Positions 1-64,000 of a DNA stretch of 64,000 bases are shown here, piece after piece (the first letter of the stretch is position 1; each line of letters starts with the position of its first letter). Made by a program: the position numbers and the translations under genes. The notes beneath the pieces were generated by a model. That model had not been told where the DNA came from and did not search any database. It worked only from the letters and a program-made list of their open reading frames with translations. The DNA comes from Thermodesulfovibrionia bacterium. Lineage in GTDB: Bacteria > Nitrospirota > Thermodesulfovibrionia > JACRGW01. Location: the NCBI GenBank assembly GCA_919902995.1, contig CAKKSD010000008.1, forward strand, positions 10,922 to 74,921, in the 5' to 3' direction.

Positions 1-510
1 TCCCCTGAAGATGATAATCCTGTTATTGGAACGGTTTTTTACTACATAAAATTCCTTCAGGTTGCTCAGGAAATTATCAAAGACATCGGACTTCTTATAC
101 CCAATGATAACCTTCCAGGCGGAATGCGTCTCTGACGCTAATTCATAATAATAAAAGATAATCTCTTTTTCTGTCTCAGGGCATATAAAATATATTCCTG
201 ATGATAATCTTTTTTCTTCATCATCTGCTATTATGCGTACAGGTAGTTCATCCTGTGAATTAATCCCTATACCCTTTTTAGTAAATTGTATTTCCCCCGA
301 CAAAAGATAATCTTCAAGATATGTAAAAAGTTCTTCATCCTTACTCTCTGCAATAAAATGAAAATCCGATGGATTTCTCTTAAACTTATTTTTAAGAATA
401 ATGATAAATCTTTCGAATACCTCTTCTTTGACTAAAAATGACATTGGTTTTCCACCTCTTTCATATATAGGTCTTAATAATAACTCTCTCATTCTTTTTA
501 CCTCATCCAT
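1..510 (-). CDS. hypothetical protein, 3' end truncated by window edge
   Basis: Minus-strand ORF with ATG at 508-510 (MDEVKRMRELLLRPIYERGG...) that stays open to position 1. No family recognised. Confidence 0.35.
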   Translation of the reverse strand, partial: MDEVKRMRELLLRPIYERGGKPMSFLVKEEVFERFIIILKNKFKRNPSDFHFIAESKDEELFTYLEDYLLSGEIQFTKKGIGINSQDELPVRIIADDEEKRLSSGIYFICPETEKEIIFYYYELASETHSAWKVIIGYKKSDVFDNFLSNLKEFYVVKNRSNNRIIIFRG

Positions 511-877
511 TCTTTTTCATCAAATATTTTAACATGAGGTTATGACAGCAGGGTGTCAGTGGGGATTAAATAATAAAACCATAGGAAATCATCCAGTCCT
601 TGACAAAATCATTCATATCATTCATGTTCATATAATTGGCATGATGAAGAATATCAGCGATTAAGGAGTGTATAAGGGTACATAAGAATCAAGGATCCTG
701 CGGACAGGACACTCCTCTTTTTAAAGGGGATTCTTCAGGGTCTCCCCTCTATCAAGAGGGGATTAAGGGGTGTGTCTATAAGGGTATCCTGATTTTAGAA
801 GTGCAAAATTCCTTGTACCTTATTTTATGCGGAGGGAATCTAAGAGATTAGATTATTTTGGATAGTAATGAAATGCA

Positions 878-1117
878 TTATTTCAAGATATTTTCTATTT
901 CTTCATCGGTAAATCCAAATTGCCTGAAAATTCTGAGGACATATGCAGGCGAAAGCTCTTTTTCTCCCATATCTATAGGCACAACCCTCTTTTTACCCTA
1001 AAGATATCTCATATACAAACGATGGTCTCCTTTCCCTTCCCTATAAAAACTGCAATCTCCATTTTCTAAAATACGAATCAGCTCTTTTGGCTTAAGAGAA
1101 AGAATATTTTTAGGCAT
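878..1117 (-). pseudogene. hicA: HicA-family mRNA interferase toxin with in-frame amber stop
   Basis: Minus-strand translation MPKNILSLKPKELIRILENGDCSFYREGKGDHRLYMRYL*GKKRVVPIDMGEKELSPAYVLRIFRQFGFTDEEIENILK matches the HicA/YcfA pattern (KxxELIxxLExxG...GSHRxY...VPxH). TAG falls at plus-strand 998-1000. Confidence 0.55.
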
Positions 1118-1378
1118 GCACTGCCCTTAACTCATAGGTTTCCTTTGTGGGTTCTTTTTCTTCTACCGCTAAGAATTCATGAAGTTCTTTTATTGATATG
1201 GGAGCGCTATAAATATCACCTTCAGCTACATAAACATTTTCAATAGATTCAATTGCCTCTTTAAGTTTGTCTATAGCATCTTCCTTTGAAGCTCCCTAGC
1301 CTACCAATCCATTTTCCAAACATAAAGCTACCCAGTAAGTTCTACTTTTTCTTAACACAACAGTATAAAATTCCATCT
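1110..1378 (-). pseudogene. hicB: HicB-family antitoxin with in-frame amber stop
   Basis: Minus-strand translation MEFYTVVLRKSRTYWVALCLENGLVG*GASKEDAIDKLKEAIESIENVYVAEGDIY... matches the HicB N-terminal fold. TAG falls at plus 1298-1300. Its stop overlaps the hicA ATG, and an SD aggaggtag precedes the start. Confidence 0.5.
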
Positions 1379-1612
1379 CTACCTCCTATGCCTTCAAATA
1401 ACCTTCTTAAAAGAGAAACTGTAATATTACTATAATTTATAGCAATATTGAATTATAGATTAATATATGAGGATTGTAAAGATGTATTATGTAAGATGAT
1501 CCAATATCTTTATCGTATTCCTCTCAATATCTTTAAGCAGTCTGCAAAAACGACATGAAATGGGTCAAGTGGCTCGGTGATATCTAAATCTTAACAAATG
1601 GCTCTCCAAACA

Positions 1613-2128
1613 TCATGATTGGTTCTTTGCATCCGAGAGAACCTTTAGCCTCTTATGCATTATTATTTCTATGATTTCCTCGATTGCAGTTCGATCCTTG
1701 AGATCGAAATGGGAGACTTTCTTATTTATAATTTTTGGTACAGGCAGGTCTTTATTATTATCAACAATAAGGCATGGTGTATCGTCATCGGTCTCCCTGC
1801 AGAAACGGATATATTCATACCAGTAATTTTCACCCACGAGGTTTCTATCAATAACAGAGATGAAAAATGGAAGGGCGATTATATCCGGTGATGAAGGCTC
1901 ACCCCAGCAGACCTCGCAATTCAACCTCGTGGCTAATTCCCCAATCCTTGTTTCAAGATCCTTGTTTTCGAACATGCAGAAGATCGTCTTCATCCATGCC
2001 TTTTCCTTAAATTCACCGACTTCCATCCTATTTTCCCCTTCTCTAAAAGCAAGAAAAGATCCAGGATTGATTCCCATCGAAACCCCAGCCCCAATAAATC
2101 CCCTTAAAAAATCCCTCCTTTTAAGCAT
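1613..2128 (-). CDS. Tat-signal (RRDFLRG) exported protein of unknown function
   Basis: ORF track gives 171 aa. The N-terminal twin-arginine motif MLKRRDFLRGFIGAG is seen directly. The conserved island promoter/operator lies upstream at 2176-2193. Confidence 0.5.
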   Translation of the reverse strand: MLKRRDFLRGFIGAGVSMGINPGSFLAFREGENRMEVGEFKEKAWMKTIFCMFENKDLETRIGELATRLNCEVCWGEPSSPDIIALPFFISVIDRNLVGENYWYEYIRFCRETDDDTPCLIVDNNKDLPVPKIINKKVSHFDLKDRTAIEEIIEIIMHKRLKVLSDAKNQS

Positions 2129-2175
2129 AGCCCCTCCTTTTTATAAGATTTATAATTCATATTTATCATATTCCC

Positions 2176-2193
2176 CTGACAGCATTATGGCAG
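2176..2193. promoter_or_regulatory. 18-bp inverted-repeat operator-like motif CTGACAGCATTATGGCAG (copy A)
   Basis: Near-palindrome CTGACA-N6-TGNCAG. The flanking promoter region of about 75 bp is conserved with copy D. It lies upstream of minus-strand gene 1613..2128. Confidence 0.5.
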
Positions 2194-2290
2194 TATAAAG
2201 AATAATTTTCCGATAAAATATTTTTTATGGATGAATGCCAAGATAACTGGTTATTAGCTGCCTCAGATTAAAAAGAAAGACCTGACTCTC
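2176..2290. repeat. ~110-nt intergenic repeat family, copy 1 (starts with the operator motif)
   Basis: Shares ...gataactggtNattagctgNNNNagaNtaaaaagNaagNcc... with 3751-3850 and 4681-4790. Confidence 0.5.
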
Positions 2291-2456
2291 TTTGCCCTAG
2301 GAAGTCGAGGATTTTCAGATATAAGACTGGGGAATGAAGTTTGATGAGTAATACAGTAATAATCTCAGAGAAATAGGTTTTCGTACAAAAACTGCTTGAC
2401 AACAAACAAGAATCGTTGTACTTTGTAGTTATATAACTACAAAAATGGAGGATTAG

Positions 2457-2741
2457 ATGATAAAGGTAGGATTAAGAGAAGTAAACATCCATTTTTCAAA
2501 ATACATGAAAATGGTTAAAAAGGGCAGTGAGATTGTTTTGACTGATAGAGGATCACCTATCGCAGTTATTAAGCCTCTTGCTCAGAAGGAGGGTTCTCCT
2601 GAAGATAGAATCAAACTTCTGGAGGAGCAGGGTATTCTTCAAAAGGCAGTTAAGGTTAAGATTCCTATGCACAGGTTAATTAGTATTTCTGGAAAACCTG
2701 TTTCTAAGATTGTTATTGAAGGAAGGGAAAACAGGATTTAA
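2457..2741 (+). CDS. Phd/YefM-family type II antitoxin
   Basis: 94-aa ORF MIKVGLREVNIHFSKYMKMVKKGSEIVLTDRGSPIAVIKPL shows the typical Phd/YefM N-terminus. Stop overlaps the start of the downstream PIN gene (ATGA). Confidence 0.6.
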   Translation: MIKVGLREVNIHFSKYMKMVKKGSEIVLTDRGSPIAVIKPLAQKEGSPEDRIKLLEEQGILQKAVKVKIPMHRLISISGKPVSKIVIEGRENRI

Positions 2742-3178
2742 TGAAAGTCCCGTGGGGTTACTTCGATACCAGCACATATATAAAGCTCTATATCAAAGAG
2801 AATGGTTCTGAAGAGGCAAGAGAATCGGCAAGAAAAAATCGTATTCTTTCATCAGCTATACTACCAATAGAATGCTTTTCTGCTCTTTCATTGAAAAGGG
2901 ATATGGGTGATATTGTTAACGGTGAAATTGTAAAGCTGGCAACTATTATAAGAGAAGGCTTATCTTATGTTGAGCTTGTCAGGGTAACAGATGAGGTCTT
3001 AAAGAAGGCAGAGGAAATCTCTCTACTTGCTTCGGCAAGAGCCCTGGATGCCATTCACATAGCTTCGGCTTTGATCTTCAATGAGGCAACTGGGATAGAA
3101 TCTACTTTTATTACATCGGACAGTAAACAACTAAAGGTTGCTAATCATTTTGGCATGAAGACTTTATTTATCGGTTGA
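2741..3178 (+). CDS. vapC: PIN-domain ribonuclease toxin (VapC-like)
   Basis: 145 aa. YFDTS acidic motif near the N-terminus, further conserved Asp residues, and translational coupling to the antitoxin. Confidence 0.6.
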   Translation: MKVPWGYFDTSTYIKLYIKENGSEEARESARKNRILSSAILPIECFSALSLKRDMGDIVNGEIVKLATIIREGLSYVELVRVTDEVLKKAEEISLLASARALDAIHIASALIFNEATGIESTFITSDSKQLKVANHFGMKTLFIG

Positions 3179-3253
3179 TTATTTAAAAATAAATGCGGAT
3201 AAAAGTAGTAATAATTTAACAGGACATAGTCCAATTACCTTAGTGAAAATGTT

Positions 3254-3691
3254 TTAAAGTTGTCTGAGCCACGATCTCAATTCCTCAATATATTTCTCGG
3301 GTAGCCCCTGTTTTTCTGCGGCAGAAATAATCCTTTCCATATAACCATCCCAGGGAGAACCGATATCAGAATCTCCGGCAATATAGATTAATACTGAGGA
3401 TAACTTTCCATCCTGGGCCTCTATATCAACATAATCTTTCCTGTATGTCCCCCATCTAACGCCTTCATAAACATCCAGCGATTCCTCATCCCTTTTTGAA
3501 ATATTCCAGAGGATACCATAGACCACACCCGATGTATCTGGAACAACTGTGGCAACTCCATGTGTGTTAATAATAAATCGGTAACCCCGAAGGGTTGCCA
3601 TACTAACAGAAACTGCATCAGGACACCTTTCCCTTATCTGTCTATTGTCCATGTTCGAACCATATGCAAAATAGTACCTCTTACCAGACAT
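3254..3691 (-). CDS. gamma-glutamyl cyclotransferase (GGCT/AIG2-like) family protein
   Basis: YFAYGSNM motif at the predicted N-terminus (MSGKRYYFAYGSNMD...). The track ORF extends further upstream, but the internal ATG at 3689-3691 fits the family. Operator copy B lies upstream. Confidence 0.55.
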   Translation of the reverse strand: MSGKRYYFAYGSNMDNRQIRERCPDAVSVSMATLRGYRFIINTHGVATVVPDTSGVVYGILWNISKRDEESLDVYEGVRWGTYRKDYVDIEAQDGKLSSVLIYIAGDSDIGSPWDGYMERIISAAEKQGLPEKYIEELRSWLRQL

Positions 3692-3750
3692 GTTTATTCT
3701 CCACTCTACAATTATTTGCAAAACATTTAGTTCAACATTAACATATCCCC

Positions 3751-3768
3751 CTGCCAGCATTATGTCAG
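3751..3768. promoter_or_regulatory. operator-like inverted repeat CTGCCAGCATTATGTCAG (copy B)
   Basis: Same motif as copies A, D, E and F. Upstream of the GGCT-like gene and divergent from brnTA. Confidence 0.5.
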
Positions 3769-3850
3769 TTTGAAATGGATATTTCTGATTTACGAATGGA
3801 TACTGCCGGGATAACTGGTGATTAGCTGTATTGGACTAAAAAGCAAGGCC
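3751..3850. repeat. ~110-nt intergenic repeat family, copy 2
   Basis: High identity to 4681-4790 (ttacgaatggatactgccggg[a/c]taactggtgattagctgt...). Confidence 0.55.
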
Positions 3851-3993
3851 TAACCATAGCCCCTTGCCCTTGTCTCTGGAAGGATCTGCGAAGGGTTTTC
3901 CACATTGATATTGCCTTCTCATTAAAATAAAAGTATAATTGAATACGACTTTGTTTTAAGAAGGAAACAAAAAGTTTGCCATAGTATGTTTAA

Positions 3994-4302
3994 TACAAAG
4001 GGAGCATTCAACTGCCAATCATAATTGATGATATAATATGGCTGGATACAATAGTTGAAAAGATTGCATGGAAACATGGTGTGCTTCGGCACGAGGTAGA
4101 AGAAGTATTAACAGGCAATTGCAGGATATTCAAAAGAGAAAGCGGCAATATTGAAGGAGAAAATCTGTACAATGCCCTTGGCAGGGCTGAAAGCGGCAGG
4201 TATCTTTCAGTATTTTTTATCAGAAAGCTTAATAACAAGGCCCTAATTATAACTGCAAGAGATATGAACAAAAGGGAGAGGATAAGATATGAAAAAAAGT
4301 AG
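3994..4302 (+). CDS. brnT: BrnT-family ribonuclease toxin (DUF497); start codon unclear
   Basis: Open frame from 3994 encodes ...IAWKHGVLRHEVEEVLTGNCRIFKRESGNIEGENLYNALGRAESGRYLSVFFIRKLNNKALIITARDMNKRERIRYEKK, matching the BrnT core (KHGV...ITARxxxxxERxxYE). There is no in-frame ATG upstream of the conserved N-terminus. The track uses GTG at 4081. Confidence 0.5.
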   Translation, partial: YKGSIQLPIIIDDIIWLDTIVEKIAWKHGVLRHEVEEVLTGNCRIFKRESGNIEGENLYNALGRAESGRYLSVFFIRKLNNKALIITARDMNKRERIRYEKK

Positions 4303-4528
4303 GCGCAGAGAGATGACAATAACAGAGGCGAGCGACTATTTTGACGAGCACGATATTTTTGAGTTTAAAGATGTAAAAGAGGTCGCAGACATTAAATTCA
4401 GGCTGCAGAAAAAGAAATATGTGGGGCTTGATATGGAGCTTTTTAAGAAAATCAGAAGCAAGGCGAAAAAGCTCCATAAGAGCGAAGATATTCTTATTAA
4501 AGAATGGCTGATGGAGAAGGTAGGATAA
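4289..4528 (+). CDS. brnA: BrnA-family antitoxin
   Basis: 79 aa, overlaps the brnT 3' end. MTITEASDYFDEHDIFEF... is typical of BrnA (ribbon-helix-helix-like). Confidence 0.5.
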   Translation: MKKSRRREMTITEASDYFDEHDIFEFKDVKEVADIKFRLQKKKYVGLDMELFKKIRSKAKKLHKSEDILIKEWLMEKVG

Positions 4529-4680
4529 AAAACCTTATTTCCCCTGGAGCTAACCTTATCATTGGTGTAGGCTGGCCCCGCTGCTTTCCAATCCTGTTCC
4601 AATCTTTGTTAAGTCCTATAAAAAGAACACATGGATCCCTTCAATATATGAAATCAGGACAAAGGGAAGGGAATTAAAAA

Positions 4681-4790
4681 CTGCATTATGTCGGTTTGAA
4701 AATGGAGGGTTTAGATTTACGAATGGATACTGCCGGGCTAACTGGTGATTAGCTGTCTTAGACTAAAAAGCAAGACTTGACACTCCCAGC
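4681..4790. repeat. ~110-nt intergenic repeat family, copy 3 (carries only a half operator GCATTATGTCGG)
   Basis: Sequence identity with 3751-3850. Lies between brnA and the 3' end of the 68-aa gene. Confidence 0.5.
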
Positions 4791-4812
4791 TCTCGGTACT
4801 AATAATTATTGT

Positions 4813-5019
4813 CTAATTCAAAATGTATTTATTAAATTCTTCTATTGAATAATTGCCGCATTTATTGCTTCTCGCTTTAAAACAAGTTATTTCTCCTTTA
4901 TCAAAGAAGAATATATCATCGAAATCTGATTCCAAATTTTTATTTGGTTTTTTTAATGAGGATAGACTTTTATTATCACCATCAAAATCGCCTGCATTTA
5001 AGATTAATATTCTTTTCAT
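4813..5019 (-). CDS. small hypothetical protein (68 aa)
   Basis: The ORF is preceded by the same conserved promoter/operator region as gene 1613..2128 (copy D), which supports it being a real gene. Confidence 0.35.
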   Translation of the reverse strand: MKRILILNAGDFDGDNKSLSSLKKPNKNLESDFDDIFFFDKGEITCFKARSNKCGNYSIEEFNKYILN

Positions 5020-5185
5020 TTCAACCTCCTCTTTTATTGTTGTAAACAGCAGAGCCTAATAGCGAAAAGCATCAGGTCTTGAATTGTGAATCAAGCTGCC
5101 TCCTTTTTCAAATGCTAAGATCTGACGCCTCTTTTCTATTCCCTCCCTCTTTTAAAATTTATAACCCATATTTATCATATCTGCC

Positions 5186-5203
5186 CTGACAGCATTATGA
5201 CAG
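5186..5203. promoter_or_regulatory. operator-like inverted repeat CTGACAGCATTATGACAG (copy D)
   Basis: Perfect CTGACAG/CTGTCAG-type palindrome arms. The flank catatttatcatat is shared with copy A. Confidence 0.5.
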
Positions 5204-5360
5204 AGGAAATAATAATTTATTACGACAGGATTCTATTGGAAATAAGGGTGTAATGGATGATATATCTTTTAAAGAGGTTTTTCTCTGAATTGAAAAGACT
5301 GGCGGCAAAGGTTACCAGCACTAACTTTCTTATATTTAAATGCCTTACCATATGCTTCCT

Positions 5361-6674
5361 CTACTTAATGAATTTAATTGGCGTTTCTAAGATGCCTAAG
5401 CCTTCTCTGATTCTCTCCTTGATATCATCGATAAGATTATCCATTGAATCAAGTGCTTTTGCTTTTTCTGCAGGATACTCGTAGCTAAGACCTAATCCCG
5501 GGCAAACATTTATTCTATCCCGATTTGTTTTAAAGATCTGTGTGTCCAGTTCATCGTTCTTAAGAATTATTAGTTTTAATCTATCAAGTTCAGAAAGAAG
5601 TGTTCTAATTTCTTCTTTCCCATACTGATCAATTCTATTAACATTTTCTTTCCAGAAAGAATAGTAATCTTGCATAGATCCTTCAGGTGTTTTAAGCCAA
5701 ACAAGACCTAGTCGAATATGACTAAGATGAAAATTGGGGTCGCATTTCCATCCTTCATTGATAAGATGTTCAATTTTAGAATAATCTATTTTTCTATTGT
5801 AGAAAGACTTTGCTTGGCTTGATGTATCGCCAAAATACAGGCTTAACCAAAGACCTTTGAGTTTATCTTGATCAAAACCAATTTCAATTCCCACTTTTGC
5901 AATATCAGGCAGATCTGATTTGATATAATATGTCCAGCCCTTGTGATAATCCACTAAAGCTTCTTCCGTAGATACGCTCATAAGAATATTTTTTACTCTT
6001 TTTTCTATAAGTTCCCGATTGTTTTTGCAAAGGGTTAAATTATCATAAGGATTTAAGGAGGGAAAGTTTCTATTTATAAAGTCAAGAAAGTCTGAAATAA
6101 TTAACCCTTCTGCGCCTCCTACAGCATCTATCAAAAGTATTTCATTAAGCTTTTTGATTATTTCTTTCCATTCCAGTATGGCTGGGACTTTGACAAGTTG
6201 TGGTGTCGTATCCATATGTTCTTTATGTTCATCGATCCATTTCGACAGATTTGGATTAAGTTGTTCTTTCCACACATTTTCAGATTTAGGCTTGTTTTCA
6301 ATAATTAGAGTTAATTCATCTGAAAAAGATATAATGCCGTCGTATATCGCCCCACGATTAGAATTCTTTATATCGCTACTTATTTCTATTCTTTCATCAG
6401 TGATAAGAACGGATACAAATTGTCGAGCATTCTCTAAATTGCCAGTCTGTGTCCAAAACCTAATATTGGATCCCTTTATTTGAGATGTTTCTGGTATCTC
6501 TACAGAAATATATTCATTTCTCGCTAATCCTAACAAGCTGCTCCTCATGTAATCATAAAAAATAAATAACGCTAAAGGAGAATACCGCAGGACTATCAGA
6601 AAGGCTCGAGTTAATTGGTCTTCATGCCTGGCAATCTTCGAGATATAAGGTTCAAAATAGTTCAAGTAACTCAT
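5361..6674 (-). CDS. hypothetical protein with PD-(D/E)xK-like motif (putative nuclease)
   Basis: 437 aa. The segment ITDERIEISSD...GAIYDGIISFSDELTLIIENKPKS resembles D...(D/E)xK nuclease cores. Flanked by 14-bp direct repeats at 5371-5384 and 6748-6761. Confidence 0.4.
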   Translation of the reverse strand: MSYLNYFEPYISKIARHEDQLTRAFLIVLRYSPLALFIFYDYMRSSLLGLARNEYISVEIPETSQIKGSNIRFWTQTGNLENARQFVSVLITDERIEISSDIKNSNRGAIYDGIISFSDELTLIIENKPKSENVWKEQLNPNLSKWIDEHKEHMDTTPQLVKVPAILEWKEIIKKLNEILLIDAVGGAEGLIISDFLDFINRNFPSLNPYDNLTLCKNNRELIEKRVKNILMSVSTEEALVDYHKGWTYYIKSDLPDIAKVGIEIGFDQDKLKGLWLSLYFGDTSSQAKSFYNRKIDYSKIEHLINEGWKCDPNFHLSHIRLGLVWLKTPEGSMQDYYSFWKENVNRIDQYGKEEIRTLLSELDRLKLIILKNDELDTQIFKTNRDRINVCPGLGLSYEYPAEKAKALDSMDNLIDDIKERIREGLGILETPIKFIK

Positions 6675-6935
6675 GTTTACTCCCTTACCATAAGATTATG
6701 TTTATTAAGTTTCTCAACAAGACAAAGTGATGCTTCTCTATTCAAGTAATTTAATTGGCGTCAAGTCTTCTAATATCGTTTTTCATCTGCCGATTCTTCT
6801 TGATTGTTTTGCTTACTAATATTTTTAGATTTTAAATAATCTGTATTCTCTTTCAAATTATAGCCGAAAAGACTTGTGGATTCAAGTTTTGAGTAGTTTC
6901 AAGGCTATTATAAGACTCGACCTTTTTTAGATTTT

Positions 6936-7175
6936 TTAACCTTTCTCTATCTGTCTTGCCTTATTCCTAACTACCTCCAACGCCTTCTCTATATCCTCGG
7001 CATTTTCTTCTATGTAACTCAAGAAGGCGTTTTCTTCATCGCTTATAGGTTTATTTTCAAGCCTCTCATTAATCTTATTCCGTATGTCATAGGTATTTTC
7101 TTCAATTACATCGAGAAATATCTCTATTTCCTGAAATATATTTCTTGAATCGTTTTTCCTCAAGGTATCTGCCAT
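6936..7175 (-). CDS. small acidic hypothetical protein (79 aa), last gene of the nuclease operon
   Basis: ORF sits 5 nt downstream of the 346-aa gene on the same strand. Confidence 0.35.
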   Translation of the reverse strand: MADTLRKNDSRNIFQEIEIFLDVIEENTYDIRNKINERLENKPISDEENAFLSYIEENAEDIEKALEVVRNKARQIEKG

Positions 7176-7180
7176 ATTTT

Positions 7181-8221
7181 TTATTCCAGCACCTTTTTAA
7201 GCTCTTCAAGAAGGGTATTGGATTCTTCTTTGCTGAGGTAAGGAACCTTTATGGTTCTGTCCCAGAAAAATGATTTCCCTAATATTGATGATACATGGCT
7301 GAAAGGCAAGTACTTTTTGATGCCTTCAATCCTGCTGGGTATAGGTGCAAGAAATCTTACATCGCGGTATTTTTCTTCGTTAGCGTCATTATTCTTTGAT
7401 TGACCAATAACCTCTGCAGCAGCAATAATGCCGATCCATTTATGTGAATAAAATACTTTATCTTTGGGATGCAGATAATCCACATAATATCTGGCGTCTC
7501 CATAGGCAGAAACACGCTTATTCTCCAGCATATTCCAGATGGCATTTTCATCGTAACTTCGGTTTGTATCGAAAAGAACCCCTTTTATATCTCCAGGATT
7601 TCTATGTTTATCATAGGGTAAAGAGAAGAACTCGAAGTAATATTGGCCGGAAATACTGTAAACCCTATAAGGGATAAAATCCATTGAGATTCCCTGATGT
7701 TTCCAGTAATCAATAGCCTCAATCAGTTTTTCATCAGCTGCACTGCCAACAATCCATATATGCTGTTTCTGATTGAACTCATTGGGTAGTAGTTCTCTTT
7801 CGAGTTGAAAGGCTTCCAGATGGGCTTTCTGGAGTTCCTGACCGGTACTCTTCGAATATAACTTGAACTTTTCATTGAGTTCATTAAATGTCCATTGTCC
7901 AGCCTCCTGAGTATAACGAAGAGCCTGCTCAACAGCATTTCCACCAGCCTTAGATAGTTTAAGTTCAAAGATTATCAGATCACCTTTTTTGTTCAATGCA
8001 TATATATCCGCCACAGGTTGACCCCCTCTTTCTCTAAATATCGGCATTAATGGAACCTCTTCAAAAAGGATGTTAAATAAATTGTCTGTCAGTAATTTCT
8101 CTAAGTCCTCTTCTTTTTTCTGAAATACAGAAAAATCATAGAAAGGGATTGCATCTAATGCCTGTGGCAGCCCTTTTTCGATCGCAAACTTATAAAGCAT
8201 TTTAGCTTCCTCCTTCTTCAT
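7181..8221 (-). CDS. hypothetical protein with N-terminal PD-(D/E)xK-like motif
   Basis: 346 aa. PVADIYALNKKGDLIIFELKLSKAGGNAVEQALRY resembles a restriction-endonuclease-like core (D..D/E-L-K). Overlaps the upstream Cas4-like gene. Confidence 0.45.
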   Translation of the reverse strand: MKKEEAKMLYKFAIEKGLPQALDAIPFYDFSVFQKKEEDLEKLLTDNLFNILFEEVPLMPIFRERGGQPVADIYALNKKGDLIIFELKLSKAGGNAVEQALRYTQEAGQWTFNELNEKFKLYSKSTGQELQKAHLEAFQLERELLPNEFNQKQHIWIVGSAADEKLIEAIDYWKHQGISMDFIPYRVYSISGQYYFEFFSLPYDKHRNPGDIKGVLFDTNRSYDENAIWNMLENKRVSAYGDARYYVDYLHPKDKVFYSHKWIGIIAAAEVIGQSKNNDANEEKYRDVRFLAPIPSRIEGIKKYLPFSHVSSILGKSFFWDRTIKVPYLSKEESNTLLEELKKVLE

Positions 8222-9398
8222 TTAAAGTTCGTATATATATCTTTATCTCCTTATCACGTCGGGAAAAGTTAATGACCTTCATAATGATGTCTTTGTCCCA
8301 TGCTGATTCTGATAATATTTTCTCTAACTTATCTGTGCTTAAATTCGAGACTTCCTCCCATTTCCCTGCCTTCTTTATCAGTTCTTCAAGTTCAGCCCTT
8401 TCAGGTTCGCTTTTTGATGGAAACTTTAATGCATCCTTTTCGCTTATCTTCAGGATACAATCACTGCCCCTCAGTTGTGTTAAGCCTTCTTTATGGGCAT
8501 AGGAGATTATCTTCTCCCTCAGAACTTCAAGCTCATCACTAAATAATTTAACTTGTGCCTTTAATTCAACATAACGGTTTGCAAGGCTTACCCCATCGTC
8601 TTTAAGAAACTCTTCTGCTGGCAGGGTTTCCGTCTTTACGATATGTTTCTGGAATGGGCAGTATTCAGGAAAATCGCAGTATTCACATAGACTATTTTCT
8701 TTTGGCTTGAATTCAGTATCTGTCTTTATGGTCTCAATAAGTTCGACTGTCTTCTCCTCTGTTTCCTCAAGTTCTTCCTCTGTCTTCTCAATAGTGAATT
8801 CTTTATCAAATCTAAGATAGTGCCAGATGAGTTTTACCTTTTCGGCATCACGGTAATTCTGTTTGAGCCCTATCTGGTAGAGTGCAAGCTGTCTGTCGTT
8901 CTCGAGCCACTCATCGTGTGGCAGGTTTCTGGAGGTCTTGTAGTCATGAATCTCGTATATCTCACCATTACTAATATCAAGCCTGTCTATATACCCCCTG
9001 AAATTATATTTATCTTTGAGTTTAAAGGATAAATGTTTTTCTGTTGCAATAGTTCTTATATTGGTAAATGGCTGATAGCGTTTATAATAGTCCCTGATTA
9101 ACCTTTCACCTGTGTCATAGTAGTTCTCTTCAGAAATACCTTCTTTTCTGATAAGTATGTTCTGGTTCCAGTTCTTCGTCCACTCGGATTTATAGAAACT
9201 GAGGAGGTCATCAAGAGGATTTAATTTTGAAAGGATTAGGTCTTCATGGAGTTTTGCGAGGGTCTCATGAACCCTGATTCCAAGAAAAGCCTCTACACCT
9301 TCTATTTCCTCTACATCAACCTTATCTATATACTTAAGCTTGAACTTAAGGGGACAGGTTTCATAAGTAGAAATCATGCTATTTGAATATACTGGCAT
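8202..9398 (-). CDS. PD-(D/E)xK nuclease superfamily protein, RecB/Cas4-like with C-terminal Cys cluster
   Basis: N-terminal YETCPLKFKLKYI (RecB-family motif I), GYIDRLDISNGEIYEIHDYKTS (D..E.K core) and CEYCDFPEYCP (Cas4/AddB-type Fe-S Cys cluster). 398 aa with an extra C-terminal domain. Confidence 0.6.
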   Translation of the reverse strand: MPVYSNSMISTYETCPLKFKLKYIDKVDVEEIEGVEAFLGIRVHETLAKLHEDLILSKLNPLDDLLSFYKSEWTKNWNQNILIRKEGISEENYYDTGERLIRDYYKRYQPFTNIRTIATEKHLSFKLKDKYNFRGYIDRLDISNGEIYEIHDYKTSRNLPHDEWLENDRQLALYQIGLKQNYRDAEKVKLIWHYLRFDKEFTIEKTEEELEETEEKTVELIETIKTDTEFKPKENSLCEYCDFPEYCPFQKHIVKTETLPAEEFLKDDGVSLANRYVELKAQVKLFSDELEVLREKIISYAHKEGLTQLRGSDCILKISEKDALKFPSKSEPERAELEELIKKAGKWEEVSNLSTDKLEKILSESAWDKDIIMKVINFSRRDKEIKIYIRTLNEEGGS

Positions 9399-9450
9399 AT
9401 TATTTAGCCTCCTATATGTTTAAGTCTTGTTAGATTATATATAACTCTTA

Positions 9451-9467
9451 TGACAGCAGTATGTCAG
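9451..9467. promoter_or_regulatory. operator-like inverted repeat TGACAGCAGTATGTCAG (copy E) upstream of the nuclease operon
   Basis: Same motif family. 53 nt upstream of the start of the Cas4-like gene. Confidence 0.5.
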
Positions 9468-9518
9468 AAATAAATAGCCTGCTGAAAAAGTCTCCTTTTA
9501 TTATAGAGTCGTCTTGTT

Positions 9519-9588
9519 TGTCATTCCGCACTTGATGCGGAATCCAGTCTTTTGTTTATTTCTGGATTCCTGTTTCCACGGGAATGAC
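9519..9588. repeat. hairpin-rich intergenic element (gtcattccgcacttgatgcggaatcc ... ggattcc...gggaatgac)
   Basis: Nested inverted repeats. The track's spurious ORF 9514..9717 translates it (VIPHLMRNP). Positioned as a likely terminator downstream of the WYL gene. Confidence 0.4.
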
Positions 9589-9623
9589 TACTTTTTTAAA
9601 GAAATGCGAGTTGTTAAACAAGC

Positions 9624-10604
9624 TCAGTGTCCCTTTAATGCATCACCGAGTTCCCTTTTAACCTGTTTCCTGAGCCATTGGGGCTTAATTACTTCAACAT
9701 CTGGAATCCATGAATAGATCCATCTCTTGATTTCATCCACACCGGCAACAGTGAATGAGAGTTCCACATCCCCTGAAGGAAGGATATTCCTTTTTTCTGA
9801 GGGATGCCACTTTTCTCTCCTTGTGATATACTCGGCTACCTTCTTGGAAAACCTCAGGGTGACATCAACTGCATCATCCTCGTATATCCCCCAGCTCTGA
9901 GAGAGATGATCTTCAATATCAAATTCGCCACGAAAATAATGCCACCTCTCTTTTATGTCTTTAATCCTGTCAATATCAAAATGCCTTAACCTGTTCCTTA
10001 AATGACAGTACCCTATCAGAGTCCATGTCCCCTGATAGAATACCAGTCCGTAAGGGTCTACTTCCCTCTTTGTGACCTCTTTGCTATGGAGGGCTTTATA
10101 GATAATTTCGATCGAGCGTTTCTCTTTAATACAGTCTGAGATAATATTAAAATAGTTATTTAATCTCTCGGTCATGATAGCGTCAGGGATCTTTACGACA
10201 ATAGGAACCCTTGAGGGGAATTTGGTTATATTCGTCATATTAGTTATTAACCTCTTGAAATCTTCCTCAAAGGGCTTACCGAGATGTGAGACCGCCTCAC
10301 CCATTGTGAGGAGCAGCAGAAGTTCTCTATCAGAGAGGGCTGTTTTCTTTATGCGGTCAGTATTCACAAATCTATACCCCTTTCTCTCCTTGTCAAACTC
10401 TATAGTATCTATCATATTTATTATCTCAAGATACCTGTAAACAGTCCTTTCCTTTACTTCGAATTCCTCAGAAAGATATCCTACTGATGGGTATTTGTTC
10501 TGTGCAATCAGGGTGTAGGCTTTAAGGATATTGATAACCTTCTCTGATATGCCAGCAGGTTTGGATTTCTTATGTTTAAGGTTTTTAAAGGGAGGCTTTT
10601 TCAT
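9624..10604 (-). CDS. WYL-domain transcriptional regulator (BrxR/CapW-like, HTH + WYL)
   Basis: 326 aa. N-terminal wHTH (YLSEEFEVKERTVYRYLEII), central WYL-type segment (DPYGLVFYQGTWTLIGYCHLRNRLRHFDIDRI) and a C-terminal domain. Operator copy F lies upstream. Confidence 0.65.
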   Translation of the reverse strand: MKKPPFKNLKHKKSKPAGISEKVINILKAYTLIAQNKYPSVGYLSEEFEVKERTVYRYLEIINMIDTIEFDKERKGYRFVNTDRIKKTALSDRELLLLLTMGEAVSHLGKPFEEDFKRLITNMTNITKFPSRVPIVVKIPDAIMTERLNNYFNIISDCIKEKRSIEIIYKALHSKEVTKREVDPYGLVFYQGTWTLIGYCHLRNRLRHFDIDRIKDIKERWHYFRGEFDIEDHLSQSWGIYEDDAVDVTLRFSKKVAEYITRREKWHPSEKRNILPSGDVELSFTVAGVDEIKRWIYSWIPDVEVIKPQWLRKQVKRELGDALKGH

Positions 10605-10703
10605 GTTTTATCTTATCTGATTATTACCCTGTATTCCACTCCGAATAATTACCTTATTGACATAATGAAAAGGGCTTTAATATTTTAATTATAGCATATT
10701 TAA

Positions 10704-10721
10704 CTGACAGCACTATGACAG
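10704..10721. promoter_or_regulatory. operator-like inverted repeat CTGACAGCACTATGACAG (copy F) upstream of the WYL regulator gene
   Basis: Palindromic arms CTGACAG/CTGTCAG, about 85 nt upstream of the regulator start. Consistent with an autoregulatory site. Confidence 0.5.
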
Positions 10722-10793
10722 TTAAAATCCCCGTGCTTATTTTATAGGGAAAACGATTGCAATTAAACCTCTGAACCTATTATAATTATAACA

Positions 10794-11366
10794 ATGAAGC
10801 TTGTGTCGATCACAGGGGCACACAGCGGTGTGGGGAAGACCTCTCTCGCTGCTCTTATTTTAAGAGAAATCAAGGGCTTCTCCGCCATAAAGGTTACAAG
10901 GACAGAACTCTTTACCTCTATAACTATGGATGAAGAAATCATCTCTGAAAAAGGGAAAGATTCCTGTATCCTTAAAGAAAGCGGTGCCGATAAGGTTATA
11001 TGGGTAAAAGCAACCTATGATGATCTTAAAGAATGCCTTACACAGGCCCTATCAATGATAGGGAATACAGGTGGTGTGATAATTGAAGGTAACAGTCCTC
11101 TGGACTTTATAGATCCAGACCTTGTGATATTTATAATAAAAGATAATCTGACAGAGCTAAAACCGAGCGGAAGAAAGGCACTCGAAAGGGCAGATCTCGT
11201 AGTAATAAATACACAATTGGATGACCTCGAAATATTGAAGAAGGAAATCAAAGGTATAAATCCTTTAGTAGATGTATTTTTGAGTGATCTGTCAAAAGGT
11301 GAGATAGAGAAAGGATTTTTCGATATGGTAAAGAAAAAAATGGTGATGGAGCTTTCCTGTGGATAA
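10794..11366 (+). CDS. mobB: molybdopterin-guanine dinucleotide biosynthesis adapter MobB-like P-loop NTPase
   Basis: Walker A GAHSGVGKTSL. GKDSCILKESGA and IIEGNSPLD align with the MobB motifs GKDSYELRKAGA and LVEGFKHE. Confidence 0.5.
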   Translation: MKLVSITGAHSGVGKTSLAALILREIKGFSAIKVTRTELFTSITMDEEIISEKGKDSCILKESGADKVIWVKATYDDLKECLTQALSMIGNTGGVIIEGNSPLDFIDPDLVIFIIKDNLTELKPSGRKALERADLVVINTQLDDLEILKKEIKGINPLVDVFLSDLSKGEIEKGFFDMVKKKMVMELSCG

Positions 11367-11529
11367 GGCACTGATTGAGGCGATAAGGGTCGCCTCACCT
11401 GACAATCAGATTTCCTGTACAAAGGCAAGAGAGCTATCGGAGAGATTTGGTATTCCCCTGTCAGAGATAGGAAGATTGGCTAACGAACTCAAGATTAAGA
11501 TCGTTGCCTGTGAACTTGGGTGCTTCTGA
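11359..11529 (+). CDS. small ORF (56 aa, GTG start) bridging mobB and ccsA
   Basis: VDKALIEAIRVASPDNQISCTKARELSERFGIPLSEIGRLANELKIKIVACELGCF. Overlaps both neighbours and is not in the track (<60 aa). Confidence 0.2.
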   Translation: MDKALIEAIRVASPDNQISCTKARELSERFGIPLSEIGRLANELKIKIVACELGCF

Positions 11530-12344
11530 TGGATATCACCTTTTACTGGATAACCCTAAGTTTATATTTTATTTCAACATCCCTTTCTATAGTCTACATT
11601 TTCAGACGGCAAGGAATACTTTTCAAGGGTTCTCTCGCCTTTACAGCATTCGGTTTTTTTACACATACCCTAAGTATTCTAATAAGATTCTATGAGTCTT
11701 CCCATCTCCCAATAACGAACTTCTCTGAAGCAACATCTTTCTTCAGCTGGTGTATCGTACTGCTCTTCTTCTTTCTCGAATATAGATACAGGATAGGCCT
11801 TCTGGGTTCCTTTATACTCCCCTTTGTGGTCGTACTTCTTCTCTCTTCTTCCGCCCTTCCCTCCGAGATAAAACCCCTGAACCCTCTACTACGGAGTTAC
11901 TGGCTTGGAATACATACAGTTTTTGTCTTTCTCGGTAATGCAGCCTTTGCACTTGCCTCAGGTGTCGGGATTATGTATCTGATACAGGAAAAATATGTGA
12001 AGTCCAGACACCCCGGTGGTCTCTTCGAAAGGCTACCGAGCCTGCAGATCCTCGATGAGGTAAATTACAGACTTATAACCTTAGGATTTCCATTCCTGAC
12101 CCTCGCAATAATCTCGGGTGCATTATGGGCAGAGAAGACCTGGGGAAGTTACTGGAGGTGGGACCCGAAAGAAGTCTGGTCACTAATCACATGGTTTTTA
12201 TACGCCCTTGTATTTCATGTAAGATTTGTCTCCGGTTGGAGGGGAAAGAAGGCGGCGATACTTTCTATTATCGGTTTTGCCTCTGTTCTTTTCACATTCT
12301 TAGGGATCAGGTTCCTTATTAAAGGCATCCATATATTTGAATGA
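11520..12344 (+). CDS. ccsA: cytochrome c assembly protein CcsA-like (hemA-associated)
   Basis: Polytopic membrane protein with the WGSYWRWDPKEVWSL motif (WGxxWxWDxxE) typical of CcsA/ResC. Lies directly upstream of hemA. Confidence 0.7.
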   Translation: MLLMDITFYWITLSLYFISTSLSIVYIFRRQGILFKGSLAFTAFGFFTHTLSILIRFYESSHLPITNFSEATSFFSWCIVLLFFFLEYRYRIGLLGSFILPFVVVLLLSSSALPSEIKPLNPLLRSYWLGIHTVFVFLGNAAFALASGVGIMYLIQEKYVKSRHPGGLFERLPSLQILDEVNYRLITLGFPFLTLAIISGALWAEKTWGSYWRWDPKEVWSLITWFLYALVFHVRFVSGWRGKKAAILSIIGFASVLFTFLGIRFLIKGIHIFE

Positions 12345-13630
12345 GCATTATAGTAGTTGGTCTTAATCACAGAACTGCCGATATCGAGATGAGGGAGAGG
12401 TTTGCCTTCCCCAGAGAGAAGCTTGCAGAAGGTCTGAAAGAATTACTCTCAATCGAAGAGATAAGGGAGGGTATTATCCTTTCAACCTGTAACAGGGTTG
12501 AAGTCTATTGTGTTATCTTTGATCCTGCTGATGGTGAAAGGGAGATAAAGACCTTCCTCTCAGACTTCCACAATGTCCCCCTCGAAAAACTGGAATTAAT
12601 TCTATACACATATAAGAAGGAGGACGCAGTAAGGCATGTCTTCAGGGTTGCATCAAGCCTGGATTCGATGGTCTTAGGAGAACCGCAGATACTCGGCCAG
12701 ATTAAAGACGCATACAGTAAGTCACTTGTACTGAATACAACAGGTGTAATTCTAAACCGTCTTATTAAGAAGGCGATCTCTGTTGCAAAGAAGGTGAGGA
12801 CAGAGACGAGGATTGGAGAGAATGCAGTTTCTATAAGTTATGTTGCGGTAGAACTCGCAAAAAAAATCTTTGAGGATATACATGTAAGGACATCTATGCT
12901 CCTCGGAGCAGGGGATATGGCTGAACTCGCTGCAAGACATCTCTTGAAAAGTGGAGTAAAGGGTATAACAGTGGCTAACAGAACCTATGGGCGGGCTGTT
13001 GAGCTTGCAGCGGAACTCAAAGGAACAGCTGTAAAGTGGGAGGATTTCCTTAAAGAGATGCTTTATACGGATATAGTGATCTGTTCTACAGGTGCCTCAG
13101 GATATGTCTTTACAGATGAACAGGCAAGGAGATTGATGAAGGAGAGGAGACACAAACCGATCTTCATCATAGATATATCCGTTCCCAGGAATATAGACCC
13201 TGCTGTAAATGAAATCGACAATATATATCTCTATAATATCGATGACCTTCAGGATATCGTAGATTCAAATATTCTCGAGAGAAGAAAAGAGGCAGAGGCT
13301 GCAGAAGGAATTGTGGGTAAAGCGGTGGAGAGTTTCCTCGCCTGGGAGAAGTCCCTCGAAGCTGTACCAACGATAGTGGAAATCAAGGAAAGGATGGAAG
13401 TTATAAGAAAGGAAGAACTCGAAAAGATAATGAACAAACTTAACGGAATGAGTGAGAGGGAAATAAAGATAGTAGAGGCACTTACGGCTTCTATAGTGAA
13501 TAAGATCCTCCATCCTTCTCTATCAGTCCTCAAGGAAGAGATAGACCCTGAGAACAGGGCTACCTACATATATCTCGCAAGGAGGCTTTTCGGTCTCGAC
13601 AGGGAAGAGGGTATTGGAGAGGATAATTAA
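12341..13630 (+). CDS. hemA: glutamyl-tRNA reductase
   Basis: LSTCNRVEVY active-site motif, NADP-binding GAGDMAELAARHL, 429 aa. Confidence 0.9.
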   Translation: MSIIVVGLNHRTADIEMRERFAFPREKLAEGLKELLSIEEIREGIILSTCNRVEVYCVIFDPADGEREIKTFLSDFHNVPLEKLELILYTYKKEDAVRHVFRVASSLDSMVLGEPQILGQIKDAYSKSLVLNTTGVILNRLIKKAISVAKKVRTETRIGENAVSISYVAVELAKKIFEDIHVRTSMLLGAGDMAELAARHLLKSGVKGITVANRTYGRAVELAAELKGTAVKWEDFLKEMLYTDIVICSTGASGYVFTDEQARRLMKERRHKPIFIIDISVPRNIDPAVNEIDNIYLYNIDDLQDIVDSNILERRKEAEAAEGIVGKAVESFLAWEKSLEAVPTIVEIKERMEVIRKEELEKIMNKLNGMSEREIKIVEALTASIVNKILHPSLSVLKEEIDPENRATYIYLARRLFGLDREEGIGEDN

Positions 13631-14654
13631 GATAGGTACAAGGGGAAGCAGGCTCGCCCTGTGGCAGGCAGAGTGGATTAAGTCGAGACTCGAGGAATAT
13701 CGTAAAGACATTAAGGTTAAACTTGTCAGAATTAAAACAACAGGTGATAAGATTCTCGATGTTCCTTTATCAAGGGTTGGAGGGAAAGGGCTCTTTGTAA
13801 AAGAGATCGAAGAGGGGCTTCTGAAGGATACTATCGATCTGGCTGTCCATAGTATGAAGGATCTTCCTACGGAATTGCCAGCCGGCCTTTATATCGGAGC
13901 CATAACAGAGAGGGAGGATCCGAGGGATGCCTTGATAATTAAAGTTCAAAGTTCAAAGTTCAAAGTTAAAAGTTTTAAAGACCTGCCAAAGGATGCTGTC
14001 GTTGGGACGAGCAGTCTCAGACGTCAATCTCAGCTGAAAGCTATTAGACCTGACCTTAATATAATAAATCTCAGAGGAAATCTCGATACAAGGATAAGGA
14101 AGCTTGTTGAGGGAAAGTTTGATGCTATAGTAGTCGCCTCAGCAGGGGTAAGGAGGCTTGGATTGGGAGACAGAATCACAGAATACCTTCCACCTGAGGT
14201 GAGCCTACCTGCAATCGGACAGGGTGCATTAGGTATTGAGATCAGGATGAATGATAAATTCACAGGAGAACTTGTTGGTTTCCTTAATCATGAAGAAACA
14301 TCCCTCTGTGTTAAAGCGGAAAGGGCCTTTCTTAAAAGGCTCGAGGGAGGGTGTCAGGTACCGATTGCGGCGTATGCGAGAATACGCAGTCAGGAGTCAT
14401 CAGTCTTCAGTCATCAGTCAAAAAAGATATCTGAGAAAAACAATTATGGACGGAGGACAGAGGACAATGGACTGATTGTTATGGATGGCCTTGTAGGAAG
14501 CGTGAGCGGTGACAGGATTGTGAGGGGACATATCGAAGGTAAAACCTGGGAATCAGAGACTATTGGGGTCAAGCTTGCAGAAGATCTCCTGTCGAGAGGG
14601 GGACGGGAAATACTCAATGAGATCTATGGAAAGAGTGAATCTTTAAAGGTTTGA
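13614..14654 (+). CDS. hemC: hydroxymethylbilane synthase (porphobilinogen deaminase)
   Basis: KIGTRGSRLALWQA, GGKGLFVKE and VGTSSLRRQ motifs. Contains two in-frame heptamer-repeat insertions (13941-13980 and 14391-14424). Confidence 0.9.
   Translation: MERIIKIGTRGSRLALWQAEWIKSRLEEYRKDIKVKLVRIKTTGDKILDVPLSRVGGKGLFVKEIEEGLLKDTIDLAVHSMKDLPTELPAGLYIGAITEREDPRDALIIKVQSSKFKVKSFKDLPKDAVVGTSSLRRQSQLKAIRPDLNIINLRGNLDTRIRKLVEGKFDAIVVASAGVRRLGLGDRITEYLPPEVSLPAIGQGALGIEIRMNDKFTGELVGFLNHEETSLCVKAERAFLKRLEGGCQVPIAAYARIRSQESSVFSHQSKKISEKNNYGRRTEDNGLIVMDGLVGSVSGDRIVRGHIEGKTWESETIGVKLAEDLLSRGGREILNEIYGKSESLKV
13941..13980. repeat. tandem heptanucleotide repeat (aaagttc)n inside hemC, in frame
   Basis: aaagttcaaagttcaaagttcaaagttaaaagttttaaag encodes KVQSSKFKVKSFK. 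Confidence 0.7.
14391..14424. repeat. tandem heptanucleotide repeat (tcagtca)n inside hemC, in frame
   Basis: cagtcaggagtcatcagtcttcagtcatcagtca encodes QSQESSVFSHQS, an insertion relative to typical HemC. Confidence 0.65.
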
Positions 14655-14657
14655 ATT

Positions 14658-15584
14658 ATGGTATACAAAGAAGAATTAGAAGAAAAGGATATAGATTCGC
14701 TCGATGTAATAGAAGGTGAAACTTCATTAATACCCTATGATACCATCGGGCATTATCTTGCTGAGATCAGGAAGTATCCCTTTCTCTCTAAGGAAGATGA
14801 ATTCAGGCTGGCGGTGGATTATAAGGAGAAAAAGGATATGGATGCCCTTATCAAACTTATCCTCTCTAACCTGAGGGTGGTTGTATCTATAGCCTTTGAA
14901 TATAAAGATACGCATCTCAACCTTTCAGACCTTATTCAGGAAGGGAACATAGGACTGATGCAGTCCCTGAAGAAATTTGACCCTTACAGAGGTGTCCGCC
15001 TTTATACCTATGCCTCCTGGTGGATCAGGGCATATATCCTCCGTTATATCATCAATAACTGGAGACTTGTCAAAATCGGTACAACCGAATCCCAGAGGAA
15101 ACTTTTCTATAACCTTATGAAGGAAAAACAGCGTTTAGAGGCACAGGGTCTCGAATCTTCCCCGAAACTTCTTGCAGAGAAGTTGCAGGTTAAAGAGAAG
15201 GATGTGATCGAGATGTCTGAACGTCTGGGCAACTGGGAGTTATCTCTTGACCAGCCGGTATATGAAGGTTCAGAGGAGACCTTACTCGGTCATATAATCC
15301 CTGGTGGTATAAATGTTGAAGAAATACTGGAAGAAAAAGAATTAAAAAACCTCTTCGTGGAAAAATTGAAGGAATTCTCAAAGACATTGAATAAAAGAGA
15401 CCTTGAGATACTTCAGAGAAGGATACTCTCCACAAACCCTGAAACCCTTGATGATATAGGCAAGAGGAACAGGATTTCAAAAGAACGTGTTCGTCAGATT
15501 GAGAAGAAGATAGTTCAAAGAATTAAAGAATTTATGAAAAAGGAGATAAAGGACTTTGATATTATAAAAGATGGGCGGCCCTGA
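14658..15584 (+). CDS. RNA polymerase sigma-70 family factor, RpoH-like (heat-shock sigma)
   Basis: Regions 2 to 4 are present (DLIQEGNIGLMQSLKKFD, ASWWIRAYI) with an RpoH-box-like SQRKLFYNLMK. The adjacent divergent hsp20 supports a heat-shock role. Confidence 0.65.
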   Translation: MVYKEELEEKDIDSLDVIEGETSLIPYDTIGHYLAEIRKYPFLSKEDEFRLAVDYKEKKDMDALIKLILSNLRVVVSIAFEYKDTHLNLSDLIQEGNIGLMQSLKKFDPYRGVRLYTYASWWIRAYILRYIINNWRLVKIGTTESQRKLFYNLMKEKQRLEAQGLESSPKLLAEKLQVKEKDVIEMSERLGNWELSLDQPVYEGSEETLLGHIIPGGINVEEILEEKELKNLFVEKLKEFSKTLNKRDLEILQRRILSTNPETLDDIGKRNRISKERVRQIEKKIVQRIKEFMKKEIKDFDIIKDGRP

Positions 15585-15594
15585 AGGGCCGCCC
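15573..15594. terminator. GC-rich hairpin gggcggccctgaagggccgccc, probable bidirectional terminator between the rpoH-like gene and hsp20
   Basis: Perfect 9-bp stem. On the minus strand it is followed by a T-rich run. Confidence 0.5.
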
Positions 15595-15604
15595 TCCTCT
15601 CCCA

Positions 15605-16060
15605 TCAGGATTTTACCTCAATAGGTATCGCCTTTGGCTTTATTTCTTCCTTCTTTGGAAGATCAATCTTAAGAACACCTCTATCGTAGGTTGCCTTCAC
15701 CTTGTCAACCTCGACTGTCGAAGGAAGACTAAAGGTCCTGCAAAAACTTCCATATACCCTTTCTACTCTCTGATAATTCTCCTTTTTATCTTCCCCTTCA
15801 AGTTTCCTCTCTCCCTTAATAGTCAAGGTATTATTCTCAATCTTGAGATCTATATCCTTCAGGTCCATTTCTGGGAGTTCTGCCTTTATTAATAACCTTT
15901 CTGAATCCTCGTAGATATCAACAGCAGGTACCCAAGACCATATTTCACCATGGACCTCAGAGATAGAGGGCCTGAAGAAGGTCTCATGGAAGAGCCTATC
16001 GATTTGATCCCTCAGGGGAAGTACCTCTTTAAAAGGTTCCCATCTCATAAGTTTCATCAT
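15605..16060 (-). CDS. Hsp20/alpha-crystallin family small heat-shock protein
   Basis: Alpha-crystallin domain (VDIYEDSERLLIKAELPEMDLKDIDLKIENNTLTIKGERK...GSFCRTFSLP). The ATG at 16058-16060 has an SD ggaggtg. The track ORF extends upstream artefactually. Confidence 0.8.
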   Translation of the reverse strand: MMKLMRWEPFKEVLPLRDQIDRLFHETFFRPSISEVHGEIWSWVPAVDIYEDSERLLIKAELPEMDLKDIDLKIENNTLTIKGERKLEGEDKKENYQRVERVYGSFCRTFSLPSTVEVDKVKATYDRGVLKIDLPKKEEIKPKAIPIEVKS

Positions 16061-16182
16061 ATTCACCTCCTTCACTTTTAATTTCTGGTTATAATTTAAC
16101 CATTGTTTTTTAGAAGTCAAGGATTGCATAGTAAAAACTTCTTTACCCAAAAAACCTCCTGGTGGTAATATATATATTTATC

Positions 16183-18723
16183 ATGAAGGATAGTCTAATC
16201 ATCAAGGGGGCAAGAGAGCATAATCTCAAGAATATTAATCTTGAGATCCCGAGAAACAAATTAGTTGTAATAACAGGATTATCTGGTTCCGGAAAATCCT
16301 CCCTTAGCTTTGACACAATATATGCTGAAGGTCAAAGGAGATATGTCGAGAGTCTCTCTGCATACGCCAGACAGTTCCTCGAACAGATGGATAAGCCTGA
16401 TGTCGATTCCATCGAAGGTCTCTCTCCTGCTATCTCTATCGAACAGAGGACAACCGCAAAGAATCCACGTTCCACCGTAGGGACTGTGACTGAAATATAT
16501 GATTATATGAGGCTCCTTTTCTCAAAAATAGGCTACCCCTATTGTTACAACTGCGGTAGAGAAATCAGATCTCAGACAGTCCAGCAGATGGTTGATTCGG
16601 TATTATTGCTCTCTGCTGGTACAAGATTCCAGGTCCTCGCTCCTGTTGTTAGAGGAAGGAAAGGGGAATATAAAAAGGAACTCCTCGAGATGAGAAGGAT
16701 GGGATACAGTAAGGCAAGGATCGATGGGAAGATCACGGACCTCTCAGATGATATAACACTGAATAAGAATAAGAGGCATACAATAGAAATAATTATTGAT
16801 CGCTTAATCGTCAAGGAAGGTATAGAAAAACGGATTGCAGACTCCATTGAGATTGCTATAAGGCTTTCAAAGGGAATAGTCATTATAAACGAGCTGGATA
16901 AAGGAAGAGACATCCTTTACAGTGAGAAACTTGCATGTCTTTATTGTGGAATAAGTTATTCAGAAATAACTCCAAGAACCTTTTCCTTCAATAGCCCCCA
17001 TGGTGCCTGTCCGGATTGTGGGGGCTTAGGTATTGAGAAGGTCAGAGGTATTGAAGACGAGGATGAGCTTACAGGGAACCTTACCTGCCAATCCTGTGGC
17101 GGTAGTAGATTAAAGAGGGAGAGCCTCTTTATAAAGATTGGGGGGTTATCAATAGCAGAGATTTCTCAGATGTCTGCAAAGAGAACACTCAGTTTCTTAA
17201 ACAATCTCACACTTTCAGATAAAGAGTCTTTCATAGCTCAGAGGATACTTAAAGAGATAAGGGAGAGGCTCGGATTCTTGGTGAATGTAGGGCTTGATTA
17301 TCTCACACTCGACAGATCAGCTGCTACCCTCTCAGCAGGTGAGGCGCAGAGGATAAGACTTTCCACACAGATAGGTTCTTCCCTGACAGGTGTACTCTAT
17401 ATCCTCGATGAACCGAGTATCGGACTCCATCAGAGGGATAACAGAAGGCTCCTTGACTCCCTTTGCAGGCTCAGGGATCTGGGGAACACTGTCATAATTG
17501 TTGAGCATGACGAAGAGACTATGAGAAGGGCTGATTACCTTATAGATATTGGTCCTGGTGCAGGTATACATGGTGGAGGGGTTGTGGCACAGGGAAGTAT
17601 TGAAAGCATAATAAACACTGAAATGTCCCTGACAGGTATGTATCTCAAGGGAGAACTTTCAATCCCTGTACCAGAAAGGAGGAGGAAACCAAAAGGATTT
17701 TTGAGGATAATTGGCCCGAGAGAGAATAACCTTAAGGGAATAGATATTGGTATCCCTATAGGAATCTTAACCTGTGTCACAGGGGTCTCAGGGTCAGGGA
17801 AGTCAACCCTTGTCTTTGATATCCTCTATAAGTCCCTGGCTAAGATTTTATACCATTCACCAGAAAGGCCTGGAAAGCATAAGAGAATAGATGGCATGGA
17901 ACTTATAGATAAGGTTCTGGATATTGACCAGTCTCCGATAGGAAGGACACCGAGGTCAAATCCTGCCACCTATACAGGACTCTTTACCTATATAAGAGAA
18001 ATTTTCTCACATCTCCCAGAGGCGAGGATAAGAGGTTATAAACCAGGAAGATTCAGCTTTAATATTAAGGGAGGTCGTTGCGAGGCCTGCAAAGGAGACG
18101 GATCAATAAAGATAGCTATGCATTTCCTTCCAGATGTCTATGTCACATGCGATCAATGTAAGGGGAAGAGATATAACAGGGAGACCCTCGATATAAGGTA
18201 CAAAGGGAAAAATATCGCGGAGGTTTTGGAAATGACTGTGGAAGAGGCATTGATCTTCTTAGAGAATATACCACATATAAGAGAAAAACTTGATACCCTT
18301 AACGGTATCGGACTTGGCTATATAACACTGGGTCAGTCTGCCACTACATTATCAGGTGGAGAAGCACAGAGGGTGAAGCTCTCCAAAGAGCTTTCCAAGA
18401 GGGAAACAGGCAAGACACTCTATATCCTCGATGAACCTACAACAGGTCTCCATTTTGCTGATATACAGAAGCTCCTCGATGTCCTTAACCGTCTCGTTGA
18501 TACAGGGAATACAGTTGTGGTCATAGAGCATAATCTTGATGTAATAAAGACTGCAGACCATATAATAGACCTTGGTCCAGAGGGAGGAGATGATGGGGGA
18601 TGGGTTGTGGCTACCGGAACACCAGAAGAAGTATCAGGGATAGCCAATTCATATACAGGGCAGTTTCTTAAAAGGGTTCTTGGAGGGAAGATCGATCGTG
18701 AGAAGGTATTTGTCCATGCATAG
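16183..18723 (+). CDS. uvrA: excinuclease ABC subunit A
   Basis: Two ABC ATPase modules ([20 protein letters not shown]) and zinc-finger Cys clusters. The N-terminus [18 protein letters not shown] is typical of UvrA. Confidence 0.9.
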
Positions 18724-18741
18724 GAGAAAATGTTCGGATAA

Positions 18742-18830
18742 ATCAGAGATTGCTTCGCCCCTGACTGGATCAGAGGCTCGCAACGACACCACAATATCAA
18801 GGTTTGTCATTGCGAGTGAAACGAAGCAAT
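18742..18830. repeat. intergenic hairpin element (agattgcttcg ... cgaagcaatct with internal gtcattgcgag arms)
   Basis: Terminal 11-bp inverted repeats. Lies between uvrA and apbE and generates spurious ORFs. Confidence 0.4.
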
Positions 18831-18874
18831 CTTATTCTCCAGAGTTTTACAGAAATTTTATCACTAAAAAATAT

Positions 18875-19858
18875 TTGATAGGATATATCAGTCTTATCAC
18901 AATCCTTCTACTCCTCTCCTGCGCCAAAGAACTCCCTATCTTTAAAAAGACTAAATTCCTTATGGATACAGTGGTAACTATTACTGCTGTTGGACCAAAA
19001 GAAGAGGTTGAGAAGGCGATAGATGCAACATTCTCAGAGATAGAAAGACTCGAATCCCTTATGTCAGGTTTTAGAGAAGGGAACGATGTGGACAGGATAA
19101 ACAGGTCTGCTGGGATAAATCCAGTTAAAGTGGATAGGGATGTCCTAATTGTTATAACCAAGGCGATAGAAATCTCAGAGATGACCGGCGGTGCCTTCGA
19201 TATCACGATAGGCCCTCTCAGTAGTCTCTGGGGATTTGGGGTTAAAGAAAATTATATTCCTGCAAGGGATGATATTAAAAAGGCCCTTTCTCTTGTTGAC
19301 TATAGAAAGTTACATGTAAATGTACAAAAATCTGAGGTCTTACTTAAGGAGAAAGGCATGAAAATAGATTTGGGTGGAATAGCGAAGGGTTATGCAGCAG
19401 ATAAGGGAGTTGAGGTCCTCAAAGGAGAAGGAATAAAGGCAGGGATAGTGGCTGTGGCAGGTGATATAAGGGTCTTCGGAAAAAGGCCTGATGGCAAACC
19501 CTGGCATATTGGCATAAAACATCCGAGGGAAAAGGATAAAGTCCTTACTACGATTGACCTCGAGGATAGTTCTATATCAACATCCGGGGATTATGAGAGA
19601 TTTTTCGTAAAGGATGGAATCAGATACCACCATATCTTCGATCCTAAAAATGGGCTTCCTGCTCCAAATTGTCAGAGCGTTACAATAATATCAAAGGAAG
19701 GTATTCTTGTAGATGCCCTGGCAACAGCGGTTTTTGTTTTGGGACCAGAAAAGGGTATGGAGTTTATCGAGTCTAATAAATTAATCAAAGGGATAATCGT
19801 GGATTCAAGGGGAGAGGTTAAGATTTCCTCGGCACTCAGGAGGAAGGTTGGGCTTTAG
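18875..19858 (+). CDS. apbE: FAD:protein FMN transferase (ApbE family lipoprotein)
   Basis: Lipoprotein signal LITILLLLSC, then ApbE core (MDTVVTITAVG, IDLGGIAKGYAAD). Probable TTG start. The track ORF starts earlier inside a repeat. Confidence 0.7.
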   Translation: MIGYISLITILLLLSCAKELPIFKKTKFLMDTVVTITAVGPKEEVEKAIDATFSEIERLESLMSGFREGNDVDRINRSAGINPVKVDRDVLIVITKAIEISEMTGGAFDITIGPLSSLWGFGVKENYIPARDDIKKALSLVDYRKLHVNVQKSEVLLKEKGMKIDLGGIAKGYAADKGVEVLKGEGIKAGIVAVAGDIRVFGKRPDGKPWHIGIKHPREKDKVLTTIDLEDSSISTSGDYERFFVKDGIRYHHIFDPKNGLPAPNCQSVTIISKEGILVDALATAVFVLGPEKGMEFIESNKLIKGIIVDSRGEVKISSALRRKVGL

Positions 19859-20231
19859 GGATATTATAAAGGGAATGACTTTCTGGGATAAGGTTTTGAT
19901 ACTGTTACTTTCAGGAATAACAGTCTTAAGTTTCTTTGTCGTTAAAACAATCTTTCCTCAAGGTGCAGAGGCATCCATAGATGTAGAGGGAAGGAATATC
20001 GGCTCCTATTCCCTTGAAGAAAACAGGATACTCAAGATTAAAGGCCCCCTGGGGATAACAGAGATCGAAATCAAAAATGGTAAGGTAAGAGTTATTAAGG
20101 ACCCCTCTCGTTATAAGATTTGTATAAATCAGGGATGGATATCAAAATCTGGTGAGGCCCTTATATGTCTTCCAAGCAGGATAATTGTCTCTATTACGGG
20201 TGAGGGCAGGTACGATGCTATCAGCTGGTAG
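19848..20231 (+). CDS. NusG domain II-like protein (ApbE-associated)
   Basis: 127 aa with an N-terminal TM segment. Sits between ApbE and a Gx-transporter gene, as in many ApbE loci. Assigned by context and size. Confidence 0.35.
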   Translation: MGFRDIIKGMTFWDKVLILLLSGITVLSFFVVKTIFPQGAEASIDVEGRNIGSYSLEENRILKIKGPLGITEIEIKNGKVRVIKDPSRYKICINQGWISKSGEALICLPSRIIVSITGEGRYDAISW

Positions 20232-20235
20232 GAAA

Positions 20236-20760
20236 ATGGAACTGAGAGAGATGGTCTACCTCTCATTACTTTCAACATTCGCCATTGTGATTCATAGCCT
20301 TGAGATAGTTTTCCCTTCACCACTACCATGGCTGAGATTGGGGCTTGCGAATATAATTACACTTGTAACCCTCCTGCTCTTCGGTATTAAGGCAGGACTT
20401 TTTGTCACAACTATAAGGGTTCTTGTGGGTTCACTCATTACAGGCTCCTTTCTTAATCCAGGTTTTTTCCTGAGCCTTTCAGGTGGAGTGGTAAGCACAC
20501 TCGCTATGGGTCTTATGATCTCGTTATTCAGGAATGCCTTCAGCCCTATCGGCATAAGTCTCATCGGTGCATTCACACATAACCTTACCCAGATAGCTAT
20601 GGCATATATAATGATAGTAAAGCGAAAGGAGATCTTTCTTCTTACCCCTGTAATCCTGGGTTTTGCTATCATTACAGGGACCTTTAACGGGATTGCCTCT
20701 TCTCTTTTATCCGATCATCTTAGGGGTATAATAGGAATGAAGTCAGTGGGTAGGAGATAG
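20236..20760 (+). CDS. Gx transporter / heptaprenyl-diphosphate-synthase-component-I-like membrane protein
   Basis: Polytopic membrane protein with Gly-rich helices. Linked to ApbE and NusG-II. Start taken at MELREM. Confidence 0.4.
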   Translation: MELREMVYLSLLSTFAIVIHSLEIVFPSPLPWLRLGLANIITLVTLLLFGIKAGLFVTTIRVLVGSLITGSFLNPGFFLSLSGGVVSTLAMGLMISLFRNAFSPIGISLIGAFTHNLTQIAMAYIMIVKRKEIFLLTPVILGFAIITGTFNGIASSLLSDHLRGIIGMKSVGRR

Positions 20761-20767
20761 AAGGGAG

Positions 20768-22333
20768 CTATTGCCTGTTCTTTCTTTGGAGTTCTTCATA
20801 GATCCTTGCATTCTCGATAGCTGTTCCGCATACCTCTGCCAGTGAAGAAGAAAAGGAGATGTCCTCTTCTGAAAACTGTCGTGACCTGTCTGTGAGGAGC
20901 CTCAAGACCCCTATCACCTTTCCCTTCGCAATTATTGGTAATGTGAGCATACTTTTTATGCCCTCTTTTAGTGCCTCCTTCTGGTAATGGACCCTGGGGT
21001 CGGTGGTAACATCGTATATGGCGACGGACCTTGTCTGGAGAGCTTCCCTTACATTTTCTTCTGTATCAACAGGTCCTCTCCCAAGGTATTCCTCACTCAG
21101 GCCATAAGCTGAAACAAGTTCGAGTTTCTGCTCTGTAGAATCCAGCAACCTTATAGTGGCAGCCTTTAAATTCATAACCTCTGGCAGTTTCCTGACTATA
21201 AGGTTAAGAACTTCGTTCAATCTTAGTGTGGAACTTACTACCTTCGTAACTTCCTCAAATACCCTGAGGTATTCCTTTGCTCTTGATACAGTGGTCTCGA
21301 ATTTCCTTGCATTGACTATGGCAATGGCGGCCTGTTCAGCTATAGCCGTCATAAATTTCAGGTCTTCATCTTTATATTTCACTGGCTCAGAGGTATACAT
21401 CCTGAGAACGCCTATCACTTCATCCTTGAATTTAACAGGGATTGAAAGAATACTCCTTATCCCTTCGTCCTCTGCTTCTTTTTGATACTTTGCATTGGTA
21501 TCGGATGTTATGTCATATACGGATACTGCCTTGCCGGTCAGGGCATCGGATATACTTTCGTCGTAGGCAACAGGCCCTTTTTCCACATACCTTTTTCTCA
21601 AACCGTAATAGGCAGCAACCTCCAGCTGCTGTGTTTCCTTATTCATAAGTCTCAGCATGCTTGCCTTTACATTCATAACCTTTACTACATTCGTCACTAT
21701 CAAGTCCAGAACCTCATTAAGTGAAAGGCTTGAGCTTATAGCCTTGCAGATATTCTGATAGCTCTCGAGATAGACCCTTTTCTCGAAGATCGTCTCGGCG
21801 CAATCTGGACACATCCCATGGGTGAATACCCCAAATCCCTCCTCGGTCAGGTATTTCTCTATCTGTTCCCAGGACTTCTCGGTGATCTTTATCTTCTTGC
21901 ACCATGCGCATATCGGTACCAGTCTATCCTTTCTATGTTTCTTTATGTACGACTCTAAAAAGGAAAATACCCTTGAATTATCCCGAAGGAGAGAGACAGA
22001 GCCGATGACTTTCCCACCTCTGAAAACAGGAGAGGCCTGTTCTTCTATATATATCCTTTCGCTACTCTTATTTACAAGGAATAGATTTTTTACAGTTGTC
22101 CTTGAAGACTGTAAACATAGTATCGCGGGGTACTCGTAGGAGAGAAGGGGAGTGCCGGATTCATCTTCGTAAGAAATTATCTCTTCACAGTTCTTTCCCC
22201 TTACATCCTCTGCATTGTAACCAGTGAGAGCTTCTGCACCCTTGTTCCAGTAAGTTATCTTCCTATTGCTATCTACATGATAGACTCCGTCGAAGATGCT
22301 GCTCAGAATGTCGAGATAGATATTCCGAAACAT
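20768..22333 (-). CDS. PAS + tandem GAF domain sensor protein with no recognisable output domain
   Basis: N-terminal PAS (YHVDSNRKITYWNKGAEALTGY), Cys motif CAWCKK...HGMCPDC, then two GAF-like repeats (LNEVL.LIV..V...M). Confidence 0.6.
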   Translation of the reverse strand: MFRNIYLDILSSIFDGVYHVDSNRKITYWNKGAEALTGYNAEDVRGKNCEEIISYEDESGTPLLSYEYPAILCLQSSRTTVKNLFLVNKSSERIYIEEQASPVFRGGKVIGSVSLLRDNSRVFSFLESYIKKHRKDRLVPICAWCKKIKITEKSWEQIEKYLTEEGFGVFTHGMCPDCAETIFEKRVYLESYQNICKAISSSLSLNEVLDLIVTNVVKVMNVKASMLRLMNKETQQLEVAAYYGLRKRYVEKGPVAYDESISDALTGKAVSVYDITSDTNAKYQKEAEDEGIRSILSIPVKFKDEVIGVLRMYTSEPVKYKDEDLKFMTAIAEQAAIAIVNARKFETTVSRAKEYLRVFEEVTKVVSSTLRLNEVLNLIVRKLPEVMNLKAATIRLLDSTEQKLELVSAYGLSEEYLGRGPVDTEENVREALQTRSVAIYDVTTDPRVHYQKEALKEGIKSMLTLPIIAKGKVIGVLRLLTDRSRQFSEEDISFSSSLAEVCGTAIENARIYEELQRKNRQ

Positions 22334-22373
22334 GGCATATTATAACATCAGGACAATGATTTTTTCACATATG

Positions 22374-22934
22374 TTAGATTTTGTTATCTGTAGGCTTTAA
22401 CAGCTCAATATATGCCTTTTCTACAAGATCATTCTTGCTTATTCCCAGTTTCTCCATTATCTCATTTGCAATATGAATCCCTTCTGAAACTGTCTGCCGG
22501 GGAGATAGGACCACTTCGATTTCAACAAACGATCCGAGACTCTCGACATCATCGAGGTGAATTCGGGTTTGTCCCACAATGTAGAGTGTCCGCCTCTTAC
22601 GTATGACACCACGAACTCCTAAGGAGTTAGACAACACTTCACAGAGAGATCGGGGATCATGGGATGGTGAACGGATATACTGTGACTCCCTTGCCTCAGC
22701 TGAATCAGGACGCCGATAATAGATAAGCTCTCCTTCTGTCTCGGAAAACCTTCTGAGTTTCAGGTAACCATTGGGACATTGGAAAAAGGTATCTTCCTGC
22801 TTGGTCACAGAAGGCCCGCTATCAACAATCATCTCAGCCCGCTTCTGAATCAAGGCAAGGTCACTTACCCTTGCTTTGATTTCAACATTACGCCCCACCA
22901 GGGAACCAGGCTTACCAGCCGTCATATATGACAC
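22374..22934 (-). CDS. CYTH-domain protein (class IV adenylyl cyclase / triphosphatase family)
   Basis: NVEIKARV N-terminal ExK motif and YLKLRR...GELIYYRR beta-barrel signature typical of CyaB/ThTPase-like CYTH. Confidence 0.55.
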   Translation of the reverse strand: MSYMTAGKPGSLVGRNVEIKARVSDLALIQKRAEMIVDSGPSVTKQEDTFFQCPNGYLKLRRFSETEGELIYYRRPDSAEARESQYIRSPSHDPRSLCEVLSNSLGVRGVIRKRRTLYIVGQTRIHLDDVESLGSFVEIEVVLSPRQTVSEGIHIANEIMEKLGISKNDLVEKAYIELLKPTDNKI

Positions 22935-23043
22935 CTATTCTCAGTTCTTAAACAAGATTACTGTTCTCTGAAATAATCAAGTGTTGACATTTTACTTGAT
23001 GGTATGTTGGATAAAAGAGGTGCGAGAGGCAAAGCGTCTCTGT

Positions 23044-23409
23044 TCAATCGATAGGAAGACGCCTCCGGCGAATCCGAGTTTTCTCAATGACAACAATGGA
23101 ATTTGGCAACTCCTCTTCTGAAATCGTTTCGAGCGTTCGTTTTAAACGTTCTACAGATTCTTGTTCGCTATAATTTCCACCTCGAAAGAGTATTAACCCT
23201 GGACCTTCGGACTGCAACAAAGCCAGCAGTCGGGGATAATCTAAATCAGCCGTGATTACTACCCGCTTCTCATTTCGAGCATGCTCTAAGATTGTTGTAT
23301 CAGCGGCTCGATTTAATCCCGCATCCGTGGCATGAACAGCGTCATGACCTTGCCCCACAAGCCAGACAGCCAAATCTGGTGACAAAGGCATGTCGATGAG
23401 AAACTTCAT
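23044..23409 (-). CDS. DUF5615-family PIN-like toxin
   Basis: MKFLIDMPLSPDLAVWLVGQGHDAVHA...ADLDY. GC-rich relative to surroundings. Overlaps the DUF433 gene. Confidence 0.5.
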   Translation of the reverse strand: MKFLIDMPLSPDLAVWLVGQGHDAVHATDAGLNRAADTTILEHARNEKRVVITADLDYPRLLALLQSEGPGLILFRGGNYSEQESVERLKRTLETISEEELPNSIVVIEKTRIRRRRLPID

Positions 23410-23645
23410 TTTGCAAGTTCTACCGTCTCTTCTTCTGCAAGATAAGCCGCATATTGCAGGGCTTCATCAATATCCTCTGGTTCAAGGTAAGGATAAGCCT
23501 TGAGAATAGTTTCCTTTGTCTCTCCGGAGGCAAGAAGTCCCAGCAATCGGGAGACCGGAAGTCGTAGTCCGCGGATACAAGGCTTGCCTGTACAAACATT
23601 CGGGTTTACTGTAATACGTTCAAATTTCATTGTTTCCACCTCCAA
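23406..23645 (-). CDS. DUF433-family antitoxin
   Basis: ITVNPNVCTGKPCIRGLRLPVSRLLGLLASGETKETILKAYPYLEPEDI is the hallmark DUF433 sequence. Confidence 0.55.
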   Translation of the reverse strand: MEVETMKFERITVNPNVCTGKPCIRGLRLPVSRLLGLLASGETKETILKAYPYLEPEDIDEALQYAAYLAEEETVELAK

Positions 23646-23962
23646 ACATTCTCACACAATATAATATCTTTCTTCTCTTGTTATAACATAATCTTTTGGC
23701 CATAATGTTCTCTGTAAAATGTATTATATCACAAACTTTAGCCTTATCAAGTATTTTTATGTGTTGTGTTAGCTTTGACTTTTATAATATGTTTAAACCA
23801 GCTAATAGCTTAAATCACCTTATCTATCAGCCAGACCTCTTTAGCCTTTTGAGAAGTAAGTATCTTTTCTTCTTTGCATCGAATTATTAATAATCATAAA
23901 CATGAAAGATCTGAGAACACCCCTCCGGAGAGATGTAAATCGTGAAGAATCTTGTTACCTCC

Positions 23963-24140
23963 TATTATTTAATCGGATTTTCATCCATAACCTTTACAAA
24001 AGCTTCCTGGCATTTTTCGCACTCTTTCAGGTGCATCCGAATTCGAGCTTTCAGGTTAATTGCCAAAATCGCAGGCTCATTCCAGAATGTTTCCAGGTGC
24101 TTTGAAACCTCTTCACAAGAAATAGCAAATAATTCGTTTT
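23963..24140 (-). other. orphan zf-HC2 (anti-sigma-factor-like) reading frame lacking a canonical start
   Basis: The minus frame encodes ...ISCEEVSKHLETFWNEPAILAINLKARIRMHLKECEKCQEAFVKVMDENPIK* with HLxxCxxC. An ATG (MNKTNYLL...) lies in a different frame just upstream, so a 1-nt frameshift is possible. Confidence 0.2.
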
Positions 24141-24218
24141 ATTCATAAAAAGTATTCCATCCGTAACCCCAAAGTAATACCTGACAAACCGTCTTTTTCC
24201 TAATATCCTCATCCATTC

Positions 24219-25292
24219 TTAATCCCATCCATATATAAAATCGGTAAGTTTCTTACTAACCTCATTTGCAATATCTTCTTTCATCCTGTTTAACGCCCTT
24301 TCTTCAGCGTCTTTTATGGTGAGATGTCCTTCTTTTCCTGAGTTATTGATACTCCCGATGACTTTTCTGGTACTTTTATCAATCAATTTAAAATTTGCTG
24401 TCCACCGCACAAACTTAAATTCGGGATTCTCAATATATACTTCTTTAAACTCTACTTCGCCCTTTATGCTCAGATCTTCCGTCTGGTTTCCTTTAGCAAC
24501 AGAAAACCCCTGTATATTCAATCCCTCAATGATGGCGTTCTTTACATCATCACCCTTTTCTCCTGTTACCTCTACTCCGATAGAAAAGTCATTTTTTAAA
24601 AAATTCTCGAGTTCAGTACTTATCTCTGAAAGGCTGATAGGGCTATCTATCCCAAGACCGGATAGATTAATAACCCTCAAATCTTTGTTATATGCCTCTC
24701 TTCGAAGTAGAATCCTGATAGCACCTTTCATGCTCTTTATCTTCTGAGTTTTATCTGTAATTTCTCTCCCCCTTTTAACCGTCTCTTCTGCCTGCAAGTC
24801 AAAAGAGTGAATCTGTTCTTTAAGGGAATTGCCTGCCTTTATCCTGTCTATAATTGCGAGGGCATAATAAACCTTTTGTTCGCTGTCATGCCATATCTCG
24901 ACTATAACAACATTCTCCAAAACCTTATCCGTAGTTACCTTCGTTATCCGCTCGATCTCCATTTCTTCCTGAGTATCAGTTTTATCCATTGCTTTGACCT
25001 GTGCATATCTTTCATAGTCCCTGCTGATTGAGGAAACATTAGCAGAAAATATCCTTGAAATAGCTCCATAGGCATCTTTCTCAGCAATCTCTCTTGTCTC
25101 TCCATAACCTACACCTATAAGGTACTGCTTCTCAGGATAAGAATTGCTCCGCCCATCCACCCAGTCGGGTTTCATTTCAGCAAAGGAAGAGATTGGCGCT
25201 ATAATAATTAGTGTCATAACAATAATATAAAACAGTTTCTCTTTTATCGTTTCCTTATATTTAAAACTCACATAAACTTTTACACTCATCAT
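24219..25292 (-). CDS. LPP20/FlgP-like lipoprotein family protein
   Basis: Signal peptide, then KQYLIGVGYGETREIAEKDAYGAISRIFS, the LPP20-domain pattern. Confidence 0.45.
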   Translation of the reverse strand: MMSVKVYVSFKYKETIKEKLFYIIVMTLIIIAPISSFAEMKPDWVDGRSNSYPEKQYLIGVGYGETREIAEKDAYGAISRIFSANVSSISRDYERYAQVKAMDKTDTQEEMEIERITKVTTDKVLENVVIVEIWHDSEQKVYYALAIIDRIKAGNSLKEQIHSFDLQAEETVKRGREITDKTQKIKSMKGAIRILLRREAYNKDLRVINLSGLGIDSPISLSEISTELENFLKNDFSIGVEVTGEKGDDVKNAIIEGLNIQGFSVAKGNQTEDLSIKGEVEFKEVYIENPEFKFVRWTANFKLIDKSTRKVIGSINNSGKEGHLTIKDAEERALNRMKEDIANEVSKKLTDFIYGWD

Positions 25293-25309
25293 GCCTTTAT
25301 CCTCAATTC

Positions 25310-26314
25310 TTATCTGCTCAGTGGGATGTTGCGGAGAACGGCTTTAGAGAGTTTACCATCCCACCTGGGATGTATAAAATCAACGACAATATTTGCATAT
25401 TTTGCTACTGATGAAACCTCATCATACCGTAGCACTAAATTCATAGATAAATTTGGTGGGACATCATGCCAGATATCAAAAATATAAATTGCACCATATT
25501 CCCTTGCACTCCTATTTTTCCCAAACTGTGCTATTGCTACCGAGTATTGATTACCCAAATCATCAACCATAATAGAGTTAGTGGGGCTGTGGATAATAAT
25601 ACCAATTTCTCTAGTTTTTTGGTCATTGTTTATTACAGATATACTACATGTTACTTTTTGTCCAGATACCTTGCATTCCTTTGCTTCAAAAATAAAATCT
25701 TTTACCTCAACTTTTGGCATCGCTTTTGGTTGTGAGGGTTTAGTTATAGTCGTGCCAGTTTCAGTTATCCTTCCACTTTTCATAAGTTTCACAATAGCAT
25801 CGCTCTTCTCAAGAAACGAGCTTGCTACTGCAAGCACATTTGCACGCTCTGTCCCTAACATCCGAATATTAATGTCAACTTCTCCTCCCAAATCGGTAAT
25901 CGTCCCTATCACGAGCGCATCAGCACCCAGAACCTTTCCAATAGACTGGGCAGTTTTATCGTCAATTATGCCTGTCATGCCGAGTCTCATCTCCTTTAAG
26001 GCAGATTCAAGTCGGGTTCGCTCTACAACCTCAAATTTATCCCGATAGCGAAAAAGACTGTTAGTTAATTTATCGGAAAGATATAAACCAAGCTCTGTTA
26101 TTTCCCCTGTCTGGAGTGTAAAATTCATAACAGCGACCCTTCTTTTATTCTGTTCCAGCATGGTTGAAGATATCTGCTGAGATAGTTGCGAGATGACTGT
26201 ATTAACATCCACCTTTTTAGACTGTTCTGTTACCTGAACCTGCGATTGGGTTGTAGCACAGCCAATTATGAAAAATACTGCTACTAAGGAATTTAATATA
26301 TATCTCCGCATCAT
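25310..26314 (-). CDS. CsgG/LpoB-like periplasmic lipoprotein
   Basis: Lipoprotein signal MMRRYILNSLVAVFFIIGC. RVAVMNFTLQTGEITELGLYLSDKLTNSLF...VVERTRLESALKEMRLGMTG...GADALVIGTITDLG matches the CsgG/LpoB fold pattern. The track's N-terminal extension to 26470 runs through a hairpin repeat and is rejected. Confidence 0.45.
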   Translation of the reverse strand: MMRRYILNSLVAVFFIIGCATTQSQVQVTEQSKKVDVNTVISQLSQQISSTMLEQNKRRVAVMNFTLQTGEITELGLYLSDKLTNSLFRYRDKFEVVERTRLESALKEMRLGMTGIIDDKTAQSIGKVLGADALVIGTITDLGGEVDINIRMLGTERANVLAVASSFLEKSDAIVKLMKSGRITETGTTITKPSQPKAMPKVEVKDFIFEAKECKVSGQKVTCSISVINNDQKTREIGIIIHSPTNSIMVDDLGNQYSVAIAQFGKNRSAREYGAIYIFDIWHDVPPNLSMNLVLRYDEVSSVAKYANIVVDFIHPRWDGKLSKAVLRNIPLSR

Positions 26315-26329
26315 CTTCACACTCCTATC

Positions 26330-26394
26330 TGTCATCCCAAACTTGTTTCTGGATCGCATGATAATAGATGCTGAAACAAGTTCAGCATGACAAC
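26330..26394. repeat. hairpin repeat family, copy 1 (gtcatcccaaacttgtttctggatc...gctgaaacaagttcagcatgacaa)
   Basis: Homologous to 55626-55696. Both sit in the 5' leader of minus-strand genes. Confidence 0.55.
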
Positions 26395-26538
26395 CCTTGG
26401 GAAGGTGTTCGCCATGAGTGAACGTATATCTCGTTCCCTTTTCTAATGTCTCCCGCGTATCCTCCATCATGTCTACCTTTTCCTTTTCAACTTCTTTAAA
26501 AAATGAAACCTCTTGGTTTTAATCCCCATCTTCTTCCA

Positions 26539-27126
26539 TTATTCACCTCTCAGTTTTTTCTCCTCTTTTTCGAGCAGTTCGTGCAGGCGTTCTGCATTCT
26601 TTCTTATGTAGTCTCTGGTTTTGGGATCGAGCGCCCTTACTTTCTCAAGGTTGGCTTTGAATCCTTCAAGGTCAAGTCTTGCAAGGGCATATAATTCTTC
26701 TGTTACAGGGTGTTGCCAGTGGTCAACAATTTCGACATTTGATAGGGTCGATGCAGTAACCGTCTTTATTGCCTGCTCTACATGCTGCTCTTCTGCCGTA
26801 ACCCTGACATCGCCTGCCATTGTGGATGCCATGTAGTCCCTCATTAGAGATGCGGTGTAATACTCAAAGAGTTTCGTTATATCATTCCTTGCCCTGTTTT
26901 CGGCAGTTGCTCTCAGCAGAGAATAGTTCTTTATCCCCATCGCAGAGGCGACTCCATAAAATACCTTTCCCCTTTCACTTGAAAAGGCGCCGCTACCCTT
27001 AATCACCCATTCCGGCGCATTCCATTCTTGAATGGGTGTTGTTTCAGTTATCTTCTTGCTTGCACATCCCGTGCTTAAGACCAATCCCAGCAATAAGACA
27101 ATAAAAAGTCTTACCATCCTTTTCAT
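26539..27126 (-). CDS. LPP20-family lipoprotein
   Basis: Lipobox LVLSTGC. FYGVASAMGIKNYSLLRATAENRARNDI is the LPP20 signature. Confidence 0.5.
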   Translation of the reverse strand: MKRMVRLFIVLLLGLVLSTGCASKKITETTPIQEWNAPEWVIKGSGAFSSERGKVFYGVASAMGIKNYSLLRATAENRARNDITKLFEYYTASLMRDYMASTMAGDVRVTAEEQHVEQAIKTVTASTLSNVEIVDHWQHPVTEELYALARLDLEGFKANLEKVRALDPKTRDYIRKNAERLHELLEKEEKKLRGE

Positions 27127-27224
27127 TTTCGATACCTCCTTCAGTTTAATTTTGATTCTTACTTTTTATTAGACGGACGAGATCTCTCTTTTTAAAATAG
27201 GCAACCGAATGTTCCCCTTATATT

Positions 27225-27671
27225 CTACCTGCCCGGAAAAATTATTCCATCCGTAACCTCTATGTGATGCCCGACAAACTTTCCCCTTACCCTGACTATG
27301 TCATGGCCGTTCAGAAACACTGGTATCTCCCTTGTTGCCACAGGTCTGTAAATATCACGATAACGGTGGTTTTCGGCATATGCAGTAATCACAACCCTGT
27401 AGTTTCCAGGCTGGGGTAAAGAAAAAACCGTATATTGCCCCTGTTTTAGAAAGTCGGTTGAGATTGGATAAGTGATCTTGATCCAGCGGGTTGACCTGTT
27501 TTCAACAAGAACCAATAAGGCAGAGTCCTCACGGGGAACTGATTGGAATTCAACAGGTATATTAAACTGAAGTCCATTACATCCTGCTACCACGAAGATA
27601 CAGAGTGCAGTTAGTATTATACTATTTCTTATCCTGAAATATTTTTTACTCATCTGTTCCTCCCATGACAA
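27225..27671 (-). CDS. putative lipoprotein (148 aa)
   Basis: Signal peptide with lipobox VVAGC. No family recognised. Confidence 0.35.
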   Translation of the reverse strand: MSWEEQMSKKYFRIRNSIILTALCIFVVAGCNGLQFNIPVEFQSVPREDSALLVLVENRSTRWIKITYPISTDFLKQGQYTVFSLPQPGNYRVVITAYAENHRYRDIYRPVATREIPVFLNGHDIVRVRGKFVGHHIEVTDGIIFPGR

Positions 27672-27692
27672 TAACTAAAAACCCTAAAATCC

Positions 27693-28031
27693 TCAGATAC
27701 TCCTCCTGAAAAATATAGATCTAAGAATACTGATAAGAAGTCTAAAAGGTGCGATGAGGATATTGGAGATCAGAGATGCCACCACTGAATCAGCAGCATT
27801 TCTGCCAAAAATCAATCTTGCCATCCATTGAAATAGAAGGAGTGTGAGGGTAACACTTAAAATTAACAAAAGCCAGTTGTCTAATCCTTTTATCTCAGAA
27901 CTGAGAAAGGGCAGAATAATTGCACTCAGAAGAATAACCCCCAAAAGATTAAAGGCAACCCTCAGCCTCATTGCTCCTATCATCAGGAGAAATCCTGTTA
28001 TGAGAATCCCGAGTGTTAAGATCTCGTACAT
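27693..28031 (-). CDS. small integral membrane protein (112 aa)
   Basis: Three predicted hydrophobic helices. Overlaps the radical SAM gene start by 16 nt. Confidence 0.3.
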   Translation of the reverse strand: MYEILTLGILITGFLLMIGAMRLRVAFNLLGVILLSAIILPFLSSEIKGLDNWLLLILSVTLTLLLFQWMARLIFGRNAADSVVASLISNILIAPFRLLISILRSIFFRRSI

Positions 28032-29182
28032 TCTTTTCCTCTCTGTATCTCAGGATAACCTGAGGAAGTTACAATCAATCCAGATTTGTTTGTATAATCC
28101 AATACCTGAATGATTTCTTTTAAGCTGATGCATCGGTTCATTTCTTTGTCCTCTGATGTTACCCTCCATAACGGGAGATATTGCCCCATCGGATGGAAGA
28201 TAACCCGATCCTTTAAATGCTGTGAAAGATATTTAATAAGTGGCCTTTGACAGCAATCCCAGTGCCCTGGCAATATTAAATGACGCACTATTACTGGTGA
28301 AAAAGCATTAGTATTACAGATAGCTTCCAGTGCAGACATAGCGGTCTCTTTGTAATTAGGTGCTTGACTCAGATAAAGGGCACAATTGTTATTAAAATAC
28401 TTAAAATCAAATACCCATATATCTACCAATCCCCATAAAAGCATATATAACGCAGGAGACGAATATCCGTTTGTATGCCATACTATAGGCAGATGGGATG
28501 CCCAGTCAGGTGATTGCTCCAGAAAATCCAAGACACTTAAAAGTGACTGATCAGGGTTCCCGCCTAAAAAGGAAATATTACTGAACTCCTCCTGATGATA
28601 CTCATTCTTTAGAACATCCCAGAGGGCAGGAGTAAATGGTTTGACTCTAACATCTTCCGGGTTTATCAATTCTCCTTTCTGGCAGAATTTGCATCTCATG
28701 TTACACCCTGTAAGCTCTATGACGAGAGTCCTGCCTATCTCTTCCTCTTCTCCCACATGTATAAAATGTTGATGATAAAAAGAAGGACTTCCCATCGGAC
28801 ATTCACCCATAATTGCCCTTTTCCCTTTACACCTATACCCACATAGGCAACATCGTTTTAGAAATCTTTTCAAGAGGGTTCTTTTAAGTTCAAAGAGGCT
28901 ATAGCCATAATCATTCTTTTTGCCTTCACCTGATAAGGCTTCCTTCACCTTCTCATTATGAACAGCAAGGAGTCTCTTATGTCCTCCGTGCAGGGATAAC
29001 GGAATTCTATAATCCCTTAGGAGCTTGTATCTTGGCGACAACTCAGGGTAATACCTTGAGCATTGGTTTTCAGGTAATTTGATGCCAAGGCGTTTTAAGA
29101 CTGTAATCTCTAATGGTGATGGGTCCTCAACTATCGCTGTTCCATCTCTCTCTATAAAAAGTCTAACTTCTTGTTTTGGCAT
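28016..29182 (-). CDS. radical SAM protein (activating-enzyme-like) with an additional Cys cluster
   Basis: CNMRCKFCQ (CxxxCxxC) preceded by CCLCGYRCKGKRAIMGECPMG. 388 aa. Confidence 0.6.
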   Translation of the reverse strand: MPKQEVRLFIERDGTAIVEDPSPLEITVLKRLGIKLPENQCSRYYPELSPRYKLLRDYRIPLSLHGGHKRLLAVHNEKVKEALSGEGKKNDYGYSLFELKRTLLKRFLKRCCLCGYRCKGKRAIMGECPMGSPSFYHQHFIHVGEEEEIGRTLVIELTGCNMRCKFCQKGELINPEDVRVKPFTPALWDVLKNEYHQEEFSNISFLGGNPDQSLLSVLDFLEQSPDWASHLPIVWHTNGYSSPALYMLLWGLVDIWVFDFKYFNNNCALYLSQAPNYKETAMSALEAICNTNAFSPVIVRHLILPGHWDCCQRPLIKYLSQHLKDRVIFHPMGQYLPLWRVTSEDKEMNRCISLKEIIQVLDYTNKSGLIVTSSGYPEIQRGKECTRS

Positions 29183-29194
29183 AGATATATACCT

Positions 29195-29998
29195 TCATTT
29201 TTTTATTTGAATGACATCCTGTTTCTTCTTAATCTGATGTCCTGAATTCCTGTTTCTATTTGGCTCCTTTAGTTTTTGAGAAATCAACTGGTGAATCAGG
29301 TCGCACTTCGGTCTTCTGGACTTCCTTGTGTCAACGTGTACTACAGCACTCTCTTTATCAATCTTAATTTCTATATTGTTCTTTTCTTTATCATTGGCAG
29401 TAATCACATTGCTCTTACCTTTTTCCTCAACTGTAACTTTTAACCCCATTTCCTCCAGCACCAGTGAGATCTCCTGTGTGGCAAATCCCTGGATAGAGGA
29501 CTGAATCAGGTCATTGCTTTCCGAAATAAGGCCTATACCATCAGAAGAATTAACTACAAACAGCCTCTCAGAGGTCAATGGATTAAAGGCAACGGACAGA
29601 CCCAAATCAGGAGTGGTGACCTCAGGATTAAGCTTAAAACCCTGTCCTTCAAGCATATGTGCGAGGCCATCGAAATTAGAAATAGGCGTATAAGCCATCT
29701 TGAGGTTTTCAACAGGGTATTTCCCCTCTTTGCATAACTTGTACACCTCTTTACAACCCTTTACTGTGCCGGCGCCTATCTCCCAGCAGACGGCTCCAGC
29801 GGCTTTAGCTGTTATAGCAATTACTCCTGCTGCAACAGCGCATGTCCCAGCAACAACATCTGACAAACCTGAGTCAGTAAAAACATCTGATAAACTTGTG
29901 GGTGTTGTAGAAACTGGAACCTGTTTTGACTCTGACATATAAAACCCTCCTATTTCTCCGGTGGCAACCCGGCTGGTTTGCAGTATGCCCTTGCCCAA
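29195..29998 (-). CDS. hypothetical protein with Gly/Ala/Cys-rich segment
   Basis: VAGTCAVAAGVIAITAKAAGAVCWEIGAGTVKGCKEVYKLCKEG is encoded by a locally GC-rich patch (about 29750-29900). Confidence 0.35.
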   Translation of the reverse strand: MGKGILQTSRVATGEIGGFYMSESKQVPVSTTPTSLSDVFTDSGLSDVVAGTCAVAAGVIAITAKAAGAVCWEIGAGTVKGCKEVYKLCKEGKYPVENLKMAYTPISNFDGLAHMLEGQGFKLNPEVTTPDLGLSVAFNPLTSERLFVVNSSDGIGLISESNDLIQSSIQGFATQEISLVLEEMGLKVTVEEKGKSNVITANDKEKNNIEIKIDKESAVVHVDTRKSRRPKCDLIHQLISQKLKEPNRNRNSGHQIKKKQDVIQIKK

Positions 29999-31476
29999 TT
30001 CCTTAATGGGTCATACTGGGCCTTCATGGTCTCAACTCTCCCTCTGTTTTCATCCACCAATTCCATAAGTCTATTTTTGAATTGCTCGCTATCAGGGCTA
30101 TACTTGTAATGCCTGGATTCAACGATAACCTCATTTATCAGCCACACAAGGTCTGCACCGCTAAAATAACAGGTCTTTTCTGATAGTTCCTTTATCAGGT
30201 TCTCCGGGACATTTACACCTTTTCTTTCAAAGTTCGCCTTAGAGATTTTATGCCTTGCCTCATAACACGGCTCTCCAACCCAGTAAATTTGAGAGAACCT
30301 GCCCTTCCTGGTGAGTGCAAGGCCATGCTGGGGATCAAGGTTATTTGCAGATGCAAGCAAAAATATTGGCGCATTTGTATCGTTCAACCAGGTAAACAAT
30401 ATCCCCATAGCCCTCGTCATGGTGCCACCATCCATTTCGTGTCCGCTACTTACAGCCTTTTCAAACTCATCCATGTAAAAGACGCATGGGGCAAAGGTTT
30501 CAAGAACCTTGCAGAGGTTGTACATATTCTTTTCCGTTTGTCCCACCAGAGAGTTCATAATAGAACTGATATTAAATGAGATGGCAGGATAACCAAGTTG
30601 ATAACCGAGATATTTTGCCAGAAGACTCTTCCCTGAACCCGGTGTTCCGATAAGGAGCCAGCCCTTTTCCCTATCCTGTCCCTCTGCACAGATTAGGTGA
30701 CTGTGAACCTTAAGATCCTCCATGAGGAAATCTAAGCCATAGGGTATATCATCACTGGTGGGTTTCAGGATACTCATCCCCAATGTATGTGCAAGGATTT
30801 CCTCCTTCTGACGATTAAGATAATCAAGGAGTCCCTTTTGTATGTCCATATTATCCTTGCACCTATCCAGTGCGATTCTTAGCATCTGTTGTGACCCTGT
30901 ATAGGTCAATCCCAGAAGTGCAGAGGATAGTTCTGCCTCCTTATCACTTAGCTCTATCTTTGCCTGAAGCATCTCCCTTCTTACCATCGGGATTAGTTCC
31001 TCCCTTGAAGGATAAAGCTCTGTCACTGAGCTGATGTATGGGGCTACAATATTAGGATATTGAGTTCCCAGTGGTTCCAGAAACACTAAGAACTTCCTGG
31101 TAGCCTTTGGACTCAGAAGGAACTGGGGTATAAAGCACCTTACCGATGGTTGACCGTCTCTATCATCGAGCCTCTGGGCAATATCCCAGAATATAAAAAC
31201 AGCCAGGGTATTGCGGCTCTTTTCAACCGTCTCAAGAGATTTCTCAATAGAGAGTTCCTGTGGTTGTCCCCAATCTGCCCTGTCCCAGAAGTATTCTGTG
31301 ATTCTGTCAGGTCTTACCATGTAAAGGGCAGGCTTCTCTTCACTGTTCATAAGCATGATCATATCAACGATCTCATGGGTGGTGTGGACAAGGTCTGGTG
31401 TCTCTATTTTTATAGCCCCATTTTCACCGTTTGTCCTGATACGGGTAAATACATCTTGGATTTTACTTGGTATCAT
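29950..31476 (-). CDS. AAA+ ATPase (classic clade) with large N-terminal domain
   Basis: Walker A GTPGSGKS, Walker B VFYMDEFEK, second region of homology ASANNLDPQHGLALTRKGRF. 508 aa. Confidence 0.7.
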   Translation of the reverse strand: MIPSKIQDVFTRIRTNGENGAIKIETPDLVHTTHEIVDMIMLMNSEEKPALYMVRPDRITEYFWDRADWGQPQELSIEKSLETVEKSRNTLAVFIFWDIAQRLDDRDGQPSVRCFIPQFLLSPKATRKFLVFLEPLGTQYPNIVAPYISSVTELYPSREELIPMVRREMLQAKIELSDKEAELSSALLGLTYTGSQQMLRIALDRCKDNMDIQKGLLDYLNRQKEEILAHTLGMSILKPTSDDIPYGLDFLMEDLKVHSHLICAEGQDREKGWLLIGTPGSGKSLLAKYLGYQLGYPAISFNISSIMNSLVGQTEKNMYNLCKVLETFAPCVFYMDEFEKAVSSGHEMDGGTMTRAMGILFTWLNDTNAPIFLLASANNLDPQHGLALTRKGRFSQIYWVGEPCYEARHKISKANFERKGVNVPENLIKELSEKTCYFSGADLVWLINEVIVESRHYKYSPDSEQFKNRLMELVDENRGRVETMKAQYDPLRNWARAYCKPAGLPPEK

Positions 31477-31482
31477 ATCTTC

Positions 31483-32151
31483 CTATTCCTCCTCTTTGAA
31501 GATGATTTGAGTCACCTTCGCTGTCTTTAATTCCTCAGGGAGTTTTACCGTAATTTTTAGTCCCTTTTCATTCAGAACCTTTCCCCACTCACGCCATTCC
31601 TTATAGGGTACATAGAAGGCATAGGTTTCAACACCTTTTAATCCATCCCATGGGAAATCAGAAGGCGGTGGAACAACCTCTATATCCTGAGGGAAATAAT
31701 CAGGCATGGAGTGTTTCATATCAGAGAAGACGAGTAAAACCTTTTTCCGGGATTTTGCCTTTCCTAAGAAGTATAATGCCTTATTTACAGCATCCGTTAG
31801 ATTTGTAAACATAGCTGTTTCGTTTCTGAGTCTATTTGAGAGGTCATCATAAGCCCTCTGGAGGTCTCTTGATAATCCACTGTATATAATAGTTGCCTTA
31901 GTATCTATCATGACAAGACTCACTTCAGCCTCAGGATATTTTGCAGCCACATGCTGGAAGACACCTTTGACCTGAACAAGGGTATCCTCGATGAATGGTT
32001 TATATGAGATGGAGTTGTCAAAGAGGATTACCACCTGGATGTCCTGAAGGGATTCGTCCTGCGCCATTATTGCCTTAGCCTTCTTAAGCCTTTCACTATC
32101 ACATGCTGTTAGGCTTAACAAGATTGTTCCTAAAATCAATATTTTTCTCAC
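31483..32151 (-). CDS. vWA-domain lipoprotein
   Basis: Lipobox LSLTAC and MIDAS-like DNSIS (VVILFDNSISY). Confidence 0.5.
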   Translation of the reverse strand: MRKILILGTILLSLTACDSERLKKAKAIMAQDESLQDIQVVILFDNSISYKPFIEDTLVQVKGVFQHVAAKYPEAEVSLVMIDTKATIIYSGLSRDLQRAYDDLSNRLRNETAMFTNLTDAVNKALYFLGKAKSRKKVLLVFSDMKHSMPDYFPQDIEVVPPPSDFPWDGLKGVETYAFYVPYKEWREWGKVLNEKGLKITVKLPEELKTAKVTQIIFKEEE

Positions 32152-33251
32152 CTTAACACCTCCATGTGGTTATTCATCTTCTCATAAAACTCTCTTGTAT
32201 AAATCAGGTACAAAATCTCACCGGTTTCTGGGTCACGCCTCTCTTCTACAACATAGAGGTCAGGATATTGCCTTGCTATATTGGGTGTTATAGTATCACC
32301 ACCACCGATAACTCTCACAGGCTGGTCAGTCAGAGAGAGAGGCTCAGCCTCTATTCCTTGATCAAGTGTTTCTGTTGCCGGGGTCGCATAGTTTTCTGAA
32401 TTCATGTTACCTTTCTCTCTTGGCGGAGTACCCTCTATTACAGGTGTTGGAGTTAAACCTGCCTGTCTCGAAGCTTCCATAAGAGTGGATTCCTGTTGGC
32501 GATTCCAGAACCTTCTGATACTTTGGGATAGCCCCGATAATCGCTCACTGCCTCTACCAATAACCTCCTCAATTCTGTCCTCAATTTTACTAAGATTAGT
32601 CATTACATGCAGGAAAAACACCTCCGTTAAGAGTGAAGCTATTATATGAAAGATTAATAGTACAAATGGAAAAATGATTACTATTTTTCTATAAAACTCC
32701 CCTTCATGTCTCTTTAGGATGATATTAAAATCTGGAGTTGTTTGTTGTATTACCTTTATAGCATCCCCCTGTAGAACTTTCTGGAAGTCCATAGGCCAAA
32801 AGTACTTTGCCATTTGCATCTGAGTCACAGGTATCATCCACAGGTTGAATAAACCACCATAGAGGAGTAAAGCTATAACGGTTGTTATTATTAAAGGCTG
32901 TAACAATGAAATAACTTCAGTTTGATTTCGGTTCAAAATGAGCCTTTGTGTGGTTCCTATAACTCCTATAAGGCTATAAATAATATAGAAGGTTCCTATA
33001 AACATTAACATAGTTGTTGCAAAACCAAATACCATACCAGGGCTTATATACCCGGATGGAATTCCTAAAAATGTCAGTAATGCTTCAATCTCCTTAGGGA
33101 ACTTCACATTAGGAAGTGCCAATTTTGCACCACTAGCCTCAATATGCATGGTGGAGATAATTACTGACAAATCCACAATGACCACAAAGAATAAAAATCC
33201 CAGAAATCTTAGTGTGGAAATAATATTGTTGATATTGATTCTTTCTGGCAT
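32148..33251 (-). CDS. polytopic membrane protein with C-terminal soluble domain
   Basis: Multiple hydrophobic helices and a hydrophilic 100-aa tail. Overlaps the vWA gene start. Confidence 0.4.
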   Translation of the reverse strand: MPERININNIISTLRFLGFLFFVVIVDLSVIISTMHIEASGAKLALPNVKFPKEIEALLTFLGIPSGYISPGMVFGFATTMLMFIGTFYIIYSLIGVIGTTQRLILNRNQTEVISLLQPLIITTVIALLLYGGLFNLWMIPVTQMQMAKYFWPMDFQKVLQGDAIKVIQQTTPDFNIILKRHEGEFYRKIVIIFPFVLLIFHIIASLLTEVFFLHVMTNLSKIEDRIEEVIGRGSERLSGLSQSIRRFWNRQQESTLMEASRQAGLTPTPVIEGTPPREKGNMNSENYATPATETLDQGIEAEPLSLTDQPVRVIGGGDTITPNIARQYPDLYVVEERRDPETGEILYLIYTREFYEKMNNHMEVLR

Positions 33252-33450
33252 TATACTTTACCTCCTTTCCTCTTTTGCTACATCATCATATGGTACAGCC
33301 AGATACCATGGTATGAAAAAAACACTTTTGATAACTGCTACCAGTGCAATTAATGCTAAAAATATTATTAAAACCTCTATGACCATCTTTTATCCTCCAT
33401 TTTTATAAATTTCAATTTTTAATTGGCAAACCTTTGTTCCAATTTAAACA

Positions 33451-33999
33451 TCAAATAACCTCATCTATTAACCCAAACTCCTTTGCCTCTTCTGATGTCA
33501 TTTCTTTCGCCTCTCTGCATGCCTTTATAACTTCTTCCATTGTCCTACCTGTCCTTTCAGTAAGAATCTTATAAATAGATTGTTGGTCTCTTTTAGTATC
33601 GTGCAGGGTTTTCTCTAAATTCTCCTCAAATTCATGCCATTCCTTAGTTGTCTTTATGTTATGTAAGACTATCTGGCTATGTCTAAGTGCCTTTCTCGTC
33701 TTGCAGGCCTGGAGGACAATTGATGCCATAGAGTTTGCGCACCTGAACACTATCCCTGTAATAGGAGCCTTTGAGTGCCTCACGATATCGTAGAGGTCTA
33801 AGCCTGCTGTCACAGTCCCCCCGGCACTATTTATATAAAGGATTATCTCACTTGAATCGTCCTGGGCATTCAGCCATAAGATAGATGAACCAATCCATTT
33901 AGCCATCTCATGGGTAACTTCTCCCTCTATATAGAGGGTTCTCTTTTTAAGAAGGTCATCCAGGAATTTTTCCCGGTTCATATCATTTACTTGGCACAT
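33451..33999 (-). CDS. ClpP-family (S14) peptidase-like protein
   Basis: ILYINSAGGTVTAGLDLYDIV / CANSMASIVL / IVLHNI align with ClpP LYINSPGGVITAG / GQAASMG / VMIHQP (Ser and His present). The Asp position is not obviously conserved. Confidence 0.65.
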   Translation of the reverse strand: MCQVNDMNREKFLDDLLKKRTLYIEGEVTHEMAKWIGSSILWLNAQDDSSEIILYINSAGGTVTAGLDLYDIVRHSKAPITGIVFRCANSMASIVLQACKTRKALRHSQIVLHNIKTTKEWHEFEENLEKTLHDTKRDQQSIYKILTERTGRTMEEVIKACREAKEMTSEEAKEFGLIDEVI

Positions 34000-34002
34000 T
34001 TT

Positions 34003-34344
34003 CTACTCCTTTGGTTTCCACCTTTGATTTATTCTGAATATCTCTTTACCAATATGGGAAGATAAAGCCTGACAGCATTCATTCTCAAGAACATCTTTTG
34101 TCTCTTTATACTCTAACTCCATAGCCTTTTCACCGCATTCAGTAAGCGTCTCTTTTGCCCTGTCTACAATTTTGAATGTCGGAGGGGTCTGTATGCTCCC
34201 ATCTTTGGCAAAGAACCAGATTACATTAATCCAAGACTCGATCCTCTTAGCCCACTCTCTCTCAAACCTTTCAGGATCTTCCTGAGCAAGCCTTGCTAAG
34301 AACTTCCTGCGTCTTTCTTTCCTTCTTGTTGTTGCTTTACCCAT
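34003..34344 (-). CDS. hypothetical protein with basic N-terminus (113 aa), first gene of the operon
   Basis: ORF only. The MGKATTRRKERRRK tail suggests nucleic-acid binding. Confidence 0.3.
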   Translation of the reverse strand: MGKATTRRKERRRKFLARLAQEDPERFEREWAKRIESWINVIWFFAKDGSIQTPPTFKIVDRAKETLTECGEKAMELEYKETKDVLENECCQALSSHIGKEIFRINQRWKPKE

Positions 34345-34510
34345 ATTTTCTTTTTCCTTTAAATAAACACTTTTGGTGTTTATTCCTGCCTATTCGGTTA
34401 GCCCTTTCGGCTTATTTATAATTTCTATCTTGCTATACCTTTAGCATAGTCCTTCGCATATTAAAATCCTGCACATATCCGTTTTATATCTTTCTTAATT
34501 CTTTCCCCTT

Positions 34511-34857
34511 TTAGGCTATCTCCTCGCCAGCGGAAAGAACGAGATCGAGACCTTCTTCCAGCGCACTTGCTATCTCATTCAGGTCTGTAGCTCCACGTTT
34601 CTTAAAGCGGACTTTAATGTCCAAGGTTTCGCTGGCAATTATTGCCCGTTCATTTTCTATGGTAATTTCACCCTTCATTTCTTTTATCACCCTCTTTCTT
34701 AATGAGTCGTGATATTTACTGTTGGATACATCCAGATTATCGATTTATACTTAACCATTGTTATTGACATATCCCGAATCTCATCTTCAGTGCCGAACAT
34801 TGTGAAATAGTCTATTGTAAGTTTTTCGTTATATGCCGCCATTGTTTCCTCCTCTTG
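34511..34857 (-). other. GC-rich patch with two short coupled ORFs (48 aa and 55 aa), possible degraded TA or acquired module
   Basis: MAAYNEKLTIDYFTMFGTEDEIRDMSITMVKYKSIIWMYPTVNITTH and MKGEITIENERAIIASETLDIKVRFKKRGATDLNEIASALEEGLDLVLSAGEEIA. An SD precedes the second ORF. Confidence 0.2.
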
Positions 34858-35067
34858 AATATAGTTTCATAAATAACGATGAAAAAATAAAAATTACATA
34901 ATGGTTCGAAAAAGATACTCAGGCTGATAAGCTGTCGCTGAATCTTTTGGGGTATTGAATTTCTCTACATGTATCCTCATGATTGCAGGATACGAGAAAT
35001 TCTGGAGGAATACTATTACAGGATTATCCGAAGATTATCTTTGAGAACTTTAAGATTAGGATAGGTT

Positions 35068-35949
35068 TTATTTGTTCTTCTGGGGAGATTTGAAATTTAA
35101 TGCCTTTTCTATCAAGTCTAATCTTTCTTCTATATCTTTTTTAAATTTTTCAAATTGCGATTTGGTAACATATGGGTTTTTGGGAATCCTTGGGTCTGAG
35201 AGAGGAACTACCGAACCTATTACCAGTTTAAGCTGCCCTTTTGCACAGCTCTCTTTAGTTAAAATACCCCAAGTATTCCAGTCGGTTCCTTCACGGGCAT
35301 TATTATTAATCATGTTATGTGCCTTATTTAATTGATCTGAGGCGAGTGCAACACTAACAGGTCTATTTGGTGAGGATATACAATCCTGAATAGCCTGTTT
35401 TGCAGTTATCGGGATATTAATACCAAAAGATTTCTCTCCCATGGAAAGAGTTATAGTCTCCATTCCATCGTATTCTAAGTGCCAGCCCTTATTTTCACAA
35501 TCCTCAATAACAGCTCGAGAAAGATTTTTCAGTTTTCCTTGAGTGTCTGTAGAAGAGAGTTCCTTTTTGACAACATAGTGAATAACATTGCGTTTATGTC
35601 CTAAACTAATTTTAGTTCCAGTTTTAGTAACGCGGGTTAATACAATAACTTTTAGCTCTGGTCTGTTCTTTATTAAGTCTTTTGCGATTTCATCTCCCTG
35701 TTTTTTCTGCCGAGTAAATTCAATATCAAGTAATACTAATTTAATATTGTTATCCTTCTTCGCAGCATCGATTCCTTCTTCACCAAGAGTTTCAAATACT
35801 ACTTCGTAAGGAGTCAACTTATAAATGCCTTCAAGAATTTGTTTTAAGGTTGTATTTACAGAAGTATCAATTATTTGATCGGGGGTATCATCAATGCATA
35901 ATATTTTAGTTTTAGCCATTGCTATCTTCTCCCTTGATTTTGTTTTCAA
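35068..35949 (-). CDS. receiver (REC)-like domain protein with unknown C-terminal domain
   Basis: KILCIDDTPD...KLVLLDIEF...KVIVLT shows the Asp, Asp, Thr, Lys spacing of a CheY-like fold. Confidence 0.4.
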   Translation of the reverse strand: MKTKSREKIAMAKTKILCIDDTPDQIIDTSVNTTLKQILEGIYKLTPYEVVFETLGEEGIDAAKKDNNIKLVLLDIEFTRQKKQGDEIAKDLIKNRPELKVIVLTRVTKTGTKISLGHKRNVIHYVVKKELSSTDTQGKLKNLSRAVIEDCENKGWHLEYDGMETITLSMGEKSFGINIPITAKQAIQDCISSPNRPVSVALASDQLNKAHNMINNNAREGTDWNTWGILTKESCAKGQLKLVIGSVVPLSDPRIPKNPYVTKSQFEKFKKDIEERLDLIEKALNFKSPQKNK

Positions 35950-36541
35950 GCCTTTTGCCTATTCCATGTGCTATCGAAGACCAATCCTTTTCTTTTTCAA
36001 TATCTTTTGTTGTATCCTCTATTTCCTTTGTTAGCTTTTTATCCTTTAAATAATTGCCTGTCGTGTGTAATATTTCTATGCACCGTTCCTTATCTTTAAG
36101 CAAATCATGGCTTAACAGCTTTAGTAAGTATCCTTTATAACCAGAATCACTTCCGCAGATAGCTTTCCTTATAGCCTGACTGGAAATAGGAATCATATTT
36201 TTTAATAAATCAATAAACTCCTTCAGGTTAAAAGGAATCCTTATATAGGCATGATTATAAGGATGGTCATGAAATATTGGGAACTCCTTTTCAAAAGATT
36301 CCTTTTCCTTAAATCCAATTACAACAATAGGATTAAGGTGTTTTGACCTTATCGTTTCATAAAACAACTCGTGTATTCTATCTTCAGGGGTTGATATTAG
36401 TACCACTCTATTTTTTTTCTTTAAAGAGTCATTCGTAAATAGAAGCACGGTCATGCTGCCTACTGCACTTAGTGCCCTTTTAAAGGATTTATAAAGTTCT
36501 TCATTTTTAGAGATAAAAACTATTTTTTTATTACTTCTCAT
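35912..36541 (-). CDS. hypothetical protein (209 aa), possibly degenerate receiver-like
   Basis: KIVFISKNEE...VVLISTPED...PIVVIGF alternate as in a flavodoxin-like fold. Confidence 0.3.
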   Translation of the reverse strand: MRSNKKIVFISKNEELYKSFKRALSAVGSMTVLLFTNDSLKKKNRVVLISTPEDRIHELFYETIRSKHLNPIVVIGFKEKESFEKEFPIFHDHPYNHAYIRIPFNLKEFIDLLKNMIPISSQAIRKAICGSDSGYKGYLLKLLSHDLLKDKERCIEILHTTGNYLKDKKLTKEIEDTTKDIEKEKDWSSIAHGIGKRLENKIKGEDSNG

Positions 36542-36657
36542 ATATTGTCCTTCTCACTATCTCTTGTGTCCTCTAAGCTTAAATTATCTTATATCTTATA
36601 ACACAAAAGAATATCTCAGAGATATCCCTTAAATATTACCTTATGTAGAACAAATCT

Positions 36658-39384
36658 TTAAGGCTTACTCTTTGCCCTCAAATATTCTTTTGTCAGGCGG
36701 AATGAAACTTTATTGCTTTCTATTTCTACTGGTGTATACATCTCGGGCTTTAAAGTACCGAAGGGTGAATCGATACTTCCATCATCCATTTTAACTCCGA
36801 GCCACAAACCATCTTTAAATGGCGGACAGAACTTTCTCTCATCTTCTTCATGCGAAAGCCTGGACTTAATTAGATTTAAGAAAAATAGTGGAATCTGTCT
36901 TTTTATTCTATCAAGACATAATACAAAATAGAGATATCTAAAAAGATTATGAGTTTTTTTAGCTTCTGCAGTTTGCAAATTGTTTTCAAGCATAAGAAAC
37001 ATCGCTTTCTTTAAGATGTCCTTATCAGCGAGGTCACAATATTCGTCCGCAAAAGAACAATCTTGTGGGCAAGCATTGTTGCAGATAGAATGAATCATAT
37101 CTTCCACTAATTTTGGTGTAAGTTCCCATTTTGAGCAAGGGTCTTGCCAATCAGTCTCCATATCTATACCAAGGGCTTTAAAGATAGCAAGAAAGGCAAA
37201 AAGTGCATCAGTAAATCTTAGATCAACATCTGGATGCGCAGCCGAATGACGAAGCTGGAAGGCAATAAAAGGATAGATATTCTTATCTTTTGACAATTTC
37301 CCTTTTGTTAATCTGATATACATTTTTAACGGGTTATAAATTTGAGAGTTTGTATCTCCTCTTTCCCAAACCAATTCTATGATGTTGCCCAACATTATGA
37401 GGGTTCCAATAAGATAGGACGAATCCCTCTCTTTAAGATATCTTTTTAAAGAAGAATACGCTGCTTCTAACAGCAGAACCGTTTCATTCCTCTTTATCTC
37501 GCCAATTGTTGAAAATCTATTGAAAGTTTCAATACCCTTCCAAATCTTTCTTAGGGCCTTCCTCTCCTGACATGTTGTATTTTCAATCAAATTCTTAAAC
37601 TCTGTATAGTATGCCACCGCTTCATTTTCACTCTGATATTTGCTTTCTTTTTGGAAATATCCATCTATTCCTCCTTTTATTTTTTCAGCATCTTTTATAT
37701 TGAAATGTCTGGTCGTTGCAGTAAAAAGAATTACCGGAACTGCAATATCTCTTTTTCTTATTTCTCTTAAAAGACTTATGCCACTGAACTCTTTATGCAG
37801 TGGTTTACCATGAGGATACTTTTTCTTTATCTCTTCATCTTCTTTTGTAAGGTATAAATCCAGCAAAATAAGATCATAATCGGTTAATCTGCGTGTAGCT
37901 TCATTTATTCTGGAGTCATTCAATAAATCATCCCCACTTTGCCATTCTTTGCCTATTGCCTCCACTATATCATTTCCGAATAAAACCTTAATGGTCTCTT
38001 CCCATCCTGCCTTTTTTGCTTCATCATCTATAAGTAATACCTTTTTACCTCGTAATATTTCCGAAAGAGGTCTTTCCACTGATAATTTGTGCGTCTGTTC
38101 TGATAATGTCTCATCGCCTGTATCAGTTATGCCTACTGCTATAGCATCGTAAATTTCAATTTCTTCCCAAGCATTTTTATCTCTTTCTTGCAATTTTTTT
38201 AATACTCCTCTATAGCTGGCGCTATCAATATTATCAACATAATAAGCACCTTTTAGGAGTGAATAAGGGGCGGTGAAATTTCTCCATGCGTGTTGCAGAA
38301 TACCTTCTGAGGTTAAATCACAGCTTTGTTTTATATACTCTTTCAGTGTTTGAGCGGACAATGATTTATTTGCATTTTTTTGTATCATGCTCATGACGTC
38401 TATTAAGGAGAAGGGAATAGTTACAAACTCAACACCTTTTGCAAGTAATACAAAGTATCTTCTGTCTTTTTCAATAAGATCCTGGAGTCTATTTAAGGAA
38501 ATAAAAATGACTGGAGGGGGATTATTTTTATATTTGATAATCTCTGCCCAATACCTTCTTACAAAATAAATATAATCGGAGTTGACTTCAAAGTCTAAAA
38601 TAATAATAAGGGAAACATCCTTTAGTAATTTTTCAACTGCTTTTTGTGCGGAATCGATAAATGATTTACACTCCCATAAATATGAATTCTGAGATGTTGT
38701 TTGTGAAAGCTCTAAATACCTCTTACTTCTCTCCTCTATCATTTCCTGCCAATATTCCTCTAATAATACTATATGAGCTCCTTCAGGTATTTGTAATATA
38801 AGGTTCTCCATTTCTTTTACTATAGACACATATTTTTTATAAAACTCCATTAATCTCATGGCATTTTGTCTTTTTAATCTATCCTCTATTCCCTCAAGAT
38901 TATTTAGTCTGTTATTCTCTATAGCTTTTTTTTCATTTTCTAAATTTTGTTTTTTTATCACTAATAAATTAAAATTCTCTATTATTTCGGGCATTCTTAT
39001 GTTACCTTCGCTCTTTTTATATGCCCCTGCCATAATTTCCCCCAGCCTATTTATCTCCCTCCCTATTAAATCAATTTGTTCCTGCAACTGACTACATATA
39101 TCCTCTGTTAATCTTTCAAGTTCTTCGTTTATTTTCGTCTTTTTACTCTGCTCAAGTCTGTTATTTAAACTTGTTTGTAGTTCCTCTGCCTTTTTTTTAA
39201 ATTCCTGTGGTAATTCTCTAAAAGCATCTGATATTTGCCTTTGTATTTCCAATAGAACTTTACTATAAGATATGATCTGAAGATCATATTGGTTGTAAAA
39301 AAGTGAGTTTAATGCCCTTTGAAGTGATATGGAGGTTTCGTTAAGGCCATCAGAAACAATCAACACTTTCCTTTTCTTATCCAT
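36658..39384 (-). CDS. large multidomain protein (908 aa) with central REC domain and coiled-coil region
   Basis: KKVLLIDDEAKK...DLILLDLYL...PVILFTATT...GYFQK is a canonical receiver. RHSAAH near the C-terminus could be an Rx4H HEPN-like motif (speculative). Confidence 0.5.
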   Translation of the reverse strand: MDKKRKVLIVSDGLNETSISLQRALNSLFYNQYDLQIISYSKVLLEIQRQISDAFRELPQEFKKKAEELQTSLNNRLEQSKKTKINEELERLTEDICSQLQEQIDLIGREINRLGEIMAGAYKKSEGNIRMPEIIENFNLLVIKKQNLENEKKAIENNRLNNLEGIEDRLKRQNAMRLMEFYKKYVSIVKEMENLILQIPEGAHIVLLEEYWQEMIEERSKRYLELSQTTSQNSYLWECKSFIDSAQKAVEKLLKDVSLIIILDFEVNSDYIYFVRRYWAEIIKYKNNPPPVIFISLNRLQDLIEKDRRYFVLLAKGVEFVTIPFSLIDVMSMIQKNANKSLSAQTLKEYIKQSCDLTSEGILQHAWRNFTAPYSLLKGAYYVDNIDSASYRGVLKKLQERDKNAWEEIEIYDAIAVGITDTGDETLSEQTHKLSVERPLSEILRGKKVLLIDDEAKKAGWEETIKVLFGNDIVEAIGKEWQSGDDLLNDSRINEATRRLTDYDLILLDLYLTKEDEEIKKKYPHGKPLHKEFSGISLLREIRKRDIAVPVILFTATTRHFNIKDAEKIKGGIDGYFQKESKYQSENEAVAYYTEFKNLIENTTCQERKALRKIWKGIETFNRFSTIGEIKRNETVLLLEAAYSSLKRYLKERDSSYLIGTLIMLGNIIELVWERGDTNSQIYNPLKMYIRLTKGKLSKDKNIYPFIAFQLRHSAAHPDVDLRFTDALFAFLAIFKALGIDMETDWQDPCSKWELTPKLVEDMIHSICNNACPQDCSFADEYCDLADKDILKKAMFLMLENNLQTAEAKKTHNLFRYLYFVLCLDRIKRQIPLFFLNLIKSRLSHEEDERKFCPPFKDGLWLGVKMDDGSIDSPFGTLKPEMYTPVEIESNKVSFRLTKEYLRAKSKP

Positions 39385-39437
39385 CGCGGACTCCTCAACA
39401 GGAAATATCTTTATAAAATTTTATTTTTTAATTCTAT

Positions 39438-40223
39438 CTATTCATTACTTCTATAGCTTTCTCTAAGACATTCAGCAAGGGCGCAATACCAGTCGTGGAA
39501 GGAGTTAATCTCCTTGTCCTTCCAAGAATCTTTTAAAAGCCTTTTGGGATCGTTTTCTCTTTTAATAAGGTTTTGGAAAAAAACCTGAGCATCATTAATG
39601 ATGCCACTAAGCCTATTTTTATCTATTCCCTCGATTTCCGACAGTTCTTTTATCTTCGATTGTAATATTCCAAATTTATCATAATAATCAGTATTGTCAT
39701 TATACATTTGGTTTAAGTAATCTCCTTTTTTATTTTCTTCCAAAAGTTCCAATGCCTGCATGTCTATGTCGAGAGGGAGGAAGAGGTGGAGGAGATAGGT
39801 TGTAATCTCTGACAGTTTTTCTTTAGATCTCCACGAGTCTCGCAAGCTTACTATTGTATTTACATTCCAATTACCCTCATTACATTTCTCTTTTACATAA
39901 CTACCTACACCGCAGATGTCAAACCATTTACATTGTCGAGCAATATTAATAAATTCTGAAGCCTCGGATTTGCCTATTTTAAGGACAAGTCCTGAAGGAA
40001 ATTTGCTATTTATAGCAGTAATTTTTTCTTTCAGCTCTGAGCTGTCTATACCAGAGGCAGATAGATGCCATAACAGAACTATATTTTTAGGGTCGCTTGA
40101 AGACTTTAAGAATGATTCAATCGTATCAAAATGCGATCTTAATTTTTGAGGAAATTTCCCTTCCCCAAAAAAATCATTGAAAAAACTCTCTTTCTCAACT
40201 GTTATAAAGGTATAATTAGACAT
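39438..40223 (-). CDS. hypothetical protein (261 aa)
   Basis: ORF in a tight operon. No family recognised. Confidence 0.35.
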   Translation of the reverse strand: MSNYTFITVEKESFFNDFFGEGKFPQKLRSHFDTIESFLKSSSDPKNIVLLWHLSASGIDSSELKEKITAINSKFPSGLVLKIGKSEASEFINIARQCKWFDICGVGSYVKEKCNEGNWNVNTIVSLRDSWRSKEKLSEITTYLLHLFLPLDIDMQALELLEENKKGDYLNQMYNDNTDYYDKFGILQSKIKELSEIEGIDKNRLSGIINDAQVFFQNLIKRENDPKRLLKDSWKDKEINSFHDWYCALAECLRESYRSNE

Positions 40224-40226
40224 ATT

Positions 40227-42098
40227 TTACCTCCACATCAAAGGGAACTTTATTTCATAAGTAACAGAAGATTCTGAATTTTTTAAGTCTTTTTCTTCGT
40301 ACATGTCTTTTTTTACTGTAATCTCTTTGTTTTTTTCCCTAAACACTATTGATAAATCTGAAAGATCATCTCTGAAGCGATCCATTATCCACTGAATAAT
40401 ATAATGTCCAAGCCCTGTTAACTTAGTCCAGTTTATATCCTCACCGTTCAGATATCTATGAATATCTTTAGGAGTAACTTTACGCTGGCCTTCAGAAAAT
40501 CCAAATTTAAAATTTTTACCCTTTTGAATATATGTCAATTTATTGGCTATAAATGAAATATCTGTATATTGTATATTTGCATCTTCGTAATTTTGAAAAG
40601 TGTTTTTTATCAGGTTGTATAGAATACATTCAACTGCTGGCAAATAAATATATCTCTCTGGGGGGATATCCATTTTAGGGAGTTCGATATTATCCTTTTG
40701 TCGATTTTTTCTATATACGTCATTAAATATTTTCCATATTTGAATTATTTCATCTTTAAGATGGACATCTGTTAAAGGATCTTTATCATCGGTTATCTTT
40801 TCACCGAACAGTTTAACCATAAGCTTAGTTCTCCTATCAATTACTCCTTTTATGAAATCTATGTTTTCAATACTTATATCGCTCATAAGTCTTGTAGTAT
40901 CATGTCCGTAACCCTTATGGAATTGTATATTCTTTTCTGTGATTTTTATTAAGCCAAGAACATCATCAATTGCTAACTCTATTCCTTTTGAATACATTTC
41001 CAGTATGTTTTCTTCAAAATCAAAATATAAAATAAAAGCTATATCTTCTTTCTTGATATACAAACCACTTTTCGGTTTTAAGTATTTATCGGTGTTATGA
41101 ATATTACATATTTCACCTAAAGATATTATTTTAATTGAAGCATTCCCATAACTGAAATTATTACATATTACACATGATATTTCTTTCCATTCAGGAAACA
41201 ATTTAGAACCATCCTGCTTATCAAACGATAGGCGTCTAAATATATTGTCTTTTTCTCTCATACATGCACCAGTAATATTAAATAAGATTGGTAGTCTTAT
41301 AAAGACAGTTTTCAAAACGTCAAAGCCATTGCTCGGAAGGTCTTGAAGAACTACTGATAAGAATTCAAATTCCTTTGCATCTTTGATTGAAGTAATACCT
41401 AATTCTTTTACTAATTGTAAAAACCGTAGATAATCATAGGGGGTAAATTTCTCTTCTGTCTCTGCGACAAAAGCAATCCCTGCTATTTGACCATATAAAG
41501 GAATATGAGACATTATTGCACTTTTTATTTTAAGCCCTTCCCAGAAGAACCCTTCTAAAGTGTTAATTATAGATGTAAATGAAATTTGTTTATTAGCTAA
41601 TATTAAGTCATTTTCAATATATTCTTCTGCACCACTATACTTATTAAATTGCCCTTCATTATAAAAAAACCTTGGAACTCTCGTATGAAATGTTTGCCCT
41701 GTTACTCCGTAATGGCGACTTATCGGGGTGTTTAACAATAAGTCCACGAAAATATCAATTAAATTATTTTTATCACCATTTGCGTTTTTAGGTAAGCTGT
41801 TATTTAAAAAAGCTTTAGTGTTTTCATTTGATACCTCTTCATACCACCTTTTTATTTCTTTGTCAGAATTAATTACTTCCTTTGCTTTATTTAAAGCCTC
41901 AGTTAATCTTTTTAGATCCACATTATTAGAGCGGATATATTCTTTAAAGTATTCCCTGCCATAATAATGAAAGCATTGGGTTTTAGATTTTAAAAGTATT
42001 ATAAATGGAGGTGTTTTCAAATAGAACTCGTCTTGAAATCTCTTTGCTATTTCTGTCAGAGTACTATCTATATCTTTTTTACTGCCCATCTCTTGCAT
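40227..42098 (-). CDS. hypothetical protein (623 aa) with possible C-terminal histidine-kinase-like ATPase
   Basis: Candidate H-box GYGHDTTRLMSDI, N-box-like ILYNLIKNTFQ and G2-like LTGLGHYIIQWIMDRF about 100 aa apart. Weak. Confidence 0.35.
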   Translation of the reverse strand: MQEMGSKKDIDSTLTEIAKRFQDEFYLKTPPFIILLKSKTQCFHYYGREYFKEYIRSNNVDLKRLTEALNKAKEVINSDKEIKRWYEEVSNENTKAFLNNSLPKNANGDKNNLIDIFVDLLLNTPISRHYGVTGQTFHTRVPRFFYNEGQFNKYSGAEEYIENDLILANKQISFTSIINTLEGFFWEGLKIKSAIMSHIPLYGQIAGIAFVAETEEKFTPYDYLRFLQLVKELGITSIKDAKEFEFLSVVLQDLPSNGFDVLKTVFIRLPILFNITGACMREKDNIFRRLSFDKQDGSKLFPEWKEISCVICNNFSYGNASIKIISLGEICNIHNTDKYLKPKSGLYIKKEDIAFILYFDFEENILEMYSKGIELAIDDVLGLIKITEKNIQFHKGYGHDTTRLMSDISIENIDFIKGVIDRRTKLMVKLFGEKITDDKDPLTDVHLKDEIIQIWKIFNDVYRKNRQKDNIELPKMDIPPERYIYLPAVECILYNLIKNTFQNYEDANIQYTDISFIANKLTYIQKGKNFKFGFSEGQRKVTPKDIHRYLNGEDINWTKLTGLGHYIIQWIMDRFRDDLSDLSIVFREKNKEITVKKDMYEEKDLKNSESSVTYEIKFPLMWR

Positions 42099-42721
42099 AA
42101 TTTTTCACCAGTCTTATTTAAAGGCCCTAAACCATTTTCGCCACATGCTTTCTCTCGATCATCTGTAAAAAAACAATCGTGTTGCTCATTCGATAAAAAT
42201 AACTCTCTAGCAGTTTGTTGCAAAAAACAAGCTGTAACATGACGAGATATATATTCTTTAATATCCTCAATATCCTCTATAGGCTGAAGTCTTGAAAATA
42301 AGAGGAATGAACCAATTTCTTTCTTGGAACAGTAGCCACGCTCCTTATCAATTTTTTGAAAACAGCCTACTACCTTAATTGGGATATTGAGGCAACTTTT
42401 GGCTACACTGATATGAGGAATGCTGTCTTTCAGTTCTTTGCAGGATTCGCAATGTTCACGATTTAGCCACCATGAATTTTTTGAGGTTTTTAGAAGTCTT
42501 TTTAAATCATTTTTTTGCTTTTCTAATAAACAACTTGTAGCTATTATATCTTCTTCTATATAGGCAGCACCTAACGTAAGATCAAAAAGAGGTTGGAAAT
42601 ATTGTAAGAAAATTCGGAAAAGGTCATTACTGGGATATATCGAAACTAAATCAGCATAAATATATGAAAAGATTACATCGATATCTGTCTTATCTCTTGG
42701 TGCATCAGGCAAAAGAGACAT
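42068..42721 (-). CDS. hypothetical Cys-rich protein (217 aa)
   Basis: HCESCKELK...CLNIPIKVVGC...CSKK Cys pattern. Confidence 0.3.
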   Translation of the reverse strand: MSLLPDAPRDKTDIDVIFSYIYADLVSIYPSNDLFRIFLQYFQPLFDLTLGAAYIEEDIIATSCLLEKQKNDLKRLLKTSKNSWWLNREHCESCKELKDSIPHISVAKSCLNIPIKVVGCFQKIDKERGYCSKKEIGSFLLFSRLQPIEDIEDIKEYISRHVTACFLQQTARELFLSNEQHDCFFTDDREKACGENGLGPLNKTGEKLCKRWAVKKI

Positions 42722-42739
42722 ATCATTCCCCTAATTGAT

Positions 42740-43789
42740 TCATCTCCAGCAGGCTGGATCAGAAGCAAAGACATCACCAGTCATTGCAAAGGTTCTGCAC
42801 CTGCATCCAAAACATTCACCTTTCAATGCACAACTGCCGCATTTCCCTTTTAAATTGTCCTCCATGTTTCTAACATTTCGTAAAAAGTCGCTATTCCATA
42901 TTTTCTTTAAAGACTGTTTACGAATATTGCCTGCATTTATAAATATACTATAACATGGCCTTACATCGCCCTGAATACCAACAACCATATTCACATATAC
43001 AAGTTGACATTGTGAAGCAACAAAAGGTGGTCGTGGTTCCCATGTGTACCCAAATTCAGATTCATCGATCTCAAGCAGTTTATAAGTCAAATCTCTAAAT
43101 TGCTCGTTAGTTATATCGAGGTCTTTTCCCTTTGCCCTCCCCGAAAGGAATACTCTACAAATATATGGAAATATATTGTTTCTTCTTGCAAAGCGAAAAA
43201 TCTCGGATGCTTCTCTGACAGTTTCCTTAACTATAAAAGAGTCTATAGCAATTCTTGTGGGATTTACTTTATTAAAGCCGGCATCCATCAGGTTATGAAT
43301 CCCCTGCATCATCTTTTCATAAGCCCAGGGAACACCACCACATAGTTTGTTTTGCACCTCAGGCCTCATGCTATTCAGAGTAGCCACAACTGTCACAGGA
43401 CTTTCATATAAAATCTTCGCAGTGCTTTTGTCAATCAATGATGCGTTTGAATAAAGTATGAGATACAAACCTCTTTCTTCAATTAATTTGAGGATCTTAA
43501 AGAAATTGGGATCAAGAAGAGGTTCTCCAGCGCCAGCGATGGCTACCTCTCTTGCACCGAGTTCTACTGCCTGGTCAAGTATACTCTTATATTCATCGAG
43601 TGTTAATTCATTAGCTAGTTTTTTCCCTGCATCCGTATAACAATAAATGCATCTAAGGTTACATATATTGCTGGTTTCTATGCTAATGACAAGCATTCTG
43701 TTTTGTGCCCTCGCCTTTTTAATTTCTTCGAAGGAGAAATCAAGTCCTTTAAGTTTAGGAGGGCTGCTTAATGCTATAATAGTTTTCAT
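42740..43789 (-). CDS. radical SAM enzyme with C-terminal SPASM/twitch domain
   Basis: CNLRCIYCY (CxxxCxxC) at the N-terminus. C-terminal CGSCALKGECFGCRCRTFAMTGDVFASDPAC is typical of SPASM auxiliary clusters. Confidence 0.7.
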   Translation of the reverse strand: MKTIIALSSPPKLKGLDFSFEEIKKARAQNRMLVISIETSNICNLRCIYCYTDAGKKLANELTLDEYKSILDQAVELGAREVAIAGAGEPLLDPNFFKILKLIEERGLYLILYSNASLIDKSTAKILYESPVTVVATLNSMRPEVQNKLCGGVPWAYEKMMQGIHNLMDAGFNKVNPTRIAIDSFIVKETVREASEIFRFARRNNIFPYICRVFLSGRAKGKDLDITNEQFRDLTYKLLEIDESEFGYTWEPRPPFVASQCQLVYVNMVVGIQGDVRPCYSIFINAGNIRKQSLKKIWNSDFLRNVRNMEDNLKGKCGSCALKGECFGCRCRTFAMTGDVFASDPACWR

Positions 43790-44574
43790 ATCTTTGTCCC
43801 TCTAAGGATATTGATATCCTTAGATTCATTCTCCAATTGCATTTTCTTAATGTTTTCGAAACCCGCATTTTTAAAGGCCCTTAATAAATCATCTTCAAAA
43901 ACGAAATACCCATCTATTGTTACCAATTTATGAGAAATGCTATTACTCTCCCTATCGAAAAAGACAAAAAAGATATTATATGTCCTTGAGTTCTCTTTGT
44001 AATCTAAAATATAAAAGCTTACAATATCTTTTGAGCCAAATTGTAAATGTGCTCGGTGCTCAAATAGAGGTTTTTCCTGGATTACTGCTTCATAGTTTCT
44101 TATATCAATATAGCAAAGTCCGCCTTTCTTTAAAAGAGTGCCCATATTTTTAATTGCTATCTCAAAATCATTAGGTTCGATATGAGAAAAAGAATTGCCC
44201 CTGCAAATTACTGCATCAAATTTCTCCTTAATATTCGATGATAAATCAAGAATATTTGTTTGAAAGAAATTTATATTTTTTATTCCTGCTCTGATAGCAT
44301 TAGAGATTGATCTCTCTATCATTTTGCCGCTTATATCAGAACCAGTAACCTCATATCCAAGCTTTGCAAGTTCAATGATCATATGGCCGGTTCCGCATGA
44401 GCAATCCAAGATTTTCTGAATACCTAAAGGTTTCAAAAGTTTCAAATCAAGTTCTTGGGCTATTTTTTTATTTATCCCTTCAATATCAGTATAGAGAAAG
44501 TGATAATATTCAGACAGTTCATCGTATAGTATCTCTACTTGCTGATATGATGACGTTTCTAATTGTAGTTTCAT
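43786..44574 (-). CDS. class I SAM-dependent methyltransferase
   Basis: Motif I ILDCSCGTGHMIIELAKLG, followed by D-acidic and CRGNSFSHI motifs. Confidence 0.7.
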   Translation of the reverse strand: MKLQLETSSYQQVEILYDELSEYYHFLYTDIEGINKKIAQELDLKLLKPLGIQKILDCSCGTGHMIIELAKLGYEVTGSDISGKMIERSISNAIRAGIKNINFFQTNILDLSSNIKEKFDAVICRGNSFSHIEPNDFEIAIKNMGTLLKKGGLCYIDIRNYEAVIQEKPLFEHRAHLQFGSKDIVSFYILDYKENSRTYNIFFVFFDRESNSISHKLVTIDGYFVFEDDLLRAFKNAGFENIKKMQLENESKDINILRGTKI

Positions 44575-44581
44575 TTCTGAG

Positions 44582-45694
44582 TTACTCCTTTATAGGTACA
44601 AACTGCTTGTTCTTTACGGTCTTAAACATTACTGATTTAATGACATCCCCATTCCTATCAAAATTGGTCTTCCCTGAAACGCCAGGATAATCCTTTAGCT
44701 TGTATAAACCATCCTTTATTGCATCAGGATTATAACCGGTTTTTCCGATCATTAGTGCCATAATTTTTGTTGCGTCATATGTAGTTGCAGCAAAGATTTC
44801 GGACTTCTTTCCGAATTTTTTCATATATTCTTGCTGATATGCTTTTACTGTTGGATCATGACTATCCGGATCGAAGGCAGGGGCAGTATAAACCAACCCT
44901 TCAGCACTGTCTCCCGCGATATTGATCAAATCAGGTCCTTCTATCCCGACGGTACCTAATATCTGAGCCTTTATATTTAGTTCCCTTGCTTGCTTCACAA
45001 CATGACCATTTTCTTTTGCATGACCGACTAAATAGATTGCTTCTGGATTGTATTTCTTAATTTTTATAAGTTGTGGTCTCATATCAGAAATACCTTGTTT
45101 ATATGTTTCAGTAATTAAAACTTTCCCCCCCTGCTTCGAGAACTCTGTCTTAAATACATTTGCTACCCCGAGACCATATTCATTATTAATATGTAAAATT
45201 GCAACGTTTCTATATTTCTTTTTAATGACATAATTGGCCATAGCAGACCCCTCAAAATCATCTGATGGCCAGTTGCGGAATATGTAATCGCCAGCCTTTG
45301 TGATTGCAGGACTTGATGACGAGGACATAATAACCACCTTTGCTTTCTCACATATTGGTGCAACCGCAAGTGTTACAGTGCTTGGTATGGGTCCTATTAT
45401 TACTTTAACCTTATCAACATTTATTAACTTATTTACCGCTGAAACTCCTTTTTTAGGTTCAGCAGCATCATCCTCATAAACAACCTCTATCTTTTTACCG
45501 TTGATACCCCCTTTTGAATTTATTTCATCCACAGCAAGGCTAATTCCACGCTTTCCCCATTCTCCATATTGTGCAGCGTCTCCACTAAGAGGCAATATCG
45601 CTCCAATCTTATAAACCTCCTCTGCAATTGAAGTTGTTATAACCCCAAAAACCAGAATGATGGCCAAAGCTATTACTAATAATCCTTTCTGCAT
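44582..45694 (-). CDS. livK: branched-chain amino-acid ABC transporter substrate-binding protein
   Basis: Signal peptide and the LivK/LivJ family pattern YKIGAILPLSGDAAQYGEWGKRGISLAVDEIN. Confidence 0.75.
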   Translation of the reverse strand: MQKGLLVIALAIILVFGVITTSIAEEVYKIGAILPLSGDAAQYGEWGKRGISLAVDEINSKGGINGKKIEVVYEDDAAEPKKGVSAVNKLINVDKVKVIIGPIPSTVTLAVAPICEKAKVVIMSSSSSPAITKAGDYIFRNWPSDDFEGSAMANYVIKKKYRNVAILHINNEYGLGVANVFKTEFSKQGGKVLITETYKQGISDMRPQLIKIKKYNPEAIYLVGHAKENGHVVKQARELNIKAQILGTVGIEGPDLINIAGDSAEGLVYTAPAFDPDSHDPTVKAYQQEYMKKFGKKSEIFAATTYDATKIMALMIGKTGYNPDAIKDGLYKLKDYPGVSGKTNFDRNGDVIKSVMFKTVKNKQFVPIKE

Positions 45695-45747
45695 TTCAGA
45701 CCTCCTTAGTCTTTATATGTTCATAAATTTCTATGCATTTTCCAACA

Positions 45748-46449
45748 TCAAGCATGAACAAGCCTCCCGCTGATAGCTTCTTTTATATTTTCAGGTAAGC
45801 CTTCAAATGCGACCTGACCGTTTTTTAAGAGATAACCTCTGTGAGCTATCTTTAATGCCTCTCCCACTTTTTGTTCCACAAGCAAAATAGCCATGTTATA
45901 GGTTTTGCTAATTTCAACAATCTTCTCCATAATTCCTTTTACAAGCCTTGGAGCAAGTCCTGCAGATGGTTCATCAAGCAGGAGAAGTTTTGGTCTATTA
46001 AGCATTATCATGCCAAGTGCAAGCATCTGTCTTTCACCACCAGAGAGAAGCCCAGCCCTTTTATTGAGTTTATCTTTAAGCAATGGGAAAAGGTTAAGGG
46101 CACCTTCTACCCGTTCTTTAAAGATAGATTTCTTAAGGTTTGCCCCTCCCATCTCAAGGTTTTCATATATACTCATGTCATTAAAGACCGCTCCACCCTG
46201 AAGAAAGTAACCCATCCCCATTGATATTCTTTTATTGGTTTCTAAACTGGTAATGTCAATACCATCAAAAACTATTTTACCGCTCCTTGGGGAAATAAAA
46301 CCCGATATAGCCTTAAAGACAGTTGACTTCCCAGCGCCATTAGGCCCAATGAGGGCTACTATCTCATCTAAATTAACTCTTATAGAAGTGCCTGTAAGAA
46401 TCTCTCTGCCATTATATCCGGCATGTATATTCGTTAGTTCGAGCAGCAT
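45748..46449 (-). CDS. livF: branched-chain amino-acid ABC transporter ATP-binding protein LivF
   Basis: GPNGAGKST Walker A, LSGGERQML signature, LLLDEP Walker B. Confidence 0.8.
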   Translation of the reverse strand: MLLELTNIHAGYNGREILTGTSIRVNLDEIVALIGPNGAGKSTVFKAISGFISPRSGKIVFDGIDITSLETNKRISMGMGYFLQGGAVFNDMSIYENLEMGGANLKKSIFKERVEGALNLFPLLKDKLNKRAGLLSGGERQMLALGMIMLNRPKLLLLDEPSAGLAPRLVKGIMEKIVEISKTYNMAILLVEQKVGEALKIAHRGYLLKNGQVAFEGLPENIKEAISGRLVHA

Positions 46450-46451
46450 CT

Positions 46452-47201
46452 TTAAATCCCTATATAAGCATCCATAACTTTTTGATTGTTAAGAATTTCC
46501 TCTGGCAATCCTGCCGCTGTAATTTTACCAGAATCCATAAAATAAATATAGTCAGAGATTGCCTCCACTGCATCCATATTATGCTCTACAGCAATTATCG
46601 TTTTACCAAGCCCTTTAAGCTCTTTTATTTTCTCCAAAATGGTATCTGCCATGTCAGGGTTGACCCCGCTTACAGGCTCATCTATAAGCAATAACTCAAA
46701 ATCCCCGCATAAAAGCCTTGCAAGGCTCAAGAGCTTCTGCTGACCCCAGGAAAGATTCTCCGCAAGATGGTCTTTCTTATCAGCAAGTCCAACAAAATTA
46801 AGCCATTTCATTACTGTCTCGATTTTTTTTCTCTCTTTTCCATTCCTTCTCCCAAAGATAGCCCTGAAAGGATTTTCAGAATTATCATTGAATGTGACAA
46901 GGAGGTTCTCAAGAAGGGTAATCTTTTTAAAGACCCTTATATCCTGAAAGAGCCTTCCGATTCCTGATACAGCCCTCCTCCAGGGATCTAATAGAGTAAT
47001 ATCTCTCTCTTTATAGATTATTCTGCCCTTGTCCGGGTATAGGTAGCCACATATGAGATTAAATAGCGTAGTCTTACCAGCACCATTCGGCCCTATTATG
47101 GCTGAAATCTTGCCTGCCTCTACCCCCAGATCAAGGTTGTCTATCGCCTTAAGCCCGTCAAAGTTCTTTGTAAGGCCCTCTAATCTCAGTATATTACCCA
47201 A
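46452..47201 (-). CDS. livG: branched-chain amino-acid ABC transporter ATP-binding protein LivG
   Basis: GPNGAGKTTLFN, LSWGQQKLLSLAR, LLLIDEP. Confidence 0.8.
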   Translation of the reverse strand: MGNILRLEGLTKNFDGLKAIDNLDLGVEAGKISAIIGPNGAGKTTLFNLICGYLYPDKGRIIYKERDITLLDPWRRAVSGIGRLFQDIRVFKKITLLENLLVTFNDNSENPFRAIFGRRNGKERKKIETVMKWLNFVGLADKKDHLAENLSWGQQKLLSLARLLCGDFELLLIDEPVSGVNPDMADTILEKIKELKGLGKTIIAVEHNMDAVEAISDYIYFMDSGKITAAGLPEEILNNQKVMDAYIGI

Positions 47202-48063
47202 ACCTGTACTCCCCTGCTAACCCCCATGGCCTGAACCTCATGAGAAGTATCAGTACCATGGCGTATATTATCTGCCTGACATTCGGCGCTACACTGTCCG
47301 GGATTCCAAGGAACCTTAAGCCCTCTGGCAGGAGGATCATCAACAGGGTACCTATAACAGGTCCTCTGAGGTTTCCTGAGCCACCAACTAATACAATCGA
47401 GAGTATAAATATAGACTCATCAAGGTTGAAACTTGTAGGGTCTATATATGTTACATAGGATGCATATAGCGCACCAGCCACTGAAGCCATACCGCTACTT
47501 ATAGCGAAGGCAAGGATTTTAAATTTCTTTACATCCTTACCAATGGAGGTGGCTGAGAGTTCATCCTCCCTTATGGCTTTGAGCACGAGTCCGAAGGGGG
47601 ATGAATAGAGTCTTTTTGCTATTAAGAAAACCCCAAGGGCCAGCCCTCCTGAAAGGACAAAGAACTTATAAAGGTTGTCAAAACTTATACCTAAAATCTC
47701 TGGTCTCGGTATGCCAGGGATTCCATAGGGCCCTCTTGTGAGGTCAATCCAGTTGTATAGGATTGTAAAGATAATTATCTGAAAGGCCAGGGATGCAAGT
47801 ATAAAATAATCGCCATGCAGTCTGGTGGATGGATAAGAGACTAAAAGTGATACAGCTGCGGAAAAAACAATTGCAATTGCCATACAGACAAAGAAGTTAA
47901 TCCCCATTTTCATCATAAGAAGTGTCATCACATAGGCACCGATGCCGTAGAAGGCAGCCTGTGCAAGGCTTAAAAGGCCGGTATAACCCACAGGAAGGTT
48001 TAACGAAAGTGCAAGGATTGTGTATATAGATATCATAATCAGGATGTGAAGCAGGTAGTTCAT
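47194..48063 (-). CDS. livM: branched-chain amino-acid ABC transporter permease LivM
   Basis: Polytopic permease with the LivM-type GYTGLLSLAQAAFYGIGAY pattern. Confidence 0.75.
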   Translation of the reverse strand: MNYLLHILIMISIYTILALSLNLPVGYTGLLSLAQAAFYGIGAYVMTLLMMKMGINFFVCMAIAIVFSAAVSLLVSYPSTRLHGDYFILASLAFQIIIFTILYNWIDLTRGPYGIPGIPRPEILGISFDNLYKFFVLSGGLALGVFLIAKRLYSSPFGLVLKAIREDELSATSIGKDVKKFKILAFAISSGMASVAGALYASYVTYIDPTSFNLDESIFILSIVLVGGSGNLRGPVIGTLLMILLPEGLRFLGIPDSVAPNVRQIIYAMVLILLMRFRPWGLAGEYRFG

Positions 48064-48935
48064 ATCTCCTCAACCCTCTTCTTTACAACAAAAAGTCCTC
48101 CTGATTTATAAAGAAGGACTAATATGAGGATAAAGAAGGTTACCGCTGACTCCCACCTTGCAGAAAACTGCCAAATAACAAGGTTCTGTAATATGCCGAT
48201 AAGTAACGACCCTATGATTATACCCTCAATCTTTTTTATTCCCCCAATGATGACTGCAACAACAGCATTCAGAAGTGCAAGCATCCCTATATGTGGGTCG
48301 ATCCCAACATCTATGCCTGTAAGTATCGAGGCCAGCCCTGCAATGGCAGAGCCTATAGCAAAGACCATCCCTTTAACCCATCTTTCGTTAAGCCCTATAG
48401 CCTTAAATAATACAGGATTGTCACCAATAGCTCTAATTGCTCTGCCAGACTTTGTCCCTTGCACAAAAGAATATGTGAGTATAAAAAGTATCAGAAATGA
48501 CAAAAATTGATAAACCTGTATCCATGTAAGGATAATATTCCCAAAGCTAAGGCTCTCACTTAATCCTTCAGAGAGTATCTTTGTCTCATTTCCAAAAATA
48601 AGGGCGATTATGTTGACCATGAATATGTATATAGCCAATGAACTTATGAACTTTATTCCTGCCGAGGCATTCTTTTTCTCAAGGGGTCTATAAACTATGA
48701 AATACATGACAAGGCCAAAGATGATGCTTGAGATTAACGATAATACTAATGCTATTGATAGGGAGATGTCTTTAGAGACATAAAGGCTATAAAAGACATA
48801 AGCGGATGCTGTATAGACCGCACCATGAGCTATATGGAACAGATTGGTAGCCCTATAAATAAACCAAAACCCAATAGCCATAATGGCTATCAGAGAGCCT
48901 GAAACTATCCCATTTACTATGAATTGTAATAACAT
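48060..48935 (-). CDS. livH: branched-chain amino-acid ABC transporter permease LivH
   Basis: Polytopic permease. First gene of the operon, overlapping livM. Confidence 0.75.
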   Translation of the reverse strand: MLLQFIVNGIVSGSLIAIMAIGFWFIYRATNLFHIAHGAVYTASAYVFYSLYVSKDISLSIALVLSLISSIIFGLVMYFIVYRPLEKKNASAGIKFISSLAIYIFMVNIIALIFGNETKILSEGLSESLSFGNIILTWIQVYQFLSFLILFILTYSFVQGTKSGRAIRAIGDNPVLFKAIGLNERWVKGMVFAIGSAIAGLASILTGIDVGIDPHIGMLALLNAVVAVIIGGIKKIEGIIIGSLLIGILQNLVIWQFSARWESAVTFFILILVLLYKSGGLFVVKKRVEEI

Positions 48936-49135
48936 ATTGTAACCCTATACCAGCATAGATAATATCAGACCCTTCAGATAAAAAATATCCCCAAAATATC
49001 CGAGAATTAACTTTATAAGTTAGTATATTTTAGGAATATTATGCGGATTTTTATTTAAGTTGCAATAGATTATTCTGTCTATATGAAAGAGGCCAATTCA
49101 ATAAACTTTAAGAATCGAAAGAAAGGAGGAGTAAA

Positions 49136-49648
49136 ATGAGTAAACTTCCAGGGCAAAGGGTGGCTATCTTAATTGATGGGCAAAACATTTATCTGTCCGC
49201 AAAGGCAAGAGGTGCTAAACCAGATTATAACAAAATCATGAATGCAGTGAATGGCAGAGAAATTGTCAGGGCGATTATCTACAATATCCTGCTAGATGGG
49301 GTTGACCAGAGCAAGTTTGTCTACGCAATGGAGAGCATGGGTTATGAGGTCAGATCGAAACGGCCACGCACACTTCCAGACGGCTCTTTCAAAGCAGACT
49401 GGGATATGCAAATTGCCATTGATGCTATTGCCCTTGCTGATAAGGTCGATGTCATGGTTATCCTAACCGGGGATACAGACTTTGTACCACTCGTCCATGC
49501 CTTAAAGTCTAAAGGCGTTAAGGTCGAAGTAATGTCATTCCGCGAGACAACAGGGAAAGAGCTAATCGAAGCCGCTGATGTCTATATAGAAATAACTGAT
49601 GATATGTTGATACACGAAAACCGGCCATGTGCAAGTTCTTACAAATAG
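49136..49648 (+). CDS. NYN-domain (LabA-like) protein
   Basis: VAILIDGQNIY ... VMVILTGDTDFVPLV conserved Asp motifs of NYN/LabA ribonuclease-like proteins. SD aaaggagga. Confidence 0.65.
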   Translation: MSKLPGQRVAILIDGQNIYLSAKARGAKPDYNKIMNAVNGREIVRAIIYNILLDGVDQSKFVYAMESMGYEVRSKRPRTLPDGSFKADWDMQIAIDAIALADKVDVMVILTGDTDFVPLVHALKSKGVKVEVMSFRETTGKELIEAADVYIEITDDMLIHENRPCASSYK

Positions 49649-49657
49649 AATACCTGT

Positions 49658-49686
49658 AGAAAAAATGAAGTTGATTCATTTTTTTC
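49658..49686. terminator. AT-rich hairpin gaaaaaatgaa-gttgat-tcatttttttc downstream of the NYN gene
   Basis: 9-bp stem followed by a T run. Immediately abuts the first cassette repeat. Confidence 0.35.
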
Positions 49687-49740
49687 TCTTCTTTATCAAT
49701 GTCAACAGATCATTTAACTGGTGGTTGTCGATGAGTCGCA
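49686..49740. repeat. cassette-boundary repeat R1 (divergent copy)
   Basis: tcttctttatcaatgtcaacagatcatttaactggtggttgtcgatgagtcg, compared with the consensus TTCTCCTTTATCAATGTCAATAAATCATTCGGCTGGCGGTTGTCGATGACTCGTAGAGAAGTA. Confidence 0.55.
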
Positions 49741-49767
49741 TCTAAATAAAGTGTCTCAAAGGTTTTT

Positions 49768-50169
49768 TTACTTAAATATCTCTTCAAAATCTTTGGGCTT
49801 TATAATTTTTGTATTATGAAATGGATTTAAAGCAAGGAGATCTTCATCTCCTGTAACGAGATGATCAGCTTTTCCCTCCAATGCTACTTCAAGCAGAAAA
49901 TTATCCTTTTCATCCCTGCAGGCATTAACCTTCTGGCTTGGCGAAACTACTATTGCATAACCATCAAGAAGTGAAAATAGCTCCTTGATTCTCCTGGAAG
50001 TAAAAATATTCTTAAATTTTGGGCGGCTTGATACTTCACTAAGCTCTTTCAACATCTCATCTGATAAGACAACTTTTATCTCTTTTGAAAGTATCTTTTC
50101 ATCTATGCCCTGTAAAAGGCTTCCGAGCAAGTAACTGATCCATATATTGGTATCAATTACGACTTTCAT
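49768..50169 (-). CDS. PIN-domain toxin (VapC-like)
   Basis: MKVVIDTNIWISYL start with conserved Asp. 133 aa. Overlaps the antitoxin gene. Confidence 0.6.
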   Translation of the reverse strand: MKVVIDTNIWISYLLGSLLQGIDEKILSKEIKVVLSDEMLKELSEVSSRPKFKNIFTSRRIKELFSLLDGYAIVVSPSQKVNACRDEKDNFLLEVALEGKADHLVTGDEDLLALNPFHNTKIIKPKDFEEIFK

Positions 50170-50398
50170 ATCGTTCTTGTCTTACAGCCTCTACCTCTTT
50201 GGTGATCTCCTCTATTGTTATAGGATATTTTCTTGCAGACTCTCTAAACTCCTTTAAAAGACTTTTAAATCTCGTAGCAAAAAGTTCTTCTTCCAACATT
50301 GTCAATACTTTTATTTTCATTTCTACTGGCAAATTCTTTACAGTCTTTTTAATTTTATTTAAGTCTGCATTCGAAATTGTTTTTAACATTACCAACAC
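50153..50398 (-). CDS. putative antitoxin partner of the PIN toxin (81 aa)
   Basis: Small upstream overlapping ORF. An identical copy exists at 51592..51837. Confidence 0.45.
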   Translation of the reverse strand: MLVMLKTISNADLNKIKKTVKNLPVEMKIKVLTMLEEELFATRFKSLLKEFRESARKYPITIEEITKEVEAVRQERYESRN

Positions 50399-50554
50399 CT
50401 CCTTAGTCCTCTTGTATTGTTTTTTATATTGGGATTTCCGTATCTATAATATGGGTCATAACTTATTCTTGAAAAGAGTATTCATATTTTTTGATTTCTT
50501 CTAAAGTTTCCTATATATATTCTATGTGTTCTTACCCATTTATACAATATTTAT

Positions 50555-50603
50555 TTTTCTTTTATAAGTGTCAATAAATCATTCGGCTGGCGGTTGTCGA
50601 TGA
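50555..50603. repeat. cassette-boundary repeat R2
   Basis: ttttcttttataagtgtcaataaatcattcggctggcggttgtcgatga. Confidence 0.6.
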
Positions 50604-50646
50604 TTAGTATAGCAGATGAGCGTGCAGGTACACTTTTGTAAAACCT

Positions 50647-50994
50647 TTATAAAGGCAAGAATTCTACTCTATTAGCCAAATCTTCAGGTTCTCCGGATTG
50701 TGCAATTATTTCTAAGTCCTTGATGCAGGCTCCAATTGAAATGTTTAAAGGAGATGTATAAATTACTCCCGAAAATGGAATTGATAACCTTTGCCTTTTT
50801 GCAGCCTCTACCAATAAATCATCATCAAAAGTAAAAAGCACACGATTTAATACAGTCGCACGCTCTAACAATTCAGAATCGGAAAGTTTATCAGCATTGT
50901 CTTCTTGCGCTGTAAGAAGATCAATTCCTCGTAACCGGAGTCCATTTGTAACAGCCTTTGGTATATGGGCATCCATATAAAGCTTAATAGCCAC
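50647..50994 (-). CDS. DUF5615-family PIN-like toxin
   Basis: MAIKLYMDAHIPKAVTNGLRLRGIDLL. Paralogous to 23044..23409. Confidence 0.5.
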   Translation of the reverse strand: MAIKLYMDAHIPKAVTNGLRLRGIDLLTAQEDNADKLSDSELLERATVLNRVLFTFDDDLLVEAAKRQRLSIPFSGVIYTSPLNISIGACIKDLEIIAQSGEPEDLANRVEFLPL

Positions 50995-51311
50995 TACAAT
51001 AACCCAGAGGCCTTTAATCTTTCTTTCAAGGGAGATTTTTCAGGGGCTTTATATTGCATAATACCCTTCAGGCGTTGCTCAATATCTTTATTAAGTTTCT
51101 CTTCATTGTCATAATAATAGGCCAGCGCCGAATGGATCTGCCCCAAGGTCAAATAAGGGTGCTGTAGATGTAATTCCTCAGGACTCCACCCATACGCTAC
51201 CTTTTCGGCCACAAGTTCAACCACCTTCATGGTAGTGCCTGCAATAAAAGGAATCCCTTTCTCGTCAATAGTAATATGCTCATATTTAGTTTCTACTGAA
51301 TGCATATGCAC
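50994..51311 (-). CDS. DUF433-family antitoxin
   Basis: ITIDEKGIPFIAGTTMKVVELVAEKVAYGWSPEELHLQHPYLTLGQIHSALAYYYDNEE. Paralogous to 23406..23645. Confidence 0.5.
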   Translation of the reverse strand: MHMHSVETKYEHITIDEKGIPFIAGTTMKVVELVAEKVAYGWSPEELHLQHPYLTLGQIHSALAYYYDNEEKLNKDIEQRLKGIMQYKAPEKSPLKERLKASGLL

Positions 51312-51382
51312 CTCCCTATTATTGCTTAATTATACCATAGATAGTGAAATAGCTCTTTATTATTTTTAATGCGATGAAAATT

Positions 51383-51468
51383 TCTTCTTTTATCAATGTC
51401 GCCAATAAATCATTCGGCTGGCGGATGTCGATGACTCATTTACGACCCGTAGGATAGAGAAGTAGCAC
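51383..51468. repeat. cassette-boundary repeat R3 (long form with a 20-nt insert)
   Basis: ttcttcttttatcaatgtcgccaataaatcattcggctggcggatgtcgatgactcatttacgacccgtaggatagagaagtagcac. Confidence 0.6.
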
Positions 51469-51480
51469 TTTTCTTTTCAA

Positions 51481-51530
51481 TCAATGCCTTTAAGTTGTTA
51501 TGAGCATCGGGTTGGTGGTTCTAATTAAAG
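51481..51530. repeat. degenerate cassette-boundary repeat R3b
   Basis: caatgcctttaagttgttatgagcatcgggttggtggttctaattaaagtg aligns with R1 caatgtcaacagatcatttaactggtggttgtcgatgagtcgcatctaaataaagtg. Confidence 0.4.
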
Positions 51531-51540
51531 TGTCTTAAAG

Positions 51541-51606
51541 GTTTTTTACTTAAATATCTCTTCAAAATCTTTGGGCCTTATAATTTTGGTATCAATTACG
51601 ACTTTC
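51541..51606 (-). pseudogene. vapC (PIN) remnant with internal deletion
   Basis: Only the 3' end (ttacttaaatatctcttcaaaatctttggg.cttataatttt) and the start-codon region (gtatcaattacgactttcat) of the 49768..50169 PIN gene remain, fused together. Confidence 0.55.
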
Positions 51607-51837
51607 ATATCGTTCTTGTCTTACAGCCTCTACCTCTTTGGTGATCTCCTCTATTGTTATAGGATATTTTCTTGCAGACTCTCTAAACTCCTTTAAAAGA
51701 CTTTTAAATCTCGTAGCAAAAAGTTCTTCTTCCAACATTGTCAATACTTTTATTTTCATTTCTACTGGCAAATTCTTTACAGTCTTTTTAATTTTATTTA
51801 AGTCTGCATTCGAAATTGTTTTTAACATTACCAACAC
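51592..51837 (-). CDS. putative antitoxin, exact duplicate of 50153..50398, now orphaned
   Basis: Identical 81-aa translation in the ORF track. The upstream leader is also duplicated. Confidence 0.45.
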   Translation of the reverse strand: MLVMLKTISNADLNKIKKTVKNLPVEMKIKVLTMLEEELFATRFKSLLKEFRESARKYPITIEEITKEVEAVRQERYESRN

Positions 51838-52004
51838 CTCCTTAGTCCTCTTGTATTGTTTTTTATATTGGGATTTCCGTTCTGTAGCTTTATCAATACC
51901 TCTTTCATTAGAATCTACCTCCTTCTTCTGTAAGAATATTTCTTAACAATTTTAGGATTCCTATACATATTCTATGTGTTCTTACCCATTTATACAGTAT
52001 TTAT

Positions 52005-52070
52005 TTTTCTTTTATAAGTGTCAATAATTCATTCGGCTGGCAGTTGTCGATGACTCGTAGAGAAGTATAT
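52005..52070. repeat. cassette-boundary repeat R4
   Basis: ttttcttttataagtgtcaataattcattcggctggcagttgtcgatgactcgtagagaagtatatgag. Confidence 0.6.
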
Positions 52071-52145
52071 GAGTAGTCTCTCAAGACTCTTCCTTTTGAA
52101 ATTTTCGTTTTTAAATCGTTGCTGACCTATTTGAGATACAACCAG

Positions 52146-52355
52146 TTAATGGGCCAGTGTCTTGGTATGAATGATTTTTAGACCCAGTGCTTTAACTGTA
52201 TCCTCAGTAGCCTTGCGAGTTTTTTCAATAAGTTCTCTTGGAGAGAGATTTTTTGTTTCGTTGTAGTCTTCTTCTCGGACCTTGTGAATCCATTCCAAAG
52301 ATTTATATCTCCATTTCTTCATATTCAACCACCTCCTCTGGTGATATAATCTCAA
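52146..52355 (-). CDS. small basic protein (69 aa), probable partner of the upstream PIN protein
   Basis: Overlaps the PIN gene's 3' end. No family recognised. Confidence 0.3.
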   Translation of the reverse strand: MRLYHQRRWLNMKKWRYKSLEWIHKVREEDYNETKNLSPRELIEKTRKATEDTVKALGLKIIHTKTLAH

Positions 52356-52806
52356 TAGGCTTATAGCCCATCCTTAAATTGATACTATTAATCACTCTCC
52401 GCACGGTTATATTCACCATATGCCTGTAATTCCAGGAGACAATGAAATCAACTTCATGGTATACGCCGATTGCAATATGTCTGGCATCATTGCGATACTT
52501 AGCAGGAATAACCTCATCATTTACATAGACGTCTGATAACTCAATACATTCCTCGGTCTCTTCAAGTATCTTTAATCCCGCTTCAGTAATCGCACTCTTT
52601 AATTTTTCCTGTATTTCATGGGGAGCCTTCAAAATCTCCTCTAAGGTAAGAAAAGAAATAAATCCTTCATAAAGTCCATCTTTGATTAATCTGATAAGGC
52701 TCTCTGCTTTTTTTATTCTTTCAGCATCCGCTATATCAAAAAGCCCACCAAGAACTGATGTATCTATATACAGACTTGCCTTTTTCATCCATCCTTCTTT
52801 TCTCAT
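52303..52806 (-). CDS. PIN-domain protein (VapC-like)
   Basis: ASLYIDTSVLGG...YRNDARHIAIGVYHEVDFIVSWN shows PIN acidic residues. Confidence 0.5.
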   Translation of the reverse strand: MRKEGWMKKASLYIDTSVLGGLFDIADAERIKKAESLIRLIKDGLYEGFISFLTLEEILKAPHEIQEKLKSAITEAGLKILEETEECIELSDVYVNDEVIPAKYRNDARHIAIGVYHEVDFIVSWNYRHMVNITVRRVINSINLRMGYKPIEIISPEEVVEYEEMEI

Positions 52807-52949
52807 CTCTTCTTATCTCTACGACATGAGATAAGAGGGTAAAGTATTTTTGAATTAGTATACCCCAAAATAAGATAAGGTAAAAGCAAAAAAATCAGAA
52901 TAATAATATCGAATATGAGAAATAAAGGAGTTTGACATGCTCAGGACTT

Positions 52950-53013
52950 TTTCCCCTCTATCAATGTCAATAAATCATTTGGCTGGCGGTTGTCGATGAC
53001 TCGTAGAGAAGTA
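52950..53013. repeat. cassette-boundary repeat R5
   Basis: ttcccctctatcaatgtcaataaatcatttggctggcggttgtcgatgactcgtagagaagta. Confidence 0.6.
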
Positions 53014-53071
53014 AATAAGCAGTTTTCAAGATCTTTCCTGATGCTTCAATCCACCAGTGCATAGATATCAA

Positions 53072-53302
53072 TTAGTTTCTTCTATACGCTTGATCGTGAG
53101 GACCTAAATCAATAAACTTTATAGTATCGTCTGAACATTTATTGCAATCACTGCAGAGGACTATCTCACTATCGCCTTTTTTGCGGCATACCCTGCAGTA
53201 TAAGTAAATGATTAGAAAATTCTTTTGTATCGGGCAACTATAGTATCCCCTTAAATTTCCCTTCAATGGCTCACCCAGGGCAATAGGGTTTTCTATAATC
53301 AT
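53072..53302 (-). CDS. RelE/ParE-like toxin with C-terminal zinc-ribbon-like Cys motif
   Basis: LKGNLRGYYSCPIQKNFLIIYLY matches the RelE core (L.G.L.G.Y..RI...YRIIY), followed by CRVC...CSDCNKC. Confidence 0.35.
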   Translation of the reverse strand: MIIENPIALGEPLKGNLRGYYSCPIQKNFLIIYLYCRVCRKKGDSEIVLCSDCNKCSDDTIKFIDLGPHDQAYRRN

Positions 53303-53384
53303 ATCTACCTTCTTCTTGATGAACTTTTTTATTGAGCTGTATTTTTTAGTGAATCTTTAAAGGCATCGCTAAAGAGAACCTCCA

Positions 53385-53645
53385 TCAAAAGACCTCTTTA
53401 TACCTGAACCATTTCACCTTACCAGATCTTATTCTCGAAATAGTTTGAAGCAGGCTTTCCCTGAAATCTGGATCTGAAAGGATTACCTCGGTTGGGTTAC
53501 TTTCTATTGTACGTTTTAGGTTAAGAAGAAACTGCGTGATGATCTCTGAAACTGAAGTTCTCTGTTGCTCTGCATAAGTTTTGGCATAGTCTATCAGGTC
53601 TTTGTCCAATGTAATGTTTATTTTACCCTTCTGCATCAAAATCAC
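53385..53645 (-). CDS. putative antitoxin (86 aa) upstream of the RelE-like gene
   Basis: Position and size only. Confidence 0.3.
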   Translation of the reverse strand: MILMQKGKINITLDKDLIDYAKTYAEQQRTSVSEIITQFLLNLKRTIESNPTEVILSDPDFRESLLQTISRIRSGKVKWFRYKEVF

Positions 53646-53841
53646 CTCCTTATGCTTATAATATACGCCTGTTATACATCTTTGTCAATATCTCTCGAGC
53701 ATCCTCAGCACCCAAATCTTTGGCGTTAACCCTGGGGTTTACAACTCTCTTGGATGCCCACTATATTCTTGCCAACTCAGGTTATCAAATTTAATCAGAC
53801 ATTTCGGGAGCTTTCAAAAATAGGAAGTATACGAAATTCAT

Positions 53842-53925
53842 TTCTCCTTTATCAATGTCAATAAATCATTCGGCTGGCAGTTGTCGATGACTCGTCTGCG
53901 ACCTGTAGGGGAGAGAAGTAGAGGA
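53842..53925. repeat. cassette-boundary repeat R6 (long form)
   Basis: tttctcctttatcaatgtcaataaatcattcggctggcagttgtcgatgactcgtctgcgacctgtaggggagagaagtagagg. Confidence 0.6.
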
Positions 53926-53939
53926 ATGTTCTGAAAATT

Positions 53940-55595
53940 CTACACCTCAATTATCAGAGGCAGGATCATTGGTTTTCTGTCCATCTTCTTGAGTATATAT
54001 TTTCTGAGGGTACTCTTTACACCTGCCTGAACAAGGGGCCATTCGGACTTTATCTCTTTACCCATAGACTCGAGGGCCGTTATTACGACTTCCTTAACCT
54101 CTGTAAGGAGTTCCTGGGAGGCATCCTCAAAGACAAATCCCCTTGAGATTATATCGGGTCCGGTAACGACCTTTCCAGTTAGTTTTTCGATTCCAATGAT
54201 AACGATCACTACACCGTCATGGGCGAGTCTCAGTCTGTCCCTGAGGACGACATCTCCAACATCCCCTATACCCTTTCCATCTATAAATGCCCTTCCTGCG
54301 GCTACCCTTCCGGCCCTCCAGGCCCCATCCTTACCGAACTCCACAACATCTCCGTCCTCGAGGATAAATATATTCTCAGGCTGAACCCCTGTCTTTTCTG
54401 CAAGCCTTGAATGATAGAAGAGATGCCTGTATTCACCGTGGATGGGGATAAAATACTTAGGCCTGACTATACTGAGCATGAGCTTCAGTTCTTCTTTGGA
54501 TGCATGTCCTGAAACATGGATCTCCGAGACCTTTTCGTATATAACATCTGCACCCCTTTTTAAAAGGTGGTTTATTACCCTCGCTATTGCCCGTTCATTG
54601 CCGGGAATCATCTTGGCAGAGAGGACTACCGTATCACCTTTCTTGATCCTGATATGTTTATGCTCATCCATAGCTATTCTTGAAAGGACAGAAAGGGGTT
54701 CCCCCTGGCTTCCTGTCGTTATAAACACGGTCTCATTTTCAGAAAGTCTCTTCATCTCATCCATCCTGAGCCATGTCCCTTTGGGTATCTTGAGGTAGCC
54801 GAGCTCTAAGGCTATCTGGGCATTAGAGATCATGCTTTTACCATTAAGGATTACCTTCCTTCTGAACATGGCGGCCACATCAATGATCTGCTGTATCCTG
54901 TGTATATTTGATGAGAATGTGGCGACAATAATTCTTCCCTCAGCCTTTGAGAAGATATCTTCTAAGGCCCTTCGCACCTCCTTCTCTGAAAAGGTATACC
55001 CTCCTTTTTCCGAGTTGGTACTGTCGGAAAGAAAAAGAAGCGTCCCCTTATCCCCGTACTCAGAAAATTTATGGAAATCCATCAGCTCCCCATCGACAGG
55101 TGTTGGGTCGAGTTTAAAATCCCCGGTGTGGACGATCCTCCCTACCGGTGTGGTTATTCCGAGGCCGACGCCATCTACAATACTATGGGTGACCCGCATG
55201 AATTCTACAGTGAAATCCCCGAGATGGATTATATCCCTCGGCCTGACAGGGTTGAGTTCGATACCCTCGAGACGATGCTCCTTTAATTTCTCCTTCACGA
55301 GACCGAGGGTAAGAAGGGTACCGTATACTGGGACACTTATCTGTCTGAGGAGGTACGGAAGGGCACCTGTATGGTCCTCATGTCCATGGGTAAGGATTAT
55401 TCCCCTTATCTTTTCCTTGTTATCGAGGAGGTAGGAGAAATCGGGGATAACCATATCTACCCCGAGCATATCCTCTTCAGGGAACATCTGGCCTGAATCA
55501 ATAACTATGATGTCATCCCCGTATTCCATCACCATCATGTTCAGGCCGATCTCACCAAGACCTCCTAAGGGGATGATAGAAAGTGTGTCGTTCAT
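53940..55595 (-). CDS. rnj: ribonuclease J (metallo-beta-lactamase/beta-CASP)
   Basis: HGHEDHTGALPYL metallo-beta-lactamase motif, beta-CASP region, 551 aa. Confidence 0.85.
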   Translation of the reverse strand: MNDTLSIIPLGGLGEIGLNMMVMEYGDDIIVIDSGQMFPEEDMLGVDMVIPDFSYLLDNKEKIRGIILTHGHEDHTGALPYLLRQISVPVYGTLLTLGLVKEKLKEHRLEGIELNPVRPRDIIHLGDFTVEFMRVTHSIVDGVGLGITTPVGRIVHTGDFKLDPTPVDGELMDFHKFSEYGDKGTLLFLSDSTNSEKGGYTFSEKEVRRALEDIFSKAEGRIIVATFSSNIHRIQQIIDVAAMFRRKVILNGKSMISNAQIALELGYLKIPKGTWLRMDEMKRLSENETVFITTGSQGEPLSVLSRIAMDEHKHIRIKKGDTVVLSAKMIPGNERAIARVINHLLKRGADVIYEKVSEIHVSGHASKEELKLMLSIVRPKYFIPIHGEYRHLFYHSRLAEKTGVQPENIFILEDGDVVEFGKDGAWRAGRVAAGRAFIDGKGIGDVGDVVLRDRLRLAHDGVVIVIIGIEKLTGKVVTGPDIISRGFVFEDASQELLTEVKEVVITALESMGKEIKSEWPLVQAGVKSTLRKYILKKMDRKPMILPLIIEV

Positions 55596-55625
55596 GATAA
55601 TTTTAAAGTTGGTTAGTTATCGAGA

Positions 55626-55696
55626 TGTCATCCCGAATCTGTTTCAGGATCTCTGTTATTGAAAAAGAGCTGCTGAAACGGGTTCAGCATGACAAG
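55626..55696. repeat. hairpin repeat family, copy 2 (gtcatcccgaatctgtttcaggatc...gctgaaacgggttcagcatgacaa)
   Basis: Homologous to 26330-26394. Lies in the RNase J leader. Confidence 0.55.
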
Positions 55697-55710
55697 GCAC
55701 ATTTCCTATT

Positions 55711-56634
55711 TCAGTTAGTCATTAACATCTCAAGGATCGCCTTCTGTGTATGGAGTCTGTTTTCAGCCTGATCAAGTACTATAGAATATTTTCCATCAAT
55801 CACCTCATCTGTGATTTCTTCTCCCCTGTGGGCGGGGAGGCAGTGCATCACGAGGACATCAGGTTTAGCAACCTGAACTATCTTACTGTTCACCTGATAG
55901 GGACTGAAGACCTTGAGCCTCTTCTCCCTTTCTGATTCCTGACCCATACTTGCCCATACATCTGTATAAAGTATATCTGCCCCTTCTGCTGCCTTTAATG
56001 GGTCTCTCAATATCTCTATATGAGATCCACCCTTCCCTTTTTCGGCTATCGCCTCTCTTACAATCTCTTTAAGAGGCTCATAACCATCGGGACAGGCGAG
56101 GGTAAGATTTATCCCCACTCTTGTAGCGCCTTCTATAAGGGAGTTGGCCACATTATTCCCATCTCCGATATAACATAGCTTAAGACCATTGAGTCTCCCC
56201 TTCTTTTCAAATATCGTAAAGAGGTCAGATAAAACCTGACAGGGATGATGTATATCTGTGAGACCGTTAATCACAGGGATTGTGGCATATCTTGCTAACT
56301 CTTCGACTACCTTCTGAGAGAATGTCCTCACAACTAAACAATCGATATAACGTGACAGGACCCTTGCGGTATCCGCAATTGTCTCACCCCGACCTATCTG
56401 CAAATCCTGATAGGTAAGAAAGATTGCTTGACCACCAAGTTGATAGATGCCGACCTCGAAGGAAACCCTTGTCCTCGTAGATGCCTTTTCGAAAAACATT
56501 CCAAGGCTCTTTCCTATAAGTGAACAGTGAGTTTCACCCCTTTCCTGTTTTTCCTTTAACAGGCTGGACCTTTTTAGAATATTCTCTATATCCTCTTTGG
56601 TGAGGTCTCCTACTGTTAAAAGGTCCCTTTTCAT
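55711..56634 (-). CDS. argF: ornithine carbamoyltransferase
   Basis: FEKASTRTRVSFE (STRTR) and HCLPAHRGEE motifs. Confidence 0.85.
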   Translation of the reverse strand: MKRDLLTVGDLTKEDIENILKRSSLLKEKQERGETHCSLIGKSLGMFFEKASTRTRVSFEVGIYQLGGQAIFLTYQDLQIGRGETIADTARVLSRYIDCLVVRTFSQKVVEELARYATIPVINGLTDIHHPCQVLSDLFTIFEKKGRLNGLKLCYIGDGNNVANSLIEGATRVGINLTLACPDGYEPLKEIVREAIAEKGKGGSHIEILRDPLKAAEGADILYTDVWASMGQESEREKRLKVFSPYQVNSKIVQVAKPDVLVMHCLPAHRGEEITDEVIDGKYSIVLDQAENRLHTQKAILEMLMTN

Positions 56635-57854
56635 CTCTCAGGCAGAATCCTGTGGAATACGTCATCCAGCACATCAAGAAGGGCATCGATTTCTTTTTCT
56701 GTGATTATAAGTGGAGGCATAAAACGGAGGACATTACCCTCAGTACAGTTAATCAGAAACCCCCTTTCGAGACAGTCTGTCACAATATTTGAACATTCGG
56801 TATTAAGTTCCATCCCTATGAGAAGCCCAATCCCTCTCACCTCATTGATAAACGAATAGTCTTCTTTTAGTCTTTCAAGACCTTTTTTAAAATAATCTCC
56901 CATCCTCCTCGAATTCTCAAGAACAAACCCATCCTCAAGAATAGCCTCAACAGCTGCATTTGCAGCCGCACAGGCGATGGGGTTCCCACCAAAGGTTGAT
57001 GCATGGGAACCAGGCACAAAAGCCCTGGCAAATTTTTCCTTAGATAAGGTTGCCCCAATAGCCACGCCACCTCCCAGCGCCTTGGCTAGGGTCATTATAT
57101 CAGGCTCTATTGTATAATGTTCGTAGGCAAAAAGTTTCCCTGTCCTCCCCATGCCTGTCTGGACCTCGTCAAGGATAAGGATAAGTTTTTTTTCATCACA
57201 TATCTCCCTGAGACCTTTGAGGTAGCCTTCCTTAGAGATCCTCACCCCGCTCTCACCCTGTATTGGTTCTACCATTACCGCACAGGTTCTGTCTGTAATT
57301 GTATTCCTTAGTGCATCGAGGTCATTGAACGGGACATACCTGAATCCGATAAGAAGTGGCTCAAACCCCTTCTGAAATTTCTCCTGACCTGTAGCGGAAA
57401 GTGTAGCAAGGGTTCTCCCGTGGAAGGAACCCAATGTGGTTATAATCTCATATCTTTCATTTCCAAAGTTTTCTTTAGAATATTTCCTTGCAAGTTTTAT
57501 AGCTGCCTCATTAGCCTCTGCCCCACTATTAGAAAAAAAGACCTTGTCAGCAAAGGAATGCTCAACGAGTATCTTGGCGAGTCTTATCTGAGGTTCTATA
57601 TGATAGAGATTCGAGATATGGATAAGTCTCTGTGCCTGTTTCTGTAAGGCAACAACTACCTTTGGATGACAGTGTCCAAGATTATTTACTGCAATACCGC
57701 TCACAAAATCAATATATTCTTTGCCATGAGAGTCGTAGACCTTTACCCCTCTTCCTTTCACGATGACAATGGGGAAACGCCTATATGTATCCATAAGATA
57801 GGTCTTTGATTCCTCGAGCATTTTCTGAGTTGTCATAGATACGATTAATACCAT
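56631..57854 (-). CDS. argD: acetylornithine aminotransferase (class III PLP aminotransferase)
   Basis: Class III aminotransferase motifs (GxxxBACA-like, DEVQTGMGRTG). Operon with argF. Confidence 0.85.
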   Translation of the reverse strand: MVLIVSMTTQKMLEESKTYLMDTYRRFPIVIVKGRGVKVYDSHGKEYIDFVSGIAVNNLGHCHPKVVVALQKQAQRLIHISNLYHIEPQIRLAKILVEHSFADKVFFSNSGAEANEAAIKLARKYSKENFGNERYEIITTLGSFHGRTLATLSATGQEKFQKGFEPLLIGFRYVPFNDLDALRNTITDRTCAVMVEPIQGESGVRISKEGYLKGLREICDEKKLILILDEVQTGMGRTGKLFAYEHYTIEPDIMTLAKALGGGVAIGATLSKEKFARAFVPGSHASTFGGNPIACAAANAAVEAILEDGFVLENSRRMGDYFKKGLERLKEDYSFINEVRGIGLLIGMELNTECSNIVTDCLERGFLINCTEGNVLRFMPPLIITEKEIDALLDVLDDVFHRILPER

Positions 57855-57997
57855 ACTTAGGATTAAAAATCAAATTTTATTTAAAATCATCAATAACTCA
57901 TAGTGAGGCAGATTATAAAGAAAAAAGGAGTTGACAATATAGAGGGAGTCGCTTAATAATATGACCGCAAACCAAAGATATAAAGGAGGATAATAAC

Positions 57998-58813
57998 ATG
58001 GACTGGGGAATGAAAAACCGTATGGCACAGTTGATACAACCTGATGGTCGCGCCCTCTTTTTGCCTATAGATCATGGATATTTTCAGGGCCCTACAAGAA
58101 GACTGGAAGAACCAGGAAAAACTATTGAATCGCTTCTTCCTTACTGTGATGCCCTTTTTGTCACGAGGGGGGTATTACGCTCATCAATAGATCCAAACAA
58201 TACTAAACCGATTATTCTTAGGGTATCTGGCGGAACCAGTATGGTCGGTAAAGACCTGTCTGCTGAAGGTATCACAACCTCTATTGAAGAAGCGATCCGT
58301 CTTAATGTGTCTGCAATAGGTATCTCAATATTTGTGGGCAGTGATTATGAGCGTGAATCACTATTAAATCTGGCAAAGCTTGTTGATGAAGCCGAAAGGT
58401 ACGGGATACCTGTGATGGCAGTAACCGCTGTGGGGAAAGAACTTGAGAAAAGAAGTGCCCGTTACCTTGCTTTATGCTCTCGCATTGCTGCCGAATTGGG
58501 GGCACGTGTTGTAAAGACCTACTGGTGCGATGATGGCTTTGAGAAGGTGATCAGGGGTTGTCCAGTCCCGGTTGTTATGGCAGGTGGACCTCAGGTGGAC
58601 ACTGAGTTCGAAGTATTCAAGTTCGTCCATGATGGTATCCAGAAAGGGTCTATCGGTGTCAACTTAGGGAGAAACATCTGGCAGAATGATTTTCCTTTAG
58701 CGATGATTAAGGCGATCCGTGCTATTGTCCATGAAAATGCCACTCCCGAAGAGGCTAATGATATATTCAATAGCATAAAAGAGGATTCGAAGATTCAGAT
58801 GGCAAGGAAATAA
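57998..58813 (+). CDS. DhnA-type class I aldolase family protein (fructose-bisphosphate aldolase / ADH-synthase / LsrF-like)
   Basis: 271 aa, LFLPIDHGYFQGP N-terminus and the VVKTYW lysine region typical of the DhnA family. Confidence 0.55.
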   Translation: MDWGMKNRMAQLIQPDGRALFLPIDHGYFQGPTRRLEEPGKTIESLLPYCDALFVTRGVLRSSIDPNNTKPIILRVSGGTSMVGKDLSAEGITTSIEEAIRLNVSAIGISIFVGSDYERESLLNLAKLVDEAERYGIPVMAVTAVGKELEKRSARYLALCSRIAAELGARVVKTYWCDDGFEKVIRGCPVPVVMAGGPQVDTEFEVFKFVHDGIQKGSIGVNLGRNIWQNDFPLAMIKAIRAIVHENATPEEANDIFNSIKEDSKIQMARK

Positions 58814-58822
58814 AGATACCTA

Positions 58823-59851
58823 ATGCGAGTTGCTGTCTACTATAACAACCATGATATAAGGATAGAAGAGAGACCTGTACCAAAGATAGACAAAGGTGAG
58901 ATACTTATACGTATCGAGGCGAGTGGAATCTGCGGTAGTGATGTAATGGAGTGGTATCGCATTAAAAAGGCACCGCTTGTGCTCGGTCATGAGATCGCAG
59001 GTGAAATAGTAGCTGTAGGAGATGGAGTAACGCATTATAAGGTTGGCGATCGGGTCTCGGCAGCACATCATGTTCCCTGCAATATCTGTTATTACTGTCT
59101 TAAGGGTCATCATACCATTTGCGACACCCTCAGAAAAACGAATTTTGATCCAGGGGGTTTTGCTGAATATGTGCGCCTGCCATCAATAAACGTAGACCGG
59201 GGGGTTTTTCTTCTCCCTCATGAAGTATCTTATGAAGAGGCAACATTTATAGAACCACTTGCCTGTGTATTACGCGGGCAAAAAAAGGCAGGAATAGAAC
59301 CAGGCGAGAGTGTACTTGTCATTGGCAGCGGCATCTCAGGTCTGCTCCATATACAGCTTGCCTGTGCACTCGGGGCAGGTCTTATTGCAGCAACGGATAT
59401 CTCCGAATATAGACTGAACGCAGCAAAGAGATTTGGGGCAAACCTTGCCATACATGCAGAAGATGATGTACCCTCTCTCCTGAGGAAGGCAAACAATGGT
59501 CGTCTTGCAGACCTTGTAATAGTATGCACTGGTGCCACAAAGGCATTTATCCAGGCGCTTCAATCTGCGGAAAGAAATGGTACTGTCCTCTTTTTCGCAC
59601 CGACAGAGAATGGAGTTACCATACCGATATCAGTGAATGATCTTTTCTGGCGGAATGATATAACCCTTACCACCTCCTATGCAGGGAGTCCTTCAGACCA
59701 TATGGTGGCATTAGAACTTATTAAGTCACACCGTGTGAATGTGCTTGAGATGATTACTCACAGGCTTGGTCTTTCGGAAACTGGTACTGGTATTGGGCTT
59801 GTTGCCAACTCACGTGATTGCATAAAGGTAATTATCGAACCCAAGAGATAG
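58823..59851 (+). CDS. zinc-dependent medium-chain dehydrogenase (threonine/sorbitol dehydrogenase-like)
   Basis: GICGSDVMEWY, GHEIAGEIVAVGDGV, Cys-rich structural Zn site CNICYYC, Rossmann GSGISGL. Confidence 0.7.
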   Translation: MRVAVYYNNHDIRIEERPVPKIDKGEILIRIEASGICGSDVMEWYRIKKAPLVLGHEIAGEIVAVGDGVTHYKVGDRVSAAHHVPCNICYYCLKGHHTICDTLRKTNFDPGGFAEYVRLPSINVDRGVFLLPHEVSYEEATFIEPLACVLRGQKKAGIEPGESVLVIGSGISGLLHIQLACALGAGLIAATDISEYRLNAAKRFGANLAIHAEDDVPSLLRKANNGRLADLVIVCTGATKAFIQALQSAERNGTVLFFAPTENGVTIPISVNDLFWRNDITLTTSYAGSPSDHMVALELIKSHRVNVLEMITHRLGLSETGTGIGLVANSRDCIKVIIEPKR

Positions 59852-59951
59852 GCGGCGAAGAAGTTCTGATATCAGGGTAATTTTTCATAGGGCATAGGGT
59901 ATAATTAGATTCTTTAGTAAAGATTCTTCATGATTCTCAGTAAGGTTTACC

Positions 59952-59980
59952 TTGACAGGTTGGCATTTAATTGTTAAATT
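59952..59980 (+). promoter_or_regulatory. candidate sigma-70 promoter of the rpsU operon (TTGACA-17-TAAATT)
   Basis: cTTGACAggttggcatttaattgtTAAATT lies about 90 nt upstream of the rpsU ATG. Confidence 0.35.
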
Positions 59981-60071
59981 ATTGCAAACTTATTGATTAA
60001 TCCTGACTGTTATCTCTATGAGTTGCAGACAGGAAGGGTATAATAAAAATTATGGGAGGAGGCGAAAATGA

Positions 60072-60260
60072 ATGCCAGTTGTAAGGATAAAAGAGACCGA
60101 GTCCTTCGAAAACGCTCTCAGGAGATTCAAGAAACAGTGTGAAAGAGAGGGTGTACTGTCTGAGATAAAGAAGAGGGAGCACTATGAAAAACCCAGCGTC
60201 AGAAGGAAAAAGAAGGCCATAGCAGCACGTAAAAAGAGCATGAAGCGGGTAAGATTCTGA
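60072..60260 (+). CDS. rpsU: 30S ribosomal protein S21
   Basis: [42 protein letters not shown] is near-canonical S21. Confidence 0.9.
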
Positions 60261-60268
60261 GGTAGGGG

Positions 60269-60712
60269 ATGTCCCTGAAGGAGAGATTTTCCTCAGAACT
60301 CAAAGACTCACTGAAAGCCGGTGACAGGCTTAAGCTATCCACTATTCGCTTAATCATGGCATCCCTGAAGAATAGGGAGATAGAGAAAAGGGGTAGCCTA
60401 TCTGAAGAAGAAATAATCGATCTCCTGGTCTCACTTTCAAAGCAAAGAAAGGAATCAATAGAAGAGTTTAAGAAAGGTGGAAGACAGGATCTTGTTGATA
60501 AAGAGACTGAAGAACTCAAGATAATTGAGTCCTACTTGCCTCAGCAACTCACACCTGAGGAGATAAAGAAGATAATAGGCGAGACCATAACAGAAACCGG
60601 CGCATCAGGTTCTAAAGACATAGGAAAGGTGATGAAGGTTCTTATGCCCAAAGTGAAAGGCAGGGCAGATGGTAAGCTGGTGAATGAGATGGTAAAAGAA
60701 CTCCTTGGATAG
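60269..60712 (+). CDS. GatB/YqeY domain protein
   Basis: Conserved rpsU-downstream gene. KDIGKVMKVLMPKVKGRADGKLVNEMVKELL C-terminus. Confidence 0.75.
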   Translation: MSLKERFSSELKDSLKAGDRLKLSTIRLIMASLKNREIEKRGSLSEEEIIDLLVSLSKQRKESIEEFKKGGRQDLVDKETEELKIIESYLPQQLTPEEIKKIIGETITETGASGSKDIGKVMKVLMPKVKGRADGKLVNEMVKELLG

Positions 60713-60736
60713 AATCTAACTTATAAGGAAAGAACT

Positions 60737-61708
60737 TTGAAGCTTAAGGATTTATATGCCTTTATTGTCCAAAGAGGGATTGAGGTCGATCCAAGAGGAA
60801 AAGATGTAGTAGAAAAGGATCTCCAGAGGAAAAAGGAGAACTTTGATACCCTGAAGCCCGATGATCCTGATTCCTTGTCTTTTGATAAAGAAAGTTTCAC
60901 AAACCCTTATCCTGATACCAGAATCCTTTTTGGTAATCCTGAGCTTGAGGTAAGGAACTTTCTCATCGGAATCGACATCGAAGTCGGTGAGATACTGTTG
61001 GCAGAGAGACTACTCTCTAAGGGGAAAAAGATTGACCTTGTCATTTCCCATCATCCAGAAGGAAGGGCCTATGCCAACCTCTACGAAGTTATGCATATGC
61101 AGGCAGATATTCTAAACAAATTCGGTGTACCCATTACTGTTGCCGATGACCTCCTCGATAAGAGGATAAAGGAGGTCGAAAGAAAACTGATGCCTGTAAA
61201 TCATACAAGGACTGTAGATGCCGCTAAACTTCTCGGTATCCCCCTCCTCTGTATGCATACCCCTTCAGATAATTTTGTTGCTAATCATCTCCAGAAACTC
61301 TTCGATGAAAGGAAACCTGATACTCTGAAAGATATACTTAATATCCTTAGAGAGATTCCTGAATATCAAGATGCTATCAGGGAGACCGCAGGCCCGAAGA
61401 TCACCCTTGGTTCTAAGGAAAAAAGGGCAGGCAAGGTATTCGTCGATATGACAGGTGGGACAGAAGGATCCAAGGATATCTTCGAAAGGATCAGCCAGGC
61501 AGGGGTTGGCACCATTGTTGCGATGCACCTAAGCGAAGACCACAGAAAAGAAGCCGAAAAACACCATGTAAACGTAGTGATAGCAGGCCACATATCAAGT
61601 GACAATCTCGGTATGAATCTCCTTCTCGATGGGATCGAAAAGGCAGAACCCTCTGGTCTGAGTGTTCTCTGTTGCTCAGGGTTTAAGAGATTTAAAAGAA
61701 TTCAATAA
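60737..61708 (+). CDS. Nif3-like dinuclear metal-centre protein (YqfO/DUF34 family), tentative
   Basis: VISHHP and AGH metal-ligand-like motifs, size and position in the MMS operon. Family call not certain. Confidence 0.4.
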   Translation: MKLKDLYAFIVQRGIEVDPRGKDVVEKDLQRKKENFDTLKPDDPDSLSFDKESFTNPYPDTRILFGNPELEVRNFLIGIDIEVGEILLAERLLSKGKKIDLVISHHPEGRAYANLYEVMHMQADILNKFGVPITVADDLLDKRIKEVERKLMPVNHTRTVDAAKLLGIPLLCMHTPSDNFVANHLQKLFDERKPDTLKDILNILREIPEYQDAIRETAGPKITLGSKEKRAGKVFVDMTGGTEGSKDIFERISQAGVGTIVAMHLSEDHRKEAEKHHVNVVIAGHISSDNLGMNLLLDGIEKAEPSGLSVLCCSGFKRFKRIQ

Positions 61709-61732
61709 AATGTCTACTGCGAACCGTCAACG

Positions 61733-63544
61733 GTGAACCGTATGGTTGAGGGCTATATCCAGGAAGAGATCATCGACCGTATCCGTAATAGCATCGATAT
61801 AGTAGAGGTCCTTTCTGACTATCTGCCTCTCAAAAAGTCTGGCCAGAACTATAAAGGGTTATGTCCCTTTCATTCAGAAAAAACACCTTCCTTCATCGTA
61901 AGTCCATCCAAGCAGCTTTACCACTGCTTTGGATGTGGATCAGGAGGAGATGTATTCAACTTTCTTGTCCAATATGAAAACCTTTCTTTTCCTGAGACCG
62001 TACGGATTCTGGCAAAAAAGGCAGGAATAAAGATAGAAGTTAAAACCAGAGATCCAAGACTAAAGACAGAGAAAGAGTCTCTACTGAAAGTAAACAAAAC
62101 GGCTGAAGAATATTTCCATAAGATCCTTATTGGCCCTCAAGGAAAGGTTACAAGGGAATACCTATTTAAAAGAGGGATTAAAGATAAGACCATAGAAGAT
62201 TTTAAACTAGGCTTTTCTCTTCCTGCATGGGGAGGACTCCTTACTACTATGGGAGAGCGAGGCTATTCACCAGAAATTTTACAGAAGACTGGTCTTATAA
62301 TACCGAGGGAAGATAGAAAAGGCTATTATGATAGATTCAGGGGAAGGATAATCTTTCCTATCTACAATATAGAAGGCGATGTTATTGGATTTGGAGGTAG
62401 AGTTCTGGATGATACCCTGCCGAAGTATCTCAATTCTCCTGAGACCCTTATTTACAGAAAAGGTGAAAACCTCTATGCCCTAAACAAGGCAAAAGATTAT
62501 ATAAGAAAAGAACCCCTTATCCTTGTGGAAGGCTATATGGATGTTATAGCGTTACATCAAGCAGGCATCACGAATACAGCAGCCACACTCGGGACTGCTC
62601 TCACAAAAGGTCATCTTAAAGCGATTACAAGGTTTACAAAAAAGGTGGTAATTATATTCGATGCTGATCCAGCAGGTAAGAAGGCAGCCTCTATGGGTCT
62701 TGATATCTTTGTTGAGGGGGGCATAGATGTGAGGATTGTTTCGCTTCCTTCAGGGGATGACCCTGACAGTTTCATGATGAGGGAGGGAAAAGATAAGTTC
62801 ATGAATCTACTTCACGGAGCATCAAACCTTATCGATTTCAGTTTAAAGCAGATATTAGATCAAGACACAGGATTTTGGACGGTTAAGAACCAAGAGTTAA
62901 GTGAAAAAATCAGTAAAGTGGGTGAGGCCCTTGTTATAATATCCAAAATCCCCAATAATATAGAAAGGGGCTATTATCTTAAAAGATTATCCGAAAAGAC
63001 AGGTATAGAAGAGACCTTCTTGTTAGAAGAATTCAGAAGAATGAAGGTACAAAAAAGGGTCCACAGTCCACAGTCCACAGTCCACAGTCAGCGGTTAAGA
63101 CCAAAGGCAGAAGAAATCCTGATCCATCTTATGTTGAAGGACAAAGATATAGCAAACGAAATACTTAATGCACTGAACCCCGAGGATATTACTTATCCAC
63201 CTTTCAGAACTATAGCGAAGGCAATAGAGACATCACTCGTAAAGTTTAAAGAGATAAGACCTGAAAAGTTTATTAATAATGAAAAGGATCCAGAGGCTTT
63301 TAATCTTTTCTCTGAGCTATCAATAAAAGAAATGGAATACGAAGATGAGAGAAAAGTGATGGAAGACTGCCTCCTTCACATAAACAATCGTGAGAAAGAT
63401 AAGAGGCTTTCAGAACTCCAATTCAAGATCAAGGAGGCTGAAATTAAAGGAACAGAAGAAGAAGTTCTTAACCTTCTGTCAGAAAAACAGAGATTAGCAA
63501 AAAGCGTGTCAATGACCAGCAGGGAAGTTAAAATGAAAGGTTGA
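61733..63544 (+). CDS. dnaG: DNA primase
   Basis: Zinc ribbon CPFHSEKTPSF...CFGCG, RNA-polymerase domain, TOPRIM EGYMDVIAL...DADPAG. Carries an in-frame heptamer repeat at 63059-63090. Confidence 0.9.
   Translation: MNRMVEGYIQEEIIDRIRNSIDIVEVLSDYLPLKKSGQNYKGLCPFHSEKTPSFIVSPSKQLYHCFGCGSGGDVFNFLVQYENLSFPETVRILAKKAGIKIEVKTRDPRLKTEKESLLKVNKTAEEYFHKILIGPQGKVTREYLFKRGIKDKTIEDFKLGFSLPAWGGLLTTMGERGYSPEILQKTGLIIPREDRKGYYDRFRGRIIFPIYNIEGDVIGFGGRVLDDTLPKYLNSPETLIYRKGENLYALNKAKDYIRKEPLILVEGYMDVIALHQAGITNTAATLGTALTKGHLKAITRFTKKVVIIFDADPAGKKAASMGLDIFVEGGIDVRIVSLPSGDDPDSFMMREGKDKFMNLLHGASNLIDFSLKQILDQDTGFWTVKNQELSEKISKVGEALVIISKIPNNIERGYYLKRLSEKTGIEETFLLEEFRRMKVQKRVHSPQSTVHSQRLRPKAEEILIHLMLKDKDIANEILNALNPEDITYPPFRTIAKAIETSLVKFKEIRPEKFINNEKDPEAFNLFSELSIKEMEYEDERKVMEDCLLHINNREKDKRLSELQFKIKEAEIKGTEEEVLNLLSEKQRLAKSVSMTSREVKMKG
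63059..63090. repeat. tandem heptanucleotide repeat (gtccaca)n inside dnaG, in frame
   Basis: gtccacagtccacagtccacagtccacagtca encodes HSPQSTVHSQ in the inter-domain linker. Confidence 0.7.
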
Positions 63545-63549
63545 AAGGT

Positions 63550-64000
63550 ATGGAACAGGATGAAAGAATGGCCGAGATAAAACATCTTATGAGCCTCAAT
63601 AAAGGAAAGAGGGATCTCACCTTCGGCGACTTAAATGAAACCCTTCCTCCAGACATTTCCCCTGAAAGACTTGATGGCGCCGTATCCATTTTTGATGAAA
63701 TAGATATAGACATTGTTGATACGCCCTATATTGACCAACGCGCCCAGAACCTTGTGGAGCCTGAAGAAGAGATAGAAGAAGATTTCCTGAAGGAAGGGAT
63801 TGAAGATCTTGAAGATATAGACAAGGAAGAGATAATTGCTGCTGGATTTGGGAAGACCGATGATCCAGTAAGGATATATCTTAAGGAGATGGGAATAGTT
63901 CCACTTCTTACGAGAGAAGGCGAGGTAGAGATTGCCAAACGGATTGAAGAAGGGAAGAGAGATATAAATTTTATCGTTTTTACCATGCCTTTAACTATAA
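63550..64000 (+). CDS. rpoD: RNA polymerase sigma factor RpoD, 5' part (continues beyond window)
   Basis: MEQDERMAEIKHLMSL... acidic region 1.1, then DPVRIYLKEMGIVPLLTREGEVEIAKRIEEG (region 1.2). No stop before the window end. Confidence 0.85.
   Translation, partial: MEQDERMAEIKHLMSLNKGKRDLTFGDLNETLPPDISPERLDGAVSIFDEIDIDIVDTPYIDQRAQNLVEPEEEIEEDFLKEGIEDLEDIDKEEIIAAGFGKTDDPVRIYLKEMGIVPLLTREGEVEIAKRIEEGKRDINFIVFTMPLTI

Follow-up and report, generated by a model that had tools for sequence, protein, structure and literature searches.

Tandem repeats with a seven-nucleotide unit lie in frame inside hemC and dnaG, two essential genes, in the 64-kb stretch of a Thermodesulfovibrionia genome analyzed here (the window), raising the question of how such repeats arise in these genes and how they persist in them. 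As the preliminary description of this DNA had pointed out, the gain or loss of a single unit would shift the reading frame, since seven is not divisible by three.

Heptanucleotide arrays in hemC and dnaG

Tandem arrays were called with Tandem Repeats Finder (TRF), and the sequence and its reading frames were also inspected directly. Three arrays on the forward strand stand out: array 1, with 4.9 copies of AAAGTTC at positions 13941-13974, or to 13980 with a degenerate last unit (TRF score 61, 96% matches); array 2, with 4.9 imperfect copies of CAGTCAT at 14387-14420 (score 47, 81% matches); and array 4, with 4.4 perfect copies of GTCCACA at 63059-63089 (score 62, 100% matches). These scores make them heptanucleotide long SSRs, that is, head-to-tail runs of 1-11 nt units longer than expected by chance. 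In a scan of periods 4-15 across the window, long exact runs appeared at period 7 alone (20 matched bases in array 1 and 24 in array 4). Tolerant lag scans returned the same three regions at lag 7, nothing comparable at lags 4-6, 8 and 10-12, and no array in the window outside hemC and dnaG. TRF, exact-run and lag scans thus agree that the in-frame heptamer repeats noted earlier in both genes are real, and the coordinates first given for them were correct to about 4-6 nt. A further array missing from that first list, array 3, consists of 2.7 weak and possibly decayed copies of GGACAGA at 14448-14466 on the same strand (score 31), encoding GRRTEDN. It was picked up by the lag-7 scan only at the loosest threshold, where shuffles average 1.4 hits, and on its own it is therefore not above chance. 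All arrays are in frame within intact genes, and the four units of the window all differ from one another.

We give next to no credence to the notion that chance matches or assembly artefacts account for the arrays. Their shortness, and the chance-level standing of array 3, would fit it, but exact runs of such length at period 7 only, the recovery of identical arrays in independent assemblies from ENA, JGI, NCBI and Logan, and the presence of orthologous arrays in dozens of relatives all argue against it, and for arrays 1, 2 and 4 it is refuted.

The comparison of close relatives reveals constant copy number. Copy number is identical in the 5 hemC alleles of a cluster of at least 90% identity, all of them encoding 346 aa, and in 9 dnaG alleles at 94-100% identity, which differ by point substitutions only. 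That slippage can be seen in such data is illustrated by a positive control, a 12-nt repeat in recA present three times in one and twice in the other of two otherwise identical genes. The repeat-number variation for which an allele comparison had been proposed is hence absent from these 5 hemC and 9 dnaG alleles, and we conclude that the arrays are fixed rather than hypervariable. The preliminary description had taken identical, fixed copy numbers in all relatives as evidence against its reading, and this is what the close relatives show. The same constancy indicates that they are not phase-variation switches. Contingency loci toggling hemC and dnaG by frameshift would be compatible with a unit length indivisible by three and with 4-5 copies, a number within the slippage-prone SSR range, yet they are a very improbable account of arrays that lie in housekeeping genes, at mid-gene positions (residues 110-122 and 258-269 of 346 in hemC; 443-453 of 603 in dnaG) rather than 5'-proximally, and whose total length is conserved even in distant relatives. 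The SSR contingency loci of Haemophilus influenzae (PMC2651432) likewise have, within an ORF, a unit whose length three does not divide, but they are copy-number polymorphic and 5'-proximal and belong to surface or virulence genes.

Array positions in the host proteins

The hemC gene (13614..14654, forward strand; 346 aa from a TTG start) encodes hydroxymethylbilane synthase (TIGR00212, E = 4e-104; PDB 1ah5, E = 7e-92), contains three of the arrays and retains every residue invariant among 33 relatives. Its first array site (13941..13980) corresponds to array 1 and encodes KVQSSKFKVKSFK (residues 110-122) at the start of domain 2, in a loop of 36 aa against a canonical 30 aa, a net gain of 6 aa. 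AF2 pLDDT is 63 over residues 111-120 and falls below 50 at 113-115. In outgroups without an array, the Ser-Phe-Lys codons of this site read TCG TTC AAG or AGT TTC AAA, containing the unit GTTCAAR, and the unit of the window, in the register GTTCAAA, equals these conserved codons, which points to local duplication. Across genomes, the different units of this site (AAAGTTC, AGAGTTC, AGGGGTC, AGAAGTC and AAATTTC) keep the same register, and two of these arrays are 100% perfect in HemC proteins that are only ~62-75% identical. The length of site 1 is the same in 91 of 112 relatives and is retained even in three clade members (L001-L003) in which the array has decayed. No relatives differ there by exactly 3 units (7 aa); palindrome-insert carriers aside, non-modal lengths are mostly +4 to +6 and +9 aa.

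The second site of hemC (14385..14468, forward strand) is a 28-aa insert between two beta strands of domain 3 that holds arrays 2 and 3 and appears as a gap in the alignment with E. coli HemC (query 258-285). AF2 pLDDT is ~30 at residues 261-283, flanked by strands at 251-258 and 287-295. Array 2 encodes RSQESSVFSHQS (residues 258-269), and not the peptide beginning QSQESS that was first reported for it. It is identical in two relatives (L081 and L175), and the orthologous 'SQES...' arrays of relatives are built from AGTCAAG and AGTCAGG. Across 120 relatives the insert ranges from 8 to 62 aa; the array site is absent in the 8-aa class, and one relative (L088) carries up to three adjoining arrays, each with a different unit. 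Relatives also possess a second short element, a GC-rich palindrome inserted in frame at both hemC sites; it is absent from the window.

The dnaG gene (61733..63544, forward strand) encodes a DNA primase of 603 aa from a GTG start, or 600 aa if the ATG of relatives is taken as the start, and matches TIGR01391 over residues 9-422 (E = 3.5e-134). A search for close alleles returned seven at 94-100% identity. Array 4 (63059..63089) falls beyond this match, in the linker that joins the primase core to the C-terminal helicase-binding domain; its translation is VHSPQSTVHSQ (residues 443-453). The linker is of equal length in 70%-identical relatives and 2-4 residues longer in 45%-identical ones, so that an earlier reading of this array as an insertion finds no net gain in length against the former. 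Two relatives (L171 and L172) have array 4 at unchanged copy number with one substitution, and two others (L173 and L174) have different units, CCAGACT and xxGTTCA, in a linker of identical length. The placement of the arrays in loops or linkers therefore stands as first described, with a surface loop (AF2 pLDDT <50 at hemC residues 113-115), a hairpin insert (<50 at 261-283) and an interdomain linker as the three locations.

Heptamer arrays across a Nitrospirota lineage

We compared 199 kb around hemC and dnaG from Thermodesulfovibrionales-like Nitrospirota with 2.2 Mb of control sequence from other bacteria. Period-7 arrays per 100 kb numbered 13.1 in the clade and 0.78 in the controls at a TRF score of at least 40, and 7.05 and 0.18, respectively, at a score of at least 50, the clade densities being biased upward because the sample is centered on hemC and dnaG. 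With these two genes set aside, 14 arrays are left in ~190 kb of clade sequence. Period 7 accounts for 26 of the 54 clade arrays scoring at least 40. All 26 are inside ORFs of 150 aa or more, as against 4 of 17 in the controls, and their host genes include hemC, dnaG, an rluD-like gene, cobN, a uroporphyrinogen methylase/synthase fusion, topA and a DUF2162 gene. In-gene heptamer runs are hence a habit of a whole Nitrospirota lineage, and not, as initially suggested, of one genome. Their location is indeed unusual, both against our controls and against literature reporting heptamer arrays as mostly intergenic (PMC4692102, PMC6344855).

The clade arrays are uniform in size (3.4-5.1 copies at a score of at least 40, with none longer among 50 arrays), and their units contain no sense-strand stops. 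TCA is present on the sense strand in 19 of 26 units against 17% expected, an enrichment for which selection accounts only partly. In one relative (L090), two arrays run in the 'wrong' orientation and the TGA codons that they would create are exactly replaced (by TAT and TTA). Units are more alike within an array (identity 0.77-0.90) than between genomes at the same position (mean 0.66). One unit may also recur at non-orthologous sites of a single genome, in both orientations, as in L090 (three times), L088 (twice) and L084 (twice), where a 21-kb locus holds 2-3 unrelated sites with a shared unit.

Such sharing leaves room for a second explanation, in which a dedicated mechanism writes or inserts preformed modules of ~30-35 nt (4-5 heptamers) at many sites and genes keep the in-frame survivors. 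A mobile or templated element of very small size could act in this way, as could ectopic conversion among arrays, and the process would be the same in kind as that behind the cyanobacterial STRR arrays. We regard it as a possible but clearly less probable account. It would accommodate the appearance of one unit at unrelated sites in both orientations, including a TGA-creating one later mutated away, as well as the narrow array size, the enrichment of units for TCA/TGA, the adjacent different-unit arrays at hemC site 2 in L088 with the 8-62 aa range of that site, the in-frame entry of the GC-rich palindrome at both hemC sites in relatives, and the occurrence, in the cyanobacterium Gloeotrichia echinulata, of AGTCAAG-type arrays that are much longer and found at several loci. 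Against it, the site-1 unit of hemC corresponds to local conserved codons and every genome keeps its array in register with these, indicating that it arose in place; the four units of the window are all different; the analysis turned up neither a candidate enzyme nor target-site duplications nor defined element ends; selection against long arrays, prone as they are to frameshifts, offers an explanation of the size cap; and unit sharing rests on few loci. The broader proposition that such modules form a class of tiny mobile or templated DNA common to Thermodesulfovibrionales-like Nitrospirota and heterocystous cyanobacteria is more doubtful still. If true, permissive loops of essential proteins would be colonized and the same sites repeatedly rewritten, which would explain why the period is conserved although units change, why array size is sharply capped, why unrelated genes share units in both orientations, and the TCA/TGA bias.

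A third explanation, which we consider improbable, is selection for the periodic sequence as such, either because a lineage-specific factor binds it as DNA or RNA, a role of the sort proposed for the TAACTGA repeats of Beggiatoaceae, or because it provides a flexible peptide spacer. Consistent with it, the 7-nt period is kept at orthologous sites in ~62-75% identical proteins while the flanking loop changes, copy number is uniform at ~4-5, and TCA is enriched in units. Unit sequence, however, varies between relatives and between sites, leaving no common recognition motif; arrays have decayed at kept length in L001-L003, and site 2 is missing from the 8-aa class; the encoded peptides are predicted to be disordered; and a function at the peptide level cannot produce a 7-nt period. 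The DNA has no predicted structure either: the arrays contain no hairpin, inverted repeats are missing from them and from their surroundings, AAAGTTC, CAGTCAT and GTCCACA lack a G-tract, and minimum free energies are 0 to -0.8 kcal/mol, no better than those of shuffles.

Origin of the arrays and relation to known repeats

The reading we favor, with a probability of roughly 0.6, is that the arrays are fixed, translated, near-neutral passengers, products of slippage or template switching that are filtered by selection and resemble the cyanobacterial STRR. Replication slippage or transient template switching in a 7-nt register would duplicate a local 7-mer, and the same process would later homogenize neighboring units. 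Within genes, selection would keep arrays whose net length is a multiple of three, whose unit is stop-free in all three sense frames, and which are placed in disordered loops or linkers. After an array has become fixed in an essential gene, gaining or losing one or two units would cause a lethal frameshift, and the array would consequently be inherited at constant length; its unit sequence may then drift and be re-homogenized at that length, with occasional exchange by short-patch recombination. Selection against frameshift-prone long arrays can account for the size cap. Several observations sit less easily with this scheme: homogenization without length change is awkward for simple slippage, and no relatives differ at site 1 by exactly 3 units; local seeding does not predict one unit at non-orthologous sites of a genome; the distribution of copy numbers breaks off sharply at 5.1; selection explains the TCA enrichment only in part; and the window is free of arrays beyond hemC and dnaG. 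Of the processes raised in the preliminary description, slippage or insertion filtered by the reading frame thus remains the best explanation, stripped of its genome-specificity, and a short mobile motif is countered by the derivation of the site-1 unit from local conserved codons and favored by the recurrence of units at unrelated sites in relatives.

One resemblance is to the STRR (short tandemly repeated repetitive) heptamers reportedly described by Mazel and colleagues in 1990 in Calothrix, Nostoc and Anabaena; STRR are also mentioned in PMC4692102. Both are heptamer arrays abundant in one lineage and have units of similar flavor (xGTCAxx, ACTGxxx); the AGTCAAG arrays of Gloeotrichia echinulata, and the sharing of units within one genome in the relatives studied here, extend the likeness. 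STRR, however, comprise few unit families, each recurring at many places in a cyanobacterial genome, mainly between genes and often as long arrays, whereas the window holds four different units in short arrays, all in frame in genes, in a host of the phylum Nitrospirota. The Rickettsia palindromic elements (RPE), said to have been described by Ogata and colleagues in 2000 as dispersed palindromes of 100-150 bp, offer another parallel. Together with REP/REPIN-type elements (PMC3116915), they exemplify short selfish DNA whose survival in protein-coding genes requires that it keep the frame and fall in a permissive surface region. The GC-rich palindrome that relatives carry in hemC belongs to this type; the heptamer arrays, unlike RPE, are direct repeats of ~30 nt without inverted repeats, formed at site 1 from local sequence, and the units in the window differ between sites instead of representing dispersed copies of one consensus element.

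Prokaryotic heptanucleotide long SSRs also form head-to-tail arrays and are far commoner than those of other non-triplet periods. As relayed in PMC4679880, Mrazek et al. (2007) found heptamers to be the most abundant class of long SSR in prokaryotes and proposed slippage related to the polymerase footprint; the SPADE survey describes the function of heptamer arrays as unknown (PMC6344855). These SSRs are described as mostly intergenic and depleted in coding sequence, in agreement with our controls, whereas the arrays reported here lie in conserved genes in 26 of 26 cases, occupy orthologous sites, are capped at ~5 copies and are invariant in close strains. The TAACTGA direct repeats of marine Beggiatoaceae, cyanobacteria and Bacteroidetes, for which a regulatory role has been proposed (PMC4679880), come in sets of 2-6 heptamers and have a unit containing TGA/TCA, and their reverse complement, TCAGTTA, is one base from the TCAGTCA of the window; they have a single fixed unit mostly just upstream of start codons, in contrast to varied units translated mid-gene. 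The G-quadruplex heptamers GGGAATC and GGGGAYT of Xanthomonas and Nostoc (PMC4692102) share a preferred copy number of ~4, but the present arrays lack G-tracts and predicted structure.

That heptamers are the most abundant long prokaryotic repeats, with a cause stated as unexplained in surveys (PMC6344855, and PMC4679880 in what it relays of Mrazek et al. 2007), gives this lineage its interest. With its arrays placed within conserved essential genes, it constitutes a natural experiment: orthologous array sites can be aligned across an order, the reading frame is expected to restrain changes in copy number, and selection against stop codons can be read codon by codon, so that array generation, homogenization and loss can be separated. 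In the arrays, a repeat evolves in concert while its length stays the same, a pattern for which simple slippage has no ready explanation. For annotation, peptides resembling KVQSSKFKV, SQESRVKSQES and NPPIPPFTKGG in Nitrospirota proteins are to be read as passengers of DNA repeats, and not as functional motifs or assembly errors. Both hemC loops are highly permissive insertion sites, and one of them probably occupies the position at which the animal enzyme has its insert.

Heptanucleotide arrays in hemC and dnaG

Tandem Repeats Finder (TRF) and direct reading of the sequence both place in the window the three heptanucleotide arrays that a preliminary description had reported within hemC and dnaG: AAAGTTC in 4.9 copies at 13941-13974 (96% matches), a clearly imperfect CAGTCAT array of 4.9 copies at 14387-14420 (81% matches) and GTCCACA in 4.4 copies at 63059-63089 (100% matches). 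The finding is real, and it is wider than the window sequence alone makes visible. TRF also returned a weak array that had not been listed, consisting of 2.7 copies of GGACAGA at 14448-14466, which taken alone is at chance level. Scanning the window for periods of 4 to 15 nt yielded long exact periodic runs at period 7 only (20 and 24 matched bases), and tolerant lag scans led again to those period-7 regions, with nothing comparable at neighbouring lags. Short repeats of longer period (10-15 nt, about two tandem copies, TRF scores of 36-44) were also listed at 52790-52820, 52090-52116 and 62973-62999.

Both host genes, hemC (13614-14654; TIGR00212, E = 4e-104) and dnaG (61733-63544; TIGR01391, E = 3.5e-134), have intact open reading frames (ORFs) that run straight through the arrays, and the arrays do fall in loops or linkers of the proteins, as had been proposed. 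Relative to E. coli HemC, the AAAGTTC loop (hemC site 1, residues 110-122) is six residues longer, and the CAGTCAT and GGACAGA arrays (hemC site 2) sit within a 28-residue insert at residues 258-285. A confident AlphaFold2 model of HemC built from an alignment of 33 relatives (pTM 0.84) shows low confidence at precisely two segments, residues 113-115 and residues 261-283, the second of them lying between two predicted beta strands (251-258 and 287-295). Human HemC, in which the site-2 region is aligned in one stretch, presumably carries an insert of 29 residues at about this position. In DnaG the array encodes residues 443-453, C-terminal of the primase core (the family match ends at residue 422) and directly before the conserved RPKAEE(I/L)LIHLML that starts the C-terminal domain. 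Here the array adds no net length: relatives at 70% identity have a linker as long as that of the window, and in those at 45% identity it is 2-4 residues longer. Two readings of the period in terms of translation or protein structure were rejected. The units misfit the X XXY YYZ pattern of programmed -1 frameshift slippery heptamers and the array frame agrees with that of homologues; a coiled-coil heptad repeat would have a period of 21 nt, not 7 nt, and disorder is predicted for these segments.

Array length and unit turnover in relatives

Six genomes carry hemC site 1 arrays that are in register with the conserved flank and are built of different units. The window carries three copies of AAAGTTC followed by AAAGTTA and AAAGTTT, and the corresponding loci of relatives carry AGAGTTC/GGAGTTC (L175), AGAGTTC (L082), AGGGGTC (L084), AGAAGTC (L088, 100% over 4.9 copies) and AAATTTC (L090, 100% over 4.7 copies). 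Unit identity is 0.77-0.90 within an array, and between genomes at the same position it averages 0.66, with a minimum of 0.40. Because the HemC proteins are only ~62-75% identical, the perfect arrays at this site are not passively inherited relics. Site length is identical in 91 of the 112 relatives with a parsable site, and the encoded peptides (KVQSSKFKVQSF, QIQNSKFKIQNF, RISNFKFQISNF, RIHGSRFTVHGF, RSQKSEVRSQKF and others) correspond to different heptamers read in three frames. In some clade members (L001-L003) the periodicity has decayed and the six additional residues are retained. The dnaG linker follows the same pattern, with identical length and differing units in the window (GTCCACA), L171 and L172 (the window array with one substitution), L173 (CCAGACT) and L174 (a degenerate xxGTTCA).

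Identical copy number in relatives had been named as an outcome that would refute the preliminary reading. Close relatives do share one copy number, which rules out hypervariability and leaves the reality of the arrays and an origin by slippage unaffected. All five hemC alleles of the 90%-identity cluster encode 346 aa, point substitutions are the only array differences among nine dnaG alleles that are 94-100% identical, and the CAGTCAT array is identical in the window and L175. Slippage polymorphism is seen in these genomes where the unit length keeps the frame, and recA provides the positive control: at ~4585-4630 of L082 (recA N-terminus, minus strand) the 12-nt repeat AAAGAAAGAGAT is present three times, vs twice in the otherwise identical recA of L083, giving the repeat peptides KERDKERDKERD and KERDKERD, respectively.

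The window and L175 hemC genes are 96.5% identical, and 25 of their 36 differences fall inside a 73-nt patch (13931-14003) that comprises the AAAGTTC array and ~30 nt of its non-repeat 3' flank. This clustering suggests that recombination brought in a short patch from a divergent allele, or that mutations are locally concentrated in a hotspot. We rejected the pair as a case of clean concerted change between near-identical strains, since the non-repeat flank has been replaced too and recombination fits better than in-situ homogenisation. On this reading the patch shows one route of array replacement at unchanged length.

Period-7 arrays across the clade

The nearest homologues of the window proteins come from uncultured Nitrospirota and Thermodesulfovibrionales of groundwater, hot springs and sediments. 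MEK6689940.1 and MEK6689996.1, from the 90%-identity clusters of the window HemC and DnaG, are both encoded on one 99,787-nt contig of a 'Nitrospirota bacterium' metagenome-assembled genome. Exact-protein look-ups provided 199 kb of non-redundant DNA from relatives (the clade set), and HemC and DnaG scans of public genome and metagenome contigs provided a control set of 2.18 Mb from other bacteria, whose loci, among the matches listed, are only distantly related (at most 59% identity for HemC and 43% for DnaG). Period 7 is the dominant tandem-repeat period in the clade sequence. At a TRF score of at least 40, period-7 arrays occur at 13.1 per 100 kb in the clade and 0.78 in controls, and at a score of at least 50 at 7.05 and 0.18, the clade densities being inflated by the centring of clade loci on hemC and dnaG. 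Fourteen clade arrays lie outside these two genes, in an rluD-like gene, cobN, a uroporphyrinogen methylase/synthase fusion, topA and a DUF2162 gene; the Nitrospira loci examined carry no period-7 arrays.

All 26 clade arrays with a TRF score of at least 40 fall within ORFs of 150 aa or more, vs 4 of 17 in controls, with such ORFs covering 85% and 90% of bases, respectively. The control result agrees with the literature view of heptamer arrays as mainly intergenic (PMC4692102, PMC6344855). The clade has intergenic arrays too, as seen in a ~200-nt cluster of three weak period-7 arrays (ACGGATA, GTTCATG and AACAATG; 3.1-3.4 copies) between two called genes at 1580-1787 of L088.

The arrays qualify as heptanucleotide long simple sequence repeats (SSRs) and resemble the short tandemly repeated repetitive (STRR) heptamers of cyanobacteria, the TAACTGA repeats of Beggiatoaceae (PMC4679880) and the G-rich heptamers of Xanthomonas and Nostoc (PMC4692102). 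Unlike all of these, they lie in frame inside conserved housekeeping genes, recur at orthologous sites across an order and combine a capped, invariant copy number with varying units. The literature covered, which was an incomplete part, yielded no account of heptamer arrays inside Nitrospirota genes. Contingency loci were rejected on the lack of polymorphism and the mid-gene position, and hairpin or inverted-repeat explanations, including palindromes of the Rickettsia palindromic element (RPE) and REP type, on the lack of inverted repeats; G-quadruplex repeats were set aside for want of G-tracts.

Origin of the arrays

The spacing between the conserved DPRDA and GTSSLRR motifs that bracket hemC site 1 is 30 residues in the majority of bacteria, among them Nitrospira and one Thermodesulfovibrio, vs 36 in the clade. 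In outgroups that have no array, the Ser-Phe-Lys directly before DLP is encoded by TCG TTC AAG or AGT TTC AAA. These codons contain GTTCAAR, a rotated form of the window unit AAAGTTC, and the AAAGTTC array thus seems to have formed by tandem duplication of a local 7-mer on its upstream side. No other single observation argues as strongly for a local origin of the slippage type as this match between unit and local codons. Selection on the products is visible in the reading frame. No unit contains a sense-frame stop codon in any of the three frames, and where two AAGGCTG arrays of L090 are oriented so as to give an in-frame TGA, precisely the would-be TGA codon is altered (GGC TAT AGG in cobN and GGC TTA AGG in the DUF2162 gene). 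The most likely explanation, to which we assign a probability of about 0.6, is mundane in kind: slippage or template switching would generate arrays, and selection would then filter the products. What is unusual is the pattern, in which heptamer arrays are long-lived and in frame, their units change in concert while array length stays constant, and the counted arrays are exclusively coding.

Dispersal or templated insertion of the arrays, set against this local origin, appears rather unlikely, and several observations point towards it. Sense-strand TCA, equivalent to antisense TGA, is present in 19 of 26 units (window, L082-L090 and L173) vs 17% expected for stop-free sense 7-mers, at sites that are not all independent. 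The same unit recurs in both orientations at unrelated sites of one genome (three times in L090, twice each in L088 and L084); in L090, the unit class AAGGCTG/TCAGCCT occupies three different genes within less than 7 kb (12084-12117, 15169-15199 and 18481-18504). Copy number ranges from 2.1 to 5.1, and no array in the TRF set exceeds this maximum. HemC site 2 is modular, with up to three adjacent arrays of different units, and in many relatives, identified by peptide, it also holds a GC-rich palindrome translated as NPPIPPFTKGGRGGI. In L084 (10361-10411; also L085, L086 and L087 1037-1087) this palindrome, AATCCCCCC-ATA-CCCCCCTTTACTAAAGGGGGG-CGT-GGGGGGATT, is inserted in frame in hemC beside the heptamer array. 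It resembles mini-elements of the REP/RPE type and seems able to tolerate being translated; a search of the window did not find it.

Also consistent with dispersal, the cyanobacterium Gloeotrichia echinulata carries much longer AGTCAAG-type arrays at several loci. A peptide search with SQESRVK, in which embedded arrays of 11-12 aa are too short to reach E = 10 in the database used, gave no matches other than long arrays annotated as small ORFs, of which several come from this species. Five small 'hypothetical proteins' of G. echinulata GP01 (P0277, P0279, P0283, P0310 and P0311 in the search) are translated long AGTCAAG-type arrays with SQESRVK repeated; the gene calls, made across STRR-like arrays, are probably spurious.

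What the first reader, a model, noticed from the sequence alone, without database searches (positions are those of the whole stretch)
27693..34344. Operon combining radical SAM enzyme, Gly/Ala/Cys-rich protein, AAA+ ATPase, vWA lipoprotein, membrane protein and ClpP-like peptidase
The minus-strand run 34344 to 27693 encodes, in order, a basic 113-aa protein and a ClpP-family peptidase homologue (Ser and His aligned, Asp unclear). Then come a polytopic membrane protein and a lipoprotein with a MIDAS-containing vWA domain. Next is a classic-clade AAA+ ATPase with a 270-aa unique N-domain, then a 267-aa protein with a Gly/Ala-rich Cys-containing segment, then a radical SAM enzyme with an extra Cys cluster. 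A small membrane protein overlaps the end. AAA+/vWA pairs and ClpP-like peptidases each occur in known chaperone or protease systems and in some phage-defence modules. The combined architecture with a radical SAM enzyme is not one I can assign. It could be a membrane-associated proteolytic or remodelling machine, or a peptide maturation-export system.
Basis: partly seen in the sequence, partly recalled or inferred. Interest (0 to 1): 0.7.

Follow-up and report, generated by a model that had tools for sequence, protein, structure and literature searches.

The report
CRISPR-linked AAA/vWA/radical-SAM membrane cassette
The operon is real, but its conserved heart is a very rare five-gene membrane module (membrane protein, outward-facing vWA lipoprotein, double AAA+ ATPase, orphan membrane protein, radical SAM enzyme). 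In other genomes this module sits beside type III CRISPR loci, twice behind the promoter motif of the CRISPR-controlled sigma factor, so it is a candidate for the unknown output of that signalling; the ClpP-like peptidase is only an optional extra.

Summary
All eight genes exist on the minus strand as described, and the domain calls hold. Comparison with about 15 independent related loci changes what the unit is. Five genes always travel together, in three different orders: a 4-TM protein, a MIDAS-vWA lipoprotein, a tandem dead+live classical AAA+ ATPase, an orphan 247-aa protein and a PflX-type radical SAM enzyme. The ClpP-like peptidase (Ser and His kept, Asp replaced by Ala) occurs in only 4 loci of one subclade, and the 113-aa protein is also accessory.

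The family is very rare: 4 of 185,579 species genomes, and 15 clusters of the orphan protein among 1.84 billion representatives. It was not found on the phage or plasmid records searched.

Eight of the roughly 15 loci adjoin cas or CRISPR-associated genes: two complete type III-E loci, a type III-A locus with CalpL, Cas1/Cas6, CRISPR arrays, RT-PrimPol and a CARF protein. In both type III-E loci the cassette leader carries perfect TCACAT-N15-CGAC matches to the experimentally defined CASP-sigma promoter.

Best reading: an inducible, envelope-spanning effector module linked to type III CRISPR signalling. The window holds a CRISPR-independent variant that carries ClpP. How the module works biochemically is inferred, not shown.

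The parts
34699..34842 (-). Small ORF s1 (47 aa, MAAYNEKLTIDYF...), the probable first ORF of the operon.
   Evidence: Identical in L010 (100% at protein level). Homologous to the 35-aa ORF that directly follows the CASP-sigma-type promoter in L006.
34511..34678 (-). Small ORF s2 (55 aa), accessory.
   Evidence: Found again only in the sister locus L010, where it is identical (100% at protein level). L020 has an unrelated 55-aa ORF at this position.
34345..34420 (-). Conserved leader element (AGCCGAAAGGGC...CCGAATAGGCAGGA) upstream of the 113-aa gene.
   Evidence: Conserved in the window, L010, L021 and L008. No covariation was seen, so the function is unknown.
34003..34344 (-). Basic 113-aa protein (g1), accessory.
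   Evidence: No family hit. Homologues occur in L010 and L021. In L008 it is a 192-aa form and the first gene after the CASP-sigma-type promoter.
33451..33999 (-). ClpP-like peptidase (182 aa), accessory. Ser90 and His113 are present; the Asp position is Ala164.
   Evidence: Pfam CLP_protease 7.6e-36, below the NCBIfam ClpP cut-offs. Aligned to solved ClpP structures. Present only in the window, L010, L020 and L021.
33258..33386 (-). Mini membrane protein (42 aa), a split-off N-terminal module of the polytopic membrane protein.
   Evidence: A separate ORF in L010, L020, L021, L006, L005 and L008. Fused to the N-terminus of the membrane protein in L003, L017 and L001.
32148..33251 (-). Core 1: polytopic membrane protein (367 aa). 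It has about 4 TM segments, two conserved loops predicted to face outward, a variable linker and a conserved C-terminal domain of about 55 aa.
   Evidence: No Pfam, NCBIfam, PHROG or PADLOC family. Present in all loci that reach this position. Alignment A5; hydropathy.
31483..32151 (-). Core 2: lipoprotein with a MIDAS-containing vWA domain (222 aa), extracytoplasmic.
   Evidence: Weak VWA_2 hit. DxSxS and the distal Asp are invariant. The lipobox is conserved, including in Heliophilum. L025 instead has a signal peptide plus a C-terminal TM anchor. Its start overlaps the stop codon of the membrane-protein gene by 4 nt.
29950..31476 (-). Core 3: tandem AAA+ ATPase (508 aa). D1 (residues 1-232) is degenerate and has no P-loop. 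D2 (residues 265-500) is an active classical-clade AAA with Walker A and B, Arg fingers and an S-L-V-G pore loop.
29195..29938 (-). Core 4: orphan protein X (247 aa). It has a conserved N-terminus, an Ala/Gly-rich hydrophobic segment (residues 22-57), a Cys-containing helical hairpin, a TBP/KA1-like alpha/beta domain and a basic tail.
28016..29182 (-). Core 5: radical SAM enzyme (388 aa) of the PflX/PflA-activase type, with a family-specific N-terminal domain of about 120 aa.
   Evidence: Weak matches to NrdG2 and PflA. The closest solved structure is PflA at E 0.004. Invariant cysteines C111/114/118/128, C160/164/167, C267 and C310/311. Outside the cassette, the nearest relatives are 288-aa PflX-type proteins that lack the N-domain.
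27693..28031 (-). Small three-TM membrane protein (112 aa), a frequent accessory.
   Evidence: Present in L010, L020, L021, L006, L008 and L011. In L003 it has moved to the front of the cassette.
27225..27671 (-). 148-aa lipoprotein-like protein. It is either a subclade-specific accessory or only a syntenic neighbour.
   Evidence: Found downstream of the cassette in L010, L020, L021 and L006 only.

Best explanation
The locus encodes a rare, horizontally mobile, envelope-spanning five-component module.

The components:
- A 4-TM protein, plus its split-off mini subunit, presents two conserved loops on the outer face of the cytoplasmic membrane. There they could meet a membrane-anchored MIDAS-vWA lipoprotein.
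- The conserved cytoplasmic tail domain of the 4-TM protein is proposed to recruit a hexameric tandem AAA+ unfoldase (dead D1, live D2).
- A PflX/PflA-type radical SAM enzyme with a family-specific N-terminal domain is proposed to modify or activate protein X.
- X is an orphan protein. It has a glycine/alanine-rich membrane-inserting segment and a KA1/TBP-like domain, a fold that in KA1 domains binds acidic lipids.

I propose that the module is a defence or stress effector functionally tied to type III CRISPR-Cas. In type III-E loci it would be transcribed from CASP-sigma promoters once Craspase cleaves Csx30. Once made, it would act at the envelope, either by membrane disruption (abortive infection) or by blocking phage entry. 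The window carries a CRISPR-independent variant in which a ClpP-like Ser-His peptidase and small proteins have been added at the 5' end, possibly as an alternative proteolytic control layer.

Shown: gene co-occurrence, the domain and fold assignments, extracytoplasmic anchoring signals on the vWA protein, adjacency to cas genes, and the promoter-motif matches.

Inferred: the topology, the protein contacts, X as the radical SAM substrate, defence activity, and the role of ClpP.
For: 1. The five genes co-occur in every sufficiently long related locus (about 15 independent loci). They occur in three gene orders and across AAA identities of 33-96%.
2. Rarity and patchy phylogeny. The module is in 4 of 185,579 species genomes: three Nitrospirota MAGs and the Firmicute Heliophilum. 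It lies in different chromosomal contexts and, in the window, next to a low-GC island.
3. Eight loci have cas or CRISPR-associated neighbours within about 5 kb:
   - L006 and L008: complete type III-E loci with Cas7-11, Csx29, Csx30, Csx31 and CASP-sigma.
   - L003: Cas10/Csm1, a full-length CalpL homologue and a CRISPR array.
   - L001: Cas6, a CRISPR array and RT-PrimPol.
   - L019: Cas1 and Cas6.
   - L017/L022: RT fused to a CRISPR-associated PrimPol.
   - L024: a cas1 fragment.
   - L025: a TIGR02221 DxTHG CRISPR-associated protein.
4. The CASP-sigma motif from ChIP-seq and reporter assays is TCACAT-N14-CGAC (PMC10028731, Table S2). Perfect TCACAT-N15-CGAC matches lie on the cassette strand in the csx29-cassette leader of L006 (1 match, 0.03 expected) and L008 (2 matches, 0.01 expected). 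These are 3 of only 4 perfect matches in 209 kb of loci, both strands.
5. The vWA domain is marked as exported by two different means: a lipobox in most loci, and a signal peptide plus a C-terminal TM anchor in L025.
6. The mini-TM and membrane-protein genes are fused in some loci and split in others.
7. The AAA has an intact Walker A and B and Arg fingers, and D1 has an AAA+ fold.
8. The nearest solved relative of the radical SAM enzyme is the protein-directed activase PflA.
9. The type III effector census read here does not mention radical SAM, AAA or vWA, and the CalpLTS papers read name no CalpS regulon.
Against: - No experiment has been done, and no PADLOC or NCBIfam defence model covers the system.
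- The window itself has no cas genes near the cassette and no CASP-sigma motif. Any CRISPR link is therefore indirect for this particular locus.
- Defence systems cluster anyway, so adjacency may reflect island co-location. No formal background rate was computed.
- The promoter spacing is N15 here against N14 in Desulfonema ishimotonii, and it was chosen after seeing the hits.
- No CARF or SAVED sensor was found in any cassette protein.
- The L003 neighbours of CalpL gave no sigma or anti-sigma hit.
- The models are of moderate confidence (pLDDT 67 and 74).
- Membrane topology rests on hydropathy and the positive-inside rule only.
Confidence: 0.5

Rival explanations
1. It is a stand-alone defence system that merely shares defence islands with CRISPR-Cas and has no regulatory coupling to it. 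It would sense infection itself, for example through the outward-facing vWA domain.
For: Several loci, including the window, L010, L020, L021, L005 and L023, have no cas neighbours. Other defence-type genes sit nearby: toxin-antitoxin pairs, NYN, HerA/DUF87 and AddAB-like genes.
Against: Perfect CASP-sigma motif matches lie exactly in the leaders of both type III-E-adjacent cassettes. In L003 and L001 the cassette directly abuts the CRISPR array.
Confidence: 0.2
2. It is an accessory maturation or chaperone machine. In this reading an AAA+/vWA pair works like the cofactor-insertion chaperones NorQD, CoxDE, CbbQO and Mg-chelatase (named from general knowledge), and a radical SAM enzyme matures a membrane or periplasmic metalloprotein.
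Against: The AAA is classical-clade, not MoxR. The vWA domain is exported, so it cannot contact the AAA directly. No client enzyme gene is conserved next to the cassette. The distribution is extremely sparse and mobile, with cas neighbours.
Confidence: 0.12
3. It is a ClpP-centred, membrane-associated proteolytic machine. The AAA would feed substrates to the ClpP-like peptidase.
For: ClpP-like Ser and His are conserved. ClpP moves with the cassette into three contexts. The IetA-like AAA recalls the IetAS pairing of an ATPase with a protease.
Against: ClpP is absent from about 11 of 15 loci, including the close relative L006. The catalytic Asp is replaced by Ala. The conserved C-terminal tail of the AAA is kept in loci that lack ClpP.
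Confidence: 0.06
4. It is a peptide (RiPP) maturation and export system in which the radical SAM enzyme modifies one of the small ORF products.
For: Several small ORFs lie in the operon. Kaur et al. 2020 predicted a radical SAM-modified peptide effector in related AAA/vWA systems.
Against: The best-conserved small ORF is a membrane subunit that is fused to the TM protein in three loci. s1 and s2 are not conserved across the family. There is no SPASM domain, exporter or leader peptidase.
Confidence: 0.05
5. It is a prophage remnant in which the ClpP-like gene is a head-maturation protease.
For: The ClpP-like protein hits PHROG head-maturation protease families, and the AAA hits phrog_8638.
Against: No capsid, portal or terminase genes are nearby. 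No relative was found in 2.9 million viral contigs. Phage and plasmid records hold only AAA proteins of 31% identity or less. The window is chromosomal.
Confidence: 0.02

Closest known systems
FtsH-type vWA-MoxR 'ternary' conflict systems with a radical SAM effector (Kaur, Burroughs, Iyer and Aravind 2020, eLife; PMC7159879, section 21)
   Same: Both have a classical-clade AAA+ with an inactive N-terminal copy and an active C-terminal copy, a divergent vWA protein and a standalone radical SAM enzyme. Both are predicted to be conflict systems.
   Different: There is no MoxR ATPase here. The vWA protein is an exported lipoprotein without the large alpha-helical N-domain. A polytopic membrane protein and the orphan protein X are obligatory. 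The cassette is linked to CRISPR loci. The radical SAM enzymes were not compared directly.
CASP-sigma (type III-E Craspase-Csx30-RpoE) and CalpL-CalpT-CalpS transcriptional signalling
   Same: The cassette lies divergently next to these modules. In type III-E loci it carries the CASP-sigma promoter motif, as do cas1 and the two unknown genes reported for D. ishimotonii.
   Different: The cassette genes are unrelated to the reported targets in D. ishimotonii (cas1, an EcsC-like membrane protein, nhaA). The cassette also occurs without any CRISPR locus, as in the window.
Ycf46-like AAA ATPases (with DUF1257 and DUF2997 partners in Bacillus plasmids and phages)
   Same: The two-domain architecture is shared over 75-97% of the protein's length at 25-31% identity, and the AAA hits phrog_8638 at 5e-44.
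   Different: The partners differ. X shows no detectable similarity to DUF1257 or DUF2997. The cassette AAA forms a tight separate clade, and identity drops from 53% to 28% outside it.
IetAS (AAA ATPase plus protease defence pair)
   Same: The AAA matches the IetA profiles at 2.7e-17, and in the window it is paired with a serine peptidase.
   Different: The NCBIfam IteA score is 58 against a cut-off of 510. There is no subtilisin-like IetS. The protease here is ClpP-like and optional.
HXS system (radical SAM-matured periplasmic effector that blocks phage DNA entry; PMC13128918)
   Same: Both involve a radical SAM enzyme acting on a protein effector that works at the envelope. This is an analogy only.
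   Different: There is no HxsA-D homology, no HxS repeats and no SPASM-type enzymes. HXS has no AAA or vWA components.
PflX (COG1313) and PflA/NrdG activase-type radical SAM enzymes
   Same: The core is the closest match, including the N-terminal C-x2-C-x3-C-x9-C motif. Source annotations read 'PflX' or 'putative PFL activating enzyme'.
   Different: An extra N-terminal domain of about 120 aa is found only in cassette members. No glycyl-radical enzyme is encoded nearby, and X has no recognisable RVxG-type glycyl-radical motif as I read alignment A2.

Membership tests
ClpP (ATP-dependent Clp protease proteolytic subunit) | Score above the curated family cut-off | tested here: not met
   The best NCBIfam ClpP models score 99-120 bits against cut-offs of 249-309. 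The Pfam domain-level hit passes.
ClpP (ATP-dependent Clp protease proteolytic subunit) | Ser-His-Asp catalytic triad | tested here: not met
   Ser90 and His113 align and are invariant. The Asp position is an invariant Ala164, with Glu163 next to it.
ClpP (ATP-dependent Clp protease proteolytic subunit) | Partner ClpX/ClpA unfoldase with docking loops; tetradecamer | not testable with these tools
   No ClpX or ClpA lies in the operon. Docking of the cassette AAA was not assessed.
vWA-MoxR ternary conflict systems, FtsH subtype (Kaur et al. 2020) | MoxR-clade AAA+ gene in the operon | tested here: not met
   No MoxR-like protein lies among the core or flanking genes. The only AAA belongs to the classical clade, with hits to CDC48, FtsH and PAN.
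vWA-MoxR ternary conflict systems, FtsH subtype (Kaur et al. 2020) | Tandem FtsH-type AAA with an inactive N-terminal copy and an active C-terminal copy | tested here: met
vWA-MoxR ternary conflict systems, FtsH subtype (Kaur et al. 2020) | vWA protein with a large alpha-helical N-domain, plus a standalone radical SAM effector | tested here: inconclusive
   vWA and radical SAM genes are both present. The vWA protein, however, is a short exported lipoprotein without a helical N-domain. Homology of the radical SAM enzymes was not tested.
Type III CRISPR ancillary effector (cOA-activated) | CARF, SAVED or another cyclic-nucleotide sensor domain in the effector | tested here: not met
   No CARF or SAVED hit in any cassette protein. 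Fold searches on X and the AAA gave TBP/KA1-like and AAA+ folds. TM367 and the radical SAM N-domain were not modelled.
Type III CRISPR ancillary effector (cOA-activated) | Recurrent location in or next to type III cas operons | tested here: met
   Eight of about 15 independent loci adjoin cas or CRISPR-associated genes. No formal background statistic was computed.
CASP-sigma regulon (type III-E) | Promoter matching the ChIP-defined motif TCACAT-N14-CGAC upstream, on the coding strand | tested here: met
   L006:7085, L008:7143 and L008:7838 are perfect matches apart from a spacing of N15. Expected numbers are 0.03 and 0.01 per locus. The motif is not present in the window.
CASP-sigma regulon (type III-E) | CASP-sigma-dependent transcription | not testable with these tools
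   This needs reporter assays or RNA-seq.
IetAS defence system | IetA equivalog score and an adjacent IetS subtilase | tested here: not met
   IteA_antiphage scores 58 bits against a cut-off of 510, and there is no subtilase.
Glycyl-radical enzyme activase (PflA/NrdG) | Family-level score and a cognate glycyl-radical enzyme partner | tested here: not met
   TIGR02493 and TIGR02495 score 30-31 bits against cut-offs of 131-232. The match to PDB PflA is E 0.004. No glycyl-radical enzyme gene lies in any locus.
RiPP radical SAM maturase | SPASM/twitch domain, a precursor peptide and an exporter or peptidase | tested here: not met
   There is no SPASM hit. The conserved small ORF is a membrane subunit. 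There is no transporter.

The most novel reading that the evidence does not exclude
The five-gene cassette is the long-sought downstream effector operon of CRISPR-controlled sigma-factor signalling: Craspase-Csx30-CASP-sigma in type III-E, and by analogy CalpL-CalpT-CalpS. In this reading it is a new kind of envelope machine. A radical SAM enzyme and an AAA+ unfoldase arm or insert a membrane effector (X), and an outward-facing MIDAS-vWA lipoprotein engages the cell envelope or incoming phage components. ClpP-bearing versions such as the one in the window would have replaced CRISPR input with their own proteolytic control.
Probability: 0.3. Interest if true: 0.9.

Novelty: new variant of a known kind. 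Interest (0 to 1): 0.77.

Why it matters
Type III-E (Craspase) and CalpL systems end in the release of a sigma factor. What that sigma factor switches on to protect the cell is largely unknown: in D. ishimotonii only cas1, two unknown genes and nhaA have been proposed as targets.

A conserved operon that sits next to these modules and carries the experimentally defined CASP-sigma promoter gives a concrete, testable candidate for the missing effector arm. It would also add a radical SAM, AAA+ and extracytoplasmic-vWA machine to the known repertoire of immune effectors. Two of its five core proteins belong to no described family.

Even if the CRISPR link proves to be only island co-location, the cassette is a clear candidate for a new defence or envelope-remodelling system.

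Tried and rejected
- **N-domain as a detectable AAA repeat.** Profile-profile comparison of the N half against the C half found nothing. The AAA+ assignment for D1 therefore rests on the structure model.
- **X related to DUF1257 or DUF2997**, the partners of Ycf46-like AAAs. hhalign was not significant.
- **X fold.** Profile search against PDB sequences gave nothing. BFVD gave only weak TBP-like matches. The afdb50 library was not available.
- **Pfam at E up to 10** on isolated sub-domains (radical SAM N-domain, TM367 C-domain, AAA D1, X C-domain) and on the small ORFs gave no hits.
- **CalpT/CalpS identity of the L003 neighbours.** No sigma or anti-sigma signal was found by Pfam, NCBIfam or PDB sequence search.
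- **CRISPR array or CASP-sigma motif in the window.** None was found.
- **Rfam families and sigma-70 or terminator scans of the operon.** Nothing rose above background.
- **Conserved leader element.** No covariation supports a structure.
- **Phage or plasmid carriage.** Not found.
- **Similarity between the REC-like upstream proteins of the window and those of L023.** None by tblastn.
- **Literature.** Searches found no description of this gene set.

Full report
**1.

Family searches confirm the domain calls.
- A ClpP-family protein matches Pfam CLP_protease at 7.6e-36, but lies far below every curated ClpP cut-off.
- A lipoprotein gives a weak VWA_2 hit.
- A classical-clade AAA ATPase matches PF00004 at 2.7e-19, with CDC48, FtsH and PAN as its best NCBIfam neighbours and IetA-like PADLOC hits.
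- A radical SAM enzyme is weakly related to NrdG and PflA activases.
- The polytopic membrane protein, the 113-aa protein, the '267-aa' protein and the small terminal membrane protein hit nothing in Pfam, NCBIfam, PHROGs or PADLOC.

Four corrections are needed.
- The '267-aa' protein (here called X) begins at the ATG at 29938 and is 247 aa, as in all homologues.
- A 42-aa membrane mini-ORF lies between ClpP and the membrane protein, at 33386-33258.
- Two further small ORFs lie upstream at 34842-34699 and 34678-34511.
- The AAA N-domain is not a novel fold (see section 5).

The window is ordinary chromosome, carrying UvrA, HemA, RNase J, DnaG and a liv ABC transporter. The cassette lies next to a low-GC island.

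**2. The conserved unit is a five-gene core**

Homologues of the AAA form a tight and very small family: about 23 cluster representatives at 53-96% identity, followed by a drop to 28% for generic Ycf46-like ATPases. I fetched the DNA around them and around homologues of X and the radical SAM enzyme. I then compared every window protein with every locus.

Wherever a contig reaches far enough, five genes are always together: the membrane protein (TM367), the vWA lipoprotein, the AAA, X and the radical SAM enzyme. This holds for about 15 independent loci. The one partial exception is L024, which keeps only a remnant of the AAA gene together with X and the radical SAM gene (section 4).

The five genes occur in three orders:
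- TM-vWA-AAA-X-rSAM in most loci;
- TM-AAA-X-rSAM-vWA in Heliophilum;
- AAA-TM-vWA-X-rSAM in L018/L019.

They stay together down to 33% AAA identity in L025. Shuffled order with a conserved gene set is strong evidence that they work together.

Accessory genes:
- The small 3-TM protein (TM112) is a frequent accessory and moves to the front of the cassette in L003.
- The mini-ORF is fused to the N-terminus of TM367 in L003, L017 and L001. It is therefore a membrane subunit and not a precursor peptide.
- ClpP occurs only in the window, L010, L020 and L021. These form one subclade with AAA identity of 86% or more, and the ClpP-bearing cassette lies in three different genomic contexts. The equally close L006 lacks ClpP.
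- The 113-aa protein occurs in the window, L010 and L021, and as a 192-aa form in L008.

**3. Rarity and mobility**

A scan of one genome for each of 185,579 species found the AAA family in four: three Nitrospirota MAGs and Heliophilum fasciatum. No relative was found in 2.9 million viral contigs. Phage and plasmid collections contain only Ycf46-like relatives of 31% identity or less.

A profile of X, searched against 1.84 billion representative proteins, found 15 clusters and nothing more distant. X and TM367 are orphan families.

**4. Genomic context: type III CRISPR**

Eight of the roughly 15 independent loci have cas or CRISPR-associated genes within about 5 kb.
- L006 and L008: a complete type III-E locus is transcribed divergently from the cassette. 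It comprises Cas7-11, Csx30, Csx31, the RpoE-like CASP-sigma and Csx29, with NCBIfam E-values from 1e-39 to 1e-198 (in L008 only Cas7-11 and Csx29 reach these values and the sigma match is weak, 5.6e-4).
- L003: Cas10/Csm1 (6e-172) and a full-length homologue of the SAVED-Lon protease CalpL (PDB 8b0r/7qda, 8e-30). A CRISPR array of at least 13 repeats abuts the cassette.
- L001 (Heliophilum): Cas6, a short CRISPR array and an RT fused to a CRISPR-associated primase-polymerase.
- L019: Cas1 and Cas6.
- L017/L022: an RT-PrimPol fusion.
- L024: a degraded cassette. Its first ORF is a chimera of a Cas1-like N-terminus and the AAA C-terminal tail.
- L025, the most divergent locus: a TIGR02221 DxTHG CRISPR-associated protein.

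I did not compute a background rate. cas loci occupy well under 1% of a genome (general knowledge), so the enrichment is large. None of the four ClpP-bearing loci has cas neighbours, and none of the eight cas-adjacent loci has ClpP. The ClpP loci are closely related, however, so this is a single evolutionary observation.

**5. A regulatory link in type III-E loci**

Strecker et al. (Science 2022; PMC10028731) showed that Csx30 sequesters the ECF-like CASP-sigma and that Craspase cleavage of Csx30 relieves this. They defined the CASP-sigma motif by ChIP-seq and reporter assays. They found it upstream of cas1 and of two genes of unknown function in the D. ishimotonii locus. Their Table S2 gives the motif as TCACATT-N13-CGAC, that is TCACAT-N14-CGAC.

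I scanned all loci and the window for this motif, with the following results.
- Perfect TCACAT-N15-CGAC matches lie on the cassette strand between csx29 and the cassette in L006. The site at position 7085 is 24 nt upstream of the small ORF homologous to the window's s1.
- L008 has a match at 7143 and a second at 7838, ahead of the mini-TM gene.
- Shuffling gives 0.03 and 0.01 expected matches per locus.
- Over 209 kb of unique loci, on both strands and with spacings of N14-16, there are only four perfect matches, and these are three of them.
- L008 also has two near-matches in tandem, and a one-mismatch site on the opposite strand pointing at csx29.

Two caveats apply. The spacing is one base longer than in Desulfonema, and I fixed it after seeing the hits. 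It is, however, the same in all three sites.

The window has no such motif near the cassette and no CRISPR array. Its operon probably starts at s1, where a weak sigma-70-like site lies at 34885-34858.

**6. The proteins**

*AAA ATPase.* The AF2 model has pLDDT 74, with the N-domain at 80-90.
- Residues 1-232 fold as a beta-alpha-beta domain plus a helical lid. 'KIETPD' stands where a P-loop would be, and 'FIFWD' where Walker B would be.
- Next comes an active AAA with Walker A (GTPGSGKS), Walker B (DE 336-337), Arg fingers (R390, R393) and an aliphatic S-L-V-G pore loop.
- Tandem AAA proteins (Pex1/6, Rix7, Yta7) align 273-300 residues.
- The protein is therefore a tandem dead+live AAA. This is the architecture Kaur et al. 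(eLife 2020) describe for the 'FtsH' component of a class of vWA-MoxR conflict systems whose effector can be a radical SAM enzyme.

*vWA lipoprotein.*
- The MIDAS residues are invariant (DxSxS at 45-49, and D144).
- The lipobox is conserved, including in the Firmicute Heliophilum.
- In L025 the domain instead has a signal peptide and a C-terminal TM anchor.
- The domain therefore sits outside the cytoplasmic membrane and cannot touch the AAA directly.

*TM367.* The protein has about four TM segments. By hydropathy and the positive-inside rule, its two best-conserved loops face outward. A low-complexity linker and a conserved C-terminal domain of about 55 aa face the cytoplasm. This topology is inferred.

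*Protein X.*
- It has a conserved N-terminus and an Ala/Gly-rich hydrophobic stretch of variable length that passes a TM threshold (residues 22-57).
- A Cys-bearing helical hairpin follows.
- In the wider 11-sequence alignment A2 the invariant residues include D203, R209, P210, C212 and Q217 (other data for X).

*Radical SAM enzyme.*
- It has the canonical CxxxCxxC, a PflX-type N-terminal C-x2-C-x3-C-x9-C, and further invariant cysteines at C267 and C310/C311.
- Its N-terminal domain of about 120 aa occurs only in cassette members.
- The next relatives are 288-aa PflX/COG1313 proteins at about 30% identity.
- The closest solved structure is PflA.

*ClpP-like protein.* Ser90 and His113 align with the catalytic residues and are invariant. 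The Asp position is an invariant Ala.

**7. Interpretation**

The data fit an envelope-spanning complex: the vWA domain outside, TM367 (with the mini subunit and TM112) across the membrane, and the AAA, X and the radical SAM enzyme inside.

The radical SAM enzyme's nearest relatives are activases that act on proteins, and X is the only cassette-specific soluble or membrane protein. I therefore propose that X is the substrate of the radical SAM enzyme, and that the AAA unfolds, extracts or inserts X or TM367.

The context points to an inducible defence effector tied to type III CRISPR signalling. In type III-E loci it would be switched on by CASP-sigma. It could cause membrane damage and abortive infection, or it could block phage entry in the way described for the unrelated radical SAM-dependent HXS system. 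The window carries a variant without CRISPR neighbours that has gained a ClpP-like peptidase and small proteins at its 5' end. A role for these as a substitute proteolytic control layer is speculation.

Rival readings are listed in their own section with their evidence: an independent defence system merely co-located with CRISPR, a cofactor-maturation chaperone, a ClpP-centred protease, a RiPP system and a prophage remnant.

**8. Novelty**

No PADLOC or NCBIfam system model covers the cassette. Literature searches for this gene set found no description. A 2024 census of type III effectors mentions no radical SAM, AAA or vWA component.

The closest concept is the computationally predicted FtsH-type vWA-MoxR system with a radical SAM effector. 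The cassette fails that system's defining MoxR criterion. It also differs in having an exported vWA domain, obligatory membrane and orphan proteins, and CRISPR linkage.

I rate it a new variant of a known kind (AAA+/vWA-centred conflict modules). If it is indeed the output of CRISPR sigma-factor signalling, it would be categorically new.

Noticed in passing
window 7181-10604 (minus strand): A separate defence-like trio of genes: a PDC-S11-like protein (346 aa, 1.6e-18), a Cas4-like PD-(D/E)XK nuclease (398 aa) and a WYL-domain regulator (326 aa, 4.8e-39).
   Followed up: partly
window about 35000-44600: A low-GC island (GC 0.30-0.36) directly upstream of the cassette. It encodes REC-like proteins of 293 and 908 aa (the latter with a weak PDC-M60B hit) and orphan proteins of 209, 261, 623 and 217 aa. 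It also encodes a radical SAM/SPASM enzyme (42740-43789) and a SAM methyltransferase, and is followed by a liv ABC transporter. L023 also has a 955-aa REC-like protein upstream of its cassette, but with no sequence similarity.
   Followed up: partly
window about 34345-34420; L010, L021 and L008 leaders: A conserved element of about 30 nt (AGCCGAAAGGGC...CCGAATAGGCAGGA) lies just upstream of the 113-aa gene in divergent loci. It has no Rfam match and no covariation, so its function is unknown.
   Followed up: partly
L024:3-236: In a Firmicutes MAG, the ORF at the contig end is a chimera of a Cas1-like N-terminus and the C-terminal tail of the cassette AAA. X and the radical SAM gene follow it. 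This is apparently a deletion-degraded cassette next to cas1, or else an assembly artefact.
   Followed up: partly
L008:13769-16246, L011:7934-10369, L025:333-2870 (and L005:14483-17473): A large DUF87/TrwB/TraG-like (HerA/FtsK-type) ATPase adjoins the cassette in three divergent loci, with 37-61% identity among the three. L005 has a different HerA-like protein of 996 aa. This may be a further accessory partner.
   Followed up: partly
L026 (Bacillus licheniformis plasmid NZ_CP035189.1, 139-150 kb): A Ycf46-like AAA (30% identity to the cassette AAA) lies in a cluster with DUF1257 and DUF2997 genes and a 4Fe-4S-binding protein. X is not detectably related to DUF1257 or DUF2997.
   Followed up: partly
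window 24219-27126 (minus strand): A cluster of LPP20, CsgG/FlgO-like and LPP20 lipoprotein genes lies downstream of the cassette. It is not conserved with the cassette elsewhere.
   Followed up: no
L003:2815-6284: A full-length CalpL homologue is followed by proteins of 267, 236 and 151 aa. These have the sizes and positions expected for CalpT and CalpS, but they show no detectable sigma or anti-sigma signal.
   Followed up: partly
L020:1-4280: In the sister locus L020, a single called gene carries both RNA polymerase beta (Rpb2) and beta' (Rpb1) Pfam domains. This suggests an rpoB-rpoC fusion upstream of the cassette.
   Followed up: no

Follow-up and report, generated by a model that had tools for sequence, protein, structure and literature searches.

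A 13-gene operon with a possible role in linking small-molecule import to a phosphorelay-gated toxic effector

Why should genes for a Liv-type amino-acid importer run directly into genes for two enzymes and a set of signalling-like proteins? In the window (the whole 64,000-nucleotide stretch of DNA analysed here, from a Nitrospirota/Nitrospinota MAG), a sequence-only reading had placed an operon of eight minus-strand genes beside a liv operon. We found all eight open reading frames as described, but the proposed boundary did not hold: the unit also takes in livHMGF-K (44582-48935), because the junction between livK and the methyltransferase (MTase) gene recurs wherever a locus extends far enough to include it. 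Judged by gene order, 35068-48935 is one 13-gene unit in which the importer is included rather than being a neighbouring housekeeping operon (Table 1). Our preferred answer, which we hold tentatively and with slightly less than even confidence, is that this is a horizontally mobile operon in which an importer-linked, two-component-like phosphorelay gates a toxic effector. It looks like a new signalling cascade, one that would tie an imported small molecule to a putative RNA-cutting enzyme.

The livM and livH genes overlap by 4 nt, the MTase gene starts 7 nt past livK, and from this junction through the 293-aa gene the consecutive gaps or overlaps are +7, -4, +18, -31, +3, +53, +116 and -38 nt. 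The 293-aa frame probably starts at the ATG at 35919 (283 aa), because its homologues begin at its Met11.

Table 1. Genes and domains of the unit, listed from its importer end
Feature	Coordinates	Strand	Basis
livH-like ABC permease, 291 aa	48060..48935	-	Pfam of orthologues (precomputed): BPD_transp_2
livM-like ABC permease, 289 aa	47194..48063	-	orthologues in cluster loci
livG-like ABC ATPase, 249 aa	46452..47201	-	orthologues in cluster loci
livF-like ABC ATPase, 233 aa	45748..46449	-	orthologues in cluster loci
LivK-like periplasmic binding protein, 370 aa, signal peptide	44582..45694	-	PDB sequence matches; altered pocket
class I SAM methyltransferase (MTase), 262 aa, glycine/sarcosine N-methyltransferase-like	43786..44574	-	Pfam Methyltransf_25
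radical SAM/SPASM enzyme (rSAM), 349 aa	42740..43789	-	Radical_SAM + SPASM
217-aa Cys-rich protein	42068..42721	-	no family match
623-aa putative cytoplasmic sensor: GAF domain(s), helical hairpin, histidine-kinase-like GHKL	40227..42098	-	structure model
261-aa protein, conserved partner of the large protein	39438..40223	-	homologues in all variants
908-aa multidomain protein: split inactive-receiver-like domain with coiled-coil insert, REC, HEPN-like, Cys-rich C-terminal domain	36658..39384	-	
REC domain of 908-aa protein, aa ~445-600	37585..38052	-	Response_reg + conserved residues
HEPN-like domain of 908-aa protein, aa ~632-765	37090..37491	-	R712-x4-H717 + D726
209-aa pseudo-receiver-like protein	35912..36541	-	alignment pattern
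293-aa REC protein: REC, conserved C-terminal domain of no assigned family, coiled-coil tail	35068..35949	-	Response_reg

Nine other loci conserve livHMGF-K, the MTase, (the rSAM) and the 217-, 623- and 261-aa genes, each to the extent that its contig allows; a tenth match, L014, is a gene fragment only. At all loci that extend this far, one in a Brocadiaceae MAG among them, livK lies upstream of the MTase gene with a gap of 1-7 nt. Because other genomes keep these genes together as a block, the scatter of homologues that the sequence-only reading had named as grounds for abandoning its proposal is not what we see. Orthologues of livH are 54-79% identical and head the same cluster in L005, L011 and L013, and those of livM are 59-85% identical (L004, L005, L009, L011 and L013). 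For livG and livF, identities in the cluster loci are 47-74% and 53-73%, and a 58% identical livF fragment occurs in the divergent variant L016. In L009/L010, L011 and L013, small genes of toxin-antitoxin type or other kinds separate livG from livF.

The LivK-like protein is among the best conserved of the cluster (69-80% identical across loci, 72% in the Brocadiaceae MAG), and its PDB sequence matches include 3td9 (E 6e-52) and E. coli LivJ (E 9e-42). Alignment places His at the position of LivJ Tyr202 and Val at that of Glu226, and both are invariant in the cluster. We take these two LivJ residues, together with Tyr18, Ser79 and Tyr150, to be ligand contacts. The last three are retained, whereas at the other two positions, where three solved amino-acid binders keep Tyr and Glu/Asp, the LivJ-type contact set of the LIV-I branched-chain amino-acid transporter is broken (Tyr202 to His, Glu226 to Val). 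The segment ILGTVGIEG is invariant in seven cluster orthologues.

Both enzymes encoded behind the importer belong to SAM-enzyme families. The MTase (Methyltransf_25, E 6e-20 in Pfam) has GSMT 5gwx (E 1e-18) and GNMT as its nearest solved relatives and has orthologues in 7 loci at 48-69% identity. It is not a glycine/sarcosine N-methyltransferase equivalog, because it scores 78 bits against a cut-off of 350 for NCBIfam NF051855. The rSAM carries Pfam Radical_SAM (3.9e-20) and SPASM (3e-12), with a CX3CX2C core and seven SPASM cysteines. Its C-terminus had been called SPASM/twitch; the complete Cys set, read from the sequence itself (CX12GX4C...CX2CX5CX2CXC...C), identifies it as SPASM and not twitch. 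The best NCBIfam matches are AhbD (135 bits, cut-off 500) and NirJ2, others include WgkB, StsB, PqqE and MftC, and none passes its cut-off. Anaerobic sulfatase maturation, which had been proposed as a check on the rSAM, can be set aside: TIGR03942 is not among the best 25 NCBIfam matches, and no sulfatase was found among ~30 flanking ORFs scanned. Orthologues are 79-96% identical in L003-L006, L009 and L011. The gene is missing from its slot in L007 and L013 with the rest of the cluster kept, so the rSAM cannot be essential to the core, and peptide maturation is unlikely to be the core function.

A structure model gives the 623-aa protein one or more GAF domains followed by a histidine-kinase-like GHKL domain (pLDDT 63, medium confidence; the G1 box is unclear), with 9eut, PDE6 GAFs and the CA domains of DevS and VraS as best structural matches. 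The model backs an earlier suggestion, made from weak motifs, that the C-terminus is histidine-kinase-like. No Pfam or NCBIfam model recognised HisKA or HATPase_c in this protein, and it gave no profile match to GAF. Its family has five invariant Cys, and in L006 and L016 the C-terminal kinase-like half is replaced by another type bearing the motif MSHNIGSH. Homologues of the 217-aa protein, which has no Pfam, NCBIfam, PADLOC or PDB-profile match, are always encoded directly upstream of, and overlapping, the 623-aa gene. The Cys-rich tail of the 217-aa protein does not track the rSAM: it occurs without the rSAM in L007/L013 and is missing from L009 and L011, which have the rSAM.

An exhaustive HMMER search for the 908-aa family gave 28 representatives at E<=1e-30, and we aligned 21 homologues. 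Many are ~700 aa long and have no coiled coil; more distant relatives carry Pfam iREC plus Response_reg, and one of these, P0048, ends in a KH RNA-binding domain. Response_reg scores in the 908-aa (24.7 bits) and 293-aa (21.5 bits, E 2.8e-4) proteins fall below the Pfam cut-off of 30.2, but the family is found in 17 of the 21 members of the 908-aa family, and D453, D509, T555 and K579 are conserved in at least 90% of sequences. The corresponding DD, D75, T105 and K128 are conserved in homologues of the 293-aa protein (60% identical in L015; also in L011, L016 and L007). Both families thus keep the receiver's acidic pocket, phospho-acceptor Asp, Thr/Ser and Lys, and the REC domains first noticed from the sequence in these two proteins hold up. 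By these residues the 293-aa protein is a true REC protein and the REC of the 908-aa protein is phospho-competent; in the latter this REC stands between a domain resembling an inactive receiver and a C-terminal domain.

In that C-terminal domain R712, H717 and D726 are the only columns invariant in 21/21 homologues, and what had been noted as a possible Rx4H motif is real: R712-x4-H717 fits the R-x4-6-H pattern of HEPN domains. The RHSAAHPDVDLRFTD of the HEPN-like domain was confirmed at 37207-37251. The sole Pfam family matched by more than one member of this domain is DUF4145 (3 of 20, best E 0.011, below threshold), which is a HEPN family (PMC3710099). An AF2 model is helical in this region, with a pLDDT of 41 (about 30-45) that makes it unusable for fold search, so the HEPN fold is not confirmed. 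Neither a PDB profile search nor an hhalign comparison with an NTase_sub_bind HEPN gave a match, and against PADLOC the 908-aa protein showed only a weak REC-level match to PDC-M60B. The conserved motif nonetheless points to a putative HEPN-RNase-like domain and, probably, an RNA-cutting enzyme.

Homologues of the 261-aa protein occur in all variants, including L001, L015 and L016, and share the motifs LPLDIDMQAL and SFHDWYCALA; we found no family (Pfam, NCBIfam, PADLOC) or PDB match, and its N-terminus can be read, by inspection only, as flavodoxin- or REC-like. The 209-aa protein has homologues encoded after the large protein in L001, L007, L011, L015 (79% identical) and L016. Their alignment reveals a REC-like beta/alpha pattern that ends in ..IPF and has no acidic pocket, and the L016 homologue gives a weak FleQ REC-like match (E 0.09), so that the protein looks like a pseudo-receiver.

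Two divergent variants, at about 30-40% identity, keep the same logic of binding protein/importer, rSAM, giant sensor and 261-, 908- and 209-like genes, with a 293-like gene in one of them. L001 encodes an rSAM, an SBP_bac_3 ABC importer and a 953-aa weakly HK-like protein ahead of its 261-, 908- and 209-like genes. L016/L017 has LivF, a REC protein, a LivK-like binding protein (36% identical), an M20 peptidase and an rSAM, and then a 1291-aa GAF/HK-like protein and 261-like, 908-like (32%), 209-like and 293-like genes. In L007, L009 and L011 the large-protein slot holds, instead of a 908-like protein, an unrelated protein with two C-terminal TM helices. Behind the swapped slot, L011 keeps 209- and 293-like genes, the 293-like match in L007 is weaker, and the L009 contig ends first. 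The downstream part behaves as a variable effector module that supplies, depending on the locus, what appears to be a HEPN-like RNase or a membrane protein.

The family is extremely rare, occurring in few uncultivated bacteria with its members annotated "hypothetical", and its distribution is patchy: one of 185,579 species representatives (Brocadiaceae) carries it. Searches of plasmids and viral contigs found no homologues. GC3 is 0.25-0.34 from livF to the 293-aa gene versus 0.41-0.52 in most flanking genes (two at 0.36-0.37), which suggests foreign composition. The window neighbourhood also contains NYN and PIN proteins, TA cassettes and an IetA-like AAA ATPase.

The divergent phosphorelay-like set proposed from the sequence is present, and from gene order, conservation and the domain-level assignments (GAF, GHKL-like, REC and Rx4H) we infer the biochemical steps, signal direction, ligand and physiological role as follows. 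The Liv-type ABC importer, with its non-canonical binding pocket, would bring in an amino-acid-like small molecule, and the GSMT-like MTase and rSAM/SPASM enzyme would process this or a related molecule; in the sister variant an M20 amidohydrolase and rSAM may fill that role. The product would be sensed in the cytoplasm by the 623-aa GAF-histidine-kinase-like protein, possibly partnered by the 217-aa protein, and this sensor would then phosphorylate the 908- and 293-aa proteins on their REC domains, while the 261- and 209-aa proteins may serve as adaptors or buffers. In the 908-aa protein, phosphorylation would activate the HEPN-like RNase domain, leading to growth arrest, dormancy or abortive infection. 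We know of no precedent for a nutrient importer in toxin-gating systems.

The same genes could instead form an ordinary phosphorelay, regulatory and non-toxic, that controls how an unusual amino-acid derivative is taken up and catabolised. The importer and two enzymes would then be the regulated pathway, the GAF kinase would sense the substrate, and the 908- and 293-aa proteins would be output regulators, for example in RNA binding or antitermination of the AmiC/AmiR type. We consider this unlikely, if the likeliest of the alternatives. The strong conservation of LivK, the rSAM and the 209-aa protein is also compatible with a function in metabolism or regulation; conservation is highest for the importer, MTase and rSAM genes (60-82% identity), the binding protein is a genuine member of the LivJ/AmiC superfamily, P0048 has its KH end, and defence databases gave no matches. 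The output slot, however, holds a two-TM membrane protein in other loci, the R-x4-H/D motif is strictly invariant and of catalytic type, and no DNA-binding output domain was detected. Sensor and receiver proteins also diverge much faster than the enzymes (27-47% vs 70-80%), and the very low GC3, patchy cross-phylum distribution and TA-rich neighbourhood likewise argue against this reading.

In a strictly anti-phage, Detocs-like abortive infection system, the kinase would sense infection, and the importer, MTase and rSAM would make or modify an antiviral or self-marking molecule rather than provide the input. The HK-like, REC-effector and extra receiver-like proteins do mirror DtcA, DtcC and DtcB, the effector is exchanged between RNase-like and membrane-type proteins, the NYN, PIN, TA and IetA-like genes lie nearby, and the rSAM core is generically similar to the PADLOC pVip models (E 1.6e-14). 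We nevertheless regard this reading as rather improbable. The PADLOC models, with Detocs among them if that release contains it, match none of the 623-, 261-, 209- and 293-aa proteins, and the pVip similarity is confined to the rSAM core; viperins are not known to have SPASM domains. We are aware of no role for an SBP-dependent importer in defence, we found no phage or plasmid copies, and a GAF sensor points to a small-molecule rather than a protein input.

Quite improbable is a RiPP or small natural-product cluster, in which the rSAM/SPASM enzyme and MTase would tailor a peptide (the 217-aa protein or an unannotated short ORF) and the ABC and phosphorelay proteins would serve transport and regulation. 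SPASM enzymes commonly mature peptides, hence the interest of the WgkB, StsB, PqqE and MftC matches, and the MTase has a weak match to a daptide MTase (E 7e-14). Short ORFs adjoin rSAM genes in two loci: L001 has one of 55 aa, and L007 one of 63 aa that goes with a separate DynA-like rSAM. L005 does encode a PqqD, but it goes with a neighbouring rSAM that is divergent. The look for a precursor peptide that the sequence-only reading had suggested came back negative: a search of the window and orthologous loci revealed no conserved short precursor ORF, PqqD or RiPP-recognition element associated with the cluster. The unlinked rSAM and 217-aa Cys-rich tail, and a transporter that is an SBP-dependent importer rather than an exporter, also weigh against it. 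Finally, chance adjacency of a housekeeping branched-chain amino-acid transporter to an unrelated operon, which the clear relation to LivJ and the possibility that several loci come from related organisms and inherited some synteny might favour, is largely refuted by the recurrent 1-7 nt junction (Brocadiaceae MAG included), the binding protein/importer in two variants at only 30-40% identity, the pocket's departure from solved amino-acid binders at two ligand-contact positions and the GC3 common to genes from livF onward, and we judge it very remote.

Several known systems resemble parts of the proposed importer-linked cascade. Like LIV-I (LivJ/K-HMGF), the importer has five components and a LivJ-related binding protein, but it is co-operonic with signalling genes and has His/Val in its pocket. 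As modelled, the 623-aa protein resembles GAF-histidine kinases such as bacteriophytochromes and DosS/DevS in having one or more GAF domains, a linker of helices and a putative ATP-binding domain of the GHKL type; it differs in lacking sequence-profile matches to GAF, HisKA and HATPase_c, in its five invariant Cys and in the swapped kinase half of L006 and L016. Distant 908-aa homologues have exactly the iREC, REC and variable C-terminal domain of iREC-REC regulators (PF22563 + PF00072), whereas the window protein has an iREC-equivalent too divergent for the Pfam model and a ~200-aa coiled-coil insert; we found no paper describing this architecture. With DUF4145-type HEPN RNases (RAZR / PD-T7-4) it shares weak DUF4145 matches, an adjoining Cys-rich segment and an invariant R-x4-H, which lies in a region modelled as helical. 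Here, though, the candidate HEPN domain lies C-terminal to iREC and REC, and control would presumably be by phosphorylation, in contrast to assembly on phage rings.

The closest parallel in logic is Detocs (DtcA, DtcB, DtcC), a two-component defence system whose receivers include a REC-effector and a buffer REC (10.1101/2023.01.24.525353). Its proteins have no HMM-level similarity to those of the window (PADLOC, Detocs included if in that release), and its sensor has TPR repeats and its effector is a PNP ATP nucleosidase, as opposed to the GAF and HEPN-like domains here. Our operon has extra receivers without a phospho-acceptor Asp and adds an ABC importer, a SAM MTase, an rSAM and two more proteins without assigned function. 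Both nevertheless combine a cytoplasmic sensor (a putative kinase in our operon), a fusion of REC with an effector or candidate effector domain, and extra receiver-type proteins in one operon, both exchange the effector domain between loci, and the logic of Detocs, a toxic effector gated by phosphorylation, is the one we propose here.

All eight minus-strand ORFs described in the sequence-only reading were recovered at exactly the positions it gave, and they proved to be conserved as a block. Among homologous loci on other contigs (numbered L001-L017, with homologues named by the length of the window protein), every contig reaching far enough upstream keeps the order livH-livM-livG-livF-livK, methyltransferase, rSAM/SPASM enzyme, 217-like, 623-like, 261-like (L004, L005, L006, L009/10, L011/12 and L013), with a livK-methyltransferase gap of 1-7 nt; in L007 and L013 the radical-SAM gene is missing at this position. 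The unit was first drawn too short: it had been taken to start after livK, and in the other loci the liv importer genes head the same order. In the window, the methyltransferase starts 7 nt past the livK stop and the later junctions measure -4, +18, -31, +3, +53, +116 and -38 nt; homologues of the 293-aa gene point to the ATG at 35919 as its start, which would reduce the last overlap to about -8. GC3 is 0.25-0.34 throughout livF to the 293-aa gene, 0.41-0.52 in most flanking genes and 0.36-0.37 in two. Scanning for promoters and terminators gave chance-level results, which are uninformative about transcript boundaries, and no Rfam family or tRNA was found in the window.

Homologues of the 623-aa protein form 12 clusters among 5.8 billion proteins and occur in one of 185,579 species representatives, with one extra fragment in JGI metagenomes. 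In total the sensor family is represented by about a dozen loci and the effector family by about 30 sequence clusters. Most of the loci lie on short metagenomic contigs, and several of them may stem from related organisms. All family members come from uncultivated groundwater or sediment-type bacteria. The source taxonomy is uncertain because identical contig sequences have been deposited as Nitrospirota and as Nitrospinota MAGs. Few parts are as well conserved as the LivK-like protein (69-80% identity; 72% in a Candidatus Brocadiaceae MAG), and the proteins on the sensor side have diverged much further, at 38-47% for 623, 27-34% for 261 and 39-57% for 217.

Confident matches in the Pfam and NCBIfam profile libraries were obtained for two of the eight proteins only, a class I SAM methyltransferase and a radical-SAM enzyme whose SPASM domain is complete. 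In the 908- and 293-aa proteins the REC domains fall short of the Pfam threshold, and the 217-, 623-, 261- and 209-aa proteins have no match in Pfam, NCBIfam or PADLOC; NCBI annotates the unmatched proteins as hypothetical proteins of a Nitrospirota MAG. Including divergent homologues in these searches again returned only the methyltransferase, the rSAM enzyme and weak REC.

The importer's binding protein is clearly LivJ-like (E 9e-42). It carries His and Val at the positions aligned to LivJ Tyr202 and Glu226, residues that contact the ligand's alpha-amino group; both substitutions are invariant in seven cluster orthologues, in contrast to the Tyr and Glu/Asp found there in three solved amino-acid binders. 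Because His and Val occupy the amino-group contacts, the ligand may be something other than a free alpha-amino acid. The nearest solved relatives of the methyltransferase are glycine/sarcosine and glycine N-methyltransferases, although it failed the equivalog cut-off. For the rSAM enzyme the nearest families are AhbD/NirJ-type and peptide-modifying SPASM enzymes, with scores far under every cut-off; it is not an anaerobic sulfatase-maturing enzyme, the assignment that the sequence-only reading had set against its own proposal. Three candidate functions were dropped: viperin-like function of the rSAM enzyme, with similarity limited to the rSAM core; AhbD/NirJ tetrapyrrole chemistry, with scores far under cut-off; and CheR-like protein methylation, whose sole support was a partial 25-bit match.

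A medium-confidence AF2 model (12 sequences, pLDDT 63) and a few motifs suggest that the 623-aa protein is kinase-like. The top Foldseek match to this model is a full-length bacteriophytochrome, and PDE6 tandem GAFs come next. The conserved H399 sits on two long helices between domains, the family also conserves N495, N499, a GLG motif and five Cys, and no TM segment is predicted. PDB sequence-profile searches with the 623, 217 and 261 families gave no usable match, and an hhalign comparison of the 217 and 623 families was negative. Across the sensor family a ~390-aa N-terminal region is conserved, and the C-terminal halves behind it fall into at least three types that look unrelated: one with 'YGHDT' in the window, one with 'NFSHIT' in L009/L011, and a longer one with 'RNMSHNIGSHVL', common to the L006 and L016 sensors.

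The 908-aa protein is the candidate effector. In a 21-sequence alignment (mean identity 25%), conservation of its REC residues D453, D509, T555 and K579 reaches at least 90%, and strict invariance is limited to three columns, R712, H717 and D726, within the motif qlR-x-x-A-A-H-x(6-8)-f-E-D. DUF4145, a HEPN family (PMC3710099) that is the RNase domain of RAZR (PMC13017515), was the sole Pfam family matched by this region in more than one member, weakly and sub-threshold (3 of 20, best E 0.011). Together the motif and these matches point to a HEPN-like C-terminal domain. With the HEPN-like family, a PDB sequence-profile search gave no usable match and hhalign against an NTase_sub_bind HEPN protein was negative; AF2 of the 908-aa protein from two sequences reached pLDDT 41. 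By comparison with more distant relatives, which have Pfam iREC, REC and a variable C-terminus, we read the region at about aa 255-340 as an inactive receiver; long forms have a coiled coil inserted within it. The 261 and 908 families were negative against each other in hhalign.

In L007, L009 and L011 the 908 slot holds an unrelated protein (type A versus type B large proteins, hhalign probability 0.1%) whose N-terminus is flavodoxin-like and whose C-terminal part has two predicted TM helices, and in L011 the 209- and 293-like genes still lie downstream of this membrane-type protein. A C39-peptidase-like gene takes the slot in L004. Judged by its residues, the 293-aa protein is a bona fide REC protein plus a conserved C-terminal domain; the 209-aa protein shows a receiver-like pattern without the acidic pocket.

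A word-indexed search found two relatives of the 908-aa protein, and exhaustive HMMER found 28 representatives at E<=1e-30, whose contexts reveal two further variants, L001 and L016/L017 (see table). L015 again has the order 261-908-209-293, its 209 homologue being 79% identical. Binding protein or importer, small-molecule enzyme, rSAM and receiver module thus co-occur at ~30% identity, something that inherited synteny by itself does not readily explain.

Features of the window and of homologous loci
Locus	Coordinates (strand)	Feature
Window	28016-33999 (-)	Second tight cluster: ClpP-like protease 182 aa, unknown 367 aa, VWA protein 222 aa, classic AAA ATPase 508 aa (PADLOC IetA-like 2.7e-17), unknown 267 aa, second radical-SAM 388 aa
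Window	34003-34344	113-aa gene
Window	34345-35067	723-nt gap, no ORF >59 aa
Window	35068-44574 (-)	Eight-gene block
Window	44582-45694 (-)	LivK-like protein, NCBI name 'penicillin-binding protein activator'
Window	49685-53700	Small toxin-antitoxin-type cassettes upstream of livH: PIN 133 aa + 81 aa; DUF5615-like 115 aa + DUF433-like 105 aa; PIN-like 167 aa + 69 aa; 76 aa + 86 aa pair
Window	50144-50441 = 51583-51880	Exact 298-nt duplication, repeats 81-aa gene
Window	50647-51311	DUF5615/DUF433 pair
L001		Upstream: different rSAM/SPASM enzyme; polar-amino-acid-type ABC importer (SBP_bac_3, permease, ATPase)
L001		Downstream: 953-aa protein, weak HK-like similarity; then 261-like, 908-like (41%), 209-like
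L016/L017		Upstream: LivF fragment, single-domain REC, LivK-like binding protein (36% identical)
L016/L017		Enzymes: M20 amidohydrolase + rSAM enzyme
L016	4537-8412	Sensor of L016/L017, 1291 aa, weak GAF match, same 'MSHNIGSH' + N-box module as L006 sensor
L016/L017		Downstream: 261-like, 908-like (32%), 209-like, 293-like
L006	4242-6992	Sensor, 916 aa; followed by MNT/HEPN-type pair (Polbeta plus NTase_sub_bind)
L007	8779-10214	63-aa ORF, then rSAM/SPASM enzyme
L009 (L009/L010)	1532-2193	livG/livF insert: DUF433/DUF5615 pair
L011	3029-3307	livG/livF insert: UPF0175 gene
L013	5213-5985	livG/livF insert: 92 aa + 163 aa pair

The upstream neighbourhood contains an NYN nuclease, PIN toxins and TA cassettes. 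Five copies of a 74-nt repeat (61-100% identical, spacing 620-950 nt) stand between the cassettes, and the array looks integron-like. Small genes occupy one shared insertion site between livG and livF in three related loci; the window has no such insertion, and its DUF5615/DUF433 pair, 56-57% identical, lies 1.7 kb upstream of livH. The second minus-strand cluster, directly downstream of the operon, may form a conflict or quality-control system in its own right. The intervening gap matched no RNA family, and the N-terminus of the 113-aa gene beyond it is 41% identical to a 61-aa ORF of L015. In L007 the 63-aa ORF and its rSAM/SPASM enzyme (306 bits with the model for DynA, the dynobactin maturase, whose cut-off is 450) are probably an independent RiPP cluster adjoining that locus.

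We propose that an amino-acid-like molecule would be imported and then processed by the methyltransferase and rSAM enzyme, and that the GAF region of the 623-aa protein would sense the product. Phosphotransfer would carry the signal to the 908- and 293-aa proteins at their REC domains, with the 209-aa protein, a pseudo-receiver, and the 261-aa protein serving as adaptors or buffers, and the HEPN-like domain would be switched on last. We give this chain as a whole slightly less than an even chance, more than any other reading. A broader claim, which we regard as doubtful, is that these loci represent an undescribed class of system in which a dedicated importer with a periplasmic binding protein and SAM tailoring enzymes make or capture an amino-acid-derived signal, such as a community or danger signal, and a GAF kinase acts through active and inactive receivers on interchangeable suicide or dormancy effectors (HEPN RNase or membrane protein). 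Such a class would in effect couple a quorum or alarm circuit of an 'import-and-sense' kind straight to a toxin, a description we hold with similar reserve. The literature on iREC, REC-HEPN and this gene combination yielded no description of such a system.

Foremost among the alternatives, the genes could form a regulatory circuit that serves a catabolic pathway and is non-toxic, which we consider unlikely. A strict anti-phage system whose enzymes make an antiviral product is rather improbable; no match to these genes in PADLOC, in a plasmid tblastn or in a viral-contig scan lends support to a defence role. Less credible still is a RiPP or natural-product cluster: no conserved precursor-peptide ORF, which the sequence-only reading had advised looking for, turned up, short ORFs in the downstream gap and related loci being unconserved, and no RRE is conserved either. 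Chance adjacency of the liv genes and the operon we regard as scarcely credible.

If the import-to-effector reading is true, the binding protein would be a LivJ-like one whose pocket is not for amino acids, a new family of HEPN-like RNases under receiver-domain control would come to light, and at least six protein families now 'hypothetical' would receive their first functions. The reading is testable through few residues (H399, D509, R712 and H717), and its impact is limited by the system's great rarity. In Detocs, a defensive two-component system, and in abortive-infection systems, nuclease-like and membrane-type proteins are exchanged behind a constant sensor, and the 908 slot follows the same pattern. 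The two-component control of toxic effectors known from Detocs would here extend to a much larger architecture, one in which a nutrient-type importer and radical-SAM chemistry supply the input.
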